A stretch of 64,000 bases of DNA from an uncultured Candidatus Babeliaceae bacterium (GTDB taxonomy: Bacteria > Babelota > Babeliae > Babelales > Babelaceae), in the NCBI GenBank assembly GCA_963704655.1, contig OY969927.1:292222-356221 (forward strand), given 5' to 3'. This document shows positions 1 to 64,000 of this stretch, one piece after another (the first letter of the stretch is position 1; each line of letters begins with the position of its first letter). The notes beneath the pieces are model-generated. The model saw only the letters and a program-made list of their open reading frames with translations. It had not been told where the DNA came from and did not search any database. The position numbers were made by a program, and so were the translations under genes.

Positions 1-608
1 TCAACTGCGTCGCACACATAGGCATATTGACCACTTGGAATTATTGCCATGGCAGCAGGGTTATTAACAGTAGTAAAGGTATTGTATGCGCTTGCTGATT
101 CAGGAGTTGAATAGAAAATTACATAGCCGGTGTTGCTTGATTCATTGAGTACATACAGATAATAACCGGCACCAGGGTACATTGCGGTTACTACTGGTGT
201 AACCAATGATGGAAATGTATAAAAAATTCCATATGATGGTTCAGCAGGATCTGTGAACGCGAAGTAATATATAATGCCTGTTGCACCATTGTTAGTGCCT
301 ATATAACCATATTGGCCCCCGTATAATCCGCCGGGTATAATAGTTAGGTTGCTCGTTGGTTCTAAAGGAAATGTAATGTAATAACCAACGATACTTGGTG
401 CTGCAGGATTTGTTAGATCAAGACTATTAAGTGCTGGAGTGCTTGAAATAGTATCTATCACATACGCAAAGTCACCTTGTGGGCGTATGGCAATTGTGCT
501 TGGGGTATCTAATGGGCCTGCTGTATTGACAATGGTATTTGGTGGGTTAAGAGCATAGACAATGTTTGATAATGTCACTAGCGCACTTAAAAATATTTTT
601 TTATTCAT
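1..608 (-). CDS. secreted beta-propeller-repeat protein (YVTN/LVIVD-like), N-terminal part; ORF continues beyond window start
   Basis: Hand translation of the minus strand from ATG at 608-606 gives MNKKIFLSALVTLSNIVYALNPP..., open down to position 3. It has a signal-peptide-like N-terminus, then recurring units such as TIAIRPQGDFAYVIDT and AMAIIPSGQYAYVCDA. It is absent from the ORF track because it has no stop in the window. Confidence 0.6.
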   Translation of the reverse strand, partial: MNKKIFLSALVTLSNIVYALNPPNTIVNTAGPLDTPSTIAIRPQGDFAYVIDTISSTPALNSLDLTNPAAPSIVGYYITFPLEPTSNLTIIPGGLYGGQYGYIGTNNGATGIIYYFAFTDPAEPSYGIFYTFPSLVTPVVTAMYPGAGYYLYVLNESSNTGYVIFYSTPESASAYNTFTTVNNPAAMAIIPSGQYAYVCDAV

Positions 609-676
609 AGGTTTTTTCCTTTGTTTTTTGAATACATGCTTGATAGAAAGTTACCTAATAGCAGCTTTACAAGTCA

Positions 677-708
677 AGTTGCATAAGGATTTTCTGCGTT
701 CTGATAAT
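677..708 (+). promoter_or_regulatory. conserved 24-nt box with candidate sigma70-like promoter upstream of fibre gene 1
   Basis: AGTTGCATAAGGATTTTCTGCGTT (677-700) recurs 22/24 at 6783-6806. It contains TTGCAT (679-684), an 18-nt spacer and GATAAT (703-708). Confidence 0.35.
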
Positions 709-831
709 TTACGGTGTCGTTTATACGCAAATACATTAAGAGCTGTTATTGATTATGTATTGACTCATGTCATATTTGCATGTTAATAACAACTACAATA
801 TCTACATTTTAAAAAAAGAGAGTTAGTAGTT

Positions 832-3800
832 ATGAAGCAATATCTTTATGCAGCAGTCGCTGCAGCCATGTTATGTGTATCTTTACAAGCAGAAATAATC
901 TCATTGGAACAGGCTTATGTGGTTTTACAAGAGCTTGAAATGTTCGCACAAGGCGATCAACTTGATGCATCGAGTGATACTATTATGTTCGCGCTTGATG
1001 AACTTATAGGTTATCTTGAAAGTGATACACAGCTTTCAGCAGATGTTCGTTTGGATATTTCAAAAAAGATTAATCTGCTTGTTAAAAAAATTAATCTGCA
1101 GACACGTGCGCCACGTTTAGATGCACCAGAAATACGTGAAACTACAATACTTAATGAAAATTATTACCCAACGCGCGATCTCTATTTACGCAACTTACTC
1201 ATTACCGGCTCGCTTATTTTAAATGGCCAGCAGATCGGCGGTGGCGGCAGTGTGCCAAGTAATCTCTATGTATTAAAAGCTGGCGACACCATGACGGGCG
1301 ATTTAACCATGGCAGACCAGCATGGCATTGTATTAGAAGATGCTTCTGGCGCCAATGCAATTACCGTGCAAGCCCCAAATACTACCGAAACTTATAGCTT
1401 TACGTTGCCAGATAGTGCTGGCGCTGCAAACCAAGCGCTTACTACAGACGGCTTTGGGAATTTAACGTGGGCATCTGCGATTGCAACAACCTCTGGATTA
1501 CAAAGTATTAATAATCTCACAACACCGCACCAATATCTTCTTACCAGCACGGGGACATCAACTGCATTTCAGTTTATCGAAACAAGTTCTTCGCATATTT
1601 TAAATATTCCATACGTTCAGGATTCTAGCCAAGGGTATGGTCTTCTAGATTCTGCTGATTACAATAATTTTGTTAATGCCGCAAACATGGTTAATGCTGC
1701 AACCAGCGACGACGTTTGTGGCACACTTGTAAAGCGTGATGCTAATTGTAATTTTTCAGCTAATATAATTACGGCAACCGTAACGTATGCTAACTTTGCC
1801 TTAACGTCTTCAAGTGCATTAACGGCAGTAACATCAACAACGGCACAATATGCACAGGTAGCAAACAGCGCCAACTATCTTTGTGGCGTACCTGCATGTA
1901 ATTTAGTAAGTACCTATTCACAAGTTCTTTCCGGGACAAGTTTTGATATTCCATTAACACTCGTCTTGCGTGATAGCACCGGCAGCTTTGCAGCAACAAC
2001 TATTACACTCACCGGTGAATTGTTGTTACAAAATGCAAATGGTAATCTAACAGCGCTTCAAGCAGGTGCGCAAAGTTTTGCTCCAGTGTATACACTGATA
2101 TTGCCAACAACAATTGGTGGTGATAATCAGGTATTAACAACAGACGGTAATAACCCAGCAAATCTTTTTTGGCAGCCTGTTTCTGCAATTGTAACTTCTA
2201 CAATTGAACTTTATGGCGATGTTATGGGGTCATCAACTGCAAATATCGTTAATACTATATGCGGACAAAGTGCATGTTCAATTGTTACCACCGTTACCAC
2301 TGCAACAAGTGACAATATCTGTGGTACTTTGGTAAAACGTGACAGTAACTGTAACTTTTCTGCTAATTTAATTACTGCAACGGTGACAAATGCACTTCTT
2401 TCACAAACAGCATTATATGCAACTAATGCGCTACTTTCGGTAACTTCGCAATATGCGCAAAACGCAGGTTCGACTAACTTTGCTTACACGTCATCGCTTG
2501 CACAATATGCACAGGTAGCAAACAGTGCCAACTATCTTTGTGGTGTGCCTGCATGTAATTTAGTAAATACATATTCACAGGTACTTTCCGGGACAAGTTT
2601 TGATATTCCATTAACACTCGTCTTGCGTGATAGCACCGGCAGCTTTGCAGCAACAACTATTACACTCACCGGTGAATTGTTGTTACAAAATGCAAATGGT
2701 AATCTAACAGCGCTTGAAGCTGGTGCGCAAAGTTTTGCTCCAGTCTATACATTAATATTGCCAACAACAATTGGTGGTGATAATCAGGTATTAACAACAG
2801 ACGGTAATAACCCAGCAAATCTTTTTTGGCAGCCTGTTTCTGCAATTGTAACTTCTACAATTGAACTTTATGGCGATGTTATGGGGTCATCAACTGCAAA
2901 TCATGTTGCATTTGTATGTGGCGTGCCTGCATGTGCACTCGCACAAACGTATTCAACGGTTCTTTCAGCAACTGCATGTGATATTCCACTCACGCTTATA
3001 TTGCGTGACAGCACGGGCAGCTTTGCGGCAACAACTATTACACTCACGGGAAACAGTTTAATAAATTACAGCTCTGTCGGCGGATGCAACACTGGAGCTG
3101 GCTTTGTCTTTGCTCCGACAAAACAAAACACCATTATCGGGCTTGGTGCTGGTAATAATAACGTTCTCACTGGAACATCAAACATTGCAGTTGGATATCA
3201 GGCACTTGCAAAAAATACTTCTGGTTATAATAATGTGGCTCTTGGATTTAAGGCACTTGCAAATGGCAATACGATCAATAACTTTGACAATATCGCCATT
3301 GGCGCCAATACGCTTTCTGGCGCATCTATTTTAGGTGATAACGTTGCAGTTGGAACAAATGCGCTTTCTGCGTCGGGTTATACCGGCGGGCAGCAGATAG
3401 CAATTGGAACGGGTGCGTTACAAGCAAATACCACCGGTACTGGAAACATCGCAATTGGTTATGATGCATTACAAACAAATACAAGTGGGGTAAATAATAT
3501 AGCAATAGGCGCTTATGCACTGAGTAAGTTAAACTATAACCTACCGTTTCTTGGTATACCTAGCGGGGCAAATAATATTGCTATAGGCTCCAATGCATTA
3601 AGTAATATAGCTATAGCTGGTGAAAATGTCGCTATAGGCTCAAATACCTTACAGAATGGATCTTTTTCATACGGAAATGTTGCTATTGGTTATAACGCAT
3701 TTGTTTTTGGCAATTCAGCATTCAATGTGGCTGTTGGTAATTCGAGTATGGTCAGCAATAATACGGGCGCAAGCAACACAGCTGTTGGTTATTATTCACT

Positions 3801-6720
3801 TTCTGGTAACATAAGTGGCAATAGCAATACAGCTATAGGTTCTTATTCACTTTCTGGTAACATAACTGGCTTTAATAACACTGCAGTTGGTTATAATGCT
3901 CTAACGGCTTCAGTTGGCAGTGACCTTACTGCTGTGGGAGCTCAAGCTTTACAAAATAATACCTTAGGTACTCAAAACGTTGGCGTGGGTTATAGCGCAC
4001 TACAAGACAATACTATAGGATCTAATAGTACTGCTGTTGGATACAATGCTCTTATCAATGCAGTAAGCTCAAACAATAATACTGCCATTGGTAATTTTAC
4101 ACTTAACAATGCGGCTGTTGGTTCAGACAATACCGCTGTTGGTAATCAGGCTCTATCAAATACCCAAACAAGTTCGTTGGTTGGAATAGGTTCTGGTGCG
4201 CTATTCAATAATAGCACCGGCGCACAAAATGTTGCTGTTGGTTATTATGCACTTAATGCAAATACAACTGGTGGATCAAACACTGCGTTAGGATACAATG
4301 TGCTCAACCAATCAACCGGCAGCAATAACACGGTAGTCGGCGCAAACTCTGGCACCGGCATAACATCTGGAGCACATAATATTTATCTTGGTGACAGCAT
4401 TAATAATGGCAATGAAAGTAATACTATACGAATTGGCAACAGTAACCAAACTGAAGCATATGTTGCGGGCATTTATGGAACATCATTACCAAGTGGTTCA
4501 CCTGTTGTTGTTACATCAAGTGGCCAGCTTGGCATCGGTTCTTCAACAACAGTCACCGGCACCAGCTGCGATACAGCACTCACGTTTATATTGCGTGACA
4601 GCACGGGCAGCTTTGCAGCAACAACCGTCACACTCACCGGCCACAGCTTAATTAATTACAGCTCTGTGGGCGGGTGCGATACGGGCGCTGGCTTTGTCTG
4701 GGCGCCAACAAACCAAAATACTATTATCGGCTTAAACGCAGGAAATAATAATGTCATTACTGGCACATCAAACGTTGCTTTAGGCTACCATGCACTTGCA
4801 AATGCAAAAACTATAAATAACTTTGACAATATAGCTATCGGCGCATTTACCCTTACTGGAACTGCCGTGCTTGGCGACAATATCGCAATTGGGGTGAATG
4901 CCCTTTCAAATGTGAACTATAACAAAGGCCAGCAGATTGCTATTGGTACTGGAGCATTGCAAAATAATACAAGCGGTATACAAAATACTGCAGTGGGTTA
5001 TTATGCGTTAAACTTAAATACAACCGGAACATCAAACGTCGCTCTAGGTTATAATGCTGGAAGTGGTTTAATTACTGGTACAGGGAACATTATCATTGGC
5101 GCATATACCGCCCAAGGTTTAACCTCTGGAGCAAATAATATTATTATCGGGCAAGGCGCTACCGCAGCAGCATCAACCGCAAGTAATAATACTACTATTG
5201 GTACACTTGTAGGTGTTAATAGTACCTCGAGTAATAATGTCGTAGTTGGTTATCAAGCATTACAAAATGATACGGCCGGAAACCAAGTTGCTGTTGGATA
5301 TCAAGCATTACAAAATAACACTGACGGTTCACAAAATACTGCTGTTGGGTACCAAGCGCTTAATGCGAATACTACTGGAACATCAAATGTGGCTCTTGGG
5401 TTTAAGGCACTTGCAAATGGCAATACTATCAATAATTCTCGCAATATAGCAATTGGGGCCAATGCCCTTTCTGGATCTGCCGTGCTTGGTGACAATGTCG
5501 CAATTGGGGTGAATGCACTTTCAAATGTGAACTATAACCAGAAGCAGCAGATAGCTATCGGAACAGGTGCATTGCAAGATAATACAAACGGTACGCAAAA
5601 TATTGCTATAGGATATCAAGCGCTTAATGCAAATACTGGGTCAGGACAGAACGTTGTTATAGGGACCGAAGCATTATCATCTGTTAATGATGCTAGTTCG
5701 TTTTCTAATGTAGTAATAGGGCATCAAGCTCTACAAACTGGGAACAATACCATATATGAAAACGTGGCCATTGGTTATCAAGCAATGCAAGCGAATAATG
5801 CTAGTGCCCAATGCGTTGCTATCGGTTGTCAGGCACTTCTAAATAATCAAAATCCGTATATAACCGCTATAGGTTATCAGGCACTTCAAATGAATAATGC
5901 GGGAGCGCTAAACACGGCAGTGGGAGCAGGTGCATTAAGTCAATCAAGTGGTCAAGCTAACAATACAGCCGTGGGCTATAGTGCATTAGCTAATAATTCC
6001 AATGGTAATAATAATACCGCGGTGGGTACTTATGCTTTATCCGGAGGAGCTGTAAGTACTGGTTATTACAATGTTGGAGTTGGGGTTGGGGCTGGTACAC
6101 AAATAACATCTGGAAATTCAAATACGCTTATTGGTTGTATCGCAGGTACAAATCTTGACTCAGGCAACAATAATACCATGATTGGTTATAATACAGGCGG
6201 CAGCGTTACTACTGGAAACAACGTTATTGTTATTGGAGCAGGCCTGCCCGGTTCAAACACTGCAAACAGCACATATATAGCTGGCATTTCTGGGGCAACG
6301 GCAAGTGGTGGCGTAGAGGTATATTGTAATACCAGCAGTCAACTTGGAACTGTTAATTCTTCTCGACGTTATAAAGAAAATATTAAGGACCTAGGTAATT
6401 TTTCAGATAATATCTATAAATTACGTCCCGTGCAATTTAATTACATAAGTGATCAAGAAAAGTGGTTTGAAGCTGGTTTAATAGCAGAAGAAGTAGAGGA
6501 TGTTTATCCAGAAATAATTGTTTATAACAAAGATGGTGAAGTTGAAACGATACGCTATAAACAGGTGTATATGATGATGCTTAATGAACAGCAAAAAGAT
6601 CATGCACGCATTGCCACCCTTGAAGATCAATGTAGTGCATTGCAACAAACCAATAACCTGATGTCCGCACAGATCGCCGATCTCCAAGCAAAAATTGAGA
6701 TGTTATTAGCAAAGGCATAA
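832..6720 (+). CDS. fibre protein 1 (1962 aa): signal peptide, tail-fibre-like motifs, N-x-A-V/I-G beta-roll repeats, C-terminal Peptidase_S74 chaperone
   Basis: ORF track. Signal peptide MKQYLYAAVAAAMLCVSLQA. The helical N-domain resembles those of the 48450 and 51207 products. Motifs present are YSFTLPDSAGAANQALTTDGFGNLTW and repeated LTLVLRDSTGSFAATTITLTG. There are dozens of NTAVGYxAL-type repeats. An internal neck reads TIRIGNSNQTEAYVAGIYGT..PVVVTSSGQLGIG. The C-terminus is SSRRYKENIKDL..GLIAEEVEDVYPE..MMLNEQQKD. Confidence 0.92.
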   Translation: MKQYLYAAVAAAMLCVSLQAEIISLEQAYVVLQELEMFAQGDQLDASSDTIMFALDELIGYLESDTQLSADVRLDISKKINLLVKKINLQTRAPRLDAPEIRETTILNENYYPTRDLYLRNLLITGSLILNGQQIGGGGSVPSNLYVLKAGDTMTGDLTMADQHGIVLEDASGANAITVQAPNTTETYSFTLPDSAGAANQALTTDGFGNLTWASAIATTSGLQSINNLTTPHQYLLTSTGTSTAFQFIETSSSHILNIPYVQDSSQGYGLLDSADYNNFVNAANMVNAATSDDVCGTLVKRDANCNFSANIITATVTYANFALTSSSALTAVTSTTAQYAQVANSANYLCGVPACNLVSTYSQVLSGTSFDIPLTLVLRDSTGSFAATTITLTGELLLQNANGNLTALQAGAQSFAPVYTLILPTTIGGDNQVLTTDGNNPANLFWQPVSAIVTSTIELYGDVMGSSTANIVNTICGQSACSIVTTVTTATSDNICGTLVKRDSNCNFSANLITATVTNALLSQTALYATNALLSVTSQYAQNAGSTNFAYTSSLAQYAQVANSANYLCGVPACNLVNTYSQVLSGTSFDIPLTLVLRDSTGSFAATTITLTGELLLQNANGNLTALEAGAQSFAPVYTLILPTTIGGDNQVLTTDGNNPANLFWQPVSAIVTSTIELYGDVMGSSTANHVAFVCGVPACALAQTYSTVLSATACDIPLTLILRDSTGSFAATTITLTGNSLINYSSVGGCNTGAGFVFAPTKQNTIIGLGAGNNNVLTGTSNIAVGYQALAKNTSGYNNVALGFKALANGNTINNFDNIAIGANTLSGASILGDNVAVGTNALSASGYTGGQQIAIGTGALQANTTGTGNIAIGYDALQTNTSGVNNIAIGAYALSKLNYNLPFLGIPSGANNIAIGSNALSNIAIAGENVAIGSNTLQNGSFSYGNVAIGYNAFVFGNSAFNVAVGNSSMVSNNTGASNTAVGYYSLSGNISGNSNTAIGSYSLSGNITGFNNTAVGYNALTASVGSDLTAVGAQALQNNTLGTQNVGVGYSALQDNTIGSNSTAVGYNALINAVSSNNNTAIGNFTLNNAAVGSDNTAVGNQALSNTQTSSLVGIGSGALFNNSTGAQNVAVGYYALNANTTGGSNTALGYNVLNQSTGSNNTVVGANSGTGITSGAHNIYLGDSINNGNESNTIRIGNSNQTEAYVAGIYGTSLPSGSPVVVTSSGQLGIGSSTTVTGTSCDTALTFILRDSTGSFAATTVTLTGHSLINYSSVGGCDTGAGFVWAPTNQNTIIGLNAGNNNVITGTSNVALGYHALANAKTINNFDNIAIGAFTLTGTAVLGDNIAIGVNALSNVNYNKGQQIAIGTGALQNNTSGIQNTAVGYYALNLNTTGTSNVALGYNAGSGLITGTGNIIIGAYTAQGLTSGANNIIIGQGATAAASTASNNTTIGTLVGVNSTSSNNVVVGYQALQNDTAGNQVAVGYQALQNNTDGSQNTAVGYQALNANTTGTSNVALGFKALANGNTINNSRNIAIGANALSGSAVLGDNVAIGVNALSNVNYNQKQQIAIGTGALQDNTNGTQNIAIGYQALNANTGSGQNVVIGTEALSSVNDASSFSNVVIGHQALQTGNNTIYENVAIGYQAMQANNASAQCVAIGCQALLNNQNPYITAIGYQALQMNNAGALNTAVGAGALSQSSGQANNTAVGYSALANNSNGNNNTAVGTYALSGGAVSTGYYNVGVGVGAGTQITSGNSNTLIGCIAGTNLDSGNNNTMIGYNTGGSVTTGNNVIVIGAGLPGSNTANSTYIAGISGATASGGVEVYCNTSSQLGTVNSSRRYKENIKDLGNFSDNIYKLRPVQFNYISDQEKWFEAGLIAEEVEDVYPEIIVYNKDGEVETIRYKQVYMMMLNEQQKDHARIATLEDQCSALQQTNNLMSAQIADLQAKIEMLLAKA
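1843..2901 (+). repeat. two near-identical in-frame 402-bp copies (1843-2244 and 2500-2901), period 657 bp
   Basis: Protein segments AQYAQVANSANYLCGVPACNLV..LYGDVMGSSTAN occur twice with 2 aa differences. The antisense ORFs 1790-1999 and 2474-2656 mirror each other. Confidence 0.9.
6358..6717 (+). other. Peptidase_S74-like intramolecular chaperone domain (fibre 1 C-terminus)
   Basis: S-S-R-R-Y-K-E-N-I places Ser at 0 and Lys at +5. It is followed by LRPVQFNY, GLIAEEVEDVYPE, YKQVYMMMLNEQQKD and a terminal coiled coil. This pattern matches the endosialidase/tail-fibre chaperone family. Confidence 0.8.
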
Positions 6721-6737
6721 TGATACTATTGTTATAA

Positions 6738-6777
6738 CAAGGGGGGCCGTGGAGATATCCATGGCCCCTTGTTTTTA
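6738..6777 (+). terminator. rho-independent terminator after fibre gene 1
   Basis: The GC-rich hairpin CAAGGGGGGCCGTGGA / TCCATGGCCCCTTG is followed by TTTTT. Confidence 0.65.
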
Positions 6778-6782
6778 TGTGC

Positions 6783-6813
6783 AGTTGCATAAGAATTGTC
6801 TGCGTTGTATGCT
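6783..6813 (+). promoter_or_regulatory. second copy of the 24-nt box with candidate promoter, upstream of the GT2 gene
   Basis: AGTTGCATAAGAATTGTCTGCGTT spans 6783-6806. TTGCAT (6785-6790), a 17-nt spacer and TATGCT (6808-6813) follow. The leader AAAAAAAGGGAGTTAGTTGTATG (6824-6846) parallels AAAAAAAGAGAGTTAGTAGTTATG (811-834). Confidence 0.35.
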
Positions 6814-6843
6814 TTCCCCAAATAAAAAAAGGGAGTTAGTTGT

Positions 6844-7737
6844 ATGATGCAGATGTATAAAAAAATATTTTTTTTAATCGTAGTGTGTGTGTCGCTTTTT
6901 CATGCGCGGGATTCTCATGCTCTGGATATGATTTCTTTTATTATGCCCTGTTATAATGCAGACAAATTAGAACATGCGCTTGCAAGTATTTATCGGCAAA
7001 AAATAGATTGCCCGTTTGAAGTTATCTGTTGTGACGATGGCTCGACAGATGATACCTTTAAAAGGCTTTTAAGTTGTAAGCGAATGTACCCAAATCTTAA
7101 AGTGGTTCGCCATGGTACCAATAAAGGTGCCGGCGCTGCAGCAAATACCTGTGTACAATACAGCAAGGGTAAGTGGTTATACCGATTAGATTCTGATAAT
7201 ATGTTGCCCGAACCAGAGCTTGAAGTGATTAATAAGTTAGTTGCACTTTTAGAGAGCAGTGGGTGCGATGCGGCTATGGTTGAAACGATGGTGCTCTTTG
7301 AAGGTGACAGAAATATTAAAGCGCTGTGGCGCTATGAATCAGCAAGTGGTATGTGTGACCTTGAACATTGTATTACCGTGCCACATGATCCTGCAATGTC
7401 AGGTAATTTTTTAATGCGCAAAAGTGCCTATCTGCGCGTAGGCGGTTACCCAGAGGATCACGGTTCTGATACCTTTAGATTCGGCTTTAAATTATATGCA
7501 ACCGGTGGCAAAGTGGCGATTTTACGCGGTGCGTGGTACTGGCACTTTTATAACCCACATGGTTACTGGTGGCGCGAACAAAAATCAGGTAATAATGACG
7601 CTAAAGCGTTGCAGACCGTTATGGAACATAAAGATCTTTTTACACGCACTTCGCAACGGTATTTACATGATGCGCAAATGGGAAAAACAACACTATTTTT
7701 ATTGATACATAATAAATTACTTCAATTAAAAAACTAA
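6844..7737 (+). CDS. family-2 (GT-A) glycosyltransferase with N-terminal hydrophobic anchor
   Basis: ISFIMPCYNADKLEHALASIYRQ..VICCDDGSTDDT and LDSDNM (DxD) form a GT2 signature. The N-terminus is KKIFFLIVVCVSLF. The start could be 6844, 6847 or 6853. Confidence 0.8.
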   Translation: MMQMYKKIFFLIVVCVSLFHARDSHALDMISFIMPCYNADKLEHALASIYRQKIDCPFEVICCDDGSTDDTFKRLLSCKRMYPNLKVVRHGTNKGAGAAANTCVQYSKGKWLYRLDSDNMLPEPELEVINKLVALLESSGCDAAMVETMVLFEGDRNIKALWRYESASGMCDLEHCITVPHDPAMSGNFLMRKSAYLRVGGYPEDHGSDTFRFGFKLYATGGKVAILRGAWYWHFYNPHGYWWREQKSGNNDAKALQTVMEHKDLFTRTSQRYLHDAQMGKTTLFLLIHNKLLQLKN

Positions 7738-7778
7738 TAGTATATTTAAAATATAATGCATTATATTGGTATTTTGGT

Positions 7779-7811
7779 AAAATGGTTATATAAAAAAATT
7801 ATAACCATTTT
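7779..7811 (+). terminator. hairpin downstream of the GT2 gene
   Basis: AAAATGGTTATA (7779-7790) pairs perfectly with TATAACCATTTT (7800-7811) across a 9-nt loop. The stem is AT-rich, so terminator function is uncertain. Confidence 0.4.
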
Positions 7812-7825
7812 TACCTGAGTACTCT

Positions 7826-8299
7826 ATGAAAACATTGTATTTATTTTTAGTATCTGTAGTAATTTTGAGCATTTCAGCCATGCAGCATGAAGAATTTTTT
7901 ATTGCCCCGACTTTGGAAAATGATAAATTGTCATTGTTTCAAGAAGTATGTGGCCGTAATGATAAAGATTTTCTCTGCAATTTACATGATGAAATTGAGC
8001 AATTGACTCCGGAGATAAGACAGAAGATAGACGAAGAAATAAACCGGCTAGAATTTCAAGTTGCTGGTTTGTCTGACAATAAACCTGCCTTATTGACGGT
8101 AAATTCGAAGCTTATGTTTTTTGAGAGAAAACGATTAAATATTTCGATTGCGGCTATTTATGCACAAAATGTTTTAGAGTTGTATAAGCAATTTCCGTTG
8201 TGTGAGAGTAGTGACAACAATGCTAGCTTAATCCAGAGTTCTCTCAAAAATGCTCGTTTAATAATGCTACAAAATAAATCTTTGCTTAGATTTTATTAA
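7826..8299 (+). CDS. hypothetical secreted protein
   Basis: ORF track, 157 aa. The N-terminus MKTLYLFLVSVVILSISA is hydrophobic. No recognisable motif. Confidence 0.55.
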   Translation: MKTLYLFLVSVVILSISAMQHEEFFIAPTLENDKLSLFQEVCGRNDKDFLCNLHDEIEQLTPEIRQKIDEEINRLEFQVAGLSDNKPALLTVNSKLMFFERKRLNISIAAIYAQNVLELYKQFPLCESSDNNASLIQSSLKNARLIMLQNKSLLRFY

Positions 8300-8304
8300 T
8301 ATAA

Positions 8305-8410
8305 CGTGAGTTCGATGAAAAGCCTTTTAATTTAAGCAATTTTTGATCCCGTCAGTATCATGGAGCGCTATGTGCTCTACTGGTGCGTTTAGCGCACTAT
8401 TTTCGGGCTT
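8305..8410 (+). mobile_element. truncated copy (left end only) of the CGTGAGTTCGA-ended MITE-like element
   Basis: CGTGAGTTCGATGAAAAGCC..CCCGTCAGTATCATGGAGCGCTATGTGCTCTAC aligns with 20800-20875. No right end is found before the tatD stop at 8427. Confidence 0.55.
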
Positions 8411-8426
8411 AATGATGATTAAGATG

Positions 8427-9266
8427 TTAGCGATTGTTTGTAAACTTAAAAAGCGTCTCAGCATTTGCACTGGTGATGCGTGCAACGTCTTCTATGTTGC
8501 TCTGTGTAAGTTCAGCGATATAGTCCGCAATGGTCGCAATCTGTTCAGGTGAATTTGTTTTGCCGCGAATAACTTGTGGCGGCAAAAATGGCGCATCTGT
8601 TTCTAACACAATATGTTCAACACCAACAGTTTTAACAATCTCACGCAATGCATTATTTTTTGGATAGGTCACCGTGCCACCAATTCCCAAAAACCATCCC
8701 CATGCGGTGACCGCTTGTGCAAATTGCATGTCATTAGAATAACAATGAATCGTTACTCTTTTTAATTGATCTTTATACTGCTCAAGAACCGCGTAGGTTT
8801 CGTCTTGCGCGTCGCGGGTGTGGACGACAAGCGCTTTGTCATAGTGAAGCGCTAGCTCGATTTGTGCCCTAAATAAATCGATTTGCGCGGTGATGTTATA
8901 ATCCGGGTAATGTTTATCAAGTCCACATTCGCCAACGCCAACAATTTTTTCATGATGCGACGCAAGAAGATTTTTTAAAAAGAGAGCATCTTCTTTCCAA
9001 TTTCCTTGTGCTTCATGAGGGTGTATTCCGACAACGGAGGAGACAGTTTCAAAAAGTTTTGCAATTTCTATTGCTAAAGCGCTGTCGATTTTAGTGGTGC
9101 CAATTTCTATAATATGGGTAACATTCTTGAGTGAGGCTTGATGTAGAATTTTACGAATCTCTTGAATCTCATTGTCTGAAAATGCGCTTATAGACGTTTT
9201 ATCGATCATGTGTAAAAGATGGCAGTGGGTGTCGACAAGTTGAAAAGCAGAATCGTATTTTTTCAT
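8427..9266 (-). CDS. tatD: TatD-family metal-dependent hydrolase (DNase)
   Basis: The motifs VDTHCHL, GIHPHEA, GECGLD, VVHTRDA, IHCYS and ETDAPF occur in the canonical order. Length 279 aa. Confidence 0.9.
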   Translation of the reverse strand: MKKYDSAFQLVDTHCHLLHMIDKTSISAFSDNEIQEIRKILHQASLKNVTHIIEIGTTKIDSALAIEIAKLFETVSSVVGIHPHEAQGNWKEDALFLKNLLASHHEKIVGVGECGLDKHYPDYNITAQIDLFRAQIELALHYDKALVVHTRDAQDETYAVLEQYKDQLKRVTIHCYSNDMQFAQAVTAWGWFLGIGGTVTYPKNNALREIVKTVGVEHIVLETDAPFLPPQVIRGKTNSPEQIATIADYIAELTQSNIEDVARITSANAETLFKFTNNR

Positions 9267-9305
9267 GAAGTTTCTCTTTATGTTATAAATTTTTTTTAGT
9301 TTTTA

Positions 9306-9336
9306 TTGACAAAGTATTAAATGAAATTAGTATATT
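9306..9336 (+). promoter_or_regulatory. candidate sigma70-like promoter for hup
   Basis: TTGACA lies at 9306-9311. The -10 element is either TAGTAT (9328-9333, 16-nt spacer) or TATATT (9331-9336). Confidence 0.4.
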
Positions 9337-9466
9337 TTAGTGGTCATAATAAGCTATGTGTTATATGCAAGTCAATTAATACCTAGTTTATCTGATCACA
9401 AGCAGTGTTACAAACAAAAAAAATGTGAGTGTGACTCACAATAACCTATATCTCAAGGAGCGTCTT

Positions 9467-9745
9467 ATGAATAAGACTGAGTTAATAGATTCGTTAAGCG
9501 AAGAAACAACTTTCAGCAAAAAAGATATTACTCGTGTACTCGATGCGTTAACACGCATTGTTATGCGTACATTAAAAAAGGGTAATAAATTACAATGGTC
9601 TGGCTTTGGAACATTTTCTTTAGCACAGCGTCCAGAACGTAATGGAATTAATCCTGCTACTAAAGAAAAAATTCGTCTTCCACAAACGAATGTTCCTAAG
9701 TTCAAAGCAGGTAAAAACTTCAAAGAAGCTGTACGCCAAGTTTAA
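9467..9745 (+). CDS. hup: HU/IHF-family DNA-binding protein
   Basis: MNKTELIDSLSEE..FGTFSLAQRPERNGINPATKEKIRLPQTNVPKFKAGKNFKEAV. AAGGAG (9455-9460) lies 6 nt before the ATG at 9467. The GTG at 9425 listed in the ORF track is probably not used. Confidence 0.9.
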   Translation: MNKTELIDSLSEETTFSKKDITRVLDALTRIVMRTLKKGNKLQWSGFGTFSLAQRPERNGINPATKEKIRLPQTNVPKFKAGKNFKEAVRQV

Positions 9746-9782
9746 GTAGATGTTGCTTTAAATATCAAGCTTTTACCCTTTC

Positions 9783-9810
9783 AAAAAGCCGCTTTTATAG
9801 CGGCTTTTTC
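9783..9810 (+). terminator. rho-independent terminator after hup
   Basis: AAAAAGCCGCT / AGCGGCTTTTT forms a hairpin with a 5-nt loop and a T-run. Confidence 0.7.
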
Positions 9811-9845
9811 TTTGCATCTTTCATTTTTTTCAAGTATTCTTTATG

Positions 9846-9990
9846 GTGTCATTCCGGACCTATAAGTGTCATCCCGGACTTGCCTGTCCGCCATAGCCCT
9901 TCGGCAAGCTCAGGAGTAAACCCGAGGTGACGGCTGGGATCTGGGATCTTATACGTTAATTAAGAGACCCTGAGACACGCTCAGGGTGAC
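9846..9990. repeat. GC-rich hairpin repeat cluster (GTGTCATYCCGGAC family plus CCCTGAG hairpin)
   Basis: GTGTCATTCCGGAC lies at 9846 and GTGTCATCCCGGACTTGCCTGTCCGCCATAGCCCTTCGGCAAGC at 9866. The cluster ends with GACCCTGAGACACGCTCAGGGTGAC. Related copies lie at 11342-11412, 11654-11754, 16442-16511, 16715-16788, 19147-19180, 20849-21019, 37810-37868 and 62620-62768. Confidence 0.8.
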
Positions 9991-10014
9991 TAGTGAAATT
10001 AAGAAAGAGCCTCT

Positions 10015-11253
10015 ATGATAGATTTAGCACTTGTACGTGAAAACCCAGATACGTTTAAGCAATTGATTTTAAAAAAAGATCCAGAATTTCCAGTGGATCG
10101 TTTTATAGAACTTGAAAAAAAACAGTCCAGTCTAAAACGTGAAATTGAACATCTTCGTTCAGAAAAAAACCGCCTTGCAAAAGAAGCACAAAAAGGTGTA
10201 ACTCCAGAAATTCGTCAAGAGTCTCAAAAAATTGGCGCAGAACTTAAAGAAAAAGAATCACTTTTTGAAACTGTTGAAGCTGAATTTAATAACCTCTATT
10301 TACACTGCCCAAACTTGCCAGCAGAAGATATCCCAGTTGGGAATAAAGAGTCTAATAAAGTAGTTAAAGTGGTTGGTGAACAACCAACATTTATGTTTGA
10401 GCCAAAAAACCATGTTGAATTAGGTAAGCAGCTTGGTTGGTTCGATTTTGAAGCTGCCGCTGCAATGACCGGCAGTAACTTTGCCCTTTATAAAGGTGAC
10501 GCTGTCCGTATGCTCTACTCTTTAACTATGATGATGTTAAATAACAATTCTCAGCACGGCTATAGTCCAGTGCTGCCTCCCTATTTGGTGACTGAACAAT
10601 CGTTGACCAATGCAAGTAATTTTCCACGATTTAAAGATAATGTATACAAGGTCAGTGATGAAAATTTGTATTTAACGCCAACAGCGGAAGTTAATATTAC
10701 CAATTTGTACCGCGATACCATTTTTGCAGCCCAAGATTTGCCGCAACGCACTACTGCCTGGACAAGCTGTTTCAGAAAAGAGGCCGGCACCTATGGCGCT
10801 ACAGAGCGTGGGCTTATTCGTATTCATCAATTTGAAAAGGTTGAGGCTTATACTGTTTGTACGCCAGAACAGGCTCAAGCTGAACATGAGCGTATGCTTG
10901 CATGTGCAGAATCTATTTTGCAAAAATTAGGGTTACATTATCGCGTGAGTCTTTTGGCTGCGCAGGACTGTTCTTTTGCGGCATTTAAAACGTATGATAT
11001 TGAGGTCTGGATGCCCGGGCAAAAGGCTTACTATGAAGTTTCATCTTCAAGTAACTGTACCGATTTTCAGGCGCGGCGTACGGGTATCCGTTTTAAAAAT
11101 CAGCCAGCCGATAAGGCCCAATATGCGTATACGCTTAATACATCATCACTTGCAGTTCCGCGATTGATGGTTGCGCTTATGGAAACATATCAGCAGGCAG
11201 ATGGCTCGATAGTTTGGCCGGAGGCACTTAAAAATATTTCGATACAGTTTTAA
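10015..11253 (+). CDS. serS: seryl-tRNA synthetase
   Basis: 412 aa with an N-terminal coiled-coil arm. Class II motifs are FRKEAG, GLIRIHQFEKVE and SSSNCTDFQARR. Confidence 0.95.
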   Translation: MIDLALVRENPDTFKQLILKKDPEFPVDRFIELEKKQSSLKREIEHLRSEKNRLAKEAQKGVTPEIRQESQKIGAELKEKESLFETVEAEFNNLYLHCPNLPAEDIPVGNKESNKVVKVVGEQPTFMFEPKNHVELGKQLGWFDFEAAAAMTGSNFALYKGDAVRMLYSLTMMMLNNNSQHGYSPVLPPYLVTEQSLTNASNFPRFKDNVYKVSDENLYLTPTAEVNITNLYRDTIFAAQDLPQRTTAWTSCFRKEAGTYGATERGLIRIHQFEKVEAYTVCTPEQAQAEHERMLACAESILQKLGLHYRVSLLAAQDCSFAAFKTYDIEVWMPGQKAYYEVSSSSNCTDFQARRTGIRFKNQPADKAQYAYTLNTSSLAVPRLMVALMETYQQADGSIVWPEALKNISIQF

Positions 11254-11271
11254 AACACAGTTTTCATAATC

Positions 11272-11300
11272 AAGCCTTGCGTTATGTGAGGCTTTTTTTT
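11272..11300 (+). terminator. candidate terminator after serS
   Basis: AAGCCT (11272-11277) pairs with AGGCTT (11289-11294) and is followed by T8. The stem is short. Confidence 0.5.
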
Positions 11301-11341
11301 CTGGCGTGTGCGTTATTGTATATTCTTTGGTGGCACATCAT

Positions 11342-11412
11342 GTGTCAGCCGAGCGAGTCACAGGCTCTCTTTGGCGTTATACCACGTGTCACCCTGAGCG
11401 TGTCTCAGGGTC
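11342..11412. repeat. hairpin repeat copy (GTGTCACCCTGAGCGTGTCTCAGGGTC)
   Basis: The perfect stem ACCCTGAG/CTCAGGGT has a 5-nt loop at 11390-11410. It is preceded by the GTGTCAGCCGAGCG variant at 11342. Confidence 0.8.
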
Positions 11413-11572
11413 TTTTTATTAGATTAAAGACTGACAGGGATATTTTTTTTGTAAAAGCGCTTCCACTTTGGTGAATATGCTCAAATAATCTTCGCGCAAG
11501 ATTATTAGTGATACCAATATATAAAGTTCCGTGAGGTTTGTTTGTAAGAATATAAACATAATAAATTTTCAT
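11405..11572 (-). pseudogene. truncated GIY-YIG nuclease-family gene (N-terminal ~45 aa conserved)
   Basis: MKIYYVYILTNKPHGTLYIGITNNLARRLFEHIHQSGSAFTKK carries the GIY..YIG motifs. It then diverges and stops inside the hairpin repeat. Complete members of this small-protein family are roughly twice as long. The ATG is at 11572. Confidence 0.65.
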
Positions 11573-11653
11573 AGTATGATTTATTATATTGTTTTTTGTT
11601 GTTAAAAAAATATTCTTATCATGAAATACAACATGATGCTTTAAGTTAACAAA

Positions 11654-11754
11654 GAGACCCTGAGACGCGCTCAGGGAAGCGGAGTTTATCGTACCGCGTC
11701 CGCCATAGCTCGCGAGAGCGCCGGTCGAAACAGAGCACACAATGCCTCATGACA
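11654..11754. repeat. GC-rich hairpin repeat copy, inverted relative to 11386-11412
   Basis: GACCCTGAGACGCGCTCAGGG..CGTCCGCCATAGCTCGCGAGAGC..GCCTCATGACA. Its reverse complement starts TGTCATGAGGC and ends CCCTGAGCGCGTCTCAGGGTC. Confidence 0.75.
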
Positions 11755-11839
11755 TTAATATGCTTCTGCTACGCATTATTTTTATAATTATGATATACTT
11801 TAACTCAATAAATTTTTTAAACTTAAACTCATATTAATT

Positions 11840-13009
11840 ATGTTATTTAGTTCATCTTGTGACGTTGCGTCATTGTATATTCATTGGCCATTTTGCCCCT
11901 ATAAATGCCATTTTTGTCCCTTTGTAGCACTTGCGTCACATGATGAATACATGGAGCAGTACCATAATGCACTTACTAAAGAGATTATGCTTTATGGCGA
12001 CTATGCCCAGAAAGTGCCTATTAAAACAATCTTTTTTGGGGGTGGCACTCCAAGTACGTATCCACCAAAGTTGCTACTTGACACGTTTGGTATACTAAGA
12101 AGTACATTCGAGTTTGACCCTGCGTGTGAGATTACGCTTGAGGTGAATCCTGGAACCGTGACCCCGGAAAAAATACGTGCCTGGAAAGATGCTGGAATAA
12201 CAAGATTGAGTATTGGTGTGCAGAGTTTAAATAACGATGTATTAACGTCACTTAATCGGCATCAAAAAGCCGCTGATGTTTTAGAACTGCTTAAGCAGGC
12301 GTCGCCGCATTTTGAAGTTCTTTCAGTTGATTTGATTTTGGGGCTGCCTGGAATTAGTTTTGCTGAATGGCAAGAGCTTATAAGAACTGTTGTTACGTGG
12401 CCGATTAAGCATCTTTCGGTATATTTTTTGACGGTGCATGAAGATACACCGTTATATTATGGGGTTGCGCGGAAAAAGATTCATCTACCAACTGATGATG
12501 TGATGGTTGATACGTATCAATGGACGGCACAAGTATTAGAAGAGCATGGTTTTATGCAGTATGAAGTTTCAAATTTTGCCCGTACTGGTTTTGAATCTCG
12601 TCACAATAGTATCTATTGGAAGCGATTGCCTTATAAGGGCTTTGGAATGGGCGCCTGTTCGTTTGATGGCGCATCCCGGTTTCAGACAGAAAAGAACCTT
12701 ATGAACTATTTAAAAATAGTTGAGCAGGCAAACTCTATGCAAGAGCTTGAAAAACTTTCTATAGTGGCAGAAACCTTAACTGAAAACCAAGTTTGGATTG
12801 AAGAGCTTATGTTGGGCCTTCGTCAAAAAAATGGCATTGCCTGGCAGGTAATTCAGGTAAAGCTACCAATAGAAAAGCAAGCTTTTTTTAAAAATAAGAT
12901 TGCTGAATTTGTTGCATTGGGATACGTCGTGGATGATCAGCAGCGGTTTTGGCTCACTACATTAGGGCGCGCAGTAGAAAATGAAATTGTAGTTGCACTC
13001 TTGCAGTAG
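11840..13009 (+). CDS. hemW: radical SAM HemW/HemN-like protein (heme chaperone / oxygen-independent coproporphyrinogen oxidase family)
   Basis: LYIHWPFCPYKCHFCPF carries the CxxxCxxC motif. GGGTPS and a HemN_C-like tail are present. Length 389 aa. Confidence 0.85.
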   Translation: MLFSSSCDVASLYIHWPFCPYKCHFCPFVALASHDEYMEQYHNALTKEIMLYGDYAQKVPIKTIFFGGGTPSTYPPKLLLDTFGILRSTFEFDPACEITLEVNPGTVTPEKIRAWKDAGITRLSIGVQSLNNDVLTSLNRHQKAADVLELLKQASPHFEVLSVDLILGLPGISFAEWQELIRTVVTWPIKHLSVYFLTVHEDTPLYYGVARKKIHLPTDDVMVDTYQWTAQVLEEHGFMQYEVSNFARTGFESRHNSIYWKRLPYKGFGMGACSFDGASRFQTEKNLMNYLKIVEQANSMQELEKLSIVAETLTENQVWIEELMLGLRQKNGIAWQVIQVKLPIEKQAFFKNKIAEFVALGYVVDDQQRFWLTTLGRAVENEIVVALLQ

Positions 13010-13044
13010 AAAAATAATTATAACCACAAGATTAAAGGATAGTC

Positions 13045-13506
13045 ATGGCAAAAAACGTAGGCATTAAGTTGCCAGAAGATCTGGTAAAGATACTTAAGCA
13101 GGAAAAGACCGTTGCGATTTTGGCAACTTTTTCTGAAAAAGGGCTCCCGCATACTACCCCTATTCAATGTGTTTATCCAAAAGGGCTTGAAAGTATTTTA
13201 ATGACCATTAATAAAGAGCATATTGGCTACCACAATATGGTTTGGCAAAAAAAAGTTATGCTCTGTTTTCTTGATGAAGGCAACGTTGCTTATAGCATTT
13301 TGGGACGTGCTGGCGTAGTTCGCGCACCTTCTTTGGTTCATCCGCTTATGAACGTTGTGCGTATTGATATTATTGATATCAAGTGTGACCGATCAATTGT
13401 TACCCGTGTTGATTCTGGCGTCCGTTGGAGTTATACTTCTTCAGAAGCAGAAGAATTATCAGTTGCGTTAATGGATGAGCTTAAGGAGCTTGCACGTACG
13501 TTATAA
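13045..13506 (+). CDS. hypothetical protein, possibly a pyridoxamine-5'-phosphate-oxidase-like split-barrel
   Basis: ORF track, 153 aa. TVAILATFSEKGLPHTTPI resembles PNPOx-family N-termini. The assignment is weak. Confidence 0.55.
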   Translation: MAKNVGIKLPEDLVKILKQEKTVAILATFSEKGLPHTTPIQCVYPKGLESILMTINKEHIGYHNMVWQKKVMLCFLDEGNVAYSILGRAGVVRAPSLVHPLMNVVRIDIIDIKCDRSIVTRVDSGVRWSYTSSEAEELSVALMDELKELARTL

Positions 13507-13517
13507 GGAGCTACTTG

Positions 13518-14603
13518 ATGAACAAAAAAAAGTTTGTATATATTGGATTATTACTACCGTTAGTTTGCAGGGCGCAGGAGCAAGAAGCTCCTGCTCCGGT
13601 ACTTTCACGCAAGGCTGATGAACAAGAAATGGTCGCTTTGCAACCAGATGTTGGGGTATCAGAAGATCTTAAAAATCAGCAAGCCAGTGGTGAACAAGCC
13701 GAGGGTCTGGAAGATGAGAGTCTGGATGACGAGCAGGATGACGAAGGTCAGGATGACTCGTCAGAATCAGACATAGATTTAACCGAGTCCCCTGAGTATG
13801 CGCGGGGTAACTGGTATGAAAAACAACAGACACTTAAACAGGCCCATGATGTTTACCAAGAGGTTCGTCAAAAAGAGGCTGGTGTCGCTCAGTTTGAAAC
13901 TACGTTTATCACTAAGAAAAATGAGTTGACCAACAAGTTTGAAGAGTTTTCACAGTCGTTAAACGTTGCTTTGCCGAGTTTACATAAGGCCATTGTTGAC
14001 GAGCTTGAAAAGCTTGAGGCTATACCTAAACCCACTGGGCAATTAACGCAAGAAGAACGTATTAAAATTACGCAGGATCAAGAAACAAAGAATGTTCTTA
14101 CGCAGTTGAAAAAAGATCTTGATGCGATAACTGAACTATATAAAGCAGCAGACCAAGCTATGGTTGTTCTTATGCAACAAATTACCGCGACTCATAATTT
14201 CGAACAAAAAGCATTTGAATCGTACGAAAAAATTGCACAGGTACTGAGTGACCAAGTAGCTAAGCAGCTTTATGCAGAGATAGTAGCCGCGCGTGAAAAT
14301 ATATCCGGAATTGCTGAGTATATTAAGGGTGATTTTTCACGTTATTTTGATGAGCTATCTGAAAATATTACAAAATCTATTACCTTGGTGCATCAACAGC
14401 TTGCGACATTGAAAGAGCGTGGATTGGATCTCACCAAAACGCATGATGAAAAAATTGTTGAGGTAAAGGTGGTTGTACCTGAGCCGGCAAAGCCATCGCA
14501 AAGTTATTTTAGTACATTCATTTCTGGCGTCTATAATTTTTGGTTCGCTTTAGCGAACTACTTTGTGGGAATTTGGCGCTGGTTTGTAGGATTTTTTGCG
14601 TAA
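13518..14603 (+). CDS. secreted acidic coiled-coil protein with C-terminal hydrophobic tail
   Basis: AAGGAG (13505-13510) lies 7 nt before the ATG at 13518. Features are the signal peptide MNKKKFVYIGLLLPLVCRA, a D/E-rich stretch, long heptad-like regions and the C-terminal FWFALANYFVGIWRWFVGFF. Confidence 0.65.
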   Translation: MNKKKFVYIGLLLPLVCRAQEQEAPAPVLSRKADEQEMVALQPDVGVSEDLKNQQASGEQAEGLEDESLDDEQDDEGQDDSSESDIDLTESPEYARGNWYEKQQTLKQAHDVYQEVRQKEAGVAQFETTFITKKNELTNKFEEFSQSLNVALPSLHKAIVDELEKLEAIPKPTGQLTQEERIKITQDQETKNVLTQLKKDLDAITELYKAADQAMVVLMQQITATHNFEQKAFESYEKIAQVLSDQVAKQLYAEIVAARENISGIAEYIKGDFSRYFDELSENITKSITLVHQQLATLKERGLDLTKTHDEKIVEVKVVVPEPAKPSQSYFSTFISGVYNFWFALANYFVGIWRWFVGFFA

Positions 14604-14634
14604 AAGGTGAGCGTTAAATTTTCGATGATTTTAT

Positions 14635-14663
14635 TTGCAAGAATAAAGGTTATCTGGTACATT
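14635..14663 (+). promoter_or_regulatory. candidate promoter for tRNA-Leu
   Basis: TTGCAA (14635-14640), a 17-nt spacer and TACATT (14658-14663). Confidence 0.35.
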
Positions 14664-14736
14664 TAATGACATGTAAATCCCCAAGTCTTTGCTTATTCAG
14701 GCCTACAGGCTTGGCAAGCTTCTACGGGGCTAACGC

Positions 14737-14822
14737 GCGGAAGTGGTGAAATGGTATACACGCAGCCTTGAGGTGGCTGTGGGAGAAATCCCGTGGGGGT
14801 TCGAGTCCCTTCTTCCGCACCA
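14737..14822 (+). tRNA. tRNA-Leu (anticodon GAG), class II with long variable arm, CCA encoded
   Basis: Hand fold: acceptor GCGGAAG/CTTCCGC, anticodon stem CAGCC/GGCTG with loop TTGAGGT, variable arm TGGGAGAAATCCCGT, T arm GGGGG-TTCGAGT-CCCTT, discriminator A, then CCA. Confidence 0.9.
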
Positions 14823-14987
14823 TCCTGCACTTATCCGGGCGTAAACGCTCGGCAAGTTTCGGATGGCAGGCCAGTTTACGTTTCTTCTCAACCTGCTACT
14901 TTGATTATGTTCAGTAATGGGGCCCGCGCCGCTCGTGGTGAGCGAAGTCGAATCCATGGCGAAGGCCGGGTGAAAGTGTTAGCGAAA
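14823..14987. repeat. GC-rich repeat block directly 3' of tRNA-Leu
   Basis: 14820-14880 aligns ungapped at 41/61 with 16622-16682. The distal part GTGAGCGAAGTCGAATCCATGGCGAAGGCCGGGTGAAAGTGTTAGCGAAA resembles 16760-16788. Confidence 0.7.
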
Positions 14988-15024
14988 ATAAGTTATTCTT
15001 ACAAACAAAAAAAGGGTTTTGAGT

Positions 15025-16431
15025 ATGACAGTTTCTTTAAAAAGAGTTCTATTTTCCCAGTTGGGCGTTTGGTTTTTAATCACGCTTTTTGGGGTCTATT
15101 TTCTCCTGAATTTACGACAAAATTTAAACTTTGGTATCGATCTTGTAGGTGGAACCTATATAACACTTGAAGTAAAAACAGATTTATTACTTGAGCATGA
15201 ACAGGCGTTGCGTGGCAAAGAGGGCAAACCCCTTAATGATCGCGAAAAGCAAGAAGTTGTAAGAAATGCAGTTCATGACAATATCGAAGTTCTGCGTTCA
15301 CGTTTAGATAAATCGGGTGTTGGCGAAGTAACTATCGCGGCACATGGTGACAAAAATATATTGATTGAACTTCCTAATGTGCATAATCCTGAACAAGCAA
15401 AGGCTATGATCGGCAAATCTGCATTATTAGAAGTTAAACTTGTTGAAGATTCAGCTAGTTCAGAAGAAGAGCTTTTAGAAAAATATAAAGGTAAACTTCC
15501 TGATGATAAAATCATTGTTAAAGAGATCAGAAACCGTGGTTACAGCGCTCAACCAATGGCAACCTATCATGTTGTAGCTAAATTTACCGATCTTACGGGT
15601 AAATTATTAAAAACGGCACAAGCTCGTTTAAGTGATGCGAAAAGTCTTTCAATTGCGCCGGTTATTGCTTTTGAATTTAAACCAGAAGGTGCTGAAAAGT
15701 TTTACCAACTTACAAAGAAAAATGTAGGTAAATCGATTGCTCTTATTCTTGATAATGAAGTTATTACCGCTCCTCGAGTTAATGAGCCTATTAATGGTTC
15801 TGGTCAAATTAGCGGTGACTTTGATATGCAAGAGGCAAAAGATATTGCACTTATGTTGCGTACCGGTGCTTTTACCGCTCCAGTTCAGATTGTTGAAGAA
15901 CGTCACATTGGGCCATCTTTAGGTGAGGCTGCAATTTCACAAGGGCTCACTTCATGCCTTATTGGCTTGGCTCTGTTATTCCTGTTCAGTATAATCTTTT
16001 ATAAAGTTGCTGGCCTTTTTGCTTTTATCGTATTATTGTACAATTTATTGCTGATACTTTTTGCTCTTTCTTGGTTCCAAGCGGCGCTTACGCTTCCTGG
16101 TATTGCTGGGATAGTGTTGAGTATCGGTATGGCAATTGATGCTTCAATTTTAATTTATGAGCGTATCAAAGAGGTCCTGGCAAGTGGGGCATCTCTCAAA
16201 AAAGCTGTTGATGAAGGCTTTTCCGGTGCACTTACGGTAATTTTAGATGCTAATATTACCCACTTTATCGTTGCGGTTGTATTATACTATCTTGGTGCTG
16301 GCCCTATTCAAGGTTTTGCTGTAACCATGATTATTGGTATCATTGCAACGTTGTTGACCGGGATACTCTTATTACGTGCTATTTTTGAATTTTATACCTC
16401 AGTTTTAGGTATACAAAAAATTTCAATTTAG
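15025..16431 (+). CDS. secD: protein translocase subunit SecD
   Basis: LNFGIDLVGGTYITLEV is followed by a periplasmic domain and six C-terminal TM segments (..LPGIAGIVLSIGMAIDASILIYERI..). The ATG is at 15025. The track start at 15019 is a TTG. Confidence 0.9.
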   Translation: MTVSLKRVLFSQLGVWFLITLFGVYFLLNLRQNLNFGIDLVGGTYITLEVKTDLLLEHEQALRGKEGKPLNDREKQEVVRNAVHDNIEVLRSRLDKSGVGEVTIAAHGDKNILIELPNVHNPEQAKAMIGKSALLEVKLVEDSASSEEELLEKYKGKLPDDKIIVKEIRNRGYSAQPMATYHVVAKFTDLTGKLLKTAQARLSDAKSLSIAPVIAFEFKPEGAEKFYQLTKKNVGKSIALILDNEVITAPRVNEPINGSGQISGDFDMQEAKDIALMLRTGAFTAPVQIVEERHIGPSLGEAAISQGLTSCLIGLALLFLFSIIFYKVAGLFAFIVLLYNLLLILFALSWFQAALTLPGIAGIVLSIGMAIDASILIYERIKEVLASGASLKKAVDEGFSGALTVILDANITHFIVAVVLYYLGAGPIQGFAVTMIIGIIATLLTGILLLRAIFEFYTSVLGIQKISI

Positions 16432-16441
16432 TATAATATAC

Positions 16442-16511
16442 GTGTCACCATGGACTCGTTTCAGAGTCTCTTTATTAGCGAATAAGATGCTGAACCACGT
16501 TCAGCATGACA
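16442..16511. repeat. hairpin repeat copy upstream of tRNA(CAT)
   Basis: GTGTCACCATGGACTCGTTTCAGAGTCTC is followed by the perfect 9-bp hairpin ATGCTGAAC-CAC-GTTCAGCAT. The copy ends ..CATGACA. Confidence 0.7.
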
Positions 16512-16547
16512 ATGCGGACAAGTAGGTATTGAAATAAAGTTTTATGT

Positions 16548-16624
16548 GGCGGCGTAGCTCAGCTGGTTAGAGCGACGGAATCATAACCCGTAGGTCCGGG
16601 GTTCGAGTCCCTGCGCCGCCACCA
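16548..16624 (+). tRNA. tRNA with anticodon CAT (elongator Met or lysidine-modified Ile2; not an initiator type), CCA encoded
   Basis: Hand fold: acceptor GGCGGCG/CGCCGCC with 1-72 paired, D arm GCTC-AGCTGGTTA-GAGC, anticodon loop ATCATAA, T arm CGGGG-TTCGAGT-CCCTG. Pair 31-39 is A-C. Confidence 0.88.
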
Positions 16625-16685
16625 TCTTGCGCATATCCACGCCTGCAAACTTGGCATGCTACAGATGGCGGGCCATATTCGGGCC
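16625..16685. repeat. GC-rich trailer directly 3' of tRNA(CAT), homologous to 14823-14880
   Basis: See the alignment reported for 14820-14880. Confidence 0.7.
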
Positions 16686-16714
16686 TTATATAAAGTAAAT
16701 TTACAGTTCCAAAA

Positions 16715-16788
16715 GTGTCATTCTAGTACTTAGATAAATAAAGTATTCAATACTCGCTCATCCTGAGCGTGTCGAAGGGTTAGCGAAA
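16715..16788. repeat. degenerate hairpin repeat copy upstream of pgsA
   Basis: GTGTCATTCTAGTAC..CTCATCCTGAGCGTGTCGAAGGGTTAGCGAAA. Confidence 0.65.
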
Positions 16789-16791
16789 TTA

Positions 16792-17304
16792 ATGAACATA
16801 TCCCTTATTTTTACTCTCTTACGTCTTTTTCTTTCGCCATTACTCTTGGCGCCACTTATCGCGCTGCAAGCGCCTGTTCTTCTTACTTTTTCTTTGTATG
16901 TCTTTTTAGCATTAACAGATTTTTTTGACGGTTTTTTTGCGCGTAAATTTAATCAAGTTAGTGGGTTAGGTGCGTTTCTTGACCAATTTGCCGATAAGAT
17001 TTTTCTCTTCTCTGTTGTTTTTGCAACATTGTATACGCATCAATTGCCATTACATATCGCGTTATTGTTAGCGTTTCGTGAACTTGGGGTTATGGGCATG
17101 CGTGAGTATGGTATGCAAAAAAATATCCAATTGCCTGTTATTTTTTCAGCAAAATTAAAAACGGCGTTTCAGATGATTCTTTTTGGCTGGATTATTTTAA
17201 ATCAGCACTTTCCTGGAGCAGAATATATCACCGCGTCTCTCTTTTTTATTACCATTGGATTATCGTATTATTCTGCATATTTTTATGTAAGAAAATTTTT
17301 GTAA
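16792..17304 (+). CDS. pgsA: CDP-alcohol phosphatidyltransferase (phosphatidylglycerophosphate synthase-like)
   Basis: DFFDGFFARKFNQVSGLGAFLDQFADK fits D-x2-D-G-x2-A-R-x8-G-x3-D-x3-D exactly. The protein is a 170-aa polytopic membrane protein. Confidence 0.85.
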   Translation: MNISLIFTLLRLFLSPLLLAPLIALQAPVLLTFSLYVFLALTDFFDGFFARKFNQVSGLGAFLDQFADKIFLFSVVFATLYTHQLPLHIALLLAFRELGVMGMREYGMQKNIQLPVIFSAKLKTAFQMILFGWIILNQHFPGAEYITASLFFITIGLSYYSAYFYVRKFL

Positions 17305-17366
17305 TTTTCATGCTGCGGTATGGTATACTAATTGTAACGTAAAGCTATTTAAAAATTGGATTATCT

Positions 17367-19136
17367 ATGAAATTTCAAGAAGTAGTATCTGTCTTTGAGT
17401 CTATAGAAAAACTGGCGTCACGTAATGCTATCATGGAACTTCTAGCAGATATTTTCAAGCGCGCTACGCCTCATGAAGCACAAATGCTTACCTATCTTTC
17501 TGTTGGGCAGGTTCGCCCGACCTATTTAGGGAGCCAGTTTAATATTGCCGATAAGACACTTAAAAAAGTTATTCAAGAGATCACTCAGCTTTCACCAACT
17601 GATTTTGCGCATCAAGTAAAAGAGTTTGGTGATCTGGGGACGTTGTTGGCTGCACAAAGTTGGCAACCGAATGAAACCCTGACACTTAAATATGTCTTTG
17701 ATGCTCTTGTCGAGTTACAAACTATCTCTGGCGAAGGTTCACAAGATGTACGTGCACAATTCCTGGAAAAGCTTTTGCGCCAATTGAGTCCTGCCGGCGC
17801 AGGCTTTGTGGTACGTATTATTTTAGGTAAACTGCGTACCGGATTTTCTGATATGACCATTATTGATGCATTCTCTTGGATGCTTGCCGGTAATAAAAGC
17901 CTAAGCAAAGAGATCGAGCATGCCTATAATGTCTGTGCCGATTTGGGGCTTATTGCCTATACGTTAAAAAAAGATGGGCAAGCGGGTCTTGAACATATTC
18001 ATATTACCGTTGGTATACCTATTTTGCCCTCACTTGCAGAACGTTTGGCAACAGCGTTAGAGATTGTCGATAAATTGGGTCACTGTGCCGCACAGCCAAA
18101 ACTTGATGGGTTTAGACTCCAAGTGCATATTGTGCATAGTGACAAAACCAAAGGACCGAAGGTCTATTTTTACTCACGTAATTTAATAAACATGACGCAT
18201 ATGTTTCCCGATCTTACCCGCGCAGCTGAAAAGCTGCCAGTTGAAGATGCGATCTTTGAAGGTGAAGCTATTGTCTTTGACGAGTCAACCGGGGCATTTC
18301 TGCCTTTTCAAGAGACGGTAAAACGTAAACGAAAACATGACATTGAAACTGTTGCACAAGAGTTCCCTTTAAAACTTTTTGTTTTTGATCTTTTGTATCT
18401 TAATGGTGAATCGATGCTCAATAAAGGGCACGAAACCCGCAGAAAAGCAGCGCTTACATTTTTATCAGCTGATCATGCCGATACTCTTTCATTAATCGAT
18501 GAGCGTGAGGTTAACACACCACAAGAGCTTGAAGATTATTTTCTTGAATGCATAGAAGAGGGTCTTGAAGGTTTGGTGGTAAAAAAAATGAATGCGCATT
18601 ATCAGCCGGGTAAACGAAATTTTAATTGGATAAAACTAAAACGTACACAAGAGTCCGGAACGCTTACTGACACTATCGACGCAGTAGTTTTAGGCTATTA
18701 TCATGGCCGCGGAAGACGTGCCGCTTTTGGCATCGGCGCCTTTTTAATTGGCGTTTATGACAAAAAACATGACCGTTTTGAAACACTTGCTAAAGTGGGT
18801 ACCGGGCTTTCCGACCAGGGCTTTAAAGATATAAAAAAAATGTGCGATGGAATAAAAATTGATCATAAACCTTTTAATGTAGTTTGCGCAAAAGAGCTTT
18901 TTCCCGATGTTTGGGTGGTACCAAAGCTTGTGTGGGTAGTTATTGCTGATGAAATTACTCGTTCACCACTGCATACAGCTGGCAAGACAGAACATGAATT
19001 GGGCTATGCCTTACGTTTTCCACGGGCGATTGAATATCGTGCGGATAAAGATGAAAATCAAGCCACTACGGTTGATGAAATAATTCATATGTTTAATAAT
19101 TCGCATCTTAAAAAAGCTGAAAATAGAAAACAGTGA
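17367..19136 (+). CDS. ATP-dependent DNA ligase, three-domain (DBD + adenylation + OB) type
   Basis: Motif I is AQPKLDGFRLQVH (KxDG), III is FEGEAIVFD, IIIa is LFVFDLLYLNG, IV is EGLVVKK and V is NWIKLKR. About 230 aa lie N-terminal to motif I. Confidence 0.9.
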   Translation: MKFQEVVSVFESIEKLASRNAIMELLADIFKRATPHEAQMLTYLSVGQVRPTYLGSQFNIADKTLKKVIQEITQLSPTDFAHQVKEFGDLGTLLAAQSWQPNETLTLKYVFDALVELQTISGEGSQDVRAQFLEKLLRQLSPAGAGFVVRIILGKLRTGFSDMTIIDAFSWMLAGNKSLSKEIEHAYNVCADLGLIAYTLKKDGQAGLEHIHITVGIPILPSLAERLATALEIVDKLGHCAAQPKLDGFRLQVHIVHSDKTKGPKVYFYSRNLINMTHMFPDLTRAAEKLPVEDAIFEGEAIVFDESTGAFLPFQETVKRKRKHDIETVAQEFPLKLFVFDLLYLNGESMLNKGHETRRKAALTFLSADHADTLSLIDEREVNTPQELEDYFLECIEEGLEGLVVKKMNAHYQPGKRNFNWIKLKRTQESGTLTDTIDAVVLGYYHGRGRRAAFGIGAFLIGVYDKKHDRFETLAKVGTGLSDQGFKDIKKMCDGIKIDHKPFNVVCAKELFPDVWVVPKLVWVVIADEITRSPLHTAGKTEHELGYALRFPRAIEYRADKDENQATTVDEIIHMFNNSHLKKAENRKQ

Positions 19137-19146
19137 GCTGGAGAGC

Positions 19147-19180
19147 GGTGTTACCATGGGCGTGTCTCAGTTCTTCAAGG
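19147..19180. repeat. degenerate hairpin repeat copy between the convergent ligase and hxlA genes
   Basis: GGTGTTACCATGGGCGTGTCTCAG resembles 16442-16466 and 11386-11408. Confidence 0.55.
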
Positions 19181-19211
19181 ATGGATATTTTAGTAGTCGT
19201 GAGTAATTTAG

Positions 19212-19835
19212 TTAATCGTGAATTAATTTATAAAACTTTTCAGCCTCAGCTGCTGGGTTAGCGGCAGAAGTTATCTCCTTGCCAATAACTATTGCAGCAG
19301 GGTTAAGTTCGATAATTGTAGGTAAGGTTTCAGGTGAGATATTGCCCGAAATATATACCGGCAATGGTGTGTTACCCTTAACCATATCCCAGGTTTCCAA
19401 AAAGGTAAGTTGAGAAGAATCTTGTGTTGGCATAGGCAATAATAATGCATCAACACCAAAACTTTTAGCTTCGAGTGCAGATTGCCCTAATGAGCTTGCA
19501 TCGATAAGATCAAGCATCACCTTTTTGCCGCGTTCATGTGCAGCATTGCATGCGCTATGTATCACATTGCGACGCGTGCCTGCAAGAACTGTTACCCAGT
19601 CTGCTCCAGCATCTGAACATAAAAGAGTTGCCTCTTTTGCGCGATCGGCGATTTTTACATCAGCAAGAATCGTTTTGTGGGGAAACTGCTGTTTAAAGCG
19701 TGTTACTGCCTGCATGCCGTTTTTGTAGATAAGCAGAGAGCCGACCTCAAAAATATCAGCGTATTTTTCTATGCTCTGCGCGATTGAAAGGGCGGTTTCA
19801 AGATCTGTAAGATCAAATGCAATGTGCAACTTCAT
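19212..19835 (-). CDS. hxlA: 3-hexulose-6-phosphate synthase / KGPDC-family decarboxylase (OMPDC fold)
   Basis: MKLHIAFDLTDLETALSIAQSI..ADIFEVGSLLI..ILADVKIADRA..GADWVTVLAG follows the HPS/UlaD pattern. Length 207 aa. Confidence 0.75.
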   Translation of the reverse strand: MKLHIAFDLTDLETALSIAQSIEKYADIFEVGSLLIYKNGMQAVTRFKQQFPHKTILADVKIADRAKEATLLCSDAGADWVTVLAGTRRNVIHSACNAAHERGKKVMLDLIDASSLGQSALEAKSFGVDALLLPMPTQDSSQLTFLETWDMVKGNTPLPVYISGNISPETLPTIIELNPAAIVIGKEITSAANPAAEAEKFYKLIHD

Positions 19836-19919
19836 ATCTTAATAATCCTTTAGTGGTACCTGAAAATGGTCGAATACTTCAAAAAAAGTATAGCAGCAAC
19901 TAGAATAATTATCTATTAT

Positions 19920-20651
19920 TTATGCTTTAATTGCTTGCGCAAAAGATTGCGGTTCAACCTTTTTCTCAATAACCAATGGCGCAAAAAAGCGGTTAATCTT
20001 TAAAAATTTTAAAACGCAAAATGGCGTATCGATAGATGTATGCACAAAGATATCGGGTAATATGAAATTCGGCCCAGGGACACTTTCATGGGTACCTTGT
20101 GTAATTTCTATATCTTTTGGTTTTGCCATAATAATAAGTGCGTGACTGTCTATCTGTGATTTTGCCGGACGTTCAAGCTGTGTGATATTCCAGTACCATT
20201 TTTTATGCTGTTCATCATGCTTAAGATTATAACGGTAAAATGTGGCATTAACTTCTTCTGGAACTTCAAAATGGTGCACCGTGTTCCCCTGGAACATTAC
20301 CGGGTATATCTGGCTTGTTACCACTACCGTTAAAGAATTACTGCTTTCTTTATTGGGCAACAGTATTTCGCCCTGATAATCGGTATATGTTATATACCCT
20401 ACATAATTAACATAAACTCCCTGTACTAAGGGACTTGTTAAATGGCGCTGTAATATCATGTTGCTGATATCGGCATGCGAGCTGATAAGTCCAGTTAATT
20501 TGTCTGCGGGGAACTTTTTAGCGCATGCGGGGTTGCTGGCGCAGGGCACCATAAAAAAGCTGATAACATGTGGCGTTGGCGCAGATTGCCCATAGGTTGT
20601 AAGCGGTATAAAACTACTTAACCAAAAAAGAAGAAATAAGATTTTTTTCAT
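19920..20651 (-). CDS. hypothetical secreted protein
   Basis: ORF track. The ATG at 20651 gives MKKILFLLFWLSSFIPLTTYG. No recognisable motif. Confidence 0.55.
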   Translation of the reverse strand: MKKILFLLFWLSSFIPLTTYGQSAPTPHVISFFMVPCASNPACAKKFPADKLTGLISSHADISNMILQRHLTSPLVQGVYVNYVGYITYTDYQGEILLPNKESSNSLTVVVTSQIYPVMFQGNTVHHFEVPEEVNATFYRYNLKHDEQHKKWYWNITQLERPAKSQIDSHALIIMAKPKDIEITQGTHESVPGPNFILPDIFVHTSIDTPFCVLKFLKINRFFAPLVIEKKVEPQSFAQAIKA

Positions 20652-20795
20652 TGACACTTCCCCCCAGAAATAGACTATTTGCTTTCAGTTTACTTAATTA
20701 CAATGGCAGATTGCAACTTTTAAATAAGATCCCACCCATTTTTATTAATTACCAAATGTTAACTAGACTTAACATATAGTTCAACTAAGTGTTAA

Positions 20796-21090
20796 TTAAC
20801 GTGAGTTCGACTAAAATAAGCCATACTTAAAGCCTCTTATTTCCCGTAGTGTCATGGAGCACTATGTGCTCTACTTTCGGGCAGTGACCCGGAATCTATC
20901 TATTAAAGTAAATTTCGATAATAATATTGATCTATTCGATTTTTTTTTACAAAGTAAGATAGACCCCGACTCCAGCCGTCGCTTATCCAGGCCTTCCTAT
21001 CGAAGTACGGGGGTGACACCTTAATAATTCGTAATTAAACTTTGAAACAACAATATTTTCTGCTATTTTTTATCATCGAACTCATGTTAA
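20796..21090. mobile_element. MITE-like element (287 bp, 20800-21086) flanked by TTAA on both sides, carrying an inner GTGTCA..TGACAC GC-rich repeat (20849-21019)
   Basis: The ends are CGTGAGTTCGAC at left and TCGAACTCATG at right, an imperfect inverted repeat. TTAA lies at 20796-20799 and at 21087-21090. No ORF inside. Same family as 62554-62815 and 8305-8410. Confidence 0.7.
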
Positions 21091-21095
21091 CTTAA

Positions 21096-22550
21096 TTACT
21101 CACCAGTTCTTTTTGCCTGAACCTTTCCCGTTCCAAAAAGCCTTTGGAATAGAGTTTTTTCCTTTTTCTCTTCTTCCTCTTGCTCTTGCTCAGGCTCAAG
21201 GTTTGCTTGTGAAGATGATGCTGATGTTTTTGCCGGCTTACGCTCAGGTTCATGGCCAGCGAGTCTCGATGTAACACGTTCATAACTCTGAGTTGAAGCA
21301 ATGTTTTTGCGACTTTTAATTATTGCATTTTTTTGTGCTTGACTCATAAGACCTTCAAGTATAGCCTTTTCAAATTCATCCCCAGAAAGCCTTAAGGCCT
21401 TTTGAGCATGACCAATTGCAAGAGCATATTCCTCTTTATTAAAATATATCTTTGCTAATTCAGACTCTACATAAAAGTTCTTATCAGTTTTTAATGTAGC
21501 ATCTTTAAGTATAAGAAACACTTCGTCCTCAATGTCTTTTTGTGAGCGTTGTGACTTATTTTCACGTATTTCGCGAACTCTTATTGCATAAGATTCATTT
21601 TTAAGTGCACCAGACAATTCCAGAGCCTGTGTTTTTAAATGTTCAGGTGCCAATGGTATTGCATAATCTATATATTTTTTTGCTAAATCCAAGTTCCCGT
21701 TTTCATAATATAATTTTGCTAAATTATACTCTACATTATAAAGGGAATGGTTAGTTCTTTTACTCGCTTGCAAAAGCAACTGCAAAGCTTCATTCTTTAA
21801 GCTAAGGCGCTTTGTTACATCATTTTCTTGCTCAGCATTACCTAGAATGATTAATGCTTGCGATGCAAGATCAAGAGCCTCTTTATCCCAAATCTCTTTG
21901 GCTTTTCCTTTGCCACGAGCAGCTTCTTTGGCTAATTGAGCACGATATAGCTTTTCTTTGCTTGCTAACCATTTTTTATGTTTTGGCTCCAAGTCTAAAG
22001 AATAACGCGTACCAGATAAATTTTTATATTTCCCATCTTTTATAATATCAAGTAAAATTTGTGCAAATGTAGTAGTATCCTCTTTTTGCAACTGTGCAAG
22101 CAGAAAAAGCTCATCATAACATTTAACTATTTTGAAAGAATATACTTTTACACTTTCTGGATCTTGCTCTTGGCCTTTTTGATAATATTCCTTGACAGCT
22201 TCAGCTGCTTTAATTTTTGCAATATACCCAGGAATACTATTTGTGTGCGCCTCAGCAGCCTGCTTTAACGTTTGCAAGGCCTCAGTTTTTCTATTTGCTT
22301 TATTAAGAGCTAAAGCATTTTCATAAAGAAGCTCAGGCTCTTGCTTTTGTGCTGGTATAAACATACGGTTACCACTGCTTGAACTGGCAACAGTTTTTTG
22401 TGTTACTACAGGCATTCGGCTACTACTACTACTACTACTTGAACCTGCTTGACGATAATCACCTAAAAGATCTAAATCGAACTCACCGGCAAAAGCTGGT
22501 GCACTAGCATATAACGCTAGCAGATATACTTTATTTTTCATATTCTTCAT
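21096..22550 (-). CDS. secreted TPR-repeat protein with poly-Ser tract and acidic C-terminus
   Basis: AAGGAG lies 6 nt before the ATG at 22550, giving MKNMKNKVYLLALYASAPAFA. TPR-like units include YNLAKLYYENGNLDLAKKYIDYAI and LAKIYFNKEEYALAIGHAQKAL. An S8 run is also present. Confidence 0.75.
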   Translation of the reverse strand: MKNMKNKVYLLALYASAPAFAGEFDLDLLGDYRQAGSSSSSSSSRMPVVTQKTVASSSSGNRMFIPAQKQEPELLYENALALNKANRKTEALQTLKQAAEAHTNSIPGYIAKIKAAEAVKEYYQKGQEQDPESVKVYSFKIVKCYDELFLLAQLQKEDTTTFAQILLDIIKDGKYKNLSGTRYSLDLEPKHKKWLASKEKLYRAQLAKEAARGKGKAKEIWDKEALDLASQALIILGNAEQENDVTKRLSLKNEALQLLLQASKRTNHSLYNVEYNLAKLYYENGNLDLAKKYIDYAIPLAPEHLKTQALELSGALKNESYAIRVREIRENKSQRSQKDIEDEVFLILKDATLKTDKNFYVESELAKIYFNKEEYALAIGHAQKALRLSGDEFEKAILEGLMSQAQKNAIIKSRKNIASTQSYERVTSRLAGHEPERKPAKTSASSSQANLEPEQEQEEEEKKEKTLFQRLFGTGKVQAKRTGE

Positions 22551-22683
22551 AACACTCTCCTTAATGGCCATATAATATCCTATTTATTCACTCTATTTCT
22601 CTATTTTTTTCAGCTTAAACAAAGCGTAAACGCAGAGTCAACAATTTCAAATATATATTTATAGAAATTCCCCTAATACCTTT

Positions 22684-25600
22684 CTATGCCACCAACTTCT
22701 CTATTTTTGTTTGAAGATCAGCAATTTGCTCCTGCATAGTCGCAATTGTTTCCTTATAACATATTTCTAACGTCTCTAAACGTTTTCTATAGTCAAGTAA
22801 CATTGCACGATCTTTTTGCAGCTCATTAAGCATCATCAAAGGGATATACTGATATTGCACTGTTTGAGGCTGTCCATAAGCATCCTTAATAACAATGCCA
22901 GGATAGATTTCTTCAACCTCTTCAGCAATAAGACCATATTCTAGATGATCTTCATAACCATCCCAAATATAATTAAATGTTACCGGGCGTAGCTTATGCA
23001 GATCTTCTGTAATATTATCCATATCTTGAATATTTTTCTTAACACGTCGCGTTGATGCTGTTGTACCAAGCTTTCCATTAGACCCTATGCTAACTGCTGC
23101 TCCCCCTGTGGTATAGGTCTGTCCAAAGATACCTTGAATATAACAAGCACCCGAGCCCGCACCATACAGAGCTCCTATACGAATCGTATCACTTTCAGCT
23201 GTGGATGTTGTTATTGCACCAGCATATACGTTGGCACCAATATAAATATTACCCGTACCTGTCAATAAATTTGTTCCAGCATTATAACCAATAGCAACAT
23301 TATTTGTGCCAGTAGTTAAAGCAGCAAGTGCATCGGCGCCAATTGCGGTGTTATTGCCCCCATAGGTGATCGTGCCACTCAATTTAGTAAGTGCATAACA
23401 TCCGACAGCAACGTTATTGACACTTGCAGTATTTGCAGCAAGTGTTTGGTGCCCAATAGCAACGTTAGATGTGCCGGTGGTGTTTGCATTTAATGCATAA
23501 TACCCAACAGCGGTATTTTGAATGCCAGTAGTAGCATTTGCTAATGCACCTGAACCAACTGCGGTGAGCTGACTTGCTGTACTATTTGCCAGAGCATTTG
23601 TACCAATTGCTGTATTATCATTGCCACTAATATTAATGGTTAATGCTTCATTTCCAAGCGCCACATTGTTTGACCCAATGGTATTTGCATCTAATACTTG
23701 GTAACCGATACCAACGTTTGCCGTGCCTGTGGTATTAAATTGTAACACGCCGGTTCCAATACCAGTTTGCTGGCCGCCAGTATAGTTTGCGCTTGATAAT
23801 GCGTTATAACCAATAGCAATATTATCACCAAGTATACTTGCTCCGGAAAGTGCAAATGCGCCGATGGCAATATTGTCAAAGTTATTTATAGTTTTAGCAT
23901 TTGCAAGTGCTTGATAACCAATTGCAACGTTTGATGTTCCGGTTGTATTTGCATTAAGCGCATAATACCCCTCAGCATGATTTTGTACACCACTCGTGTT
24001 ATTTTGCAATGCACCAGTACCAATAGCAATCTGCTGACCCTTATTATAGTTTGCGCTTGATAATGCGTTATAACCAATTGCTATATTATCACCAAGCACT
24101 GCAGTTCCGGTTAATGTAAATGCGCCAATGGCAATATTGTCAAAGTTATTAATTGTTCTTGCATTTGCAAGCGCTTGGTAACCAATTGCAATATTTGAAG
24201 TTCCGGTGGTATTTAAGTTTAATGCATTGAAACCAACTGCGGTATTTTGAATGCCAGTAGTAGCATTTGCTAATGCACCTGAACCAACTGCGGTGAGCCG
24301 ACTTGCGGTGCTATTTGCCAGAGCATTTGTACCAATTGCCGTATTATCATTGCCACTAATATTAATGGTTAATGCTTCATTTCCAAGCGCCACATTGTTT
24401 GACCCAATGGTATTTGCATCTAATACTTGGTAACCGATACCAACGTTTGCCGTGCCAGTGGTGTTAAACTGTAACACGCCCGTCCCAATAGCAGTCTGCT
24501 GGCCCTTTGTGTAGTTTGCGCTTGATAATGCGTTATAACCAATTGCGATATTATCACCTAAAATAGATGCCCCAGAAAGCGTATTTGCACCGATAGCAAT
24601 ATTATCAAAGTTATTTGCAGTGTTAGCATTTGCAAGCGCTTGGTAACCAAGTGCGGTGTTATTGAACCCAGTAATATTAGCATTTAATGCATAATAACCA
24701 ACGGCAACATTTTGTGCGCCGGTGGTATTATTGAATAATGCACCAGAACCTATTCCAACCAACGAGCTTGTTTGGTTAGTTGATAAAGCCTGGTTACCAA
24801 CTGCGGTATTGTCTGAACCAACAGCCGCATTGTTAAGTGTTAAATTTCCGATGGCAGTATTATTGTTTGAAAATTGTGATAATGACAGCGCATTGAATCC
24901 AACAGCAGTATTATTAGACCCTGATGTATTTGATTGTAAGGTACTATAACCCACGCCAACGTTTTGAGTGCCTAAGGTATTATATTGTAAAGCTCCAGAC
25001 CCCACAGCAGTAAGGGCATTGCCAACTGAAGCCGTGAGAAGAGCATTATAACCAACTGCAGTGTTATTAAAGCCAATTATGTTACCAGAAAGTGAATAAG
25101 AACCTATAGCTGTATTGCTATTGCCAGTTGTGTTACCAGAAAGTGAATAGTAACCAACAGCTGTGTTGCTTGCGCCCGTATTATTGCTGCCCATACTCGA
25201 ATTACCAACAGCCACATTGAACGCTGAATTGCCAAAAACAAATGCATTATAACCAATAGCAACGTTTCCGTATGAAAAAGATCCATTCTGTAAGGTATTT
25301 GAGCCTATAGCGACATTTTCACCAGCTTGAATTATATTACTTAATGCATTGGAGCCTATAGCAATATTATTTGCCCCGCTAGGTATACCAAGAAACGGTA
25401 GGTTATAGTTTAACTTACTCAGTGCATAAGCGCCTATTGCAATATTATTTACCCCACTTGTATTTGTTTGTAATGCATCATAACCAATTGCGATGTTTCC
25501 AGTACCTGTAGTATTTGCCTGTAACGCGCCCGTTCCAATTGCTATCTGCTGCCCGCCGGTATAACCCGACGCAGAAAGCGCATTTGTTCCAACAGCGATG

Positions 25601-28600
25601 TTATCACCTAAAATAGATGCGCCAGAAAGCGTATTTGCCCCAATTGCAATATTGTCAAAATTATTAATACCTGCAGCATTTGCTAATGCTTGATAGCCTA
25701 ATGCAACGTTTGATGTGCCGGTTGTATTTGAGCCAAGAGCATTATACCCAAGAGCAGTATTTTGAATACCTGTAGTATTCGAACCAAGCGCATAATACCC
25801 AACCGCTGTTAAATTATTTGCACGATTGCTATAAAGACTTTGGTACCCAACTCCAACGTTATTACTTACATTCTTGGCAGCACTAGCGCCATTTCCAAAT
25901 AATGCACTAGTACCAAGAGCAACATTATAAGATCCAGAAGTATTTGTTCCTAGCGAAGAGATACCCATAGCAACGTTATTAACGCCTGTAGTGTTATTAG
26001 TCATGCTACTGAAACCTATTGCAATATTAAAACCTATAGTATCGCTTGGTAATGTAAGCGCCCCGATTGCTATATCTTGACCATTTATTGGCGTGGCATT
26101 CTGCATTGCTAAACTGCCAATAGCAATATTAGCTCCTTGACCATTATCTTTTTGCAATGCACTGTATCCTATAGCAATATCTGAAGCAGCAGCATTTAAT
26201 GGTGTAGCATTTTGCATTGCACCAGAACCAATCGCCACATTTTGACCAATTGCACCATTGAAAGTCGCTAATGCATTATTGCCAAGTGCAACATTATCAC
26301 TAGATGTCATATTAGATTTTGCAGCTTGATATCCTACTGCAGTATTATTTTTTCCCGTTGTATTTGCATTAAGTGCTTGATTACCTAATGCGACATTTAA
26401 TGTGCCGGTGAGGGTATTATTATTTCCTGCATTCAAGCCGATAATGGTATTACCATATGTTGGCGCAAAGACAAAGCCCTGACCAATATTGCAACCGCCG
26501 ACAGAACTGTAATTAATTAAACTATTACCGGTGAGTGTGACTGTTGTTGCTTCAAAGCTGCCGGTGCTATCACGTAAAATGAGTGTTAATGCGGTGTCAC
26601 ATGATGTTGCCGTGTTAATAAGATTTGAGTATGAGCCTATGCCAAGTTGGCCGCTGCTGGTAACAACCACCGGTTCACCCACTTGTAAGTTATTGTAAAT
26701 GCCAGCAACATATGCAGCAGTTTGCGTTCCTTGTGTACCGATATACGTAACGTTACTATCAGTTGAATTACCTTGATTTGCAATATAAATACTATTTGAA
26801 GTGCTTGTTCCTGCGTTTACGCCAGCTTCATAACCAAGTGCAACATTGTAAGTTCCCGTTATTATGTTAGATAAAGTTGCCTCCCCAACAGCTACATTAA
26901 ACCCTGCACTATCTAGTCCTAATGAATTATATCCAATAGCAACGTCATGAGAAGCCTGTGCGCTGTTCATCGCATTAATTCCAAGCGCGGTATTATAATA
27001 ACCAGCTGTTGTTGCGTACATTGCTTGCGAACCAACTGCAGTATTATAATTACCAATCATATTAGCATTGAGTGCCAAAGTGCCAATTGCGGTATTTGAA
27101 CCGCCGGATGTATTTGCTGATAACGCAAAAGCACCAAATGCGCTGTTTCCTAACCCTGAGTTATTGTCTTGTAAAGCAAATGTGCCAACTGCTGTATTAT
27201 CATATCCGGTAGTATTTGCACTTAATGCTTGTGAGCCAACGGCAACGTTGTAGCCAGAGCTATCATGAGCAAGTGCTTGATAGCCAATTGCAACAGAGTT
27301 TCCAAAATATGGATTAGCCGAGGCCATTGCGTTGGTACCGATAGCAACGTTGTTGCTCTTATTAGTATTGGTTGCAAGCGTGCCAAACCCGAGTGCAGTG
27401 TTATTATACCCAGTGATATTGTTTGCAAGCGCTTGATAACCAAGTGCAACATTTGATGTTCCAGTTAAGTTATTACTATTGCCTGCTCCAAGACCAATAA
27501 GGGTATTTTGTTTTGTTGGTGCCCAGACAAAACCAGCGCCTGTATCGCATCCGCCAACAGAGCTATAATTGATTAAGCTGTTGCCCGTGAGTGTGATAGT
27601 GGTTGCTGCAAAGCTGCCCGTGCTGTCGCGCAGCACAAGTGCTAATGCATTGTCACATGATGTTGCGGTGTTAATAAGATTTGAATATGATCCCACACCA
27701 AGTTGTCCGTTGCTGGTAATAACTACCGGTTCACCCACTTGTAAGTTATTGTAAATGCCCGCAACATACGTTTGGGTTTGTCCATTACCAATTTTTATAA
27801 GATTGTTATCTCCTGCAGAGCCAACAACATTTGCTCCTAAGTAGATATTGTTTGATCCTGTAAGGCAATTAAGCCCTGCATAGTAACCTAGGGCAGTATT
27901 AGCATAGCCGCTGTTGTTATAATAGAGTGAATAGTACCCTATCCCGACGTTACTAGTGCCAGTTATGTTAGATTGCAATGCTCTTGAACCAATTGCAACT
28001 TGCTGTTGCCCCTGTGTATTATTAGTGAGGCTATATATACCAATAGCTATATTGTCACCAGAATTACTATTTGCCAGCGTAGATATTCCAATGCCGATGT
28101 TAGAGCTGCCTACAGTATTATTTTGTAATGAATAGTCGCCAATAGCTGTGTTAAATTGCCCAGCGGTATTGTTTGCAAGTGCATAATATCCTGCGGCAAA
28201 GTTATTGGTTCCTGTATTATTTTGTAATGCGTTAGTCCCCAGAGCTATTTGATATGGTCCAGTATTATTTTGTAATGCATTTAAGCCAATGCCGATATTG
28301 TCATGTCCTGAGCTATTAAGCTGTAACGCATTATAACCAATGGCTATATTACTTGTCCCTGTGGCAATTAATTGTAAAGCATTTTGTCCAATAGCGATAT
28401 TTCCGCTACCCGTTAATGTGTTGTTATTACCAGCATTTAATCCAATAATAGTATTATTATGTGTTGGCGCAAAGATAAAGCCTTGGCCAGTATTGCATCC
28501 GCCGAGCGAGCTGTAATTAATTAAGCTCTTTCCCGAAAGCGCAACTGTTGTAGCTTCAAATGTGCCCGTGTTATCACGCAAGACAAGGGTTGATGGAGTG

Positions 28601-31600
28601 TCGCATGCTGTTGCAGCCGTAAGTAAGGTATATGTTGGAAGCGTTGACCAAGAAAGTTGTGCTGGATTATTTCCATCTGTTGTCAATAATTGACCAAAAG
28701 CACCTTGGTTAATAGGCATTTGTAAGGTGTACGTAAACGCATATGTTGCAGATGGTGCAGTAATGCCTGCGTAGTTTGTATTACCACTATCGTAAATATT
28801 AAACTGTTTTGCCAGCACGTTATTAAAAAGGTTATTTGGAGCATACCCAAGGTTTGTGCTATTTATTGTGCCACTTGGCATAATATACCGCACTGAGCTG
28901 TTACCCAGCATGACGCTGTTATCAACGAATGCAGCAGCGCCTGCGCCTATGGCCGTTCTATTTTGCGCTGGTTCACCAACATCTGCGCCAGTACCTAGTG
29001 CCGTGTTGTTACTACCAGAAGTTACCGTTAATAATGCCGAATAGCCCACTGCAGTATTAGAACCCCCAAGTACATTAGCGCTTAATGCCGAATAGCCCTC
29101 TGCGGTGTTATAACTTCCAATTACATTGGCGCTTAATGCGTTGTTGCCAACGGCGGTATTATAATTGCCCGATATATTATTTGTTAAGGCAAAACTTCCT
29201 ATTGCAGTATTAATAATTGGTTCTGGTCGTGGGTCAAAAATTGAATCTCCAAAAAACTGATAAGCAATTGCATTCATCGATGCTTGATACCCAATGGCAA
29301 CATTATATTGCATCGGATAAGTTCCAGCAAAGATGCCACCATTTACCACCAAATCGGTTCCGGTCATCAATGCCGAAGTTCCTATAGCAACATTAGAAAA
29401 ACCTTGTTGCGTTGATGCTAATGCGCCTGTACCAATAGCGATATTATCTGCTGCGCCATTAAAAATATAAGAGTTATTCTCACCCTCTCCACCTATAAGA
29501 CTTTGTCCAGCAAATGCGCCAATGGCGATATTGTCAAAACCTGCGGTGATACTTGCAAGAGCATCAAAACCAAGTGCAACGTTTGATGTGCCCGTTAAGA
29601 TATTATTATTGCCTGCATTCAAACCAATAAGAGTATTTTGATTTGTTGGCGCAAAGACAAAGCCTTGGCCAGTATTGCATCCGCCAATTGTGCTGTAATT
29701 AATTAAACTGTTTCCCGTGAGTGTGATAGTTGTTGCTGCAAAGCTGCCCGTGCTGTCGCGCAGAACCAGCGACAATATATTGTCGCATGATGTTGCGGTG
29801 TTAATAAGATCTGAATATGTCCCCACACCAAGTCGTCCGCTGCTGGTAACAACTACCGGTTCACCAACAAGTAGAGTGTTATAAATGCCCGCAACATATG
29901 CAGCAGTTTGTGTGCCTTGTGTACCGATATACGTGACGTTATTATCTGTTGAATTACCTAAATTTGATATATAAATACTATTAGAAGTATTTGACCCTGC
30001 ATTCTGACCCGCTGCATAGCCAAGTGCCACATTCGAGTTTCCCGATGTTATAAGCTCTATTGCATTAACTCCGACTGCGGTATTATATTGACCTGTAGTT
30101 AAGTCTAGCAATGCGTTCGTTCCAACTGCTGTGTTATAACTTCCTCCAATATTATTATTAAGTGCTGAAGCGCCAATGCCAGTATTTTGTACACCAGTTG
30201 TATTAGTTGTCAGTGCATTAAAACCAAGGGCCGTATTGAAATTACCAGTAGTGTTAGCTTGTAATGCAAACGTACCAACTGCGGCATTATATGGGCTTAA
30301 ATTTGCGCTTAATGCTTGCGAACCAACGGCAACGTTGTAGCCAAAACTATCATGGGCAAGTGCTTGATAGCCAATTGCAACAGAGTTTCCTGAAAGGGGA
30401 TTAGCCGAGGCCATAGCCTGGGTGCCAATAGCAACGTTGTTGCTCTTATTAACATTGGTTGCAAGCGTGCCAAATCCGAGTGCCGTGTTATTGCTGCCAG
30501 ACGTATTGAGTGCCAATGCATTAAACCCAAGCGCAAGATTACCTGTGCCGGTGATATTGATATTATTATTTCCAGCATTTAAACCAATAATGGTATTACC
30601 CTTTGTTGGCGCAAAGACAAAGCCAGCGCCGGTATTGCAACCGCCCACCGTGCTGTAATTAATTAAGCTATTGCCAGTTAACGTTATTGTTGTTGCTGCA
30701 AAGCTGCCCGTGCTGTCGCGCAGCACAAGTGTTGATGCATTATCGCATGATGTTGCAGTGTTAAGTAAATTAAGTTGAGCACTATTAGTTACCGTGGTAA
30801 TCCAGCTTAATTGTGCAGGTGCGCCACCATTTGTGGATAATACTTGGCCATTCGCGCCATGTGATGTTGGTAAAATAAGGCCATATGATGAAGAAAAGCT
30901 TGAGGGCACGGTAAATGTTATGTTACCGGTGCTATTTCCTTGGAATACTAAACCACTTTGTGCACGGATATTAAAGGTATCATTTGATGTTGATGCAAAT
31001 GATGAGCCTTGTGAATCGGCAAAGACAAATGCACCATTGTTTGCAGCATTTGCTTGTTGGCCAAGTGCCACAGAATATTCCCCATTTGCTTGGTTGTTAT
31101 AACCGCCGGGTACTGTTGCATATTGTCCGCCTGCTGCGTTGCCATTACCGCCACCAACTGTTCCAGCATAACCCGCAGAATTATTCTGGCCACCACCAAC
31201 TGTTGCATATGAACTTGATGTGCTATTATTATAGCCACCGGTTATAACCGCGTAATAGCCATTTAGATTATTCGACAAACCCCCGCCGATAATGGACCAA
31301 TTTCCTAGTGAACTTCCTAGAGTATTATTTTGGCCACCAACAACAACAGAATAATCACTATTTGCGGTATTGGTATATCCAGCGCCTACAAATGAGCTGT
31401 TACCAGATGCGGTGTTATAAGTTCCACCGCCAACAACAGCATAATAATTAGATGCGTTATTATAATAGCCCCCTGTTATAACCGAGTAATCACTATTTGC
31501 GGTATTGGTATATCCAGCGCCTACAAATGAACTGTTACCAGATGCGGTGTTATAATTTCCACCGCCAACAACAGCATAATAATTAGATGCTTTATTTTGA

Positions 31601-34600
31601 TAACCACCAACAACTGTGGCGTAATCATCTGTAGCATTGTGGTTTTGGCCACCGCCTATAAATGAGCTGTTTCCTGCAGCCTTATTGTTAAAACCACCAA
31701 CGACAATTCCATAGGTATTTGATGCGGTGTTGGCAGATCCGCCAACAACTGTGGCGAAAGTATTTGAAGCACTATTTCCTTCGCCGCCCACAATAACAGC
31801 TTGGTCGCCTGTTGTATTGGAGTTGCCGATGCCACCGCCAATAAATGAGCTATTACCTGCAGCGTTATTGCCAAAACCACCAACAACAACTCCGTAGGTA
31901 TTAGAAGCAGTGTTGCTTTGGCCACCAAGTATAGCAGCGTTAGTATTTGATGCGTGGTTATACTGTCCACCGCCAACAACAGCATAATTACCAGATGCTG
32001 TATTTTCATAACCGCCAGTTACCGATGAGTAATCACCTGAAGCAGTGTGGTGTTCACCATTACCGACAAATGAGCTATTTCCTGTAGAGTTATTATAACT
32101 GCCACCAACAACAATTCCATAGGAATTTGATGCAGTGTTATTTTGTCCACCAAGTATAGCAGCGTAACTATTTGATGCGGTGTTGCTTTGTCCGCCTGCA
32201 ATAACAGCGTAAGAACCGGATGCAACATCAGACCCGCTTGCATTAATTTGTAAATCAACAGCATATGTTCCGCGTGTGTTACCACTTGCAGATGCTTGTA
32301 ATGCGCGAGAACCTTGCGGAGCTACTGTAAGTGCTGAAATGCTACCACAGATTTGTCCTGCAGGTGAAAGGGTAGGGTCATTTACTGTTAAACATCCATC
32401 TGCTGTTATGTTGTATGCGGCAAAGCTGCCTGTATTGTCCCGTAACACAAGTGTGTTTGGAATATCTGCGCTTGTTGCGGTGTAAATCCAATTTAATTCT
32501 GTTGAATTAGTTACCGTTGTTATCCAGCCAAGCTGTTCTGTTTTTCCTGGTCCTGAAACGACCCCAAGAACTTGATACAATCCAGGGGCAGCGTTAGTTG
32601 GCAATATTAATGTGTACGTATTAGTTAGATTTCCAGCGGTTAATGACACTGAACCAGCGCCTGTTGAGCCTTGGAAAACTTGATATCCTGTTACGGTAAT
32701 ATTTGTTGCCGCAAAGCTTCCCGTACTATCGCGTTCTACTATTGTTCCTTGAATATCAAGTGGTGTTGCATTATAAACACCGTTATAAGCAAACTCAAAG
32801 TTTTGATAGTCAATGCCAGAAATTAAACCAACGCTGGTTGTGCCAATTAAGTTACCTGCGTAGGGAATGTTCAATTCATGTGTTCCAGGTTCAATGTCAT
32901 TCCATACAACAAGTGTTAAATTACCGGTATTTGTAGTTAAAAATTGTTCTGGTGCTGTTAAGCCATTAAGACTTTCAATGCCACCTGTTAATGTTGCAAC
33001 CCAGCTTAATTGCCCAGAGCCGTTATTAAACAATGCTTGATTTGGTCCAGTAGCCTGTGCTGCTGGCAATATTAATGTGTACGTATTAGTTAGATTTCCA
33101 GCGGTTAATGACACTGAACCAGCGCCTGTTGAGCCTTGGAAAACTTGATATCCTGTTACGGTGATATTGGTTGCTGCGAAGCTTCCCGTACTATCGCGTT
33201 CTACTATTGTTCCTTGAATATCAAGTGGTGTTGCATTATAAACACCGTTATAAGCAAACTCAAAGTTTTGATAGTCAATGCCAGAAATTAAACCAACGCT
33301 GGTTGTGCCAATTAAGTTACCTGCGTAGGGAATGTTCAATTCATGTGTTCCAGGCTCAATGTCATTCCATACAACAAGTGTTAAATTACCGGTATTTGTA
33401 GTTAAAAATTGTTCTGGTGCCGTTAAGCCATTAAGACTTTCAATGCCACCTGTTAATGTTGCAACCCAGCTTAATTGCCCAGAGCCGTTATTAAACAATG
33501 CTTGATTTGGTCCAGTAGCCTGTGCTGCTGGCAATATTAATGTGTACGTATTAGTTAGATTTCCAGCGGTTAATGACACTGAACCAGCGCCTGTTGAGCC
33601 TTCGAATACTTGATATCCTGTTACGGTGATATTGGTTGCTGCAAAGCTTCCAGTACTATCGCGTTCTACTATTGTTCCTTGAATATCAAGTGGTGTTGCA
33701 TTATAAACACCATTATAAGCAAACTCAAAGTTTTGATAATCTTCACCGGTGATTAAACCAACATGGTTATTGTCATCAGGTAAATTACCAGCATATGGGA
33801 TATCTAATTGATGTACGCCAGTTACTGCGTTATCAGTCCAACCAAAGAATGTTTCAGCTGTGTAGGTAGTTAAGAATTGATTTACAACAGTTACACTATT
33901 CAAGCTTTCAATTGCTGAACCAATAACAACGGTCTGCCATGAAAGATTACCGAACCCATCATTAATAAGTGTCTGACTTGAGTTACCCTGTGCTTGTGGA
34001 AGAGTTACACCATAACTTGTTGAAACTGTTGCTGGGCCAGTAATAGAGACAGTACCACTGTTATCTTTTGCTTCAAACGCTACCGTTGTTACCGTTACAG
34101 TTGTTGCTGCAAAGCTGCCGGTAGAATCGCGTAATACGAGTGTTAATGGAATATCTGCGCTTGTTGCAGACAGCACGGTTGAATAGGTTTGTGCAAGTGC
34201 GCATGCAGGAATGCCACAGACAAATGCAACGTGTGTTGCAGTTTGCGTGCCGATGACATCACCATATAATTGTCCGGTAAATGAAGTGGTAGTTATTGTC
34301 CCCACGCCAAGTTGCCCAAGTGAAGTTACTACAACAGGTGAACCGGTTACCGGTGTTCCATAAATACCAGCAACATATGCAGAAGTTTGTGTGCCTTGTG
34401 TGCCAATGCGAATGGTATTTTGGTCACCAGGTGCGCCACCACTGCTTATTAAAATATTATTACTTTCATTAGAAGTATAAGGATAACCAGCATTTAAGCC
34501 CAATGCAATATTATTAACACCTGTTAATACATTACCTAATGCAGAGTGACCAAGTGCAAGGTTTTGTCCACCAACATCTTTAGCAAGTGCGCCGTTACCC

Positions 34601-37023
34601 AGGGCTATATCAAAACCATTTGAAGGAGACGCAGATTGCATAGCTTCATAACCGATAGCGATGTTTGATCCCAAACCGTTATCATTTTGAAGCGCGCTAT
34701 TACCAATAGCAATGTCGGTAGTTGGATTTTGTGTCAAGTTTAATGCAGAATACCCAAGTGCGATATTGCCATTACCATGTAAATTTGCCGCCATTGCATT
34801 GTTGCCGATTGCAGTGTTATTTTCACCTGTGGAATTATTTGTTAAAGCAAAACTGCCCACAGCGGTGTTGATGAAAGGGCTAAATCCACCGTGGCCACCG
34901 ATTATACCCGCTTGAGTATTTGCAAGTGTTTGATACCCAACAGCAACATTAAATACAAGTGGCCCATATACACCACCTGCTGCTATATCAACGGCATTGC
35001 TGAGTGCGCCGCTGCCAAGAGCAACATTGCCAAAGCCGTGCGTTGTTGTTGCAAGTGCGTTTACGCCGATGGCAACGTTTTCTGCGCCACCGATGGCTGT
35101 TATTTGGTTGTCTAAATAATTATAATAGGTAAATTGTGCGCCGCCTTGCAGTGTCTGTGCACTGTTGGCACCAATTGCAACGTTATCACATGCAACTGTT
35201 GCGGTCATGAGCGCATTAAAGCCAAGTGCAACATTGCTTGTGCCGGTAAGTGTATTATTATTGCCTGCATTAAGACCAATAATGGTATTTTGATGTGTCG
35301 GTGCAAAGACGAATCCAGAACCAGTGTCGCATCCGCCAACAGAACTATAATTAATTAAGCTGTTACCAGTAAGAGTAATAGTTGTTGCTGCAAAGCTGCC
35401 GGTGCTGTCACGCAAAACAAGTGTGAGTGCAGAATTACAACTTGTGCCAGTAGCAGTAGATGATGTCCCTACGCCAAGTTGCCCAAGTGAAGTTACTACA
35501 ACAGGTGAACCGGTTACCGGTGTTCCATAAATACCAGCAACATATGCAGAAGTTTGTGTGCCTTGTGTGCCAATGCGAATGGTATTTTGGTCACCAGGTG
35601 CGCCACCACTGCTTATTAAAATATTATTACTTTCATTAGAAGTATAAGGATAACCAGCATTTAAGCCCAATGCAATATTATTAACACCTGTTAATACATT
35701 ACCTAATGCAGAGTGACCAAGTGCAAGGTTTTGTCCACCAACATCTTTAGCAAGTGCGCCGTTACCCAGGGCTATATCAAAACCATTTGAAGGAGACGCA
35801 GATTGCATAGCTTCATAACCGATAGCGATGTTTGATCCCAAACCGTTATCATTTTGAAGCGCGCTATTACCAATAGCAATGTCGGTAGTTGGATTTTGTG
35901 TCAAGTTTAATGCAGAATACCCAAGTGCGATATTGCCATTACCATGTAAATTTGCCGCCATTGCATTGTTGCCGATTGCAGTGTTATTTTCACCTGTGGA
36001 ATTATTTGTTAAAGCAAAACTGCCCACAGCGGTGTTGATGAAAGGGCTAAATCCACCGTGGCCACCGATTATACCCGCTTGAGTATTTGCAAGTGTTTGA
36101 TACCCAACAGCAACATTAAATACAAGTGGCCCATATACACCACCTGCTGCTATATCAACGGCATTGCTGAGTGCGCCGCTGCCAAGAGCAACATTGCCAA
36201 AGCCTTGCGTTGTTGTAGCAAGTGCGTTTATGCCGATGGCAACGTTTTCTGCGCCACCGATGGCTGTTATTTGGTTGTCTAAATAATTATAATAGGTAAA
36301 TTGTGCGCCGCCTTGCAGTGTCTGTGCACTGTTGACACCAATTGCAACGTTATCACATGCAACTGTTGCGGTCATAAGCGCATTAAAGCCAAGTGCAACG
36401 TTGCTTGTGCCGGTAAGTGTATTATTATTGCCTGCATTAAGACCAATAATGGTATTTTGATGTGTTGGTGCAAAGACGAATCCAGAACCAGTGTCGCATC
36501 CGCCAACAGAACTATAATTAATTAAGCTGTTACCAGTAAGAGTAATAGTTGTTGCTGCAAAGCTGCCGGTGCTATCGCGCAAAATGAGTGTGAGTGGCTT
36601 GTCGCATGATGTTGCAGTATATATAAAATTGAGTTGGTTAGAATTTGTCAGTGTTGTGAGCCAGGTTAAGGTGCCAGCATTATCTGCTAATCCTAAAACT
36701 TGGCCCTGAAGCCCTTCTGCCGAGGGTAATACTAATTGATATGACGTTGTTGGTGTGCATGCACGTGTTGGGAGCATTTCTTCTGTGCTTAAATAGTAGC
36801 TTGGTGATTCGGATAAGCTGTTACCATTTTCGTCAAGAATATAGAGTGGTATATAGGTATCGGATAGAATCATATTTTTGTTATGCTCAAGATTTTTATT
36901 AATCGGTTCAAGTGCTTGAGCAAGAATGTGCAAATCATTAAAATTTGTTGACTCTGTTTGCAGTAAATTTGGAAAAAGCCCTATAGAAAGGGCATAGATT
37001 AAGTGATTGTACTTCATATACAT
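22684..37023 (-). CDS. giant fibre protein (4779 aa): concatenated fibre modules, YadA-head-like segment, C-terminal Peptidase_S74 chaperone
   Basis: A single 14,340-nt ORF. At least 5 internal necks (..YVAGIY..VVVTS.GQLGVG..) are each followed by a new collar and cap (TSCD..LVLRDSTGSFAATTITLTGNSLINYS..GGC). The central segment GGQSNTASNSYAAILGGQNNTASNSYGIVVGG has Hep_Hag-like repeats. The protein ends ASTRRVKKNIQDM..GLIAEEVEEIYPG..MMLNELQKD. Confidence 0.9.
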   Translation of the reverse strand: MYMKYNHLIYALSIGLFPNLLQTESTNFNDLHILAQALEPINKNLEHNKNMILSDTYIPLYILDENGNSLSESPSYYLSTEEMLPTRACTPTTSYQLVLPSAEGLQGQVLGLADNAGTLTWLTTLTNSNQLNFIYTATSCDKPLTLILRDSTGSFAATTITLTGNSLINYSSVGGCDTGSGFVFAPTHQNTIIGLNAGNNNTLTGTSNVALGFNALMTATVACDNVAIGVNSAQTLQGGAQFTYYNYLDNQITAIGGAENVAIGINALATTTQGFGNVALGSGALSNAVDIAAGGVYGPLVFNVAVGYQTLANTQAGIIGGHGGFSPFINTAVGSFALTNNSTGENNTAIGNNAMAANLHGNGNIALGYSALNLTQNPTTDIAIGNSALQNDNGLGSNIAIGYEAMQSASPSNGFDIALGNGALAKDVGGQNLALGHSALGNVLTGVNNIALGLNAGYPYTSNESNNILISSGGAPGDQNTIRIGTQGTQTSAYVAGIYGTPVTGSPVVVTSLGQLGVGTSSTATGTSCNSALTLVLRDSTGSFAATTITLTGNSLINYSSVGGCDTGSGFVFAPTHQNTIIGLNAGNNNTLTGTSNVALGFNALMTATVACDNVAIGANSAQTLQGGAQFTYYNYLDNQITAIGGAENVAIGVNALATTTHGFGNVALGSGALSNAVDIAAGGVYGPLVFNVAVGYQTLANTQAGIIGGHGGFSPFINTAVGSFALTNNSTGENNTAIGNNAMAANLHGNGNIALGYSALNLTQNPTTDIAIGNSALQNDNGLGSNIAIGYEAMQSASPSNGFDIALGNGALAKDVGGQNLALGHSALGNVLTGVNNIALGLNAGYPYTSNESNNILISSGGAPGDQNTIRIGTQGTQTSAYVAGIYGTPVTGSPVVVTSLGQLGVGTITTTSFTGQLYGDVIGTQTATHVAFVCGIPACALAQTYSTVLSATSADIPLTLVLRDSTGSFAATTVTVTTVAFEAKDNSGTVSITGPATVSTSYGVTLPQAQGNSSQTLINDGFGNLSWQTVVIGSAIESLNSVTVVNQFLTTYTAETFFGWTDNAVTGVHQLDIPYAGNLPDDNNHVGLITGEDYQNFEFAYNGVYNATPLDIQGTIVERDSTGSFAATNITVTGYQVFEGSTGAGSVSLTAGNLTNTYTLILPAAQATGPNQALFNNGSGQLSWVATLTGGIESLNGLTAPEQFLTTNTGNLTLVVWNDIEPGTHELNIPYAGNLIGTTSVGLISGIDYQNFEFAYNGVYNATPLDIQGTIVERDSTGSFAATNITVTGYQVFQGSTGAGSVSLTAGNLTNTYTLILPAAQATGPNQALFNNGSGQLSWVATLTGGIESLNGLTAPEQFLTTNTGNLTLVVWNDIEPGTHELNIPYAGNLIGTTSVGLISGIDYQNFEFAYNGVYNATPLDIQGTIVERDSTGSFAATNITVTGYQVFQGSTGAGSVSLTAGNLTNTYTLILPTNAAPGLYQVLGVVSGPGKTEQLGWITTVTNSTELNWIYTATSADIPNTLVLRDNTGSFAAYNITADGCLTVNDPTLSPAGQICGSISALTVAPQGSRALQASASGNTRGTYAVDLQINASGSDVASGSYAVIAGGQSNTASNSYAAILGGQNNTASNSYGIVVGGSYNNSTGNSSFVGNGEHHTASGDYSSVTGGYENTASGNYAVVGGGQYNHASNTNAAILGGQSNTASNTYGVVVGGFGNNAAGNSSFIGGGIGNSNTTGDQAVIVGGEGNSASNTFATVVGGSANTASNTYGIVVGGFNNKAAGNSSFIGGGQNHNATDDYATVVGGYQNKASNYYAVVGGGNYNTASGNSSFVGAGYTNTANSDYSVITGGYYNNASNYYAVVGGGTYNTASGNSSFVGAGYTNTANSDYSVVVGGQNNTLGSSLGNWSIIGGGLSNNLNGYYAVITGGYNNSTSSSYATVGGGQNNSAGYAGTVGGGNGNAAGGQYATVPGGYNNQANGEYSVALGQQANAANNGAFVFADSQGSSFASTSNDTFNIRAQSGLVFQGNSTGNITFTVPSSFSSSYGLILPTSHGANGQVLSTNGGAPAQLSWITTVTNSAQLNLLNTATSCDNASTLVLRDSTGSFAATTITLTGNSLINYSTVGGCNTGAGFVFAPTKGNTIIGLNAGNNNINITGTGNLALGFNALALNTSGSNNTALGFGTLATNVNKSNNVAIGTQAMASANPLSGNSVAIGYQALAHDSFGYNVAVGSQALSANLSPYNAAVGTFALQANTTGNFNTALGFNALTTNTTGVQNTGIGASALNNNIGGSYNTAVGTNALLDLTTGQYNTAVGVNAIELITSGNSNVALGYAAGQNAGSNTSNSIYISNLGNSTDNNVTYIGTQGTQTAAYVAGIYNTLLVGEPVVVTSSGRLGVGTYSDLINTATSCDNILSLVLRDSTGSFAATTITLTGNSLINYSTIGGCNTGQGFVFAPTNQNTLIGLNAGNNNILTGTSNVALGFDALASITAGFDNIAIGAFAGQSLIGGEGENNSYIFNGAADNIAIGTGALASTQQGFSNVAIGTSALMTGTDLVVNGGIFAGTYPMQYNVAIGYQASMNAIAYQFFGDSIFDPRPEPIINTAIGSFALTNNISGNYNTAVGNNALSANVIGSYNTAEGYSALSANVLGGSNTAVGYSALLTVTSGSNNTALGTGADVGEPAQNRTAIGAGAAAFVDNSVMLGNSSVRYIMPSGTINSTNLGYAPNNLFNNVLAKQFNIYDSGNTNYAGITAPSATYAFTYTLQMPINQGAFGQLLTTDGNNPAQLSWSTLPTYTLLTAATACDTPSTLVLRDNTGTFEATTVALSGKSLINYSSLGGCNTGQGFIFAPTHNNTIIGLNAGNNNTLTGSGNIAIGQNALQLIATGTSNIAIGYNALQLNSSGHDNIGIGLNALQNNTGPYQIALGTNALQNNTGTNNFAAGYYALANNTAGQFNTAIGDYSLQNNTVGSSNIGIGISTLANSNSGDNIAIGIYSLTNNTQGQQQVAIGSRALQSNITGTSNVGIGYYSLYYNNSGYANTALGYYAGLNCLTGSNNIYLGANVVGSAGDNNLIKIGNGQTQTYVAGIYNNLQVGEPVVITSNGQLGVGSYSNLINTATSCDNALALVLRDSTGSFAATTITLTGNSLINYSSVGGCDTGAGFVWAPTKQNTLIGLGAGNSNNLTGTSNVALGYQALANNITGYNNTALGFGTLATNTNKSNNVAIGTNAMASANPYFGNSVAIGYQALAHDSSGYNVAVGSQALSANTTGYDNTAVGTFALQDNNSGLGNSAFGAFALSANTSGGSNTAIGTLALNANMIGNYNTAVGSQAMYATTAGYYNTALGINAMNSAQASHDVAIGYNSLGLDSAGFNVAVGEATLSNIITGTYNVALGYEAGVNAGTSTSNSIYIANQGNSTDSNVTYIGTQGTQTAAYVAGIYNNLQVGEPVVVTSSGQLGIGSYSNLINTATSCDTALTLILRDSTGSFEATTVTLTGNSLINYSSVGGCNIGQGFVFAPTYGNTIIGLNAGNNNTLTGTLNVALGNQALNANTTGKNNTAVGYQAAKSNMTSSDNVALGNNALATFNGAIGQNVAIGSGAMQNATPLNAAASDIAIGYSALQKDNGQGANIAIGSLAMQNATPINGQDIAIGALTLPSDTIGFNIAIGFSSMTNNTTGVNNVAMGISSLGTNTSGSYNVALGTSALFGNGASAAKNVSNNVGVGYQSLYSNRANNLTAVGYYALGSNTTGIQNTALGYNALGSNTTGTSNVALGYQALANAAGINNFDNIAIGANTLSGASILGDNIAVGTNALSASGYTGGQQIAIGTGALQANTTGTGNIAIGYDALQTNTSGVNNIAIGAYALSKLNYNLPFLGIPSGANNIAIGSNALSNIIQAGENVAIGSNTLQNGSFSYGNVAIGYNAFVFGNSAFNVAVGNSSMGSNNTGASNTAVGYYSLSGNTTGNSNTAIGSYSLSGNIIGFNNTAVGYNALLTASVGNALTAVGSGALQYNTLGTQNVGVGYSTLQSNTSGSNNTAVGFNALSLSQFSNNNTAIGNLTLNNAAVGSDNTAVGNQALSTNQTSSLVGIGSGALFNNTTGAQNVAVGYYALNANITGFNNTALGYQALANANTANNFDNIAIGANTLSGASILGDNIAIGYNALSSANYTKGQQTAIGTGVLQFNTTGTANVGIGYQVLDANTIGSNNVALGNEALTINISGNDNTAIGTNALANSTASRLTAVGSGALANATTGIQNTAVGFNALNLNTTGTSNIAIGYQALANARTINNFDNIAIGAFTLTGTAVLGDNIAIGYNALSSANYNKGQQIAIGTGALQNNTSGVQNHAEGYYALNANTTGTSNVAIGYQALANAKTINNFDNIAIGAFALSGASILGDNIAIGYNALSSANYTGGQQTGIGTGVLQFNTTGTANVGIGYQVLDANTIGSNNVALGNEALTINISGNDNTAIGTNALANSTASQLTAVGSGALANATTGIQNTAVGYYALNANTTGTSNVAIGHQTLAANTASVNNVAVGCYALTKLSGTITYGGNNTAIGADALAALTTGTNNVAIGYNAGTNLLTGTGNIYIGANVYAGAITTSTAESDTIRIGALYGAGSGACYIQGIFGQTYTTGGAAVSIGSNGKLGTTASTRRVKKNIQDMDNITEDLHKLRPVTFNYIWDGYEDHLEYGLIAEEVEEIYPGIVIKDAYGQPQTVQYQYIPLMMLNELQKDRAMLLDYRKRLETLEICYKETIATMQEQIADLQTKIEKLVA
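22687..23055 (-). other. Peptidase_S74-like chaperone domain (giant fibre C-terminus)
   Basis: S-T-R-R-V-K places Ser at 0 and Lys at +5. The domain is ~75% identical in protein to the 56469-56813 domain. Confidence 0.8.
23500..24610 (-). repeat. two ~380-bp near-identical copies spaced 729 bp (approx 23500-23880 and 24229-24609)
   Basis: AATGCCAGTAGTAGCATTTGCTAATGCACCTGAACCAACTGCGGTGAG occurs at 23521 and 24250. The protein block GQQT.IGTGVLQFNTTGTANVGIGYQVLDANTIGSNNVALGNEALTINISGNDNTAIGTNALANSTAS occurs twice. Confidence 0.85.
32590..33750 (-). repeat. ~2.5 tandem copies of a 468-bp (156-aa) unit
   Basis: The anchor GCAAAGCTTCC.GTACTATCGCGTTCTAC occurs at ~32703, ~33171 and ~33639. The unit runs DYQNFEFAYNGVYNATPLDIQGTIVERDSTGSFAATNITVTG...SVGLISGI. 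Boundaries are approximate. Confidence 0.85.
34279..36612 (-). repeat. two tandem near-identical copies of a complete 1167-bp (389-aa) fibre module
   Basis: The antisense ORFs 34712-34915 and 35879-36082 translate identically and are offset by exactly 1167 bp. The protein aa ~138-526 repeats as aa ~527-915. Boundaries are approximate. Confidence 0.9.
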
Positions 37024-37129
37024 ACTCTTTTTTTTATAGGATACCTTTTGAAAGCAATGTTAGTATGCCAAACTGTTTTTGGCAAATGCAAGATAGTTAT
37101 GTTTTTAAAAATTGATATACTGTTTTGTT

Positions 37130-37750
37130 ATGGAACATACAAATGCACTATGGCAAAAATTTGCCCAAAAAAATAATCTTACAGAAAAGCAACTTACTCA
37201 ATTTCAGCGTTATTACGATCTTTTAATAGCTGCAAATGAGCTTTTTAATATTACTGCCATTACTGATGTAGAATCGGTGATAGCGTACCATTTTGAAGAT
37301 TCCCTGAAGCTTGGGCAAGCTTTAGATATTAATGCTATTAAAAGTTTATGTGATATCGGTACTGGTGGCGGTTTTCCTGGGATCCCCCTTAAAATAGTCT
37401 ATCCGCACCTAAAAGTTCTTTTGTTAGAAGTATCACAGAAAAAGATTAATTTTTTAGAAACTGTGGTTCAGGAGCTTGGTTTGCAAGATGTTGAAACGTG
37501 TGATTATGATTGGCGGACGTTTTTACGAAAAACTGAAGGGGCCATAGATCTATTTTGTGCACGTGCGTCATTGCATCCAGATGAATTACTACGCATGTTT
37601 GCAGGCTCATCGTCATATCAAAGTAGTACGTTAGTTTATTGGGCATCGCAAGAATGGAAAGCCTCTGAAAAAGAGAAGCCATTTTTGAAGACGATGTACG
37701 AATATACTGTTGGTGATCGTAAGCGCTTTTACGTGATTTTCAAAAAATAA
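37130..37750 (+). CDS. rsmG: 16S rRNA (guanine527-N7)-methyltransferase RsmG (GidB)
   Basis: LFNITAITDVESVIAYHFEDSL..DIGTGGGFPGIPLKI..LLEVSQKKINFL. The likely start is the ATG at 37130. The track start at 37112 is a TTG. Confidence 0.85.
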   Translation: MEHTNALWQKFAQKNNLTEKQLTQFQRYYDLLIAANELFNITAITDVESVIAYHFEDSLKLGQALDINAIKSLCDIGTGGGFPGIPLKIVYPHLKVLLLEVSQKKINFLETVVQELGLQDVETCDYDWRTFLRKTEGAIDLFCARASLHPDELLRMFAGSSSYQSSTLVYWASQEWKASEKEKPFLKTMYEYTVGDRKRFYVIFKK

Positions 37751-37809
37751 TAATTCATATTTTTATACAGTTGTTTTGATTGCAATTTTTCAGCATAAAG
37801 CTAAGATAT

Positions 37810-37868
37810 CCCTACTTCGCACCTTGTGGGTGCTTCGAAGGGCAGGCATGTCAGGACATAGTGTCGGG
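37810..37868. repeat. degenerate GC-rich repeat relic upstream of the MATE gene
   Basis: The reverse complement ..GTCCTGACATGCCTGCCCTTCGAAGCACCC.. resembles GTCATTCCGGACGTGCCTGCCCGCC of the 62.7-kb copy. Confidence 0.5.
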
Positions 37869-37873
37869 AGATT

Positions 37874-39277
37874 ATGATGAAACATACGCAATCACTTTTT
37901 GCAAGTTACCTTTCTGGTATCAAAGATTCTGATAACGGTAATTCATATAGCACTATTTTGGCGCTCTTTTTCCCCGAGCTGATTACCGCCTTTGTTTTAA
38001 TGATTAATATTGTTGATATGAAATTTGTTGCGCAGCTGAACTCAACCGGTTTATATAATGCCTTGGGTGTTACCTATACGCTGCTGCATACTATCACCAA
38101 AATTGCAGAGGGCCTTTCTGTGGGCGCGGTGATTATGTGTGGCCATTATAATGGCGCTGACGATAAAAAAAATGTGGGTAACTCATTAAGTGCGGCTCTG
38201 TGGGTTTCACTGCTTGTAGGCGGCTTGATCGCATGGGCGCTTTTTGTGGGCGCGCATTCAATTTTTGTGTGGTACAACTTGCCTGAACGGTTAATAACTA
38301 TTGGCGCTGCATATTTAAAAGTTCGTTGTCTCAGTATTTTTTGTATGTTTGTCAGTTACGGTATCGTAGGTTTTTTACGTGGTGTAAAAAATACACGGGT
38401 ACCCATGAACCTTTTTCTTTTTGGCGCAGGGCTTTTTGTTGTTTTTGATTATCTTTTAATTTTTGGAAAATTTGGGTTTCCCCAGTTGGGTATTATGGGT
38501 TCTGCATGGGCCGCCGTGATCCAGTATGTGGTTATTAGTATTATTGGCCTGATTTATATATTTATGAGTAAGTACCATAAACTGTATGACGTTCAGATCT
38601 TTAACCTCCAGATTTTATGGCTCATGGGCAAGATCTTTATGGTCAGTTTGCCGGTTATGGTGGATAAGGCCACGCTCGCTATTGCAAAGATTTGGTTGTG
38701 TAGTTTGATTAACCCATTGGGTAAGGTTGCTATGGGTACATTTAATGTGATTAAAGATATGGAGCAGTTTGCCTTTGCCCCGGCAGTTGCCTTTGCACAA
38801 GTGATAACACTTTTGGTAAGTAATGATTACGGAAGTAAAAATTGGCAGGGGATTAAAAGCACGATTAAAAAAATTCTCTTTTTAAGTTCGCTCATGGTCT
38901 TTGTTATTTTAGTGGCCTTTTCTGTGATGCCGCACCTTGTTATTAGCCATTTTGATACTAAACAGGTATTTACCGATTTTGCAGCAACGGCATTTCCATT
39001 TATTAGTATTTTAGTGTTTTTTGATATTTTGCAGATTATTTTGGCTGCAGCGTTACGTGGTGCATCTAATGTGCGGGTGGTTATGATCGTGCGGTTGGTC
39101 TCACTATTATTTTTTTTCATGCCCGTTTCATACGCTTTTTCACTCTTGCCGCTTGAAAATACGCTCATTAAGTTTATCCTGATATACAGTACATTTTATA
39201 TTGGCAACGGGCTTATGGGTATTATATATCTTATGCGGTTCCGTTCAGAAAGTTGGAAGAGCATATCATGGAGATAA
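37874..39277 (+). CDS. MATE-family efflux transporter
   Basis: 467 aa with ~12 hydrophobic segments. The N-terminal pattern ..ALFFPELITAFVLMINIVDMKFVAQL..ALGVTYTL.. is typical of NorM/MATE proteins. Confidence 0.8.
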   Translation: MMKHTQSLFASYLSGIKDSDNGNSYSTILALFFPELITAFVLMINIVDMKFVAQLNSTGLYNALGVTYTLLHTITKIAEGLSVGAVIMCGHYNGADDKKNVGNSLSAALWVSLLVGGLIAWALFVGAHSIFVWYNLPERLITIGAAYLKVRCLSIFCMFVSYGIVGFLRGVKNTRVPMNLFLFGAGLFVVFDYLLIFGKFGFPQLGIMGSAWAAVIQYVVISIIGLIYIFMSKYHKLYDVQIFNLQILWLMGKIFMVSLPVMVDKATLAIAKIWLCSLINPLGKVAMGTFNVIKDMEQFAFAPAVAFAQVITLLVSNDYGSKNWQGIKSTIKKILFLSSLMVFVILVAFSVMPHLVISHFDTKQVFTDFAATAFPFISILVFFDILQIILAAALRGASNVRVVMIVRLVSLLFFFMPVSYAFSLLPLENTLIKFILIYSTFYIGNGLMGIIYLMRFRSESWKSISWR

Positions 39278-39570
39278 AGGCGGTAAGATTAATTACGCAG
39301 GAAGAACTATTAAAACTTGCAAAACTTTCGTGCATTAAACTCGAGTCGCATGAAGTTGAACCTTTACGTGAGAGTTTGGATGCCGTTTTGGGATACGCAT
39401 CACGGTTAAATGGTGTGGCGGCGCAATATCCTGACATTACTGCGCAGCAGAAATTGTCTAATGTCTTTCGTCCCGATGTGGCGACCTTATGCACTGAGCC
39501 TATTGTTGAGTGTGCCAAGGCGCATGAAAATAATTATTTTGTTGTACCCGTGATCATCAAGCAGTCATAG
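39268..39570 (+). CDS. gatC: Asp/Glu-tRNA(Asn/Gln) amidotransferase subunit C
   Basis: MEIKAVRLITQEELLKLAKLSCIKLESHEVEPLRESLDAVLGYASRLN. It lies directly upstream of gatA. The ATG at 39268 overlaps the MATE gene end. Confidence 0.85.
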   Translation: MEIKAVRLITQEELLKLAKLSCIKLESHEVEPLRESLDAVLGYASRLNGVAAQYPDITAQQKLSNVFRPDVATLCTEPIVECAKAHENNYFVVPVIIKQS

Positions 39571-39587
39571 CAGGAGAGCCCATTTTT

Positions 39588-41060
39588 ATGAAAGATTTAG
39601 CATTTGCTACTATACAAGAGCTTTCTCAAGCGCTTGAAGATAAAAAAATTTCCGTCTCAGAGCTTACAGACTATTTTACCAAACGATTCGCTGAGCACGA
39701 TGATAAAATCGGCAGCGCACTGGAAATATTTGATGCCCCTTCGATACATTCCCTTGCAGGGAACACTCAGGGTGCACGGGGGGAGAAGAGCAAGTTAACC
39801 GGTATCCCTGGCTTAATTAAAGACAATATCTGTCAAAAAGGGCGTGTCGCGTCATGTGCTTCAAAGATGTTAGAAAATTACCAAGCGTCGTATGATGCAA
39901 CGGTTGTTGAACGTCTAAAAGCTGTTGGTGCGCCATTGATTGGTCGTGCTAACATGGACGAATTCGCCATGGGAAGTTCAACAGAAACTTCAGCCTTTAA
40001 AAAGACCGCAAACCCATGGGATCTTTCTCGTGTTCCGGGTGGTTCAAGTGGTGGTTCTGCTGCCGCAGTTGCCGCTGGTTTAGTTCCCTGGTCGCTCGGT
40101 TCCGATACGGGCGGTTCAATTCGTCAGCCCGCATCGTTTTGTAATTTAGTAGGAAGTAAGCCAACGTATGGTTTAGTTTCACGTTATGGGTTGATCGCCT
40201 ATGCGTCATCGCTTGATCAAATTGGTGCATTTACACGTACCGTGTATGACAATGCTATAGTGTTGTCTGAAATTGCCGGACATGATAAACGTGATGGTAC
40301 AAGCTTGCCCGTGCAGAAAAAAGATTATACCAAGTCCCTTGATAAAAAAATTCCTGCTGGGCTTAAGATCGGTATCGTTACTAATGCGTTACAAGCAGAA
40401 GGTATTGATGCTGATGTACTTAACCTATTAGATGATGTTATTAAAGTGTATGAAAAATCTGGCGCAACTATCAAGCACCTTGCTGTTCCTGCTATGGATT
40501 ATGCGGCCGCTGTGTATTTTATGGTAAGTCGTGCAGAAGCAGCTTCAAACTTGGCCCGCTTTGATGGTATTCGTTATGGGTACCGTGATATGCAGGCTGA
40601 GACATTGTCTGATGTGTATGTAAATGACCGCTCGCGTGGGTTTGGTGCAGAGGTTAAGCGTCGTATCCTGATTGGCAACTATGCGTTGTCTAGTGGGCAC
40701 GCTGATGCATATTATCAAAGCGCTAAAACGGTTCAGGCGGTAATGCGGCAAGAGTTCTTGGACGCTTTTAAAGAAGTTGATCTTCTTTTTATGCCTACTA
40801 CGCCATCTGGTGCGTTTACGTTTGGCGCGTTTGATAATGACCGTCTTAAAATGGATTTACAAGATTACTTTAACGCAAGTGCGAACTTGACCGGATTGCC
40901 GGCACTTTCTGTTCCTGCTGGTTTTACCCGTAACGGGTTACCGGTTGGTTTCCAGTTGATGGGGCCCGATTTATCTGAAGAATTACTATTTAAAGTTGCA
41001 TATGCATATGAGCAGCAAACTTCATGGCACACCATGGTTCCTGAACAATTCAAAATATAA
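39588..41060 (+). CDS. gatA: Asp/Glu-tRNA(Asn/Gln) amidotransferase subunit A
   Basis: The amidase signature GGSSGGSAAAVAAG..GSDTGGSIRQPA is present. Length 490 aa. Confidence 0.95.
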   Translation: MKDLAFATIQELSQALEDKKISVSELTDYFTKRFAEHDDKIGSALEIFDAPSIHSLAGNTQGARGEKSKLTGIPGLIKDNICQKGRVASCASKMLENYQASYDATVVERLKAVGAPLIGRANMDEFAMGSSTETSAFKKTANPWDLSRVPGGSSGGSAAAVAAGLVPWSLGSDTGGSIRQPASFCNLVGSKPTYGLVSRYGLIAYASSLDQIGAFTRTVYDNAIVLSEIAGHDKRDGTSLPVQKKDYTKSLDKKIPAGLKIGIVTNALQAEGIDADVLNLLDDVIKVYEKSGATIKHLAVPAMDYAAAVYFMVSRAEAASNLARFDGIRYGYRDMQAETLSDVYVNDRSRGFGAEVKRRILIGNYALSSGHADAYYQSAKTVQAVMRQEFLDAFKEVDLLFMPTTPSGAFTFGAFDNDRLKMDLQDYFNASANLTGLPALSVPAGFTRNGLPVGFQLMGPDLSEELLFKVAYAYEQQTSWHTMVPEQFKI

Positions 41061-41074
41061 ACATGAGGAGTTTT

Positions 41075-41659
41075 ATGAAAAAGATGTTGGTTTTATTATT
41101 GAGCATAAGTACACTGTATGCTACGCAAGAGCCTGAAAATCCTGTTGGCCCAGAAATGGGTATTAATATCCCCATGCAAGAACAAGTTGATATAAGTAAA
41201 AATGTTACACTTGAAGAAAAAGTTACAACAGATGCTGAAAAAATGCGCAATAAAATTAATGGTTTTTTGGAATCAGAGGAAGTTAAGGCTGTGCAGAGTG
41301 CAACGTTAACCATTGCAAAAACTGGATGGGGATTAACGAAATCGCTTTTTTATGATGAGCAAAGCGGTCCTAATTATCGGAATATCGGCATTGCTGCAAC
41401 TTTTATTTCGATAATTGCAGCAAAAAGATATTTTTTTGGTTTAGGTGGATTAAAAAGACAAATGCAACAGAATCAGGCACATTTAATCAAACTGAATCAA
41501 AAGAACCAAGCAGCATTAATGGAGCAGCATCAAGCAACGCAAGAGCTCATTGCAAATAGTATGCGGATTCTAAATAATAACTTAACTAACAAAGAAATTG
41601 CGGCGAATGCACGACTTAATGAGCTTGCATCAAAAATGAGTGCGCAAACGGTGAAATAA
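41075..41659 (+). CDS. hypothetical secreted/membrane protein with C-terminal coiled coil
   Basis: GAGGAG lies 4 nt before the ATG at 41075, giving MKKMLVLLLSISTLYA. A central hydrophobic segment NIGIAATFISIIAA is present. Confidence 0.55.
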   Translation: MKKMLVLLLSISTLYATQEPENPVGPEMGINIPMQEQVDISKNVTLEEKVTTDAEKMRNKINGFLESEEVKAVQSATLTIAKTGWGLTKSLFYDEQSGPNYRNIGIAATFISIIAAKRYFFGLGGLKRQMQQNQAHLIKLNQKNQAALMEQHQATQELIANSMRILNNNLTNKEIAANARLNELASKMSAQTVK

Positions 41660-41682
41660 GAAGTTAATTATTTCAGAAAATT

Positions 41683-41728
41683 ATTAAGTAAAAAGCCCTA
41701 GACAAAAATCTAGGGCTTTTTACTTAAT
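41683..41728. terminator. bidirectional terminator: 20-bp perfect hairpin between convergent genes
   Basis: ATTAAGTAAAAAGCCCTAGA (41683-41702) is followed by the loop CAAAAA and TCTAGGGCTTTTTACTTAAT (41709-41728). Confidence 0.8.
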
Positions 41729-41730
41729 AG

Positions 41731-42366
41731 TTACTTTGTTGTAAAGCGTGTCAAAAGTGATGCGATGCCAAAGTTGCTAGTTTTTTGGTTTTCTTCAAGT
41801 GTCTTTATGCGGCTTAGAACTTGTTTAATGTGTATGTTTTGTAACATTACAAGGCGTTTTACTTCTTCTATATTTGCATTACCGTGAACTACTTTAGATT
41901 GTAATGCGTGTATCTGGCGGGCCAAGTCTGCATTGCCCGTTGCGATATTCACGTTTATACGGTCCACATTTTTATGTAACGCTGCTATATCATCGTGGGT
42001 TTTTTTGTGAGCTTGTGAGCTTTGTACGGCATGTTCAGCGATATCAGCATGTACTCTTTTAAAGTTAGATCTAACGGCTTCAGATAATGCGCTGAGATTT
42101 TTTAATATTTGTGACGTATCTTTTTTAATTTTCCAAGATATCGCGATATTTGCAAGACCAATGGCCTGCACTGTGCCAAAGCGCATAAGATGTGGCCCAA
42201 CAAGAGCTGCGGTCATAGTGACTCCACCGATAGCGTTACCTGAAGAGGCGCCGTGAGCGATAGCTTCTGAAATAGCAACAATAGAGTGAGTACTTATTGC
42301 CTGTACTGTGTAATTATTAAGTAAACTAGCAGCAATAAATAGTGAAAGTACCCGTTTCTTTTTCAT
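41731..42366 (-). CDS. hypothetical secreted coiled-coil protein
   Basis: ORF track, 211 aa. Signal peptide MKKKRVLSLFIAASLL. No recognisable motif. Confidence 0.55.
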   Translation of the reverse strand: MKKKRVLSLFIAASLLNNYTVQAISTHSIVAISEAIAHGASSGNAIGGVTMTAALVGPHLMRFGTVQAIGLANIAISWKIKKDTSQILKNLSALSEAVRSNFKRVHADIAEHAVQSSQAHKKTHDDIAALHKNVDRINVNIATGNADLARQIHALQSKVVHGNANIEEVKRLVMLQNIHIKQVLSRIKTLEENQKTSNFGIASLLTRFTTK

Positions 42367-42533
42367 GCGATTTACCCCTTTAAATGTAAGTTAAATAGTG
42401 ATTTAATTATAGTAAATATTATCAGTTTGTCAATTTTGCGCTAGATGAGGCTTTAGATGCAGATTTAGAATGTTGAATCTCGTACGCGCCCTGTTGTAAG
42501 CTAAATCAAGGGATTATCGTTAAAGGGCGATCC

Positions 42534-43346
42534 ATGAAACGTATTACGCGTAGTTTCTGTATAGTAGTATTGATATTTTTAGCAAGGGGTATAAAAATAA
42601 CTGCATCCTATCAGGAGTATACAGAAAGAAATACCCCCTTGACTCATTTTATGCAGAATTTAGTCAGCGATATGGTCCATTTTAATAAGTATCTCTTTTT
42701 AACTTCTGATACGTATAAAATACTTATGGTAAGTAGCCCATTTTATATGGCAGGGCGTGCTGCAGATAAGCCAACACATAATTATTTTTATAATAAAACG
42801 GACCATCGCAATATTCACCAGATCGCACCTGTTTTTAAATATAGTGTCGATCCTATTATGGGTGTATCCATAACAACGTTATTGTTATTACAATTTTTTT
42901 CTAAAGATGCGCATACCCGTAAAGTATCTGAAGTTTTTCTTGCAGCATTGCCTTTTTTATGGCTCTATAAAGATGCTCTTAAACTCTTGTTGATTAAAGC
43001 TGCTTTACGACCTAAAAATCAATGTTTTTCTGCCTGTAAAAAATATTATGGTGGGTTTCCTTCTGGACATATGTTTGAGGCAACTTTTATGGCCTATCTT
43101 TTTGGTGCAGAACTAGGACCCGATTACGCTGTTCCGCTGGGTGCATTTGCAACATTGGTAGCAATCCAATCGGTCGCTATTAACCGGCATACCATATCAC
43201 AAGTGGTTGCAGGTACAGCGCTTGGGGTTATTTTTGGAGTGGCGTCGCAAAAAGTAGTGCATCGCGCCTTACATCAAGATAGTTCCTATGCTATTCTAGT
43301 AAACAAATCTGGTGGAGTTACCTTCACGCTTGAAAAAACATTTTAA
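42534..43346 (+). CDS. PAP2-superfamily membrane protein with a non-canonical third motif
   Basis: FPSGHM supplies the PSGH motif. AINRHTISQVVAG aligns with SRxxxxxHxxxD but carries QS in place of SR and Q in place of D. Confidence 0.6.
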   Translation: MKRITRSFCIVVLIFLARGIKITASYQEYTERNTPLTHFMQNLVSDMVHFNKYLFLTSDTYKILMVSSPFYMAGRAADKPTHNYFYNKTDHRNIHQIAPVFKYSVDPIMGVSITTLLLLQFFSKDAHTRKVSEVFLAALPFLWLYKDALKLLLIKAALRPKNQCFSACKKYYGGFPSGHMFEATFMAYLFGAELGPDYAVPLGAFATLVAIQSVAINRHTISQVVAGTALGVIFGVASQKVVHRALHQDSSYAILVNKSGGVTFTLEKTF

Positions 43347-43363
43347 AAAAGTTATGTATAACT

Positions 43364-44194
43364 ATGCGCATAAAAAATTTTATTATAGGCTCGTGTATTG
43401 TTTTGTTTTTCTGTTATGGGTTTATATGGCGCCCGCGTATTATCGTGTATCCGCTGGTTACTGCTATTAGTTTGGTGCAGTATCCCTTTTTATGTATGTA
43501 TGCTCTGTTTGTTGAACCAGTTTTTGATGTGATTAGATCAGTTAAAACACATGCTGAATATCACCACATACTAGAATCTAATTATCGTGAACGTTCACGT
43601 TTACTTAAAGAACTTATTGAGGTTCGTGGGCAGCTTGTTTATTATAAAGATCTGCAAGACGCTGGGATAACCTGCGATAAAAATACCGTATGTACGGGAC
43701 AAATTATTTATAAACAACTGCACCAAGGCGATTCTTTTTTTATTATCGATAAAGGATCTTCTGATGGTGTAACTGTTGATATGCTTGCGGTACTTAACAA
43801 TACTCTATTAGGCAGAGTCACTGCCGTGTATGCATCGTATGCGCAGGTAATGCCTATAAGTAATCCGCAATGTCATGTTCCTAGTGTATGCGTAGAATCA
43901 CGGGCACATGGTGTTTTTCATGGTGGTTTAGCTTCGACTGGTCAGTTAGATTTCATTAGCCACCTTGAGCCATTGGTGCTTGATGAAATGGTGATAACTT
44001 CTGGTGACGGTTTAATTTATCCGCAAGGGCTTGCGCTTGGACGTATAAAGAAATTTACGCTTAATGAATTAGGCTTTTTGTATGAAGTTGACGTTGAGCC
44101 GCTCTATGATCTTGAAAAAATATCGTACTGTTCGATTATATCTAAAAACTGCCAGCACGCATTAACCCAGCAGGTTCAGCAGGAATCTCAATGA
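43364..44194 (+). CDS. mreC: rod-shape-determining protein MreC
   Basis: An N-terminal TM segment is followed by the coiled coil RSRLLKELIEVRGQL. The motif VITSGDGLIYPQGLALGRI is characteristic of MreC. Confidence 0.78.
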   Translation: MRIKNFIIGSCIVLFFCYGFIWRPRIIVYPLVTAISLVQYPFLCMYALFVEPVFDVIRSVKTHAEYHHILESNYRERSRLLKELIEVRGQLVYYKDLQDAGITCDKNTVCTGQIIYKQLHQGDSFFIIDKGSSDGVTVDMLAVLNNTLLGRVTAVYASYAQVMPISNPQCHVPSVCVESRAHGVFHGGLASTGQLDFISHLEPLVLDEMVITSGDGLIYPQGLALGRIKKFTLNELGFLYEVDVEPLYDLEKISYCSIISKNCQHALTQQVQQESQ

Positions 44195-45912
44195 TTATTC
44201 AAGGGCTTAAGTTTCAATGGAAAATTCCTGACGTTGATAGTGCGGCCGTTGCGCAACTTGCAGCTGATGTGGCACTGCCTATGCCACTTGCGTATGCGCT
44301 TTATGCGCGCGGGTTTACCCAAAAAGAGCAGTTACAAGATTATTTAATAAGTTCCTATGAAAAGGATGTTGCTGATCCAAAATTACTCAAAGATGGTCAA
44401 AAGGCGGTGGACCGGTTAATTTCTGCGTTACAGAATAATGAAAAAATTCTTATTGCTGGTGATTATGACGTTGATGGCATAACTTCATCGGCGCTTATGA
44501 TGATCTGCCTGTTGCCCTTGGGCGCGCAGGTTAATTTCTTTTTGCCCAATCGTGTAAAAGATGGTTATGGCTTATCGGTAAAAACAGTTGATCGTGCGCA
44601 TGAAAATGAGTACAAAATAATTATCACAGTAGATAACGGCATTAGTGCTTTTAAGCCGGCCGAACGAGCCAACGAGCTTGGAATCGATCTTATTATTACC
44701 GATCATCACAGACCCCATGGGCAGTTACCTGCAGCATATGCAATTATTGACCCGCACCAAGAAGATTGTGCCTATCCGTATAAATATTTTGCGGGTGTTG
44801 GCGTAAGTTTTAAACTTATGTCACTGTTATATGCGCAACTTGGCAAAGAGTTGCCCGGCGAAGTATACGAGCTATTGCTTTTGGGAACTGTTGCTGACGT
44901 GGTGCCTCTCACTGGTGAAAATAGATTTTGGGTGCGCCATGGATTACAGAAAATAAAGAATGGTCATAGTTATAGTTTAAGCGTGCTTAAAAGAAATGCT
45001 CGGGTTACTAAACCAGTTTTAAATTCTCTTGATATCGGCTTTTTTATAACGCCACAAATTAATGCCCTTGGCAGACTTGAAGATGCTCGTTCAGGAGTTA
45101 AGTTTCTGGTGGGAACCGATCTTGAAGTTACTGAAACTGTTGGCACACTGTTGCACCAGTTAAATGAAGCAAGAAAAACTATTGAAAAAAATATTTATGA
45201 GGGTGTGCAAGCTCAGATTAAACAGGGGCTTATTAAACCGCATGAGGACCGTATGATTGTTGTTGCGCATGATGACTGGCCAACGGGTGTCATTGGACTG
45301 GTTGCCGGTAAATTAGTTGCTGCGCATAACGTGCCGACCATATTATTACACAAATCATCTAATGGTATGTTAAAAGGCTCGTGCCGTTCTATAGGTGATT
45401 GTGATATGTTTAAAGCGTTAAGTTCGGTGAAAGATCTTCTGATAAGTTTTGGTGGTCATCCGATGGCTGCCGGCCTTGCGTTAGCGCAAGAAGATTTTGA
45501 TGAATTTAAAAGGCGTCTGTCTGAATATATTGTTCAGTTTGTCACGCCTGAATCACTTATTAAAAAAATTACCTGTGATGCGCCTTTATTGTTGACCGAT
45601 GTAACACAAAAACTTTCACAAGGGTTACACTATCTTGAGCCATTTGGATGTGAAAACCCACAACCCCTTTTTATTCTCAAAAATGTCATGTTGATTGAGC
45701 CGCCACAGTTACTCAAAGAGCAGCATGTTAAGGCGCGACTGTTTTCTGACGGAGTTATAAAACCGGTTGTTTTTTTTAATAGACCAGATTTGTTTGAATG
45801 GCTCATTGAACATCAAAGTGATTCTTTCTCTGTCGCTTGTTATGTTACTGAAAATCATTGGAATGGGAAAGTATCAGTTGAGCTTCAGGGTGTAGATATT
45901 TCTTGCGTATAG
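44191..45912 (+). CDS. recJ: single-stranded-DNA-specific exonuclease RecJ
   Basis: GDYDVDGITS, VDNGIS, ITDHHRP (DHH) and FGGHPMAAG (DHHA1) are present. The ATGA start overlaps the mreC stop. Confidence 0.9.
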   Translation: MIIQGLKFQWKIPDVDSAAVAQLAADVALPMPLAYALYARGFTQKEQLQDYLISSYEKDVADPKLLKDGQKAVDRLISALQNNEKILIAGDYDVDGITSSALMMICLLPLGAQVNFFLPNRVKDGYGLSVKTVDRAHENEYKIIITVDNGISAFKPAERANELGIDLIITDHHRPHGQLPAAYAIIDPHQEDCAYPYKYFAGVGVSFKLMSLLYAQLGKELPGEVYELLLLGTVADVVPLTGENRFWVRHGLQKIKNGHSYSLSVLKRNARVTKPVLNSLDIGFFITPQINALGRLEDARSGVKFLVGTDLEVTETVGTLLHQLNEARKTIEKNIYEGVQAQIKQGLIKPHEDRMIVVAHDDWPTGVIGLVAGKLVAAHNVPTILLHKSSNGMLKGSCRSIGDCDMFKALSSVKDLLISFGGHPMAAGLALAQEDFDEFKRRLSEYIVQFVTPESLIKKITCDAPLLLTDVTQKLSQGLHYLEPFGCENPQPLFILKNVMLIEPPQLLKEQHVKARLFSDGVIKPVVFFNRPDLFEWLIEHQSDSFSVACYVTENHWNGKVSVELQGVDISCV

Positions 45913-45966
45913 AGCGGGAGTTTTTGTAGCCTGTATAGGGAGATGCTTTTACAAGGGAGTAGGGTG

Positions 45967-47106
45967 ATGAATTTCAAAAAAGTCTTTGCATTATTATTAG
46001 TAAGTTGGGTGCCCGTTGTGCACGCTGTTCAATGGGTTGTTGTTGGTGCCGGCCCAGCAGGAATTGTTATAGTAGGTTTATTATTAGATCTCGGAATTCC
46101 GCGAGAAGATATCTTGTGGGTGGACCCTGAATTTAATGTTGGGCGCCTAGGGCAGTATTACCAAACAGTACCGGGAAACACAAAAACGCAATTATATATA
46201 AATTTTATTAATTCATGCAGAACGTTTCAACAATGCAATTCGCCCTATGTTCAAGAGTTGTATAACTATGAACTTTTAAAAGAGTATCCGCTTTCAATTA
46301 TTGTAAAGCCGTTGCAGGATATCACCGATTATATATGTTCTTTAGTTAATGCGCAGCAGACAACTATGACCGGTTTAGAATTTAGTGGTGATGTGTGGCA
46401 CATAGAACTTGCAAATGGGTTAGAATTTAGTGCAGATCGCGTTGTGCTTGCAACAGGATCCCGTCCAAGGTCATTGAATTATGCCTGTTCACAAGAGATT
46501 CCTTTAGATATCGCGCTTAACCAGCAAGCACTTTCTCAAGAAGTTGCACCAGACGATACTGTTGCAGTTATTGGCAGTGCGCATTCAGCAGTGTTAGTGC
46601 TTAAATTTTTAAGTGAGGTTCCTGTTGGTAGAATTATTAACTTTTATAAGAACCCGTTAGTGTATACACAAGATATGGGCGGCTGGCTTTTGTATAGCAG
46701 CTCTGGTTTAAAGGGTATTGCTGCTGAGTGGGCAAAAAATGTTTTAGAAAAAAATCCACCATGCAATTTAGTGCGTGTATATAATTCAGAAAAGGCTCGC
46801 GCGGCGTGGTTGCCACTTTGTAATAAAATTATTTATGCAGCTGGTTATGAACGTAACCCGATTCCAGGGTGTATGCCAGACATGGCTTATGATACGCATA
46901 CAGGCGCCATAGCCCCGGGACTTTTTGGTATCGGTATTGCATTTCCAGAAGTTATTGTTGATCAAGCGGGACATGAAGAGCATAAAATAGGGCTTAATAG
47001 CTTTATGGAACATGCTCTTGAAATGTTGCCAGAATGGATGCGGACAAAAGATGCGCTTTGTCGATTTAAAGGGTTTGAAGAGTTGTTCGATATCCAGATT
47101 TTATAA
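45967..47106 (+). CDS. FAD/NAD(P)-binding oxidoreductase (two-dinucleotide-binding-domain type)
   Basis: WVVVGAGPAGIV carries the GxGxxG motif. A second Rossmann-like motif is VAVIGSAHSA, and VVLATGSRP is also present. The likely start is the ATG at 45967. Confidence 0.65.
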   Translation: MNFKKVFALLLVSWVPVVHAVQWVVVGAGPAGIVIVGLLLDLGIPREDILWVDPEFNVGRLGQYYQTVPGNTKTQLYINFINSCRTFQQCNSPYVQELYNYELLKEYPLSIIVKPLQDITDYICSLVNAQQTTMTGLEFSGDVWHIELANGLEFSADRVVLATGSRPRSLNYACSQEIPLDIALNQQALSQEVAPDDTVAVIGSAHSAVLVLKFLSEVPVGRIINFYKNPLVYTQDMGGWLLYSSSGLKGIAAEWAKNVLEKNPPCNLVRVYNSEKARAAWLPLCNKIIYAAGYERNPIPGCMPDMAYDTHTGAIAPGLFGIGIAFPEVIVDQAGHEEHKIGLNSFMEHALEMLPEWMRTKDALCRFKGFEELFDIQIL

Positions 47107-47123
47107 AATACGTTCTTTATTAT

Positions 47124-47154
47124 AAAAAGGGGGATTTAAAAATCCCCCTTTTTG
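47124..47154 (+). terminator. rho-independent terminator separating the oxidoreductase gene from the fibre operon
   Basis: AAAAAGGGGGATTT / AAATCCCCCTTTTT forms a hairpin with a T-run. Confidence 0.75.
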
Positions 47155-47230
47155 TTTGTTGCAAATTTTTTTTTCATGTGCAAGTATCTCTACTGATCTG
47201 ACTAAAATTTTTAAATGGGATATTTGTAGT

Positions 47231-48418
47231 ATGAAGCTTCTCCAAAATATCGTTCTAGTCTGCTTATTTTCTACGGCACATGCTCAAATGCAGCAGGTTA
47301 ATTTTTTAGAACCGCTTCATGATAATGATGGTGCGTTGCAAGACATTACTCGTGCATGCAGTCAGATTTCGTCATCTTATACGTTGTTATTGCCCGCAAG
47401 CCAGGGTGAGCCCTATCAGGTTCTTGGGTTGATTGATGATATGGGAACACTTTCTTGGATCACCACGGTTACTGATGCAAGTCAGCTCAATTTATTATAC
47501 ACCGCAACTTCAGCAGACATTCCCTTAACGCTTGTTTTACGTGACAGTACTGGTTCATTTGCCGCAACTAATATTACACTTACGGGAAATTTAACGCTTG
47601 CAACTCTTACAGGTGTGTTGGTTGCACAAGATGGTTTGGTCTCTGCAACAATTGGCATAGATGGAACACGTCTAGCATCGTTTCCGTTAACAGACGTCCC
47701 CGCTGTTAATTTTTTTCAACCGGTTGAACCATCACGAGAATCATATTTCTTTGATGATTTTATTGCATTTAATGCATCGGCTGGTGGCGTTTTTTATGGT
47801 GATACACCATGGGTTATTTCTAACAATTCTTACCCATCACGCGTTACGTCGTTAAAAAACACCAGCAGCTCTGTTGGTGTTACTCGCCTTTCAACGGGCA
47901 ATATGCAAGATAGTTTGAACTATCTTATTAAGCAAATAAATGCAGACGGTACCAGTAATGGTGTTGGATTTGGCCTTGGTCCCTGCTTGAATGAATGGCG
48001 CGTATCAATTCCTGGTTCAACTCTTTCTTTGGCAAACAGTTTTACAGTATGTTGTGGCATGGGCGATAATTTGGGAACCGCACCTTACGTGCCACAAAAT
48101 GGTATTTATTTTTCATACACAAATACGGGTTCTGGGGCTGTATGGCAAATTAACACAGCTTTTGGTGGAACAATAACGCAAAATACAAGTCCAGCTGTAA
48201 CTCCACTGGCTGGGGTGTTCCAGAGGCTTGCATATGTTGTTGATGCAAGTAGCTCACAGGTAGATTTTTTTATTGATGATCTTTACGTTGGCACACTTTA
48301 TAACATTCCTAGTGGTAATGATTGTTCAGCATTTGCATCGATACGAACAGGAGGTTCTTCAGGCTCGATTGACTTAGATTATTGGTATTATCATTATACT
48401 TTTAATCTGCGGCGTTAA
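47231..48418 (+). CDS. minimal fibre protein (395 aa): signal peptide, one address motif, one LRDSTGSFAAT collar, shared C-terminal head domain
   Basis: The ATG at 47231 gives MKLLQNIVLVCLFSTAHA. Motifs are SYTLLLPASQGEPYQVLGLIDDMGTLSW and TSADIPLTLVLRDSTGSFAATNITLTG. The C-terminal 254 aa is homologous to the ends of the 48450 and 56816 products. Confidence 0.82.
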   Translation: MKLLQNIVLVCLFSTAHAQMQQVNFLEPLHDNDGALQDITRACSQISSSYTLLLPASQGEPYQVLGLIDDMGTLSWITTVTDASQLNLLYTATSADIPLTLVLRDSTGSFAATNITLTGNLTLATLTGVLVAQDGLVSATIGIDGTRLASFPLTDVPAVNFFQPVEPSRESYFFDDFIAFNASAGGVFYGDTPWVISNNSYPSRVTSLKNTSSSVGVTRLSTGNMQDSLNYLIKQINADGTSNGVGFGLGPCLNEWRVSIPGSTLSLANSFTVCCGMGDNLGTAPYVPQNGIYFSYTNTGSGAVWQINTAFGGTITQNTSPAVTPLAGVFQRLAYVVDASSSQVDFFIDDLYVGTLYNIPSGNDCSAFASIRTGGSSGSIDLDYWYYHYTFNLRR

Positions 48419-48449
48419 TATAATAAAACTAAAAAAAAAGGGTTTTGTA

Positions 48450-51179
48450 ATGAGTAATAGATTATTTATTTTTGCAGTATTTTTGATCAGTTTATTTGTT
48501 CCGATATATGCGGAAATAACAAGTGTAGATGAAGCGCTTAAGGTTGTGGGTTTTCTTGATGCGCTTGAAGAAAATTATAAAGATGCATTTAAAGAAAAAA
48601 ATATACGCTATGCATTGGAAGATTTATTAGCTTTTTATGAAAATTCAAATGAATTTACTCCAGAACAACGTGCAGGACTATTTAATAAATTATATCGCTA
48701 TTTCCAGCTGGTTGAAAAATTTGATGCTGAAAATGGCTCTGCAACAAAGTTTTTAAATTCAGATCAAAGTTTAGTAACCTACTGGACACAAATGGTAGCT
48801 GCTACTCATACTATACTTGATACGAATAATAGTTCTACGAGTAATGCATTAAATTTAATTGCGCCAATTTCTGGTGGATTTAACTACACCTATACGTTGC
48901 AAATGCCGGTTAACCAGGGATCTTTTGGACAAGTTTTGTCAACTGATGGTAACAACCCTGCGCAACTTTCTTGGCTTACTACTATAACTGCAGATGTAAG
49001 TCTTATTTACTCTGCAACAAGTTGTGATAATGTAAATACCATAGTATTACGTGATAATAATGGCAGTTTTGTAGCAACAAATATCGCGCTGATGGGCAAT
49101 ACAAATAACAGCTTAATAAATTATAGTACAACTTCATGTGGTCCGGGTACGTCGATGTTGAGTATTCCTGGAACACAAAATATATTCTTAGGCACATCCG
49201 TTGGCAATTCAGCTGTATCGGGCCCAGGTAACGTAGCAGTTGGTAATACAACACTCAATGCTATAACTTCAGGCTCTGGTAACACTGCTATTGGTGTTAA
49301 TGCATTAGCTGCAGTAGTGACAGGCTCTAATAATACTGCAGTTGGTTATGGCGCTAACGTAACTGGCGCAAATGCTCTGAATCAGACAGCAGTTGGTGCC
49401 GGCGCAGTTGCACCATTTAATAACAGCGTGGTATTAGGTAACGCTGCTGTAACCAATGTGGTCCCTATGGCAAGCGGTGTTACAAGTCTTGGTGGTGCAA
49501 GTAATATTTGGTCAACCCTCAATACCTATTCAACTAATTACTATGATAGATCAGGTGATGTAGTTACTATTGCAGCAACGCCAGGTGGAACAGGAACTTA
49601 TACAATGTATTGGCCAACTTCTGTAGGTCAAGCAGGGTATGTGCTTGAAGCAACCACCAGTAGTAGTCCGCAACAGCTTAATTGGATTCCTATTACCGCA
49701 TTGCTGAGCGGTACCTATTGTGATTTCCCAAGCACCTACGTGCAGCGCGATCCAAATGGTAAATTTGCAGCAACAACGATTACGTTAACGGGTGTATCGT
49801 TACTTAACTACAGCACTCTTGGTGGTTGTGACCTCGGTAACCCATTCTTGAGCGTTCCAGGAACAAACAACTTGTTCTTAGGCACTTCTGCTGGTAAACA
49901 AACAGTATCAGGCAGTGCCAACGTTGCTGTGGGTAACCAAGCATTAACAAGCATTAGTACTGGTACGTCTAATACTGCAATTGGTTATAATGCTCTTGCT
50001 GCAGCAGCTGCCGGCTATAATAATGCTGCATTGGGTTATTATGCATTAGCTATTGCTACCGGAAATAATAACGTTGCAGTAGGTTATAATGCCGGTTCAG
50101 CAAGTACCGGATCTAATAATATCTATGTTGGTACAGGAGTAACCGGAAATTCTGGTGATGCCAGTGTTATCAGTATCGGTATTCAAAATGCTGGAACAAG
50201 TGGCACCTATATGGGTGGTATTTATAATACTACGCCTACAGGATTAAACTCTCTTGTAGGTATTACCAGCAGTGGTCAACTTGGTGTTGCAACGTCAGCA
50301 ACTATTACCACACTTACGGTATCAGGAAGTCTTACTGTTGATAATCTTAATGGTGCAGTTATTGCAACTAACGGGTTATTAACAGCGACTATTGGTATTG
50401 ACGGCACACGCCTTGCATCATTTATATTAACCGATACACCTGCAGTAAGCTTCTTCCAACCGGTTGAGCCATCACGTGAATCATACTTCTTTGATGACTT
50501 TATGGCATTTAATTCTACTGCTGGCGACTTGTTCTATGGTGATACACAATGGGTAATTGGTAATAATACTGCCGGACGTGTTACGGCAATTGCACCGCTT
50601 GCATCTAATGGCGCAATTGGTGTGACTCGTTTAACATCTGGCGCTGCTGTAAATAACAGTAATTATATTACCAAACAGCTTACGGGCACAACGTCATTAA
50701 GCTTGTCGCTAGGATATGGCCCATGCTTGAATGAATGGCGTGTTTCTGTTCCAGCAACTTCAAGCGGAACAAATAGTTTCTATACTCGTGTTGGCTTTGG
50801 AGATAGTCCTGCTGCTACAGCAGTAAACCCAACAGGTGCGCCAAGTAATGGTATTTACTTCCAATGCCTTGATAGCATCAACAGTGGTTCATGGACGGTT
50901 AATACCGCAAGTAATGGAAGCAGAACATCGGCAAATACAGCAGTTGCTCCTACTCCAGGCGTATTCCAACGATTGAGTTTTCAAGTTAATGGAAATGCAT
51001 CAAGTGTTACGTTCTACATAAATGATGTTTCGGTAGGAACTATTACGACAACGATACCAACAATAGCCAATGGTAACTATTGTTCACCATATGCGTCTGT
51101 GGTGCGAAATGCTGGTACTGGAGGATCTCTTGATCTTGATTATTGGTATTTCCATTATACCTTTAATTCACGACGTTAA
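48450..51179 (+). CDS. fibre protein (909 aa) with two short beta-roll modules and the shared C-terminal head domain
   Basis: Signal peptide MSNRLFIFAVFLISLFVPIYA plus an N-terminal helical domain. Motifs are YTYTLQMPVNQGSFGQVLSTDGNNPAQLSW, TSCDNVNTIVLRDNNGSFVAT and YCDFPSTYVQRDPNGKFAATTITLTG. The protein ends LDLDYWYFHYTFNSRR. Confidence 0.88.
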   Translation: MSNRLFIFAVFLISLFVPIYAEITSVDEALKVVGFLDALEENYKDAFKEKNIRYALEDLLAFYENSNEFTPEQRAGLFNKLYRYFQLVEKFDAENGSATKFLNSDQSLVTYWTQMVAATHTILDTNNSSTSNALNLIAPISGGFNYTYTLQMPVNQGSFGQVLSTDGNNPAQLSWLTTITADVSLIYSATSCDNVNTIVLRDNNGSFVATNIALMGNTNNSLINYSTTSCGPGTSMLSIPGTQNIFLGTSVGNSAVSGPGNVAVGNTTLNAITSGSGNTAIGVNALAAVVTGSNNTAVGYGANVTGANALNQTAVGAGAVAPFNNSVVLGNAAVTNVVPMASGVTSLGGASNIWSTLNTYSTNYYDRSGDVVTIAATPGGTGTYTMYWPTSVGQAGYVLEATTSSSPQQLNWIPITALLSGTYCDFPSTYVQRDPNGKFAATTITLTGVSLLNYSTLGGCDLGNPFLSVPGTNNLFLGTSAGKQTVSGSANVAVGNQALTSISTGTSNTAIGYNALAAAAAGYNNAALGYYALAIATGNNNVAVGYNAGSASTGSNNIYVGTGVTGNSGDASVISIGIQNAGTSGTYMGGIYNTTPTGLNSLVGITSSGQLGVATSATITTLTVSGSLTVDNLNGAVIATNGLLTATIGIDGTRLASFILTDTPAVSFFQPVEPSRESYFFDDFMAFNSTAGDLFYGDTQWVIGNNTAGRVTAIAPLASNGAIGVTRLTSGAAVNNSNYITKQLTGTTSLSLSLGYGPCLNEWRVSVPATSSGTNSFYTRVGFGDSPAATAVNPTGAPSNGIYFQCLDSINSGSWTVNTASNGSRTSANTAVAPTPGVFQRLSFQVNGNASSVTFYINDVSVGTITTTIPTIANGNYCSPYASVVRNAGTGGSLDLDYWYFHYTFNSRR

Positions 51180-51206
51180 TAAGTAGATAAAAAAAAGGGT
51201 AAAAAG

Positions 51207-54200
51207 ATGAAAATAAACATACTAGTTTTCACATTAACGTTAGTAACATTTTTGCCATTTTATGCTGCCATAAACAGTTTAAAAGAAGCACGAATTGTTT
51301 CGCGGTATCTTGGTGTTATTAAACAACATGACACTATCCTTTTTTCAGACCCTTTGGTGATTCAGACGGTAAACGATCTTATTGATTTTTGTGAAAATAA
51401 TAATCAATTAAGTGAACAAGAAAAATTGGAGTTTGTAACGAAATTAGAAGAGTTTATTTTGTTGGTCCCCGCTGATAGCAGTGGGGATCAACAGATCGGA
51501 GATCAATTGGTGGGGAAAGCAAACCCGCTGTCTGTTAATGGGCAGACATTGGTTGCTTATTGGAGTCAAATTTTTAGCTCGACAGAATTTTTATTTGATA
51601 GCACAGGGAACAACACCGTAGCATTATCTGCTCCATTGGTGTTAAATGATAGTTATACTTTACAATTTCCTGTATCAGAAGGTTCTGCTTATCAAGTGCT
51701 GGGAACATTGGGTGGCAATCCCGCACAACTTGCTTGGCTTACTACTGTTACTAATACGAGTCAATTAAATTTACTGAATACCGCAACAAATTGTGATGTT
51801 GCAAATACATTAGTATTGCGTGATACAACTGGCAGCTTTGCAGCAACAACAATCACGTTAACCGGCAATAGTTTAATTAATTTCAGTACTGTTGGTGGCT
51901 GCGATATCGGACAAGGCTTTGTCTTTGCGCCAACACATCAAAATACCATTATCGGCCTAAATGCAGGAAATAATAACACCCTTACCGGCACAAGTAATGT
52001 TGCATTAGGTTATAATGCGCTAGCAGCGAACATTATTGGACATGACAATATCGCATTAGGTACCAATGCGCTTGCAAATAACACCACCAACCTATCTACT
52101 GCTGTAGGCTCAGGAACTTTACAAAGTAATGTTTCTGGTAGCCAAAATACTGCTGTTGGATATTATGCATTGAATAAAGTTGTTGCCAATGGTAACAATA
52201 CCGCAGTTGGATATTACGCCCTTTTGAATAATACTAATAACCAGCTTACCGCTGTTGGTGCTGGTGCATTACAAACGAATGTCAACGGCTCAGCAAATGT
52301 TGCAGTTGGCTATAACGCATTGAATCAAAATAACGGAGCAAACAATACGGGTCTTGGTTTTCAGGCAGCGCAGGGAACAACTGCTGCAGGTAATATTGTT
52401 GCAGTAGGTGCAAATGCTTTTGCAGCAGGCGTTGCTACTGGTGCACAAACGGTTGCAGTTGGCTCAGCTGCGATGCAGAATGCAAAACCAGCTTTGGGTG
52501 CAGATATTGCCATAGGTTATCAAGCATTGCAGAATGATAATCAAGGGCTCAATGTTGCAGTTGGTACATCGAGCATGACCACTAATAATACCGGCGCTTA
52601 TAACACTGCTGTTGGAATATCAACATTGCAAAACAATGGTAGTGGGATTCAAAATACTGCTATCGGATATTATGCACTTCAAGCAAATACAACGGGAACA
52701 TCAAACATTGCATTAGGCTACCAAGCACTTGCAAATGCAAACACCATAAATAACTTTGATAATATTGCAATTGGAGCATTTACGCTTACTGGAACTGCGG
52801 TATTGGGTGATAATATTGCGGTGGGGGTCAATGCGCTTTCTGCGCCTGGCTATAACCAAGGTCAGCAGATAGCAATTGGAACAAATGCATTACAACTTAA
52901 TACAACTGGAACGGCAAATATTGCAATCGGTTACGAAGTGCTTGATGCAAACACGGCTGGTTCATCAAACGTTGGGCTTGGGTATCAAGCTTTAGGTACT
53001 AATGTTAGTGGTAATGATAATACAGCTGTTGGAACATTAGCTCTTTTCAATAACACAACAAATCAGATCACCGCGGTTGGTTCTGGTGCACTACAAAATA
53101 ATACTACTGGTATTCAAAATACTGCAATTGGTTATAAAGCGCTTAATGCTAATACCACAGGGACATCAAATGTTGCTATCGGATATAAAGCGTTACAGAC
53201 AAATACTATTGGTGATGATAATATTGCTATAGGTTATAACGCATTAAACACCTTCAATTCTGCTATTGGAAAAAATATAGCTATTGGTTCGCTAGCATTG
53301 CAAAGTTTAAATACTACCAATGCGCAGAGTGTTGCCATTGGTTATCAGTCAGGGCTAATTTCTACAGGTGCTAGCAATACTATTGTTGGTTCAAATGCGG
53401 CGACTGGTTTAACAACAGGCGGAAGTAGTGTTGTTATTGGTGCAACTGCCGGCGCAGGCACAACAGTAAGTAATAACGTTGTTGTTGGCGCAGGCGCAGG
53501 AAACCAGACATTAACGGGTGCAACTAACGTTGTTGTAGGGCAGGGTTCCGGAACTGGATTAACTTCTGGCGCAAGTAATACCATTTTAGGACAAGCTGCC
53601 GGAACCGGTTTAACGTCAGGTGGAAGCAGTGTTGTTATAGGCGCAACTGCAGGTGCAGGTACAACAGTAAGTAATAACGTTGTTGTTGGCGCAGGCGCAG
53701 GAAACCAGACATTAACGGGTGCAACTAACGTTGTTGTAGGGCAGGGTTCCGGAACTGGATTAACTTCTGGCGCAAGTAATACCATTTTAGGACAAGCTGC
53801 CGGAACCGGTTTAACGTCAGGTGGAAGCAGTGTTGTTATAGGCGCAACTGCAGGTGCAGGTACAACAGTAAGTAATAACGTGGTTGTTGGTGCTGGTGCG
53901 GGAAACCAGACATTAACCGGCGCTAGCAATGTTATTGTTGGTCAGGGAACAGCTACGGGATTAACTTCAGGTGGAAGCAATATTATTATTGGTCAAGGAA
54001 ACACGGGCGGTACATTAACTACAGGAGCTAATAATATTATTATTAGTACCGGCAATAATGCTACGTACCCAATCGCTAATGGTTCGAATGGTATCATTAT
54101 AGGCTTTGGAACAACTTCTACAACAGCCTGTTGGATCGATGGGATTCTGCCTTTTGCCGCTGGCGCAAATACTGTACGTATAACTGCTGCTGGCAGATTG

Positions 54201-56816
54201 GGTACAGCTGCTTCGTCTGCACGTTATAAAACTAATATAAAACCGATGACAAGTGAGTCTTCAAATATATATCAGTTAAGTCCTGTTTCATTTACGTTTA
54301 TTCCAAGTATTGATCCAACACAAACAACCTACTATGGTTTAATAGCCGAAAATACTGTTGGTCTTTACCCAAGTTTAGTTGTTACAGATACAGCAGGTCT
54401 TCCTTGGGCGATTAACTATGATTTATTGTCACCGATAGTTTTAAATGAAACACTTAAGCTTAACGCCTTTGTGCCGATAACATTAAATTATACAAGTACG
54501 CAAAATACGGTTATTGGTAAAAATGCGTTGCAGGCAATTACTACTGGTTCGGGTAACACTGTTTTTGGTTATCAAGCGGGGAATTCGATCACAACAGGAT
54601 ACGGTAACACACTTCTTGGCATGGGTGCAGATGTAGCTTCTGGTAACCTGGTAAATGCGACAGCAATTGGTGCTGGTGCAAAGGCCACTAATAATAATAC
54701 TATTGTCTTAGGAAATTCAAATGTTGTTGCTGTAGTACCCGGTTCAACTAATGCTACGCTTGGTGCGCCTGGGCAGATGTGGTCATCTATTATGACAACA
54801 CAATTGACTTCTGCTGGCAGTTTAACATCGCCTACAATTACGTTAACAAGTAATCCATTAATGTATTATTATGATGGCATAACCACGTGGACTATGTTGT
54901 CAGCGCCTGGAACACAAAATACTTTCTTAGGGCAAAGTGCGGGTAATTTATCGGTGACAGGAGCACGTAATGCTGCCTTTGGTTATCAGGCTGCAAAATC
55001 AAACATAACATCAAGTGATAATGTGGCTGTTGGGGTGAATGCATTGGCAACATATAATGGTGCAGGTGGTCAACATGTTGCAATAGGATCAGGTTCTATG
55101 CAAAATGCGACTCCTACCGGACAGTCTGATATTGCAATCGGATATAATACGTTGCAAAAAGATAATGGTCAAGGATCTAATATTGCCATTGGTAACTCAG
55201 CAATGCAGAATGCTACGCCTATAAATGGTCAAGATATTGCAATTGGGTTACTTACATTACCAAGTGATACCATAGGATTTAATATCGCAATCGGTAACAG
55301 TAGTATGACTAATAATACAACTGGTGTTAATAACGTTGCTCTGGGAATTTCTTCATTACAAACTAATACTTCTGGATCGTATAACGTCGCTATCGGTAAT
55401 AGCGCATTATTTGGAAACGCTGCCAATGCTGCAAAAAATGTAAGTAATAACGTTGCTGTTGGGTATCAAAGTTTGTATAACAATCGCGCAAATAATTTAA
55501 CGGCAATTGGTTATTATGCGCTTGGCTCAAATACAACCGGTATTCAAAATACGGCACTTGGTTATTACGCACTTGGCCTGAATACAACCGGCACATCAAA
55601 TATCGCTATCGGTTATCAAGCTTTAGCAAATGCAAACACTATCAATAATTTTGATAATATCGCCATTGGTATAAATACGCTTTCTGGAGCAGGTGTCTTA
55701 GGTGATAATATCGCCATTGGTGCAAATGCGCTTTCTGCATCTGGGTATAGTCAAGGCCAGCAGATTGCTGTTGGCACAAACGCATTGCAAGTTAATACAA
55801 CAGGGACAGCAAATATAGCAATTGGTTATGGGGTGCTTGATGCAAACACGGTTGGGTCGTCGAACGTGGGGCTTGGGTACCAAGCATTAACTACTAATGT
55901 TAGCGGTAATGACAATACTGCAGTTGGAACGAATGCTTTACAGTTTACGACAACATGGCGTTTAACTGCCGTTGGTTCTGGCGCATTACAATATAATACG
56001 ACTGGTTTTCAAAATACCGCCGTTGGCTATCAGGCGCTTAATGCAAATACAACCGGCACATCGAATGTTGCTATTGGTTACCAAGCTCTTTTAACAAATA
56101 CAGGAAGCAGTAGCAATATCGCCATTGGTGCCAATACATTAACAAGATTTAGCAGTGCTTCTAATTTTGGTGGCAATAATACAGCAGTGGGTATCAATGC
56201 GTTAGTTTCACTCATTACGGGAACTGGCAATACAGTTTTGGGCTACAACGCTGGATCAAACTTAACAACTGGTAGTGGAAATATTTATGTCGGTGCATTT
56301 GTTGCCGCAGCAACAACTAACGAGAGCAACACAATACGTATTGGAAGTGTTGGCGGTGCAGGAACAGCAGCTTGCTATATTCAAGGAATTAATGGTAAAA
56401 CAGTTCTTCCTGTAGCTGGTGCGGGCACTGTTAGTGTAAGTACGACTGGACAGCTTGGTACTACCGTTTCATCACGACGTTTTAAGAAAAATATTCAAGA
56501 TATGGGTCTAATCACTGAAGATTTGTATAAATTACGTCCTGTAACATTTAATTATAAAGTTGATGAGGCTGAAGAGCATTTAGAATATGGTCTAATCGCT
56601 GAGGAAGTTGATGAGGTTTATCCAGGGATTATTATTAGGGATGATTATGGAGCGCCATTTTCGGTTCAATACCAATTTCTTCCTATGATGATGCTTAATG
56701 AATTGCAAAAAGATCGTGCACGTATTGTGGTATTAGAAGATAAAATTGTAAGATTGGAACAACAGATTAGCAAGCTTTTGAATAATAGTGAACGACTTTC
56801 AGTAAAGGATGTGTGA
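51207..56816 (+). CDS. double fibre protein (1869 aa) with an internal and a C-terminal Peptidase_S74-like domain
   Basis: Signal peptide MKINILVFTLTLVTFLPFYA. Module 1 ends ..RITAAGRLGTAASSARYKTNIKPM... A second beta-roll module follows. The C-terminus is VSSRRFKKNIQDM..GLIAEEVDEVYPG..MMLNELQKD. Confidence 0.9.
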   Translation: MKINILVFTLTLVTFLPFYAAINSLKEARIVSRYLGVIKQHDTILFSDPLVIQTVNDLIDFCENNNQLSEQEKLEFVTKLEEFILLVPADSSGDQQIGDQLVGKANPLSVNGQTLVAYWSQIFSSTEFLFDSTGNNTVALSAPLVLNDSYTLQFPVSEGSAYQVLGTLGGNPAQLAWLTTVTNTSQLNLLNTATNCDVANTLVLRDTTGSFAATTITLTGNSLINFSTVGGCDIGQGFVFAPTHQNTIIGLNAGNNNTLTGTSNVALGYNALAANIIGHDNIALGTNALANNTTNLSTAVGSGTLQSNVSGSQNTAVGYYALNKVVANGNNTAVGYYALLNNTNNQLTAVGAGALQTNVNGSANVAVGYNALNQNNGANNTGLGFQAAQGTTAAGNIVAVGANAFAAGVATGAQTVAVGSAAMQNAKPALGADIAIGYQALQNDNQGLNVAVGTSSMTTNNTGAYNTAVGISTLQNNGSGIQNTAIGYYALQANTTGTSNIALGYQALANANTINNFDNIAIGAFTLTGTAVLGDNIAVGVNALSAPGYNQGQQIAIGTNALQLNTTGTANIAIGYEVLDANTAGSSNVGLGYQALGTNVSGNDNTAVGTLALFNNTTNQITAVGSGALQNNTTGIQNTAIGYKALNANTTGTSNVAIGYKALQTNTIGDDNIAIGYNALNTFNSAIGKNIAIGSLALQSLNTTNAQSVAIGYQSGLISTGASNTIVGSNAATGLTTGGSSVVIGATAGAGTTVSNNVVVGAGAGNQTLTGATNVVVGQGSGTGLTSGASNTILGQAAGTGLTSGGSSVVIGATAGAGTTVSNNVVVGAGAGNQTLTGATNVVVGQGSGTGLTSGASNTILGQAAGTGLTSGGSSVVIGATAGAGTTVSNNVVVGAGAGNQTLTGASNVIVGQGTATGLTSGGSNIIIGQGNTGGTLTTGANNIIISTGNNATYPIANGSNGIIIGFGTTSTTACWIDGILPFAAGANTVRITAAGRLGTAASSARYKTNIKPMTSESSNIYQLSPVSFTFIPSIDPTQTTYYGLIAENTVGLYPSLVVTDTAGLPWAINYDLLSPIVLNETLKLNAFVPITLNYTSTQNTVIGKNALQAITTGSGNTVFGYQAGNSITTGYGNTLLGMGADVASGNLVNATAIGAGAKATNNNTIVLGNSNVVAVVPGSTNATLGAPGQMWSSIMTTQLTSAGSLTSPTITLTSNPLMYYYDGITTWTMLSAPGTQNTFLGQSAGNLSVTGARNAAFGYQAAKSNITSSDNVAVGVNALATYNGAGGQHVAIGSGSMQNATPTGQSDIAIGYNTLQKDNGQGSNIAIGNSAMQNATPINGQDIAIGLLTLPSDTIGFNIAIGNSSMTNNTTGVNNVALGISSLQTNTSGSYNVAIGNSALFGNAANAAKNVSNNVAVGYQSLYNNRANNLTAIGYYALGSNTTGIQNTALGYYALGLNTTGTSNIAIGYQALANANTINNFDNIAIGINTLSGAGVLGDNIAIGANALSASGYSQGQQIAVGTNALQVNTTGTANIAIGYGVLDANTVGSSNVGLGYQALTTNVSGNDNTAVGTNALQFTTTWRLTAVGSGALQYNTTGFQNTAVGYQALNANTTGTSNVAIGYQALLTNTGSSSNIAIGANTLTRFSSASNFGGNNTAVGINALVSLITGTGNTVLGYNAGSNLTTGSGNIYVGAFVAAATTNESNTIRIGSVGGAGTAACYIQGINGKTVLPVAGAGTVSVSTTGQLGTTVSSRRFKKNIQDMGLITEDLYKLRPVTFNYKVDEAEEHLEYGLIAEEVDEVYPGIIIRDDYGAPFSVQYQFLPMMMLNELQKDRARIVVLEDKIVRLEQQISKLLNNSERLSVKDV
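53367..53969 (+). repeat. three tandem in-frame copies of a 201-bp (67-aa) unit
   Basis: Copies start at 53367, 53568 and 53769. The unit is GASNTI.G...TGLT.GGSSVVIGATAGAGTTVSNNVVVGAGAGNQTLTGA.NV.VGQG..TGLTS. Copies 2 and 3 are almost identical at nucleotide level. Confidence 0.92.
54213..54470 (+). other. internal Peptidase_S74-like domain
   Basis: S-S-A-R-Y-K-T-N-I places Ser aa 1003 at 0 and Lys aa 1008 at +5. It continues ..IYQLSPVSFTF..YYGLIAENTVGLYPSLVV..INYDLLSPIVLNETLKLN. Confidence 0.7.
56469..56813 (+). other. C-terminal Peptidase_S74-like chaperone domain
   Basis: SSRRFKKNIQDMGLITEDLYKLRPVTFNY..EYGLIAEEVDEVYPGIIIRD..QYQFLPMMMLNELQKDRA plus a coiled coil. Confidence 0.8.
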
Positions 56817-59800
56817 TGAAAAGAAAGATGTTATTTTTTTATACTATATTTTTGACGTTAAGTGCCTTAACAACGCTTAACGCAGTTCAAGATAAAGTTG
56901 TTTTGGTTGATAACAATACATTATCTCAGCTAGATATGCATAGATGGTATAATGAAAATATACATCAGCTAGAATCTGTTCCTGCACAAGCGTATGTTCA
57001 TCATAAGATTTTTAAACTGACACATGATAAAGATTCTGAATACATTTTTATATACGGAAATAAAAAATTCGTGTCACGACAAGAAGCACAATTAGATGCG
57101 GGTGATTGTTGTTTAGGGCAACTGCCTGGCGCAACGCTGATCGCAGATTTTCTTGTGCATAATCAAGATCTTTTTGTCCGTAATGCGCAAAAAGTTTCAC
57201 ACCGTGCCGGTCAATTTATTTGGGATCGACTTACTCCTGGATTACCTTTATTGTTAGATTCAAATTTAGATGTTGTTACACAAAACGTTGATATAGCAAG
57301 TCAAACAAGCGGTGCTGTGGCAATAGCATTAGGTGGCACCAATTCAACTTCGCCATTACAGAACAATTGTCTTATGGAATCAGTTGGTGGACAAATAGTT
57401 GAAGCTCCGGCGTTACAAAATGGACAGATTTTTATTGGTGCAACAGGCATGTCGCCAAGTCCTGCAACTATTTCTGGAACAGCTTCTCAAATTAATATAA
57501 CAAATGGCCCTGGATCTATAACACTTTCAACACCACAAAATATCGATTTACTGTCAACGCCGACATTTGTGGGTATTCAGTTTCAACCTAGTGGTTCATC
57601 TAATTATGTTACTCTTCAGGCACCTGCAACAGTAAGTTCAACGTATTCAGTAAGCCTACCAGGCTCTGCGCCAACTGCAGGTCAAGTATTACAGGCAACA
57701 TCTACATCAACAACTCAGTGGGGGAATGTGAGTGACGCGCTTACTTTATATGTTGCTGTCAATGGAAATGATAGCACGGGAAATGGCTCATTAACAGCAC
57801 CTTTTGCAAGCTTAAAGCGGGCACTAGCCGTCGCTAATGCTATTGCATCAGAATATACACCAGTTAAAATCTCAGTGGGGCCTGGTATATTTGTGGAAGA
57901 CACTTCTTCTGGCCCATTAATAATTAATCCTGTAAGTGGTAGTGGTTATATCAACATTGTGGGAACATCAAGTCAAACAACTCTCTTTACTTCTTATACC
58001 CCAACACAAACGTTTATCTATATGCCAGCAAATGGCCGGCTTTCTGATTTGGCAATTTTTGGTATATATGAAGCGCCCGCAGTGTGCGCAGATGGCACTG
58101 GTAATAATTCTGCCTTTATTAACGCTGTTGCAGTTGGTTGCCAGCAGGGTTTTCTTTTTCAAGGTGGTATAACAACTAACTACTATTTACAAGGAGTTGC
58201 TACCGAAAGTTGCGGTGTTGGTGTGCTAGTTGATGATGCTCGCGTGTTGATGTATAACTCAAGTTTTGATGGGGCACTTGAAACAACAATTATTCCTGCA
58301 AATACGGGGGTTATTGTAACAGGTCCGGCAGGGCGTATGGTTGCAGAGTCATGCGCATTTTTATATTGCGGCCTTTGTGGATTGGTAGAAAATCAAGGGA
58401 ACGCTACATTTATAGGCGGCTCGTTTATTAGTTCAACAAGTGGTGTTCAGGCAGCAAGTCAGTCAACGTGTATTGTTAATGGTTCAACATTTTATAGTAA
58501 TACCGCAACGAATATGATCGCTCGAGATTTGGGGACAACTTTGCAGTCAACTGCATGTAATGTTGATGGTAATAGTTTAAATAATCTTCCGCAAGGAACG
58601 GGTCTTTTGGTTACCACCAGTGCTCAGGCTAATATTGCAGTTGCGTCGTTAACTAATTTAATAAATGGTATTATCATTGGTCAAGATGGTGATGATAGCA
58701 CAACGCAGGTTCTTTCAGTTGGAGTAACTATCGATAATTGTGCAGGATCACAAATTATTCAAAATGGGCTTGCGCAATTAACGTATGTTGATGGTGCTCT
58801 TAATAGGAACTTTATAACTATTTCAAATCCTACAAATGTTACCTTTAATACCACGGATGCTTCAAGCGGGCAGGCAACGATTATTGGTCAGCATAGTGAT
58901 GTTGATCAAGATTTGATTCTTGTTGATACTGGGGTTGCGCAGATGCCAGGGTTAGTTTATCAATCAAATTATATGGATTGTAAGGGTATAATTTATCAAA
59001 ATACTAATCCTGCTTTTTCAACCATGCTTGGGGTGCAGGGACAAAACTCTGGCGCAACACTTTCTGCAGTTACTGCTTCAAATGCACAACCTGCAAAAGT
59101 CATGTTATTTTCAAACTCCGGTGCTTTTGGCGGAATGAGTAATATGCGCGGTTGGTTGTTGAATAAAAACGCAACAAACGCTCAATTGGCAGGTGAATTT
59201 TATAATAATGATCTTGATGGTAAACCTGCTATAGATCAATATACAAGTTTTCAATTTGACGGTTTTAATAATATTTTGCAATTCCCGGCAGTAACCACAA
59301 CAAATTTACCAACCAATACCGTGGCACAATTACAATGGGCGGGAGATACGAATCTTTACCGTGCACAAGCAGGTGTGTTACAGACAGATAATAACTTTGC
59401 CATTCAAGGTCTTGCCACCGCAAATAGTGCATTATATGTAGATGGTAATAAGCAGGTTGCTGCAAGTGTTACCTCTTCAAGTGATTTAGCACAACTTGCA
59501 GGAATAACCGGTGGTCCTATTCAGCCGCAACTTAATAATAAAGTTTCAAAGGCTGGCGATGTTATGACCGGCGTGTTAACTATTCCAGATGGCACCGTTG
59601 CAAGACCGGCACTTAGTTTTAATGGTTTTCCTAATACTGGATTAGCGATTATAGGTAACGTTTTTACCTTAATGACTTCAGGCAGTTCACGCTTAACAGT
59701 AGATGCTAACGGTGTTGTGGGTATTAATAGCTCGAATGTTTCAACGGTGTTGAACGTAGGCGGTGATGTATCTGTAGTGGGTGATCTTACGGTGACTAAC

Positions 59801-62281
59801 ACCTTAACTACCAATTGGTTAACTATTCAAAATAGTCCAGTTTTCTCAACAGATGGCGCCAATAAAGCTTATGTCGATGGGGTTGCTCAGGGATTACATG
59901 TTGCAGCGCCATGCACTGCACTTGGAGATTCAAATATCAGTTTGCTCTCTGGCGCCATAACTATTGACGGTGTATCACTTGTTGTTGGCAATCGTGTATT
60001 GCTTATTGGGCAAACAAGCTCAGTTGAAAATGGTATTTGGGTTGTACAATCTGGTTCATGGACACGACCAGTAGATTTTGCAACTGGAAATAGTGCGCAA
60101 GCAATTTATGCATTTATACAATCTGGGTCAACATATGGTGACACCGCATATTTTTGTACTACATTAGACCCGAATGCGGTAATTGATACTGACGCACTTA
60201 CCTTTGTGCAGTTCGGTAATGTTCAGGATGTTACAGGTCAAAACTTAGGAAGTGGAGCGTCAGTATTTGCTCAAAAATATGGACAAACGTTACAATTTAA
60301 ATCACTTGATGCAGGGCAAAATATCTTTATATCTTCTTCTGATACCGATATTACGATAGATCTTCCATCTGCATTAAATATCTCTGGTAAAATAACTGCC
60401 GGCACTGATATTAAGGGCGCAAGTATTAGTGATGGTATTGCGCTATTAACCAGTGGTAATTTGAATCTAAATAATCTTATTTCAACGGCTACGGTTACAA
60501 GTTCTGATGGATCGGCTGCGTATCCAAGTTTTAATTTTGCATCATCGCCACAGACAGGAATTTCTGCACAGACGCCTGACACATTAGTATTATCAACAGC
60601 GGGAGTTAACAACTTGCAAATTAATTCTTCAGGAATTATTCAAATTCCCGCGTTTACATCACCAGGAATTGTGCATAACGATGCTTCAGGAAATCTTTCT
60701 TCGTCATTAATAACCAGTGCCGATATATCAGCAACTGCCGGTATAGCAGATACGCAACTTGGTATTATTCATACTGCGGGTAAAGTTGCTAATAGCGCTA
60801 CAACAGCAACAAATAATAATAATCAAAATACTATTGTCATGCGCGACATGAATGGTAACTTTTCTGCAGGCGCGGTGAGCGCCTCTTTGCAAGCACCGAG
60901 TGGTTCAGTAACTTCGCCATCGGTGGCTTTTGCAAATTCACTTAATGCAGGCTTATCATCGCCCGTTGCAGGCCAGCTGAGCATAAGTGCAGGTGGTGCA
61001 GAATTATTACAATTGCAAGCGGGTGGAAATATCTATGTTCCTGGTTTTGTTTCAAATAATGGGGTGGTAAAATCAACATCGGGTATATTAAGCTCCGCGC
61101 CGTTATATGATGCGGATATCGCAGTTGGCGCTTCTATACAAGATACAAAATTAGCAACCATACAAAGTGCTAATAAAGTTGCAAATAGCGCAACTTCTGC
61201 AACATCGGCTAATAGTGCTAATACTATTGTCGCACGTGATGGATCTGGTAACTTTGTTGCAAATACAGCAACATTTGTTGCAACAAATAATCATCTTGTA
61301 TTGGGCAGTGGTAATACGGTTACCATTAATGCTGCCACTCCTGCAGTTTCACGTACGTATACAGTTCCAGACACCGGTACATCAACTTCTACGTTTATGA
61401 TGGTTGATGGCGCACAAACTATGAATGGTCCACTTACCTGTAATCAACTTTCTGTGACGCCGGGTAGCTTTACGGTGGGTTCACAAACCGGGGTTGTTAC
61501 GGCAAATAGCGGTCTTTATGGTGCATCGGTTGGAAATGCTGGTCAACGTCTTGCAACATTTGGCAGCACACCAACTGTTGGGTGGTACAAGTCAATTGAG
61601 CCATCACGCGAGTCATTATTCTTTGATGATTTTACTGGCCCGCTGTTTGATACGCAGTGGTATGCTGGCGGATCGATTGGTAGTGTAACAGCACCAAGTG
61701 CTTCTGCAACGGGCATGGAGATTGGCGTTATTCAACTTGGCACGGCTGGCGCACCAGATGGTTCTACGGTAATTAATAAACAACTTAATGGCACTGTGCT
61801 TGGCAATGGAACATGTTATGTTGAATGGCGCGTTGCAGTGCCAACATTATCAACAAGTAATCAGCAGTTTACCTTCAGATGTGGTCTTGGTGATAGCAGT
61901 GTTGGCAACGGTGTTCCGCAGGCAAATCCAACAACGGGTATTTGGTTTGAACATAGCGGTACTAATATTTCACCTACATGGATCATTAATTGTGCATCTG
62001 CAGGAAACACTACTTCCATTCCTACTACGCAGGTTATTGCTCAGGGTGTCTATTATCGATTAGGACTTTTAGTAGATGCTGCTGCTGATTCGGTATCATA
62101 CTATATTAATGACGTGCTTGTTGGGGTTAGTTCTGGAACGAATCCAATTACTACAAATATTCCGACTACGGTACAACCTGTTGGTTTATTTGCGCATCTT
62201 ATTAAATCATCAGGAACAACGGCGCGTACGGCAAACTTGGATTATGCAATGTACCAGTATGTTTATACGAGCCAACGATAG
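56816..62281 (+). CDS. fibre/tailspike-like protein (1821 aa): signal peptide, right-handed beta-helix-like region, tail-fibre repeats, shared C-terminal head domain
   Basis: The ATG at 56816 overlaps the upstream TGA by 1 nt. The N-terminus is MKRKMLFFYTIFLTLSALTTLNA. LYVAVNGNDSTGNGSLTAPFASLKRALAVA is a DUF1565/pectate-lyase-type start. Fibre repeats are GKVANSATTATNNNNQNTIVMRDMNGNFSAG and NKVANSATSATSANSANTIVARDGSGNFVAN. The protein ends LDYAMYQYVYTSQR. Confidence 0.88.
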   Translation: MKRKMLFFYTIFLTLSALTTLNAVQDKVVLVDNNTLSQLDMHRWYNENIHQLESVPAQAYVHHKIFKLTHDKDSEYIFIYGNKKFVSRQEAQLDAGDCCLGQLPGATLIADFLVHNQDLFVRNAQKVSHRAGQFIWDRLTPGLPLLLDSNLDVVTQNVDIASQTSGAVAIALGGTNSTSPLQNNCLMESVGGQIVEAPALQNGQIFIGATGMSPSPATISGTASQINITNGPGSITLSTPQNIDLLSTPTFVGIQFQPSGSSNYVTLQAPATVSSTYSVSLPGSAPTAGQVLQATSTSTTQWGNVSDALTLYVAVNGNDSTGNGSLTAPFASLKRALAVANAIASEYTPVKISVGPGIFVEDTSSGPLIINPVSGSGYINIVGTSSQTTLFTSYTPTQTFIYMPANGRLSDLAIFGIYEAPAVCADGTGNNSAFINAVAVGCQQGFLFQGGITTNYYLQGVATESCGVGVLVDDARVLMYNSSFDGALETTIIPANTGVIVTGPAGRMVAESCAFLYCGLCGLVENQGNATFIGGSFISSTSGVQAASQSTCIVNGSTFYSNTATNMIARDLGTTLQSTACNVDGNSLNNLPQGTGLLVTTSAQANIAVASLTNLINGIIIGQDGDDSTTQVLSVGVTIDNCAGSQIIQNGLAQLTYVDGALNRNFITISNPTNVTFNTTDASSGQATIIGQHSDVDQDLILVDTGVAQMPGLVYQSNYMDCKGIIYQNTNPAFSTMLGVQGQNSGATLSAVTASNAQPAKVMLFSNSGAFGGMSNMRGWLLNKNATNAQLAGEFYNNDLDGKPAIDQYTSFQFDGFNNILQFPAVTTTNLPTNTVAQLQWAGDTNLYRAQAGVLQTDNNFAIQGLATANSALYVDGNKQVAASVTSSSDLAQLAGITGGPIQPQLNNKVSKAGDVMTGVLTIPDGTVARPALSFNGFPNTGLAIIGNVFTLMTSGSSRLTVDANGVVGINSSNVSTVLNVGGDVSVVGDLTVTNTLTTNWLTIQNSPVFSTDGANKAYVDGVAQGLHVAAPCTALGDSNISLLSGAITIDGVSLVVGNRVLLIGQTSSVENGIWVVQSGSWTRPVDFATGNSAQAIYAFIQSGSTYGDTAYFCTTLDPNAVIDTDALTFVQFGNVQDVTGQNLGSGASVFAQKYGQTLQFKSLDAGQNIFISSSDTDITIDLPSALNISGKITAGTDIKGASISDGIALLTSGNLNLNNLISTATVTSSDGSAAYPSFNFASSPQTGISAQTPDTLVLSTAGVNNLQINSSGIIQIPAFTSPGIVHNDASGNLSSSLITSADISATAGIADTQLGIIHTAGKVANSATTATNNNNQNTIVMRDMNGNFSAGAVSASLQAPSGSVTSPSVAFANSLNAGLSSPVAGQLSISAGGAELLQLQAGGNIYVPGFVSNNGVVKSTSGILSSAPLYDADIAVGASIQDTKLATIQSANKVANSATSATSANSANTIVARDGSGNFVANTATFVATNNHLVLGSGNTVTINAATPAVSRTYTVPDTGTSTSTFMMVDGAQTMNGPLTCNQLSVTPGSFTVGSQTGVVTANSGLYGASVGNAGQRLATFGSTPTVGWYKSIEPSRESLFFDDFTGPLFDTQWYAGGSIGSVTAPSASATGMEIGVIQLGTAGAPDGSTVINKQLNGTVLGNGTCYVEWRVAVPTLSTSNQQFTFRCGLGDSSVGNGVPQANPTTGIWFEHSGTNISPTWIINCASAGNTTSIPTTQVIAQGVYYRLGLLVDAAADSVSYYINDVLVGVSSGTNPITTNIPTTVQPVGLFAHLIKSSGTTARTANLDYAMYQYVYTSQR
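57740..58860 (+). other. predicted right-handed parallel beta-helix (pectin-lyase-fold) region
   Basis: The entry motif YVAVNGNDSTGNGS..PF.SL..AL is followed by ~350 aa of irregular G/N/T/V-rich ~22-25-aa turns, such as VGCQQGFLFQGG, CGVGVLVDDARV and NTGVIVTGPAG. Boundaries are approximate. Confidence 0.5.
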
Positions 62282-62304
62282 AGATAGTATTAATGCCCCT
62301 TTAA

Positions 62305-62517
62305 TTTGTTGCTACAATTTTAAATCAATGTGGATTTGAAGATGCCTTAGCGATAGAAATGAAAGACGGTAAGATTATTTTGTCAGCTTATAAAAGTAAC
62401 AATGTACGAGAAAATTGGGATAAAGCATTTAAGGCTATGGCTCAAGCAGGAGATGATGAACTTTTAGATTCGGAACTTATGACGTTAGGATCTGATGATA
62501 AGGAATGGACGTGGTAA
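62305..62517 (+). pseudogene. 5'-truncated MazE/AbrB-type antitoxin remnant
   Basis: Hand translation gives FVATILNQCGFEDALAIEMKDGKIILSAYKSNNVRENWDKAFKAMAQAGDDELLDSELMTLGSDDKEWTW*. The tail W-x-KAFK-x-M-x3-GDD-x-LL...EW is typical of MazE-type antitoxins. The ~15-aa GNS-containing N-terminus is missing, with an in-frame TAA at 62302 and no usable start. Confidence 0.6.
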
Positions 62518-62558
62518 AGTGTAAGCAATTTGAAGTTTATCTTGTTAATTTAACGTAA
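62511..62558 (+). pseudogene. MazF/PemK-type toxin remnant (first 15 codons) cut off at the MITE insertion
   Basis: The GTG at 62511 overlaps the antitoxin stop. It reads MVKCKQFEVYLVNLT*. The KxxE/D-(V/I)-(Y/W)-L-V-N-L opening is typical of MazF. The reading frame enters the element at the TTAA (62550). Confidence 0.45.
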
Positions 62559-62819
62559 GTTCGTTGATAAAAAATAGCTGAAATACTATTGTTTCAGAGT
62601 TAAATTGCGAATTATTAAGGTGTCATTCCGGACTTGATTCGGAATCCGCCTAACATGTGTAAAAGTCGAAAATATCACGTTAATTTAATCGATTATATTT
62701 TAGTAGATGGATTCCGGATCCCAGCCTGCGCCAGGGGCTCTGGCGGGCAGGCACGTCCGGAATGACACGGTGGGTTCGAAAAGCTTTTAATTGCAACACA
62801 TTTCATCGAACTTCGTTAA
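62550..62819. mobile_element. MITE-like element (262 bp, 62554-62815) flanked by TTAA, nested with an inner TIR element
   Basis: The ends are CGTAAGTTCGTTGA at left and TCATCGAACTTCG at right. TTAA lies at 62550-62553 and 62816-62819. Same family as 20800-21086. Confidence 0.7.
62620..62768. repeat. 149-bp GC-rich element with perfect 14-bp terminal inverted repeats
   Basis: GTGTCATTCCGGAC (62620-62633) and GTCCGGAATGACAC (62755-62768) are exact reverse complements. The right half matches 9866-9950 in inverted orientation. Confidence 0.85.
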
Positions 62820-62905
62820 AACAAGATCTTCATTAATTTCTTTTATAGTTTTTAATAAGTTTTTTTGTTATTTTTTAAAAGTGGCTAACTATTCTAGGAG
62901 GTTTT

Positions 62906-63460
62906 GTGTCTGTTCCCTTACTTGTGTTTATTGCAAGCCCGTTTATTATTTTTGATTTGCGGTACACGACGCCTGATAACTTTGTTGGAAAAGTTCTTTA
63001 TCCGCCAAATGCACGTGCGTATGCGCGTAAAGAAGTTGCAGCGGCACTTGTTAATGCTGCACAAGAATTGTATGCAAAGCATGGGTATAAGCTCGTGATA
63101 TGGGACGCCTATCGACCACTTTCTGTACAAAAAGAGATGTGGAAAGTTTGTTCAGATGAACGATATGTGGGCAACCCGGCAAAAGGCTCTAATCATAATC
63201 GCGGGTTAGCAATTGACTGTTCTTTGGCCGACAAAGACGGCAACCTATGCGCCATGCCAACTAAGTTTGATGATTTTACTCCCGCAGCTCATCGTGGTGA
63301 TTATAAAAAATGTTCTAAAGATGTTCAAAAACGCATGCATATTTTTGAAGAAGTTATGTATCGACATGGCTTTACCGGTATGCCTACTGAATGGTGGCAC
63401 TTTGATTTTCCGTCACCTGATAGAACTATTCTGGATATCTCTTTTGATGAGCTTGCATGA
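62906..63460 (+). CDS. ddpX: D-alanyl-D-alanine dipeptidase (VanX/DdpX, peptidase M15D)
   Basis: DLRYTTPDNF, IWDAYRP, GSNHNRGLAIDCSL (SxHxxGxAxD) and EWWHFDF are present. AGGAGG (62896-62901) lies 4 nt before the GTG at 62906. Confidence 0.88.
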   Translation: MSVPLLVFIASPFIIFDLRYTTPDNFVGKVLYPPNARAYARKEVAAALVNAAQELYAKHGYKLVIWDAYRPLSVQKEMWKVCSDERYVGNPAKGSNHNRGLAIDCSLADKDGNLCAMPTKFDDFTPAAHRGDYKKCSKDVQKRMHIFEEVMYRHGFTGMPTEWWHFDFPSPDRTILDISFDELA

Positions 63461-64000
63461 AAAATTGTTTATTTAAAAAAATAATTTTCACTTTTTTAAG
63501 TATCGCCAGCTCTACTATCACTGCGCGCTCATGGACAACCACGTATCATTTTACCCCAAAGGTATTCCATGAATATCCAGGCATAATTGTTGTAGAAAAA
63601 AAGGCTCAAGAGCCATTTGCGCAACTTCTTGTTTCTTGGAACGCTGATTTGCCAAGCCATGGGTACTTGCGATTTTATGTAGAAGTTTTTGATGAAAAAA
63701 AACATGAGTGGTTAATATATAAAATGTATGAATGGGGTAACGGTATACAACGTTCATTTGCTGAAAAAAATAAACAGTCTGGTGGTGCGCAGTATACGCA
63801 TGTGCGCTTTGAGGGCGCCCCTGGAAGTTTGTATCATACATTTAAAATAAAAGTTGAATCAGTTGATGGCGCAGAACTTTCTGCTTTACGTCACATAGCG
63901 GTTTGTGCTTGCGATTTGTCTCTTTTTGAAAATGAAACGGTAGGGTTATTGCATGCGACGTATTTTAAAAATAAGTATATGTATCTTGCAGATGTGCCCT
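63457..64000 (+). CDS. hypothetical secreted protein, N-terminal part; ORF continues past window end
   Basis: Hand translation from the ATG at 63457 (ATGA overlap with the ddpX stop) gives MKNCLFKKIIFTFLSIASSTITARSWTTTYHF...YLADVP, open to the window end. It is absent from the ORF track because it has no stop. Confidence 0.6.
   Translation, partial: MKNCLFKKIIFTFLSIASSTITARSWTTTYHFTPKVFHEYPGIIVVEKKAQEPFAQLLVSWNADLPSHGYLRFYVEVFDEKKHEWLIYKMYEWGNGIQRSFAEKNKQSGGAQYTHVRFEGAPGSLYHTFKIKVESVDGAELSALRHIAVCACDLSLFENETVGLLHATYFKNKYMYLADVP

Follow-up and report, generated by a model that had tools for sequence, protein, structure and literature searches.

Secreted phage-tail-fibre-like proteins of a Babeliaceae bacterium as candidate host-attachment fibres

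What use could a bacterial cell have for six large proteins that resemble the tail fibres of phages? The question is raised by a 64,000-nt stretch of DNA (hereafter the window) from a ~1.3-Mb contig of a Babeliaceae bacterium (phylum Dependentiae), in which six open reading frames, here termed fibres A to F, are spread over three loci among housekeeping genes. All six lie where the initial annotation had placed them and sum to 35,223 nt, i.e., 55.0% of the window (Table 1). Judged from their sequences, they are most likely paralogous, modular, secreted fibre proteins built from phage tail-fibre parts, and the taxonomy of their relatives supports the earlier assignment to a host-dependent organism. 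The novelty implied by the initial annotation is too high, because systems of this kind have already been described and PGAP names the Babeliaceae homologues "tail fiber domain-containing protein".

Table 1. Positions and layout of the fibre genes and their modules in the window.
Feature	Position (nt)	Strand	Description
Fibre A	832-6720	+	1962 aa
A, putative signal peptide	832-891	+	
A, type-A N-domain	892-1215	+	~75-aa stretch (initially described as helical), then [TS][KR]APR motif, then RDxYLRNLxxTGSL
A, shaft			3 junction motifs, ~25 17-aa repeats
A, S74 chaperone	6358-6516	+	catalytic motif SSRRYK
Fibre B	22684-37023	-	4779 aa; weak signal peptide, then B-type leader
B, shaft			12 LRD junction motifs, ~80 17-aa repeats
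B, tandem duplication	34289-36596	-	34289-35429 versus 35456-36596
B, S74	22891-23055	-	STRRVK
Fibre C	47231-48418	+	395 aa, minimal form: putative signal peptide, short Cys-bearing B-type leader, one junction module, lectin-like tip
C, lectin-like tip	47681-48415	+	
Fibre D	48450-51179	+	909 aa
D, half N-domain	48513-48821	+	after putative signal peptide
D, middle			junction, then short repeat run
D, lectin-like tip	50430-51176	+	
Fibre E	51207-56816	+	1869 aa
E, half N-domain	51267-51599	+	after putative signal peptide
E, internal S74	54213-54380	+	SSARYK; repeats on both sides
E, C-terminal S74	56469-56624	+	SSRRFK
Fibre F	56816-62281	+	1821 aa; putative signal peptide, N-terminal region of its own type
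F, core	57575-61033	+	40% identical to a 2469-aa fibre
F, phage-like segment	59927-60145	+	
F, lectin-like tip	61541-62278	+	

The locus is cellular, in agreement with the initial annotation. The neighbouring genes comprise GT2, tatD, HU, serS, hemW, secD, pgsA, an ATP-dependent DNA ligase, hxlA, rsmG, MATE, gatC, gatA, mreC, recJ and a D-Ala-D-Ala dipeptidase gene, and proteins of Babeliaceae MAGs fall into the ≥90% identity clusters of HU and HxlA. Outside the six fibres, the ORFs of at least 100 aa searched with NCBIfam or Pfam in the window and the inspected flanks were housekeeping genes or unknowns, with no gene for a capsid, portal, terminase, tail, baseplate, integrase or lysis protein among them. 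A prophage was rejected on the absence of phage structural genes there, on the length of the contig, on codon usage and on synteny with a related MAG. Codon usage of the fibre genes equals that of their neighbours, and recent horizontal transfer was therefore rejected as well. The start of fibre F overlaps the stop codon of fibre E by 1 nt, and promoter and terminator signals were as frequent in the C-F cluster as in shuffled sequences. Logan contigs 100% identical to fibres C (a short-read contig) and F were identified, exact look-ups of A, B and E returned no further contigs, and the length of the E reading frame is unchanged in the ENA assembly.

Two of the three loci, the A and B slots, are kept in a related Babeliaceae MAG. 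The MAG GCA_019744895.1 has the same arrangement of genes around fibre A, with flanking proteins 65-100% identical; the fibre itself aligns with its counterpart only in local, non-collinear stretches of ~46% identity, and at the DNA level the two gave no match. The positional orthologue of fibre B in L005 has the same B-type leader. A GT2 glycosyltransferase gene lies directly 3' of fibre A in both genomes. A 1.8-kb contig labelled "Legionellales bacterium" appeared in the SerS cluster; its label is probably a binning error, because an HU protein under the adjacent accession MFI4919974.1 is named Candidatus Babeliaceae in the same database, and synteny with the Babeliaceae MAG points the same way.

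The phage origin of the recognisable parts, also proposed initially, was borne out by the S74 domains, the shaft families, a phage-like lectin tip and PDB matches to phage fibres. Three fibres end in Peptidase_S74 (PF13884), as predicted: A (3e-11, 43.8 bits), B (4e-10, 40.2 bits) and E (3e-20, 72.6 bits), against a gathering cut-off of 22 bits. Fibre E carries a second, internal copy (34.4 bits), and C, D and F lack the domain. All four copies retain the Ser-x4-Lys dyad, as do phage fibres and tailspikes with this domain. Phage examples of S74-bearing proteins include the K1F endosialidase, T5 pb1/LTF and S16 gp37.

Fibres C, D and F have in common a C-terminal domain of ~250 aa, which models as a concanavalin-A-like lectin jelly-roll. 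The AF2 model was built from 15 sequences (pLDDT 79, pTM 0.83); a model from 6 sequences was dropped (pLDDT 52). The best Foldseek matches were proteins of uncultured Caudovirales (E 2e-15, TM 0.69-0.77), and the best matches include proteins named SO2946-like, ConA-like and Mtd-N-domain-containing. PDB fold matches comprised L-type lectins, the SraP lectin module and SO2946 (2a5z, TMq 0.56), BFVD SO2946-like proteins matched at TM 0.62-0.70, and giant-virus proteins were also present (TM ~0.56). The predicted fold may be that of SO2946-like_C (PF22237, PDB 2a5z) of the ConA-like lectin/glucanase superfamily, although C, D and F gave no direct PF22237 match; the tip profile reaches the distant relative P0124 at 3e-33, and this protein carries Pfam SO2946-like_C and BppL_N. 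The close tip family is small, with ~10 extra proteins among 5.8 billion. No close tip relatives were found in IMG/VR, and P0124 has only its shaft in common with viral contigs of that database. PDB sequence searches with C, E and the tip profile returned nothing useful.

In searches against PHROG, the shafts of A and E match families of tail-spike and virion-structural proteins with values of 1e-84 to 1e-121 (A reaches the tail-spike family phrog_4636 at 7e-104), D does so more weakly, and A also matches PDB 6f45. Three sequence motifs had been described as shared among the fibres, and their counts, 10, 20 and 137, far exceed the shuffle means of 0.005, 0 and 0.4. Their distribution is narrower than first stated. 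The strict Y-x-L-x-LP...W motif, assigned to all six, occurs in B and C only; its relaxed form is found three times in A, four times in B and once each in C, D and E, and F has a single degenerate copy at aa 275. The LVLRDSTGSFAAT motif is present as written in A, B, C and E, with loose versions in D and F. Long runs of the 17-aa N-x-A-x-G-x-x-A-L repeat, claimed for five fibres, stood for three, A, B and E; in relaxed form the repeat is counted 25 times in A, 80 in B, 27 in E and 5 in D, and is absent from C and F.

The fibre genes are also mosaic. Fibres A and B have 1002 bp in common at 92% identity, and B contains a tandem duplication of 1141 bp at 98.7% identity; the exact B protein occurs in one assembly only, so the copy number and the full length of B are those of this assembly. 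The core of F is found again, between other ends, in a Dependentiae fibre of 2469 aa, which has an A-type N-domain and S74. Pfam gave no match for the N-terminal, beta-helix-like and middle segments of F, and a "tailspike-like beta-helix" in common with P0135 and P0138 is a motif-level impression.

All six N-termini are signal-peptide-like, as initially reported. A heuristic check of n-, h- and c-regions found K/R in the start, a 10-aa hydrophobic core and a mean Kyte-Doolittle value of 2.2-3.0 in each, together with an AxA-like cleavage site in five of six; the exception, B, has the weakest signal peptide. The region that follows is heterogeneous, with at least three types among the six (A/D/E, B/C and F) and none common to all. 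A shared N-domain had been described for A, D and E. The relation between D and E holds (27% identity), and A joins them at the profile level only (hhalign probability 86%, E 5e-6, 70 columns); the second half of the domain of A is missing from D and E. This N-domain had also been put forward as the obvious anchor candidate. Since it is present in only three of six fibres, and in full only in A, it cannot be a general anchor; B and C carry instead a Cys-containing B-type leader (in B, IPLYxLD...PSYY...TRAC), and F a region of its own.

The type-A N-domain is rare. Searched against 1.84 billion representative proteins, the A3 profile recovered only 16 relatives, with the match beginning in the first ~120 residues in 15 of them, whereas a profile of five N-domain sequences (A5) gave no match. 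The domain is present at 8 loci in 4 MAGs, of which two carry a Babeliaceae/Dependentiae label and two are unclassified, and was not found in IMG/VR. It is a lineage-restricted candidate for the cell-proximal end of the fibre.

Among known systems, the mosaic adhesive trimer (MAT) fibre proteins of Bdellovibrio bacteriovorus, shown on the cell surface of that predator, offer the closest parallel (Caulton et al. 2024, PMC10769870), and the analogy to chimeric fibres of predatory bacteria drawn initially is apt. Like fibres A to F, they form a chromosomal multi-paralogue family of proteins of ~1000 aa and more, which have a signal peptide and shafts resembling phage tail fibres (PMC10769870). 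Members with and without a terminal S74, swappable tips including lectin-type folds, and mosaic evolution are likewise common to both, and both organisms depend on attaching to another cell. The two differ at their ends. By its description, the N-domain of MAT proteins is a single predicted beta-rich domain of ~130 aa present in all, in contrast to the several types found here, and no beta-rich character is established for the domain of A, D and E. Solved MAT tips adopt novel beta-sandwich, TNF-like and C-type lectin folds, unlike the ConA-like or SO2946-like tip predicted for C, D and F, and no sequence-level PDB match to them was found. Fibre E with its two S74 domains and B with its 4779 aa also set the present family apart. 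MAT proteins target bacterial prey, whereas the likely target of fibres A to F would be a eukaryotic host.

Two further comparisons are informative. The fibres differ from S74 phage fibres in having signal peptides in place of virion-attachment N-termini, in lacking neighbouring tail genes, and in being stable, syntenic chromosomal genes. With trimeric autotransporter adhesins (YadA/Hia) they share long N-x-A-x-G-x-x-A-L-type repeats, and among the homologues are some whose source label reads "trimeric autotransporter adhesin". However, Pfam detected no Hep_Hag domain in A to F and, as the initial annotation had stated, no C-terminal membrane-anchor beta-barrel, and their C-termini are S74 or lectin domains, so this reading was rejected. 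No other anchor motif or outer-membrane route was found in the six proteins.

Taking the Bdellovibrio system as a guide, we propose that the six proteins are probably fast-evolving surface fibres by which this Babeliaceae bacterium, as an obligate parasite of protists, attaches to its host. A cleavable Sec signal peptide would direct export of each fibre from the cytoplasm, and the protein would trimerise from its C-terminal end. In A, B and E, S74 would drive folding of the trimer and then cleave itself at the conserved Ser, leaving a phage-type fibre end; a ConA-like lectin domain of the phage receptor-binding-protein type, folding on its own, would form the distal tip of C, D and F. The N-domain (A, D, E), the Cys leader (B, C) or the region peculiar to F would lie proximal to the cell, and passage through the outer membrane may proceed via a type II secretion system with the duplicated GspD known in the phylum. 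The projecting fibres could then bind to glycans or proteins on the surface of the eukaryotic host, promoting attachment or uptake, while recombination and duplication would reshuffle their modules into a fast-evolving host-recognition repertoire held in fixed chromosomal slots. A more tentative extension, which we regard as possible though not yet probable, is that this hypervariable repertoire sets the protist host range of Babeliaceae, that lineage-specific N-terminal modules unrelated to known anchors dock the fibres to the cell, and that the internal S74 splits fibre E into two fibres.

Fibres that are secreted and then released, acting as soluble lectins or agglutinins, as matrix or coat material, or as phagocytosis bait comparable with giant-virus fibrils, would agree with the heterogeneous N-termini and with the searches for an anchor motif, which found none. 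An active internal S74 would cut E in two and free its distal half, and the GT2 gene directly downstream of A in both genomes and the giant-virus proteins among the tip matches can be read in the same way. We nevertheless consider release unlikely. The Bdellovibrio precedent is cell-attached, and in almost all relatives found the conserved, lineage-restricted N-modules are N-terminal or close to it, a placement that favours a specific role in docking. Other bacteria or phages make a decidedly improbable target, whether for adhesion to prey or food particles for co-ingestion or as an object of decoys: the tips of phage receptor-binding proteins evolved to bind bacterial envelopes, and MAT proteins bind bacterial prey (PMC10769870), but lectin-type tips bind eukaryotic glycans equally well, and the few cultured Dependentiae, found in amoebae or a flagellate, parasitise protists (PMC6561590, PMC4776705). 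It is very improbable that the six proteins are receptor-binding fibres of a domesticated phage-derived particle (a tailocin, contractile injection system or GTA-like element) encoded elsewhere in the genome, for although every recognisable part is a phage receptor-binding-protein part and the inspected DNA comprises 64 kb and small flanks of the ~1.3-Mb genome, proteins that all start with Sec-type signal peptides could not be assembled onto a particle in the cytoplasm, neither the window nor its inspected flanks contain a sheath, tube, baseplate, capsid or terminase gene, the N-terminal domains are absent from IMG/VR, and the six genes are divided among three loci in housekeeping surroundings.

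Within the literature searched, type IV pili are the only proposal for how Dependentiae find and enter their hosts (PMC4776705), and no work linking the phylum to S74 or tail-fibre proteins was found. As surface attachment fibres, the six proteins would be concrete candidate host-range determinants for Dependentiae and would carry the principle seen in MAT proteins, the cellular use of phage receptor-binding parts, into a distant phylum whose targets are eukaryotes. Their N-terminal modules, which are rare, hint at an unfamiliar way in which trimeric fibres might dock to a degenerate outer membrane, and the hypervariable content of the conserved slots may help to predict host specificity from metagenomic data. 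In the more tentative reading, phage tail-fibre machinery would have been repurposed in these bacteria to recognise eukaryotic cells.

The six fibre ORFs (A–F, lettered in coordinate order) lie where the initial annotation had placed them and sum to 35,223 nt, or 55.0% of the window. C–F form a head-to-tail array with spacers of 31 and 27 nt, followed by a 1-nt overlap of the E stop with the F start. Window 44556-53489, 46746-51335 and 55355-64000 recur at 100% identity in Logan short-read assemblies of other runs, and an ENA contig of 1,307,222 bp matches the window at 99.5% identity across 21 kb; this agreement independently confirms C, D, F and part of E. The 89 mismatches and 17 gaps over the 21 kb are probably unpolished long-read errors of the ENA assembly, so exact-sequence look-ups may miss long fibre proteins. 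In the same contig (L001 630-3829), the MATE and gatA genes are broken into fragments; they are intact in window 37874-41060. An exact-protein look-up returned no record of B in other assemblies. B contains a tandem duplication (34289-35429 versus 35456-36596; 1141 bp, 98.7% identity), a near-identical repeat that may have been misassembled; the exact length of B is therefore provisional until long reads confirm it.

Coordinates of the fibre genes, their notable segments and selected neighbours in the window
Feature	Position (nt)	Strand	Length or residues	Remark
Signal-peptide protein, partial ORF	1-600	-		5' edge, exported protein beside fibre A
Fibre A	832-6720	+	1962 aa	
ATP-dependent DNA ligase	17367-19136			NCBIfam TIGR00574 dnl1
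3-hexulose-6-phosphate synthase-like protein	19212-19835			
Fibre B	22684-37023	-	4779 aa	
Conserved leader Cys of B	~36740-36770		aa ~85-95	
Fibre C	47231-48418	+	395 aa	
Conserved leader Cys of C	~47360-47380		aa ~43-50	
Fibre D	48450-51179	+	909 aa	
Fibre E	51207-56816	+	1869 aa	
Internal S74 of E	54213-54380		aa 1003-1058	
Fibre F	56816-62281	+	1821 aa	
Beta-helix-like segment of F	57728-58915		aa ~305-700	
Peptidase_C39_2 and unknown gene	just downstream of window			

The neighbouring genes are GT2, tatD, HU, serS, hemW, a PNPOx-like gene, tRNA-Leu, secD, tRNA-Met, pgsA, the DNA ligase, hxlA, a TPR protein, rsmG, a MATE transporter, gatC, gatA, a PAP2 protein, mreC, recJ, an oxidoreductase and a D-Ala-D-Ala dipeptidase. 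As initially noted, no phage structural, integrase or lysis gene was found in the window, and the same holds at its 5' edge and just downstream. HU and HxlA cluster at at least 90% identity with ‘Candidatus Babeliaceae bacterium’ MAG proteins, the best homologues of the fibres come from Babeliaceae and Dependentiae (NCBI name ‘tail fiber domain-containing protein’), and fibre and housekeeping genes agree in codon usage. We therefore conclude that the window is a chromosomal region of a Babeliaceae bacterium. Members of the phylum Dependentiae (TM6/Babelota) are obligate parasites of protists; the ligase and the 3-hexulose-6-phosphate synthase-like protein are seemingly unusual housekeeping genes for a small parasite genome. 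The 5'-edge ORF encodes a repetitive, β-strand-rich sequence that looks like a β-propeller-type repeat.

All six fibres are predicted to carry Sec-signal-like N-termini by a simple n/h/c check, with B the weakest. In a Pfam search, A, B and E end in the S74 intramolecular chaperone (PF13884), in line with the three such ends initially counted, and C, D and F gave no match; each of the three domains keeps its catalytic Ser and, five residues on, the Lys (SSRRYK, STRRVK and SSRRFK). Of two motifs reported for all six fibres, Y-x-L-x-LP...W occurs in exact form only in B and C and in relaxed form in A (three copies), B (four), C, D and E (one each), with only a degenerate copy in F, and LVLRDSTGSFAAT is exact in A, B, C and E and present only in loose versions in D and F. 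Long runs of the 17-aa repeat N-x-A-x-G-x-x-A-L, assigned to five fibres, are confined to A (25 relaxed copies), B (80) and E (27); D has five copies, C and F none. Each motif is far above shuffle expectation; the original observation was largely right, with motif counts overstated.

E carries a second, internal S74 domain (PF13884, 34 bits, E 2.8e-8) that is 37% identical to its C-terminal one, retains the Ser-x4-Lys motif and lacks the trailing helical segment. Downstream of it, E continues in frame for ~810 residues, made up of ~700 residues of fibre repeats and the C-terminal S74. If the internal domain is active, E would be split into two fibres. Such an internal arrangement is otherwise known from eukaryotic MyRF.

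The N-terminal ends fall into at least three types. In A, the N-domain comprises a signal peptide, a ~75-aa stretch initially described as helical, a [TS][KR]APR motif and RDxYLRNLxxTGSL, followed by the phage-fibre motif LKAGDTMTG. The proposed sharing of this domain by A, D and E holds, though not uniformly: D and E, at 27% identity to each other, have the first half only, and A joins them at profile level only (hhalign probability 86%, E 5e-6, 70 columns). Among 1.84 billion representative proteins, only 16 are related to the A-type N-domain, with the match beginning within the first ~120 residues in 15; it occurs at eight loci in four MAGs (two labelled Babeliaceae/Dependentiae, two unclassified), and IMG/VR gave no match. 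The leader of B and C is of another kind and contains a conserved Cys, in a (T)RAC context, that precedes the first junction motif by 5-10 residues. This leader recurs in the homologues P0004, P0009, P0122 and P0123 and in the fibre of locus L005 from a related Babeliaceae MAG, where a Cys likewise stands a few residues ahead of that motif, in varying context; the Cys might form an inter-chain or anchoring disulfide. The F N-terminus represents the third type. The N-domain is thus a credible candidate for the docking of A, D and E, but, being absent from B, C and F, it cannot be the general anchor.

In PHROG, the shafts of A and E hit tail-spike (phrog_4636) and virion-structural families, at up to 1e-121, and the D shaft does so more weakly. 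The S74 regions hit a ‘long tail fiber distal subunit’ family there, and the A C-terminus matches such a phage subunit in the PDB (6f45). C, D and F instead share a C-terminal domain, or tip, of ~250-290 aa (C-D 51%, C-F 34% identity) with no direct sequence match in Pfam or PDB; its profile retrieved only about ten further proteins among 5.8 billion. The close relatives, two retrieved proteins and C itself, have hydrophobic, signal-peptide-like N-termini, and the seven distant ones start with MAS, MSQ, MAN or MAG, without such a segment. Among these seven, P0124 has Pfam hits to SO2946-like_C (1.5e-15) and BppL_N, and 11 IMG/VR viral contigs encode proteins that share 37-74% identity, in the best segment, with the P0124 shaft. 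An AlphaFold2 model of the tip (15-sequence alignment; pLDDT 79, pTM 0.83) found its best fold matches in uncultured Caudovirales proteins (E 2e-15, TM 0.69-0.77), with names including ‘SO2946-like C-terminal domain’, ‘Concanavalin A-like lectin/glucanase’ and ‘Major tropism determinant N-terminal domain-containing’. Matches in the PDB included SO2946 itself, L-type lectins (Emp46p), the SraP lectin module (a staphylococcal adhesin), botulinum toxin binding domains and GH16 and PL7 enzymes. From the model, we conclude that the tip is predicted to be a ConA-like jelly-roll of the phage receptor-binding type, and most likely a glycan binder.

The fibre genes share DNA segments in a mosaic fashion. 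A 3274-4271 and B 25668-24668, on opposite strands, share 1002 bp at 92% DNA identity, B and E share 869 bp at 79%, and many more segments link the fibre genes at 70-88%. Together with the B duplication, the A/B segment points to recent duplication or gene conversion. B has 12 LRD-type junction motifs between repeat blocks and looks as if several fibre units had been concatenated. Over F residues 254-1406, F shares 40% identity with P0135, a fibre of 2469 aa with an A-type N-domain and an S74 end; P0135 agrees in length and end motifs with the ORF of locus L009 (Dependentiae bog MAG). One core thus occurs with different ends. Within F, residues 1038-1110 resemble a capsid-decoration protein of a phage (PDB 9nx3, 4e-7). 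A segment common to F and its Dependentiae relatives P0135 and P0138 appears to open like right-handed β-helix (pectin-lyase-like) tailspike domains (…VAVNGNDSTGNGSLTAPFASLKRAL…) and has no Pfam match.

In the related Babeliaceae MAG GCA_019744895.1, the gene order of contig JAIETV010000021, fibre(S74)-GT2-158aa-TatD-HU-SerS-HemW-PNPOx-342aa-SecD-PgsA-ligase, is exactly that of window 832-19136. Of 11 flanking proteins compared, ten show 65-100% identity, and the DNA of the flanks can be aligned at 70-99%; the positional orthologue of A has only local, non-collinear matches to A, at ~46% identity, and no DNA match. The GT2 gene lies directly 3' of both fibres (6844-7737 and L025 2631-3593; 74% identical), which may indicate a link to fibre glycosylation or be coincidence. 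Between GT2 and tatD, both genomes have a ~157-aa ORF (window 7826-8299, L025 3673-4149) whose copies, unlike the other flanking genes, show no detectable sequence similarity; this gene is either very fast-evolving or replaced. On contig JAIETV010000013, gatA-gatC-MATE-rsmG (76-90% identical) is divergent from a 1835-aa S74 fibre whose leader (IPLYxLD...YY...AC and junction motif) matches that of B, followed by a second fibre gene with an A-type N-domain. Synteny at the A and B flanks shows that two of three fibre slots are conserved, with contents turning over fast, which we read as the pattern expected of host-recognition genes.

The closest known system is the mosaic adhesive trimer (MAT) family of Bdellovibrio, with 21 paralogues (13 with S74, eight without), each having a signal peptide, a conserved N-domain and a swappable tip; MATs have been demonstrated on the predator surface and in the invasion vesicle (PMC10769870). 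A–F agree with MATs in every feature compared except the N-domain, which is single and invariant only in MATs. They further differ in tip type, in the two S74 domains of E and in the likely target, a eukaryote rather than a bacterium. In the literature found, MATs are discussed only for Bdellovibrio and related predators, and none links Dependentiae to S74 or tail-fibre proteins. The initial interpretation, an exported cellular fibre system built from phage parts, is right as far as computation can show, and its anchor idea is incomplete; the system is less novel than was assumed, as its kind is already described.

We propose that the six fibres would be exported by Sec and form trimers nucleated from the C-terminus; the S74 chaperone of A, B and E would then cut itself off, and the lectin tip of C, D and F would fold unaided. 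The type II secretion system of Dependentiae includes two GspD copies, and their outer membrane is degenerate, with much of LPS synthesis missing (PMC4776705); this may offer the fibres a route to the surface. The N-terminal end would remain at the cell, and the distal end would bind host surface glycans.

Follow-up and report, generated by a model that had tools for sequence, protein, structure and literature searches.

A 14.3-kb Dependentiae gene encoding serial fibre cassettes and a single terminal intramolecular chaperone

A single gene of 14.3 kb in a Dependentiae chromosome encodes a chain of about 12 fibre modules that is closed by one intramolecular chaperone domain of the Peptidase_S74 type. 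The bacterium, a member of the Dependentiae (TM6/Babelota), is an obligate parasite of protists. Judged from its sequence, the product is probably a Sec-exported, disulfide-containing, trimeric surface fibre for host attachment, which has grown by the duplication and exchange of cassettes.

The gene occupies positions 22684..37023 (-) of the window, the 64-kb stretch of DNA analysed here, as one uninterrupted frame of 4779 codons. Its start is probably Met3 (nt 37017), as suggested by the spacing of the ribosome-binding site (RBS) and by the public gene call, which gives a product of 4777 aa. Scans for promoters and terminators found nothing above chance level. The public protein collection contains an identical 4777-aa product, encoded on a 1,298,077-bp contig, and a second assembly (ENA ERZ25039454 contig_14340, 1,307,222 bp) has an ORF of the same length with N4480H as its sole substitution. 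The two assemblies are 99.90% identical across 18.3 kb of this region, a comparison that covers approximately one strain and carries little weight on the long-term upkeep of the full length. The adjoining MatE gene is frameshifted in the second assembly, and the two are therefore not one and the same sequence.

From N- to C-terminus, the giant protein alternates a small set of elements (Table 1). Motif mapping supports the description in the first-pass annotation of a head-to-tail chain of complete cassettes, each with cap, collar, beta-roll and neck, ahead of one terminal chaperone; a self dot-plot, the check suggested there, makes the modular pattern visible. There are 12 copies of the cap motif ([LI][VI].RD.TG.F) and seven of the GGC collar, and a cysteine pair at a spacing of exactly 36 aa is present in every cap/collar, in keeping with export. 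Seven copies of the LP joint lie ahead of caps (aa 97, 1006, 1162, 1317, 1472, 2049 and 2767, by regular expression), and this joint type is also present in relatives. The Cys joint of the short module recurs in the paralog g832 and in relatives. Each 155-aa unit is built from an LP joint and a small domain, plus a variant form of the cap (IVERDSTGSF). The three-fold repeat noticed earlier is thus real, with a unit of 155 rather than 156 aa: ERDSTGSF falls at aa 1120, 1275 and 1430, TRF reports a period of 465 nt (2.5 copies, 98%), and the units are mutually ~95-98% identical, the first copy of the repeat being more divergent. The distinct YadA-head-like block proposed for the centre of the protein was also recovered, as a match of aa 1728-1999 to the UspA1 head (PDB 3pr7, E 1.9e-17, phmmer against PDB) in a stretch of high composition bias.

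Table 1. Features of the giant gene, listed from the N- to the C-terminus of its product (nt positions are those of the window).
Feature	Residues (aa)	Position (nt)	Strand	Content or basis
Start region	1-87	36763..37023	-	signal-peptide-like segment MKYNHLIYALSIGLFPNLLQTES and short N-terminal domain
First LP joint (Y.L.LP...G..GQ.L...G..L[ST]W)	88-123	36655..36762	-	regex
Cassette 1	124-519	35467..36654	-	cap, Cys-paired collar, 17-aa-period beta-roll, neck aa 479-519
Cassette 2	520-908	34300..35466	-	neck aa 868-908; tandem duplicate of cassette 1 (blastn, dot-plot)
Short module	909-1040	33904..34299	-	Cys joint (LYGDVIG..VAFVCGIPAC), collarless cap, LP joint
Three 155-aa units	~1041-1505	32509..33903	-	TRF, blastn 94.9%, ERDSTGSF x3
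UspA1-like module		30787..32508	-	cap aa 1525; Cys pair 1544/1559; 15-aa-period GG-repeat head aa ~1580-1999
Cassette	2080-2401	29821..30786	-	cap, collar, beta-roll, neck aa 2361-2401
Cassette	2402-2795	28639..29820	-	cap, collar, beta-roll; ends in LP joint, not neck
Cassette	2796-3111	27691..28638	-	cap, collar, beta-roll, neck aa 3073-3111
Cassette	3112-3463	26635..27690	-	cap, collar, beta-roll, neck aa 3423-3463
Last cassette	3464-4656	23056..26634	-	cap, collar, ~1080-aa beta-roll with internal repeats, terminal neck
Peptidase_S74 intramolecular chaperone	4657-4711	22891..23055	-	Pfam PF13884, 40.2 bits (cut-off 22)
C-terminal long helix (coiled-coil part of the chaperone)	4712-4779	22687..22890	-	AF2 model residues 165-219, pLDDT 94-98

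The single S74 domain is the only Pfam match in the giant; the cap, the collar, the neck and the 155-aa repeat belong to no Pfam family. The expected Ser-Lys dyad is present in S4657-T-R-R-V-K4662, with the lysine five residues downstream, and the cleavage-site column is nearly invariant in an alignment of 80 sequences. An AF2 model of the domain, built as a monomer only, reaches pLDDT 86-98. In a Foldseek search with this C-terminal model, the best match was the MyRF ICA structure 7dc3 (E 2e-4, probability 1.0), followed by 3gw6 and 3gud; the matches include endosialidase and GA-1 chaperone structures. A profile of the cassette found no match among PDB sequences. When the whole cassette at aa 3112-3463 was modelled with AF2 as a monomer, together with its two joints, the mean pLDDT was 50.7 (70-85 in the roll core, below 50 in neck and cap), which left the roll core as the one usable part, and Foldseek gave nothing significant.

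The necks connect the two halves of this architecture. As previously described, a neck stands directly ahead of the S74 cleavage serine in three genes (slashes mark the boundary): the giant (GKLGTTA/STRRVK), g832 (SQLGTVN/SSRRYK) and g51207 (GQLGTTV/SSRRFK). The terminal neck of the giant (aa ~4611-4656) has the CYIQGI form. Five further necks lie inside the protein and follow the pattern G[TN].GTQT.AYVAGIY...G.PVV[VI]TS.G[QR]LG[VI]G. The first-pass annotation held that at least five internal necks each run into a new collar and cap. The count stands, and four of the five do lead directly into a cap, a Cys-paired collar and a new 17-aa-period beta-roll (for example, GQLGIG followed by SYSNLINTATSCD). 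The second neck, at the end of cassette 2, enters a Cys joint (VCGIPAC) and a collarless cap, then the 155-aa repeats, so that 'each time' was a slight overstatement.

The giant is one of six family genes in the window, which together make up 55% of its length and ~2.7% of the 1.3-Mb genome. Three are S74-ended (the giant, g832 and g51207), and three end in a common tip of ~150 aa (g47156, g48450 and g56813). Signal peptides are found on all paralogs and orthologs. The corresponding segment of the giant is signal-peptide-like and weaker than those of the paralogs, and its N-terminus is homologous to those of the positional orthologs in L008 and L003, both with clear signal peptides. Among paralogs, the N-terminal regions are short and unlike one another. 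The fibre orthologs diverge fast: in the relative JAIETV01 they show 35-48% identity, against 78-93% for the housekeeping genes beside them. This pattern is typical of host-contact proteins and, at the level of sequence, would fit such a role here.

The vocabulary of the first-pass annotation implied phage tail-fibre genes, a reading that is not borne out. The giant is surrounded by genes for SerRS, HemN, SecD, two tRNAs, DNA ligase, PyrF, RsmG, MatE, GatA, MreC and RecJ, and this neighbourhood shows synteny with MAGs of Babeliaceae and Dependentiae, the aa identity being 66-93%. That the giant is nevertheless a phage or prophage tail-fibre gene is extremely improbable. Its beta-roll repeats match PHROG tail-spike and virion-protein families, and more than 400 proteins from viral contigs are related to the roll-neck-S74 unit, many of them with 38-45% identity. 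However, these viral relatives consist of one unit with a median length of 638 aa, 7.5 times shorter than the giant; no phage gene was found in the 64-kb window, which has housekeeping genes on both sides of the giant and keeps its synteny in Dependentiae genomes; and a megablast search against 50,697 phage records gave no match. Where a tail fibre or tailspike would have a virion-attachment N-terminus, the giant, its orthologs and its paralogs have a signal-peptide-like start. The cap+collar domain was in no viral contig searched and was found in Dependentiae-type genomes only (12 loci); a search of 1.84 billion representative proteins yielded just 218 relatives, with the giant as the top match (34 matched stretches). 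An artefact of assembly, with repeats collapsed or joined, or a decaying pseudogene is likewise a highly improbable explanation of the long frame. The gene is repeat-rich and the contigs of relatives often end within such genes, but the 1.298- and 1.307-Mb contigs of two assemblies contain 4777-aa ORFs that differ by a single substitution, and a 4779-codon open frame arising by chance at 40% GC is not credible. The observation of one giant gene in the first-pass annotation holds up.

Exchange with the other fibre genes, suggested earlier, has some support at the sequence level from a 1002-nt tract in which the last cassette of the giant (24668-25668) and g832 (3274-4271) are 92% identical, against a background of ~70-75%; a second tract, of 869 nt with g51207, is 79% identical over the same background. 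Together with the many paralogs close by, these tracts would suit a giant that is chiefly a store of cassettes, copied by recombination into expressed fibre genes for antigenic or host-range variation, with a minor full-length product. This reading is quite improbable: only one of the tracts is a clear case of exchange, and a stop-free 14.3-kb frame with its own RBS and start, a signal-peptide-like N-terminus orthologous to those of expressed-type genes, and an S74 that is intact down to the catalytic dyad, would be unexpected in a silent donor. The other proposal of the first-pass annotation, that six or more tail-fibre genes were fused after losing their chaperones, has more in its favour. 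A word-indexed protein search, which gave only proteins below 300 aa and showed relatives of the neck but not of the cap, gave 267 short proteins of other organisms, and in most of the matches listed the neck stands beside the S74 cleavage serine; in a rough tree the internal necks of the giant are nearer to these single-unit, pre-S74 necks than to its own terminal neck. In addition, g51207 retains an internal S74 domain directly after a neck, like a fusion caught midway, which shows that fusion of S74-ended units does occur in this family, and tandem fibre genes (A and B) are present in JAIETV01. Even so, a serial head-to-tail fusion of at least six independent S74-terminated genes, each step of which would have removed the chaperone of the upstream gene and the N-terminal part of the downstream one, is unlikely and not the best account. 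Traces of a signal peptide, an N-terminal domain or a second S74 are absent from the interior of the giant. Four of its joints share the sequence GQLG[VI]G.YS.LINTATSCD with g832, and other genomes have similar ones; the neck-to-cap joint recurs in g832 and in at least nine relatives encoded by other Dependentiae genomes. Cassettes 1 and 2 stem from a recent tandem duplication and are 98.7% identical over 1141 nt with the joint included (blastn), and joints are the best conserved elements (cap+collar 78%, neck 67%, roll 48%). The recurrence, duplication and conservation of the joint, together with the lack of N-terminal remnants, therefore indicate that it is old and that cassette duplication has spread it. 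In a close relative, the positional ortholog has 1834 aa and three cassettes, and this, with the shared joint and the near-identity of cassettes 1 and 2, argues that growth was mainly by cassette duplication and exchange. A direct derivation of the giant from fused JAIETV01 genes A and B was considered and rejected: gene B is g832-like, with a g832-type N-terminus, and the giant has no such segment.

On this account, the giant would have started out with roughly three cassettes, as are found in the 1834-aa ortholog, and lengthened by tandem duplication and by exchange with paralogs. Its grammar, which is family-wide and is repeated about 12 times in the giant, may be written as a joint (neck, LP joint or Cys joint), a cap and a body. 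Three kinds of body occur: a collar with a 17-aa beta-roll, a UspA1-like roll of 15-aa period, and a knob of 155 aa. The neck, a pre-S74 element in single-unit fibres, would here also serve as a conserved clamp between cassettes. The single S74 chaperone would align three chains in register and fold them starting at the C-terminus; it would then cut itself off at Ser4657 and be released with the long helix (aa 4712-4779). The predicted product is a homotrimer of ~4,600 residues per chain, with a length on the order of 100-150 nm. Together with its S74-ended and tip-ended paralogs, it probably acts on the cell surface in host contact or uptake, and the variable faces of the beta-rolls may supply binding or antigenic diversity. 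As to the route across the outer membrane, no autotransporter barrel was found with Pfam, and no secretion genes lie beside the giant.

A bolder version of this scheme is speculative and unlikely as a whole. Here, pre-chaperone necks would have become chaperone-free clamps, and one S74 would register a 12-module trimer of ~4,600 residues; phage-fibre parts combined with a lineage-specific cap and collar would catch protist hosts or aid being swallowed, as a cellular counterpart of giant-virus fibrils, and g51207 would be a self-cleaving two-fibre polyprotein. In the Dependentiae genome papers examined, type IV pili are the sole candidates named for host recognition and entry, and our literature search found no paper tying Dependentiae to tail fibres, endosialidase-type chaperones or surface fibres. 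An apparently secreted, fast-evolving fibre family that occupies this share of the genome would thus provide concrete candidates for recognition of, and entry into, protist hosts. The giant is also a natural test case for whether a single intramolecular chaperone can fold many serial fibre units and whether a neck that normally depends on S74 can work alone, with g51207 and its internal S74 showing an intermediate state. Otherwise, it extends a kind of system that has already been described in Bdellovibrio.

The closest known analogue of the giant, by architecture, appears to be the mosaic adhesive trimer (MAT) fibre family of Bdellovibrio bacteriovorus, which has a signal peptide and both S74 and non-S74 subfamilies (Caulton et al. 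2024; PMC10769870). In MAT fibres, which are related to phage fibres, S74 cleavage is proven, as is surface display; they measure 600-1,500 aa with one fibre unit each, and a conserved beta-rich N-terminal domain of ~130 aa follows the signal peptide (PMC10769870). Both families comprise multiple chromosomal paralogs in a bacterium that lives off other cells, and both run from a signal peptide through a conserved start to a long beta-helical fibre. In both, one subfamily ends in an S74 chaperone of the self-cleaving type and the other in globular tips, represented here by g47156, g48450 and g56813; signal peptides accompany three S74-ended and three tip-domain chromosomal paralogs in the window. 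However, the fibres described here lack a sequence match to the solved MAT tips, their N-terminal regions are short and vary between paralogs, and the giant, with ~12 modules in series, has pre-chaperone necks at five internal sites. The host also differs, being a protist rather than a bacterium, and the surface location in our case is a prediction from the genes.

Several phage fibres and spikes carry a C-terminal intramolecular chaperone (PF13884), including the K1F endosialidase, the L-shaped fibre pb1 of T5 and gp12 of GA-1. The giant resembles them in its terminal S74, Ser-Lys dyad and long helix, and in the sequence of its roll-neck-S74 unit, but differs in that it is not phage-encoded, exceeds the viral median length severalfold, has a signal peptide in place of a virion-attachment domain and includes the cap and collar that viral contigs lack. 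MyRF, the eukaryotic myelin regulatory factor, is a membrane-bound transcription factor in which the phage chaperone has been reused by cells; its ICA is the best structural match of the giant's C-terminal model, but MyRF is not a fibre and the likeness is confined to the chaperone domain. Trimeric autotransporter adhesins such as UspA1, YadA, BadA and AtaA are likewise very long, repetitive fibres of modular build, with connectors set between head-like beta-rolls, and the UspA1 head match concerns one of the ~12 modules of the giant only. In contrast to these adhesins, the giant has no C-terminal YadA-type anchor barrel (by Pfam) and no long coiled-coil stalks. Its C-terminus consists of S74 and helix, its trimerisation would come from S74 rather than from a barrel, and its attachment polarity would be reversed, with the N-terminus proximal. 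Some database sources label short relatives of the giant as 'trimeric autotransporter adhesin'.

The giant fibre gene forms a single uninterrupted frame of 4779 codons. Because a Shine-Dalgarno-like AAAGAG is better placed for the second ATG, translation likely begins at Met3, for a product of 4777 aa; the public gene call likewise begins there, and an identical 4777-aa product is found in a public collection, on a contig of 1,298,077 bp. A second assembly (ENA ERZ25039454, contig_14340, 1,307,222 bp; locus L015) holds an equally long ORF that differs by a single substitution, N4480H, and the giant regions of the two assemblies share 99.90% identity across 18.3 kb. The adjoining MatE gene is split in L015 (1-1144) into pieces of 310 and 137 aa, and the two records were therefore assembled separately, from almost the same strain. 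The frame, whose break-up into several genes the first-pass annotation had named as a refutation of its own reading, is intact and equally long in both; to judge by the names and lengths of their contigs, both may be long-read assemblies. Of the 17 mismatches, 16 lie in the ~4 kb of flanking sequence and one in the 14.3-kb gene; these mismatches and the MatE split are possibly assembly errors in the L015 record.

Motif searches and a self dot-plot bear out the proposed head-to-tail concatenation of modules. The neck motif (..IGTQGTQT.AYVAGIY...G.PVVVTS.GQLG[VI]G) occurs five times internally, the cap motif (L[VI]LRD.TG.F, with the variant IVERDSTGSF) 12 times and the collar (GGC..G.GF) seven times, while the only Pfam domain detected in the protein is a single Peptidase_S74 (S74) chaperone. 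In the centre lies a block similar to the head of UspA1, a Moraxella adhesin (PDB 3pr7, E 1.9e-17). The claim that each internal neck runs into a new cap, collar and beta-roll holds for four of the five, but the second leads through a Cys-containing joint and a cap without collar into tandem repeats, whose unit is 465 nt or 155 aa, not the 156 aa first reported.

Coordinates of the giant, its paralogs and neighbouring features (window positions unless marked aa)
Feature	Position	Strand	Length	Remark
Giant fibre gene	22684..37023	-	4779 codons	
Giant, five internal necks	ends at aa 519, 908, 2401, 3111, 3463			
Giant, sixth neck	just before cleavage serine			divergent, CYIQGI form
Giant, UspA1-like central block	aa 1728-1999			
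Giant, S74	aa 4657-4711			
Paralog g832			1962 aa	
Tract shared by giant and g832	24668-25668 (giant); 3274-4271 (g832)	opposite	1002 nt	92% identical
Paralog g47156	47156-48418	+	420 aa	without S74
Paralog g48450	48450-51179	+	909 aa	without S74
Paralog g51207	51207-56816	+	1869 aa	
g51207, internal S74	aa ~1003-1058; ~54213-54380	+		32.3 bits
Paralog g56813	56813-62281	+	1822 aa	without S74
ATP-dependent DNA ligase	17367-19136	+		
Family-2 glycosyltransferase	6844-7737	+		directly downstream of g832
Secreted TPR protein	21096-22571	-		112 bp downstream of giant

The same grammar is shared by the whole family, whose six genes take up 35.3 kb, or 55% of the window and ~2.7% of a 1.3-Mb genome. 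All five paralogs begin with a signal peptide, and three of the six genes end in S74. The remaining three share a globular C-terminal domain of ~150 aa (..C.NEWRV.VP...LDYW.YHY.F..RR), which has no Pfam family, recurs in locus L012 and in proteins P0023/P0044, and is probably a binding tip, by analogy with non-S74 MAT fibres. Upstream of every cap lies one of three joints, namely the neck, the LP joint (Y.L.LP...G..GQ.L...G..LSW) or the Cys joint (LYGDVIG...VAFVCG.PAC), and downstream one of three bodies: collar plus 17-aa roll, a 15-aa UspA1-like roll or a small knob. All three joints, neck-to-cap included, are also present in g832 and in proteins of related genomes. Each cap/collar carries two cysteines exactly 36 residues apart, and Cys pairs also occur in the other joints, a pattern that fits folding outside the cytoplasm.

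To judge from its genes, the window is part of a Dependentiae chromosome, and the phage framing of the first-pass annotation fails. It encodes SerRS, HemN, SecD, tRNA-Leu, tRNA-Met, an ATP-dependent DNA ligase, PyrF, RsmG, a MatE transporter, GatA, MreC, RecJ, TatD and a D-Ala-D-Ala dipeptidase, with no phage gene in the 64 kb, and megablast of the giant against 50,697 phage records returned no match. A scan of the cap and collar alignment over genomes, one per species, found 12 loci, seven in MAGs titled Candidatus Dependentiae/Babeliaceae and five titled only 'bacterium', at 60-77% identity to the query except for the weakest (L014). The window's housekeeping genes flank these loci in the same order. 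Annotated window genes are 69-93% identical to those of the Babeliaceae MAG JAIETV01 and 55-89% to the Dependentiae MAG bog_1370. The DNA ligase, with its three domains DNA_ligase_A_N, _M and _C, is kept at 78-82% in two related Dependentiae MAGs; three-domain ligases of this kind are typical of archaea and eukaryotes.

The cap and collar domain is rare. A search of 1.84 billion representative proteins, with the giant itself as top match, gave 218 relatives at E ≤ 0.001, of which 20 reach E ≤ 1e-30, and the domain is absent from viral contigs. A second multi-cassette giant of the family lies in a further Babeliaceae MAG (MFD04780; L004 974-11890). Its open frame spans 3639 aa or more, with two UspA1-type modules, five caps and two necks; a proper start and an S74 end are missing, probably because of frameshifts.

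Searches with the joint matched 13 and then 267 proteins, and among the matches listed most are short (170-298 aa) with an S74 domain. In the sequences inspected, ..NTIRIGTQGTQT..[FY][IV]AGI....G..V.V.S.GQLG is followed immediately by SS.R[FY]K, where S74 cleaves. Since the same neck directly precedes S74 in these short proteins, the view of the giant's internal necks as pre-chaperone elements stands. In a rough tree of these short segments, the internal necks group with stand-alone pre-S74 necks and not with the giant's own terminal neck. Outside the family, a neck followed by a cap or a new roll occurs in a few proteins (P0195, P0172). More than 400 proteins of viral contigs are related to the roll-neck-S74 unit (median ORF 638 aa, one S74 each). 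Some are from IMG/VR contigs named GVMAG (L021, L027, L033, L070, L079, L081), in bins labelled giant-virus MAGs and in contigs of 0.4-0.58 Mb; these represent either giant viruses of protists with such fibres or bacterial DNA in the bins.

The giant had been explained as six or more fused fibre genes. Evidence that fusion occurs in the family comes from g51207, whose internal S74 (GRLGTAASSARYK, Ser..Lys retained) sits right after a neck and before a new beta-roll, without the long helix; this paralog may be a polyprotein that cleaves itself into two fibres, or else an intermediate of fusion. Six independent fusions are nevertheless not the best account of the giant itself, for which the evidence points to growth mostly through copying of cassettes (cap, collar and beta-roll, usually ending in a neck). 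Cassette 2 repeats cassette 1 in tandem, together with the joint, at 98.7% identity over 1141 nt; the 155-aa units agree at ~95-98%, and the last roll contains internal duplicates at 85%. The joint sequence is near-identical at four joints and in g832, and identity among cassettes falls from 78% in cap and collar to 67% in the neck and 48% in the roll, the opposite of what decaying fusion scars would leave. No trace of a signal peptide, N-terminal domain or S74 remnant was found inside the giant.

Also arguing against fusion is the positional ortholog in JAIETV01 (L008), a neighbour of RsmG whose signal peptide and N-terminus are homologous to those of the giant: the complete protein of 1834 aa has three cassettes and an S74 of its own. 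A second fibre gene lies directly downstream (L008 14500-15843, L010 1-5823), with a contig break within its repeats; it was rejected as the giant's missing half because its N-terminus is g832-like. In JAIETV01 this g832-type gene stands in tandem with the ortholog, but g832 itself, in the window, is ~16 kb from the giant and on the opposite strand, so family members move around. The tract shared by the giant and g832, ~20 kb apart against a background of ~70-75% identity, looks like a recent exchange between paralogs, by gene conversion or cassette transfer.

Structure models cover parts of the fibre. The C-terminal 220 aa, modelled from 80 sequences, yielded a confident model (mean pLDDT 82.8, with 86-98 across S74 and the long helix) and match the MyRF ICA domain (7dc3, E 2e-4), followed by endosialidase and GA-1 chaperones. 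In a monomer model of a cassette with both joints, only the roll core is predicted with confidence (pLDDT 70-85); a short strand recurs about every 17 residues. For the neck and the cap, pLDDT stays below 50, as would be expected for trimer-only folding, but equally for a shallow alignment. The ~170 solenoid turns of the giant (17-aa and 15-aa periods), at ~4.8 Å per turn, would give ~80 nm; caps, necks and knobs would bring the fibre to the order of 100-150 nm.

The giant product would be exported by Sec, trimerise and fold from C- to N-terminus, nucleated by its single S74, and cleave itself at Ser4657. The result would be a long homotrimeric fibre, its joints conserved and its roll faces variable, that the cell would display on its surface and use in contact with a protist host. 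Cultured Dependentiae live as obligate intracellular parasites in protists and have genomes of ~1-1.3 Mb (PMC6561590, PMC4776705). Fibre orthologs are only 35-48% identical, compared with 78-93% for neighbouring genes in the same genome pair, a fast divergence in keeping with a role in host contact. Among described systems, the Bdellovibrio MAT family comes closest: trimeric beta-helical fibres with a signal peptide and conserved start, comprising 13 S74 and eight non-S74 members, with proven S74 cleavage and surface display (PMC10769870). Signal peptides and a mixture of S74 and non-S74 members are common to both families, whereas cleavage and display, demonstrated for MAT, are predicted for the Dependentiae fibre. 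New here are the Dependentiae lineage with its lineage-specific cap and collar, the pre-chaperone necks reused in series as joints within one protein, and the size, 4779 aa in a 1.3-Mb genome.

Next to the fibre genes lie a glycosyltransferase gene and the gene of a secreted protein that combines TPR repeats with a poly-Ser stretch. The TPR gene was not found in L010 and is present in L015. Both proteins could be partners of the fibres.

Follow-up and report, generated by a model that had tools for sequence, protein, structure and literature searches.

Probable interlocus gene conversion between inverted giant fibre genes of a Candidatus Babeliaceae bacterium

Introduction

Segments shared between surface-protein paralogs occur in babA/babB of Helicobacter pylori and in uspA1/uspA2 of Moraxella. 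Cassette-type antigenic variation is exemplified by pilE/pilS of Neisseria, vlsE of Borrelia and msp2 of Anaplasma, and invertible tail-fibre segments by the G segment of phage Mu with Gin and the R64 shufflon with Rci. The badA island of Bartonella henselae comprises a repeat-rich gene for a trimeric autotransporter adhesin, with badA-like paralogs and pseudogenes next to it (PMC8859334). Comparison of long-read genomes of Bartonella showed that the copies have fused and traded homologous domain arrays, a “toolbox” for reshuffling (PMC8859334). Interlocus gene conversion is described in a surface-protein multigene family at antigen loci of Mycobacterium tuberculosis (PMC13061034).

The window described here, a 64-kb stretch of a Candidatus Babeliaceae chromosome, is devoted for about half of its length to giant fibre proteins. 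Dependentiae, to which this bacterium belongs, are uncultured or hard to culture, and their few characterised members live inside protists.

The fibre genes and their products

Three genes of one family were found in the list of open reading frames: fibre gene 1 (832..6720, plus strand, 1962 aa), the giant gene (22684..37023, minus strand, 4779 aa, or 4777 aa as called in the ENA long-read contig) and gene 3 (51207..56816, plus strand, 1869 aa). They are surrounded by housekeeping genes, and none of their neighbours is a phage gene. Each starts with ATG and has a hydrophobic, signal-peptide-like N-terminus and an intact C-terminal domain, the Peptidase_S74 intramolecular-chaperone domain (PF13884), followed by a short coiled-coil-like tail. 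The Pfam matches, at residues 1843–1895 of gene 1 (43.8 bits, E = 3.1e-11), 4657–4711 of the giant gene (40.2 bits) and 1755–1806 of gene 3 (72.6 bits, E = 3.2e-20), all exceed the gathering threshold of 22 bits. The domain cores (6358..6516, plus strand; 22891..23055, minus strand; 56469..56624, plus strand) begin with the Ser...Lys motifs SSRRYK, STRRVK and SSRRFK, correspondingly, so that S-[ST]-R-R-x-K stands at position 1 of the profile, where 33 relatives have the consensus SDxRxK. The S-x-x-x-x-K at the start of this domain is what we take to be the autocleavage site of characterised members such as endosialidase K1F. If it acts as in phage endosialidases and tail fibres, the domain would aid folding of the trimer and then cleave itself off. 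No Pfam family besides PF13884 was found in the three C-termini, and the YadA-type β-barrel membrane anchor of type Vc trimeric autotransporter adhesins is thus not seen in them.

The shafts of all three proteins are built of a 17-residue NxAxG β-roll repeat, with the fuller form NTAxGxxALxxNTTGxx. The YadA-head family Hep_Hag gave no match to the fibre proteins even at E ≤ 1, and a sequence search of the PDB gave none either. The AF2 model of the segment called block 1 below (pLDDT 79.8) is matched best in the PDB by 7o23, the YadA-like head of BpaC (E = 1.4e-4, TM 0.46), followed by the heads of CbpF and BoaA. The predicted fold is thus similar to that of YadA-like heads, a resemblance that does not imply membership of the family. 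The three genes are paralogs that code for secreted, probably trimeric fibre proteins, and these may serve in attachment to a surface or host.

The C-terminal halves of the three genes are collinear, with saturated synonymous sites (dS 1.5–3.9), and are ancient duplicates that differ by insertions and deletions of whole modules. Residues 3460–4779 of the giant protein align in order with residues 701–1960 of gene 1 in segments of 71, 89, 67, 59, 46 and 50% amino acid identity.

A segment shared by gene 1 and the giant gene

Block 1 occupies 3277..4271 of the plus strand in gene 1 (aa 816–1146) and 24668..25665 of the minus strand in the giant gene (aa 3787–4118). Self-BLASTN gave 92.2% nucleotide identity over 1001 columns (E = 0), with 91.6% identity in amino acids, and a MAFFT alignment has 916 of 998 positions identical and a single 3-nt indel. 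The preliminary description, in which the block was placed at 24650–25665 and 3280–4300 with about 92% identity in a 70-nt sample compared by eye, was right about the identity, about the shared peptide that it quoted and, to some 20–30 nt, about the coordinates; its anchor pair was 8 nt off, since position 3545 pairs with 25397 rather than with 25405. The arms are inverted and separated by 20.4 kb (4271–24668), and those of the second block described below by 28.6 kb (26347–54968), in agreement with the estimates of about 21 and 29 kb. Both arms of block 1 are in the same reading frame and at a homologous position in the collinear paralogs.

Block 1 is the only match between different genes that exceeds 85% identity, all others being at 72–84% over 150–560 nt, and the next-best paralogous module for its body reaches only 40–51% amino acid identity within the 64-kb window, to which this comparison applies, the whole contig being 1.3 Mb or longer. 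Its synonymous divergence is low (dS 0.19, dN 0.053) as compared with the collinear segments on either side, which are 50–67% identical with dS of 1.6–3.9, and at both ends the identity collapses within about 60 nt. The combination of low dS between saturated flanks and sharp edges points to a non-reciprocal transfer, that is, gene conversion.

Within the block, the synonymous differences are unevenly spread. A core at 3436..3900 (plus strand, paired with 25506–25042 of the giant gene) has 13 mismatches in 465 nt and dS of 0.047, and differs in this respect from the remainder (Fisher p = 1.6e-6), as is expected from nested events. Identical runs of 108 nt (from position 3502), 65, 65 and 63 nt are the longest in the block. 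RecA-type recombination in E. coli needs roughly 25–30 nt of identity, and runs above this minimum count in favour of homologous recombination. A patch of 73 nt at 3996–4068 is only about 56% identical, and no donor for it was found within the window.

Block 1 was probably copied between the genes fairly recently, and its overall dS indicates that the main event was not very recent. The nearest relatives (L017, L022 and L083) share 76–84% nucleotide identity in housekeeping genes, and their fibre genes are too diverged to hold the block, with at most 46% identity in amino acids or 72–78% in nucleotides over short pieces. No closer allele was found in the genome, metagenome and viral collections.

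An older module shared with gene 3

Block 2 links the giant gene (25479..26347, minus strand, aa 3560–3848) with gene 3 (54968..55830, plus strand, aa 1255–1541) at 79.4% nucleotide identity over 873 columns (E = 1e-172) and 84% amino acid identity, the next-best paralog having 44%. The block, first described as directly adjacent to block 1, is real and overlaps it by 190 nt (25479–25668), because the conserved “head” motif of about 70 aa with which block 1 opens is common to all three genes. Residues 3560–4118 of the giant protein are indeed a mosaic, the first part being nearest to gene 3 and the second to gene 1.

The divergence of block 2 (dS 0.98, dN 0.10, dN/dS about 0.1) contrasts only marginally with that of its flanks (dS 1.5–1.65; pS 0.55 in the block versus 0.65–0.67), and its longest perfect run is 24 nt. 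The dS of about 1.0 is similar to the value for divergence from the closest species sampled (1.1–1.5), which suggests a similar age. Block 2 is a shared module of considerable age, ill suited to recombination at present; it is either the trace of a much older event like that of block 1 or what has been best conserved of the original duplication. Of the two blocks proposed as substrates of gene conversion with an identity above the level of the family, block 1 bears this out, exchange being its best reading, and block 2, at 79% identity and with such short runs, does not.

Tandem repeats within the giant gene

A 1167-bp unit of the giant gene is duplicated in tandem at 34297..36596 (minus strand) with 98.9% identity, dS of 0.029 and a perfectly identical run of 734 nt, which makes it the youngest repeat in the window. 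An array of 2.5 copies of a 465-bp unit lies at 32599..33768 (minus strand), with 97–98% identity and dS of 0.097. Intragenic tandem duplications are a more recent source of change than exchange between the genes.

Assemblies and orientation

In a second long-read assembly (ENA ERZ25039454, contig_14340), which is collinear with window positions 15–61179, all four arms are found at 100% identity. The two assemblies are 99.6–99.7% identical and represent one strain only. Where Illumina-based Logan contigs overlap the window, they match it at 100% identity, and these overlaps stop short of both blocks. Short-read contigs of the same organism break within the fibre genes. The GC-skew of the segment between the arms has the same sign as that of the sequence outside them. 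In five relatives, the housekeeping genes of this segment stand in the same order and orientation relative to one another; the contigs of these relatives stop within or ahead of the fibre genes, so that the chromosomal orientation of the segment is not visible there. In L017, the same segment is bracketed by a convergent pair of Peptidase_S74 genes.

Origin of the mosaic

The genes are best explained, with fairly good confidence, as ancient paralogs between which about 1 kb was copied non-reciprocally, from gene 1 to the giant gene or in the opposite direction, by interlocus gene conversion in the course of slow mosaic evolution. We infer that homologous recombination between the two inverted paralogs would have transferred block 1 one way, and a second, shorter event or renewed conversion would then probably have re-homogenised its 465-nt core. 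The outcome would be a sporadic and slow mosaic evolution of the fibre shafts and not a switch.

An unlikely but credible alternative is that a head-plus-body super-unit of about 1 kb was pasted into a new position by unequal or illegitimate recombination at the head motif, the module being newly created in the recipient with no older homolog overwritten. Block 1 is almost exactly one such unit in the giant gene, running from its head motif at 25665 nearly to the next head at 24615, and the 593 residues that the giant protein has in excess of gene 3 begin right after the shared head, although loss of the unit from gene 3 by head-to-head deletion would give the same pattern. The immediate flanks are indels as well: next to block 1 the giant protein has about 212 additional residues on one side (block 2), and gene 1 about 164 on the other. 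As block 1 is adjoined by module indels and not by alignable DNA, insertion and replacement are inseparable at its borders and the donor is not nameable. The wider flanks of gene 1 and the giant gene are, however, collinear homologs, as conversion requires, and the uneven synonymous divergence suggests repeated exchange, for which both copies must have pre-existed.

It is improbable that the convergent fibre pair around the housekeeping segment of about 14 kb, here and in L017, constitutes a recombination partnership, driven by RecA and independent of a recombinase. If it did, recurrent conversion or occasional inversion across the in-frame inverted modules could exchange the distal, C-terminal fibre parts between the genes and alter the range of protist hosts open to attachment, so that an obligate intracellular bacterium would have a counterpart to the tail-fibre switching of phages.

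That no exchange took place, and that both blocks are duplication remnants slowed by stronger constraint, is very improbable. Such constraint could by itself account for block 2, with its low dN/dS and its near-saturated dS close to that of the flanks. For block 1 the reading is contradicted by the dS contrast, the synonymous divergence being 8 to 20 times below that of the flanks; constraint on the protein leaves synonymous sites free, and the edges are abrupt.

A programmed system for frequent switching of fibre specificity, whether by an invertible segment, a shufflon, cassette conversion or diversity generation, is extremely doubtful. The genes are surface-fibre-like, the arms are inverted and in frame, which means that a crossover in block 1 would yield two intact hybrid genes, and the convergent pair of L017 encloses the same segment. 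Against this, no recombinase or invertase domain (by Pfam and annotation) is present in any open reading frame of the 64-kb window, nor is a reverse transcriptase, and the arms are just 92% and 79% identical. Inversion of the intervening chromosome, raised in the preliminary description, is not seen, given the collinear second assembly with unchanged arms and the constant GC-skew sign; the same collinearity and the lack of a recombinase in the window speak against an invertible segment or shufflon. Cassette-like shuffling, proposed with it, is at odds with three full-length genes in a window without silent or truncated cassettes, and cassette-type antigenic variation is not supported, there being no single expression locus with silent, promoterless partial donors. 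A diversity-generating retroelement is likewise not supported, as the window has no reverse transcriptase and the mismatches of block 1 are spread across all bases with no adenine bias (of 79 mismatches, 22 have A in gene 1 and 20 have A in the giant gene).

An assembly artefact, in which the arms are a chimeric consensus of mis-assembled repeats, is suggested by the breaks of short-read contigs inside the fibre genes and has next to no chance of being correct, since a separate long-read assembly reproduces each arm exactly with its copy-specific differences, the arms are readily distinguished at 79 differences per kb, and the reading frames are intact over 14 kb.

Significance and comparison with known systems

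The fibre shafts appear from modelling to have a fold like that of autotransporter-adhesin heads and are ended by a phage-type folding domain, and their genes change by duplication of modules and exchange between paralogs. This mode of change, together with the adhesin-like architecture, makes them candidate determinants of host attachment and fast-evolving markers. As repeats break short-read assemblies, only long-read metagenomes reveal such genes and the way they vary. The mosaic is generally expected for families of repetitive surface proteins and raises no new mechanistic question; exchange between such fibre genes is an ordinary evolutionary route, and nothing points to programmed switching.

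The locus resembles the cassette and invertible systems in having repeated, partly homologous segments of surface fibres in one genome, some of them inverted. Unlike these systems, it has neither silent partial donors beside a single expression site nor a site-specific recombinase or short recombination sites; its identity is too low, and no isomers are seen in two assemblies.

With phage tail fibres, endosialidases and the “tail fiber domain-containing proteins” of Bacteroidota, the products share the C-terminal PF13884 domain with Ser...Lys. The architecture of repeats plus S74 recurs among viral contigs of IMG/VR, in 130 stretches, and among metagenomic proteins, where thousands have it and are named at the source “tail fiber domain-containing” or “trimeric autotransporter adhesin”. 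Identity to any of these proteins is at most 45%, the genes lie among housekeeping and not phage genes, and the fibre proteins exceed the database relatives (538–982 aa) in length by a factor of 2 to 5.

The likeness to badA lies in a very long, highly repetitive fibre-adhesin gene with paralogs nearby and in a related repeat fold, judged from the YadA-like head match. The Bartonella copies, however, lie side by side and include several pseudogenes, and among eight strains recombinant alleles were seen (PMC8859334), whereas here full-length genes lie 20–29 kb apart, inverted, in one strain, and carry the S74 domain in place of the YadA anchor.

Gene conversion among surface proteins differs in its setting, as the present case concerns Dependentiae, another protein family than in M. 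tuberculosis, H. pylori or Moraxella, and one strain. The pattern is nevertheless alike, with patches of high identity in diverged paralogs at separate loci, as produced by non-reciprocal homologous recombination.

Locus and fibre genes

The 64-kb window, with 40% G+C, comes from the chromosome of an uncultured Dependentiae bacterium. Its SerRS shares 87% identity with that of a MAG labelled 'Candidatus Babeliaceae bacterium', followed among named matches by Dependentiae/Babeliales. Three large ORFs contain a C-terminal Peptidase_S74 ("chaperone of endosialidase") domain that exceeds the Pfam threshold: fibre gene 1 (g1; 832–6720, + strand, 1962 aa), the giant gene (22684–37023, − strand, 4779 aa) and g3 (51207–56816, + strand, 1869 aa). 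Their neighbours are housekeeping genes, encoding SerRS, a HemN-like protein, SecD, an ATP-dependent DNA ligase, a GatA-type amidase, MreC, RecJ, RsmG and two tRNAs. A prophage or tailocin context for the fibre genes was considered and rejected.

The DNA ligase (589 aa, 17367–19136) contains N, adenylation and C domains in an archaeal/eukaryotic Lig1-type layout, and its position is kept in all five Babeliaceae relatives examined. The genes g420, g909, g3 and g4 (47156–62281) are arranged in an operon-like manner, with the GTG start of g4 overlapping the stop of g3 at 56813–56816. Three of these, g420, g909 and g4, lack Peptidase_S74 and have in common a different C-terminal region (29–51% aa identity), and g909 shares NxAxG repeats with the giant gene. 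An antisense ORF of 194 residues (53345–53929, − strand) within the tandem-repeat region of g3 is almost certainly no gene but a consequence of the repeat composition.

Blocks shared between the fibre genes

The two inverted blocks of the preliminary description are borne out by self-BLASTN. Block 1 pairs 3277–4271 of g1 with 25665–24668 of the giant gene (+/−) at 92.2% nucleotide identity over 1 kb, and block 2 pairs 25479–26347 of the giant gene with 55830–54968 of g3 (−/+) at 79.4% over 873 nt. The peptides quoted for them were correct; the anchor was 8 nt off, position 3545 pairing with 25397 instead of 25405, and the blocks, said to be directly adjacent, overlap by 190 nt. The overlap arises because block 1 opens with ~70 residues of a conserved "head" motif, beginning DNIAIGANTLSGASILGDN, whose copies are 69–78% identical in amino acid sequence and occur at nt 25665, 24615, 24150 and 23886 in the giant gene, 3277, 4816 and 5431 in g1, and 52749 and 55644 in g3. 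Another motif, TITLTGNSLINYSSVGGC, recurs as well and marks larger super-modules.

All other inter-gene nucleotide matches in the window are 72–84% identical over 150–560 nt, which makes block 1 a clear outlier; the identity of block 2 is ordinary for the family, yet it is the longest match of its grade. At protein level both blocks are specific. The body of block 1 (aa 71–332) reaches 84–95% identity in the g1/giant comparison, against 40–51% at most for any other module. Outside the overlap, block 2 has 85% identity with g3, its next-best match being no higher than 44%.

In gap-tolerant protein alignments the C-terminal halves of the three genes are collinear paralogs differing by whole-module indels. 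Residues 3460–4779 of the giant protein align in order with 701–1960 of g1 (71, 89, 67, 59, 46 and 50% identity), leaving ~212 residues (block 2) exclusive to the giant gene and ~164 exclusive to g1. Residues 3529–3849 and 4443–4742 of the giant protein align with 1224–1542 and 1543–1840 of g3 (79 and 66% identity), and the 593 residues between these two segments are missing from g3. The position of block 1 is thus homologous within old duplicates, and its extent corresponds to one head-to-head super-unit.

Divergence and probable gene conversion

Nei-Gojobori estimates give dS 0.19 and dN 0.053 for block 1 as a whole and dS of 0.047 for its core (3436–3900), against dS of 1.6–3.9 (50–67% nucleotide identity) in the collinear g1/giant flanks. 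Housekeeping genes of the window compared with the nearest sampled species (L017 and L022) show dS of 1.1–1.5. The edges of block 1 are sharp, identity falling at each end from ~95% to ~50% in the space of 60 nt, and its synonymous differences are unevenly distributed (Fisher p = 1.6e-6).

Low dS confined to a bounded tract, with saturated collinear paralogous sequence around it, is what non-reciprocal interlocus transfer classically leaves behind, and block 1 is, on this sequence pattern, most probably a gene-conversion tract. The transfer would have taken place between g1 and the giant gene, with either one as donor, and the low-divergence core suggests a second event nested in the first. 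Since the immediate flanks of block 1 are indels, both the replacement of an older homolog and the insertion of a module fit. Block 1 contains perfect-identity runs of 108, 65, 65 and 63 nt, which, by the minimum homology requirement known from E. coli, would still allow RecA-type recombination. Arms at 92% identity would be far better substrates in a genome that lacks mismatch repair. Block 2, with dS of about 1.0 and dN of 0.10 between giant/g3 flanks at dS 1.5–1.65, is an old shared module; its longest identical run is 24 nt, and it is thus a poor recombination substrate today.

A 73-nt patch within block 1 (3996–4068 in g1, 24945–24873 in the giant gene) is only ~56% identical, with ~30 mostly non-synonymous differences. 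No alternative donor for it was found within the window; the patch may stem from diversifying selection acting locally, or from conversion by a copy that lies beyond the window.

Inversion, switching and artefact

Of the interpretation put forward earlier, the gene-conversion part is supported for block 1, while inversion of the intervening chromosome and cassette-like shuffling of fibre specificity are unsupported. Inversion is possible in principle, since crossing over within block 1 would keep the reading frame and yield two intact hybrids. Against it, a second long-read assembly (ENA ERZ25039454 contig_14340, 1.3 Mb; 99.6–99.7% identical to the window) is collinear with the window over 15–61179. 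GC skew between the g1 and giant arms is of the same sign as in the DNA outside them. The housekeeping genes of this intervening segment keep their internal order in five relatives, but none of the contigs spans both fibre genes, so they are uninformative on inversion.

Cassette-like shuffling would call for silent cassettes, and all three fibre genes are complete. Recombinase, invertase and reverse-transcriptase domains were found in none of the window ORFs, precomputed Pfam matches included, and a shufflon or invertase system was likewise rejected. A diversity-generating retroelement (DGR) is unlikely on the same domain search and because the mismatches have no adenine bias. The blocks are not assembly artefacts, as each of the four arms is reproduced at 100% in the second assembly and Illumina-derived Logan contigs from other runs, broken inside the repeats, are 100% identical to the window over the stretches they cover.

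Tandem duplications

Length variation at present is likelier to come from tandem duplications inside the genes than from the inverted blocks. The giant gene carries two copies of a 1167-bp unit (34297–36596; 98.9% identical, including a perfect run of 734 nt) and 2.5 copies of a 465-bp unit (32599–33738; 98% identity), and g3 carries 2.5 copies of a 201-bp unit. The stretches with such duplications also include 31334–31671, 23438–24654, 1843–2901 and, in g3, 53406–53917. dS between tandem copies is 0.03–0.37. These very recent duplications are the youngest events in the fibre genes, younger than the inter-gene blocks, and they are likely hotspots for copy-number change.

Relatives

Orthologous loci of relatives were reached via the SerRS and hexulose-phosphate-synthase neighbours. 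The ~14-kb housekeeping block (6844–22571 compared) is syntenic across L017, L018/L019, L022, L083 and L084, but the fibre genes at its ends come and go: those of L017, L022 and L083 are too diverged to inform on donor direction or recurrence across species, and L018 and L084 have no Peptidase_S74 gene at the g1 position. Small cargo genes vary by species (Fic+HTH, patatin-like PLA2_B, a nucleotidyltransferase pair, an acetyltransferase; a TPR protein in the window).

A 561-aa giant-gene query covering both blocks matched only Flavobacterium relatives (34–38%) in a collection of one genome per species that lacks the source species. Block 1 used as query against metagenomes retrieved 60 loci, the best at 44% and none a close allele. 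In the protein database, the matches listed for the 561-aa query were all shorter than 1000 aa (33–51% identity); the giant protein itself was not among them, so this search may miss long proteins and says nothing on close relatives among these. A literature search on Dependentiae with endosialidase, tail fibre or adhesin returned no relevant paper.

Protein architecture and known parallels

The repeats have a 17-residue period with the consensus NTAxGxxALxxNTTGxx, and S-[ST]-R-R-x-K opens each Peptidase_S74 domain. The AlphaFold2 model of block 1 (pLDDT 79.8, pTM 0.79) predicts a β-solenoid in which each repeat would form one strand. The top-ranked PDB structure for this model is the YadA-like head of BpaC, a trimeric autotransporter (7o23, E 1.4e-4, TM 0.46), followed by the heads of CbpF and BoaA; PDB sequence searches with the 561-aa query and with the C-terminus gave nothing meaningful. 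Pfam searches found no Hep_Hag match in the repeat region (E ≤ 1) and no YadA anchor in the three proteins, which argues that they are not autotransporters. The combination of repeats and Peptidase_S74 is common in metagenomic Bacteroidota proteins and IMG/VR viral contigs, with identity to all of them ≤51%.

Among documented cases, the nearest is the badA island of Bartonella henselae (PMC8859334), in which long-read genomes reveal that arrays of domains have been reshuffled between a giant repetitive adhesin gene and the badA-like copies next to it. Gene conversion between loci is a familiar process in bacterial antigen families, PMC13061034 being one example. The fibre genes described here extend this known principle to another taxon and another protein family, both of them new to it.
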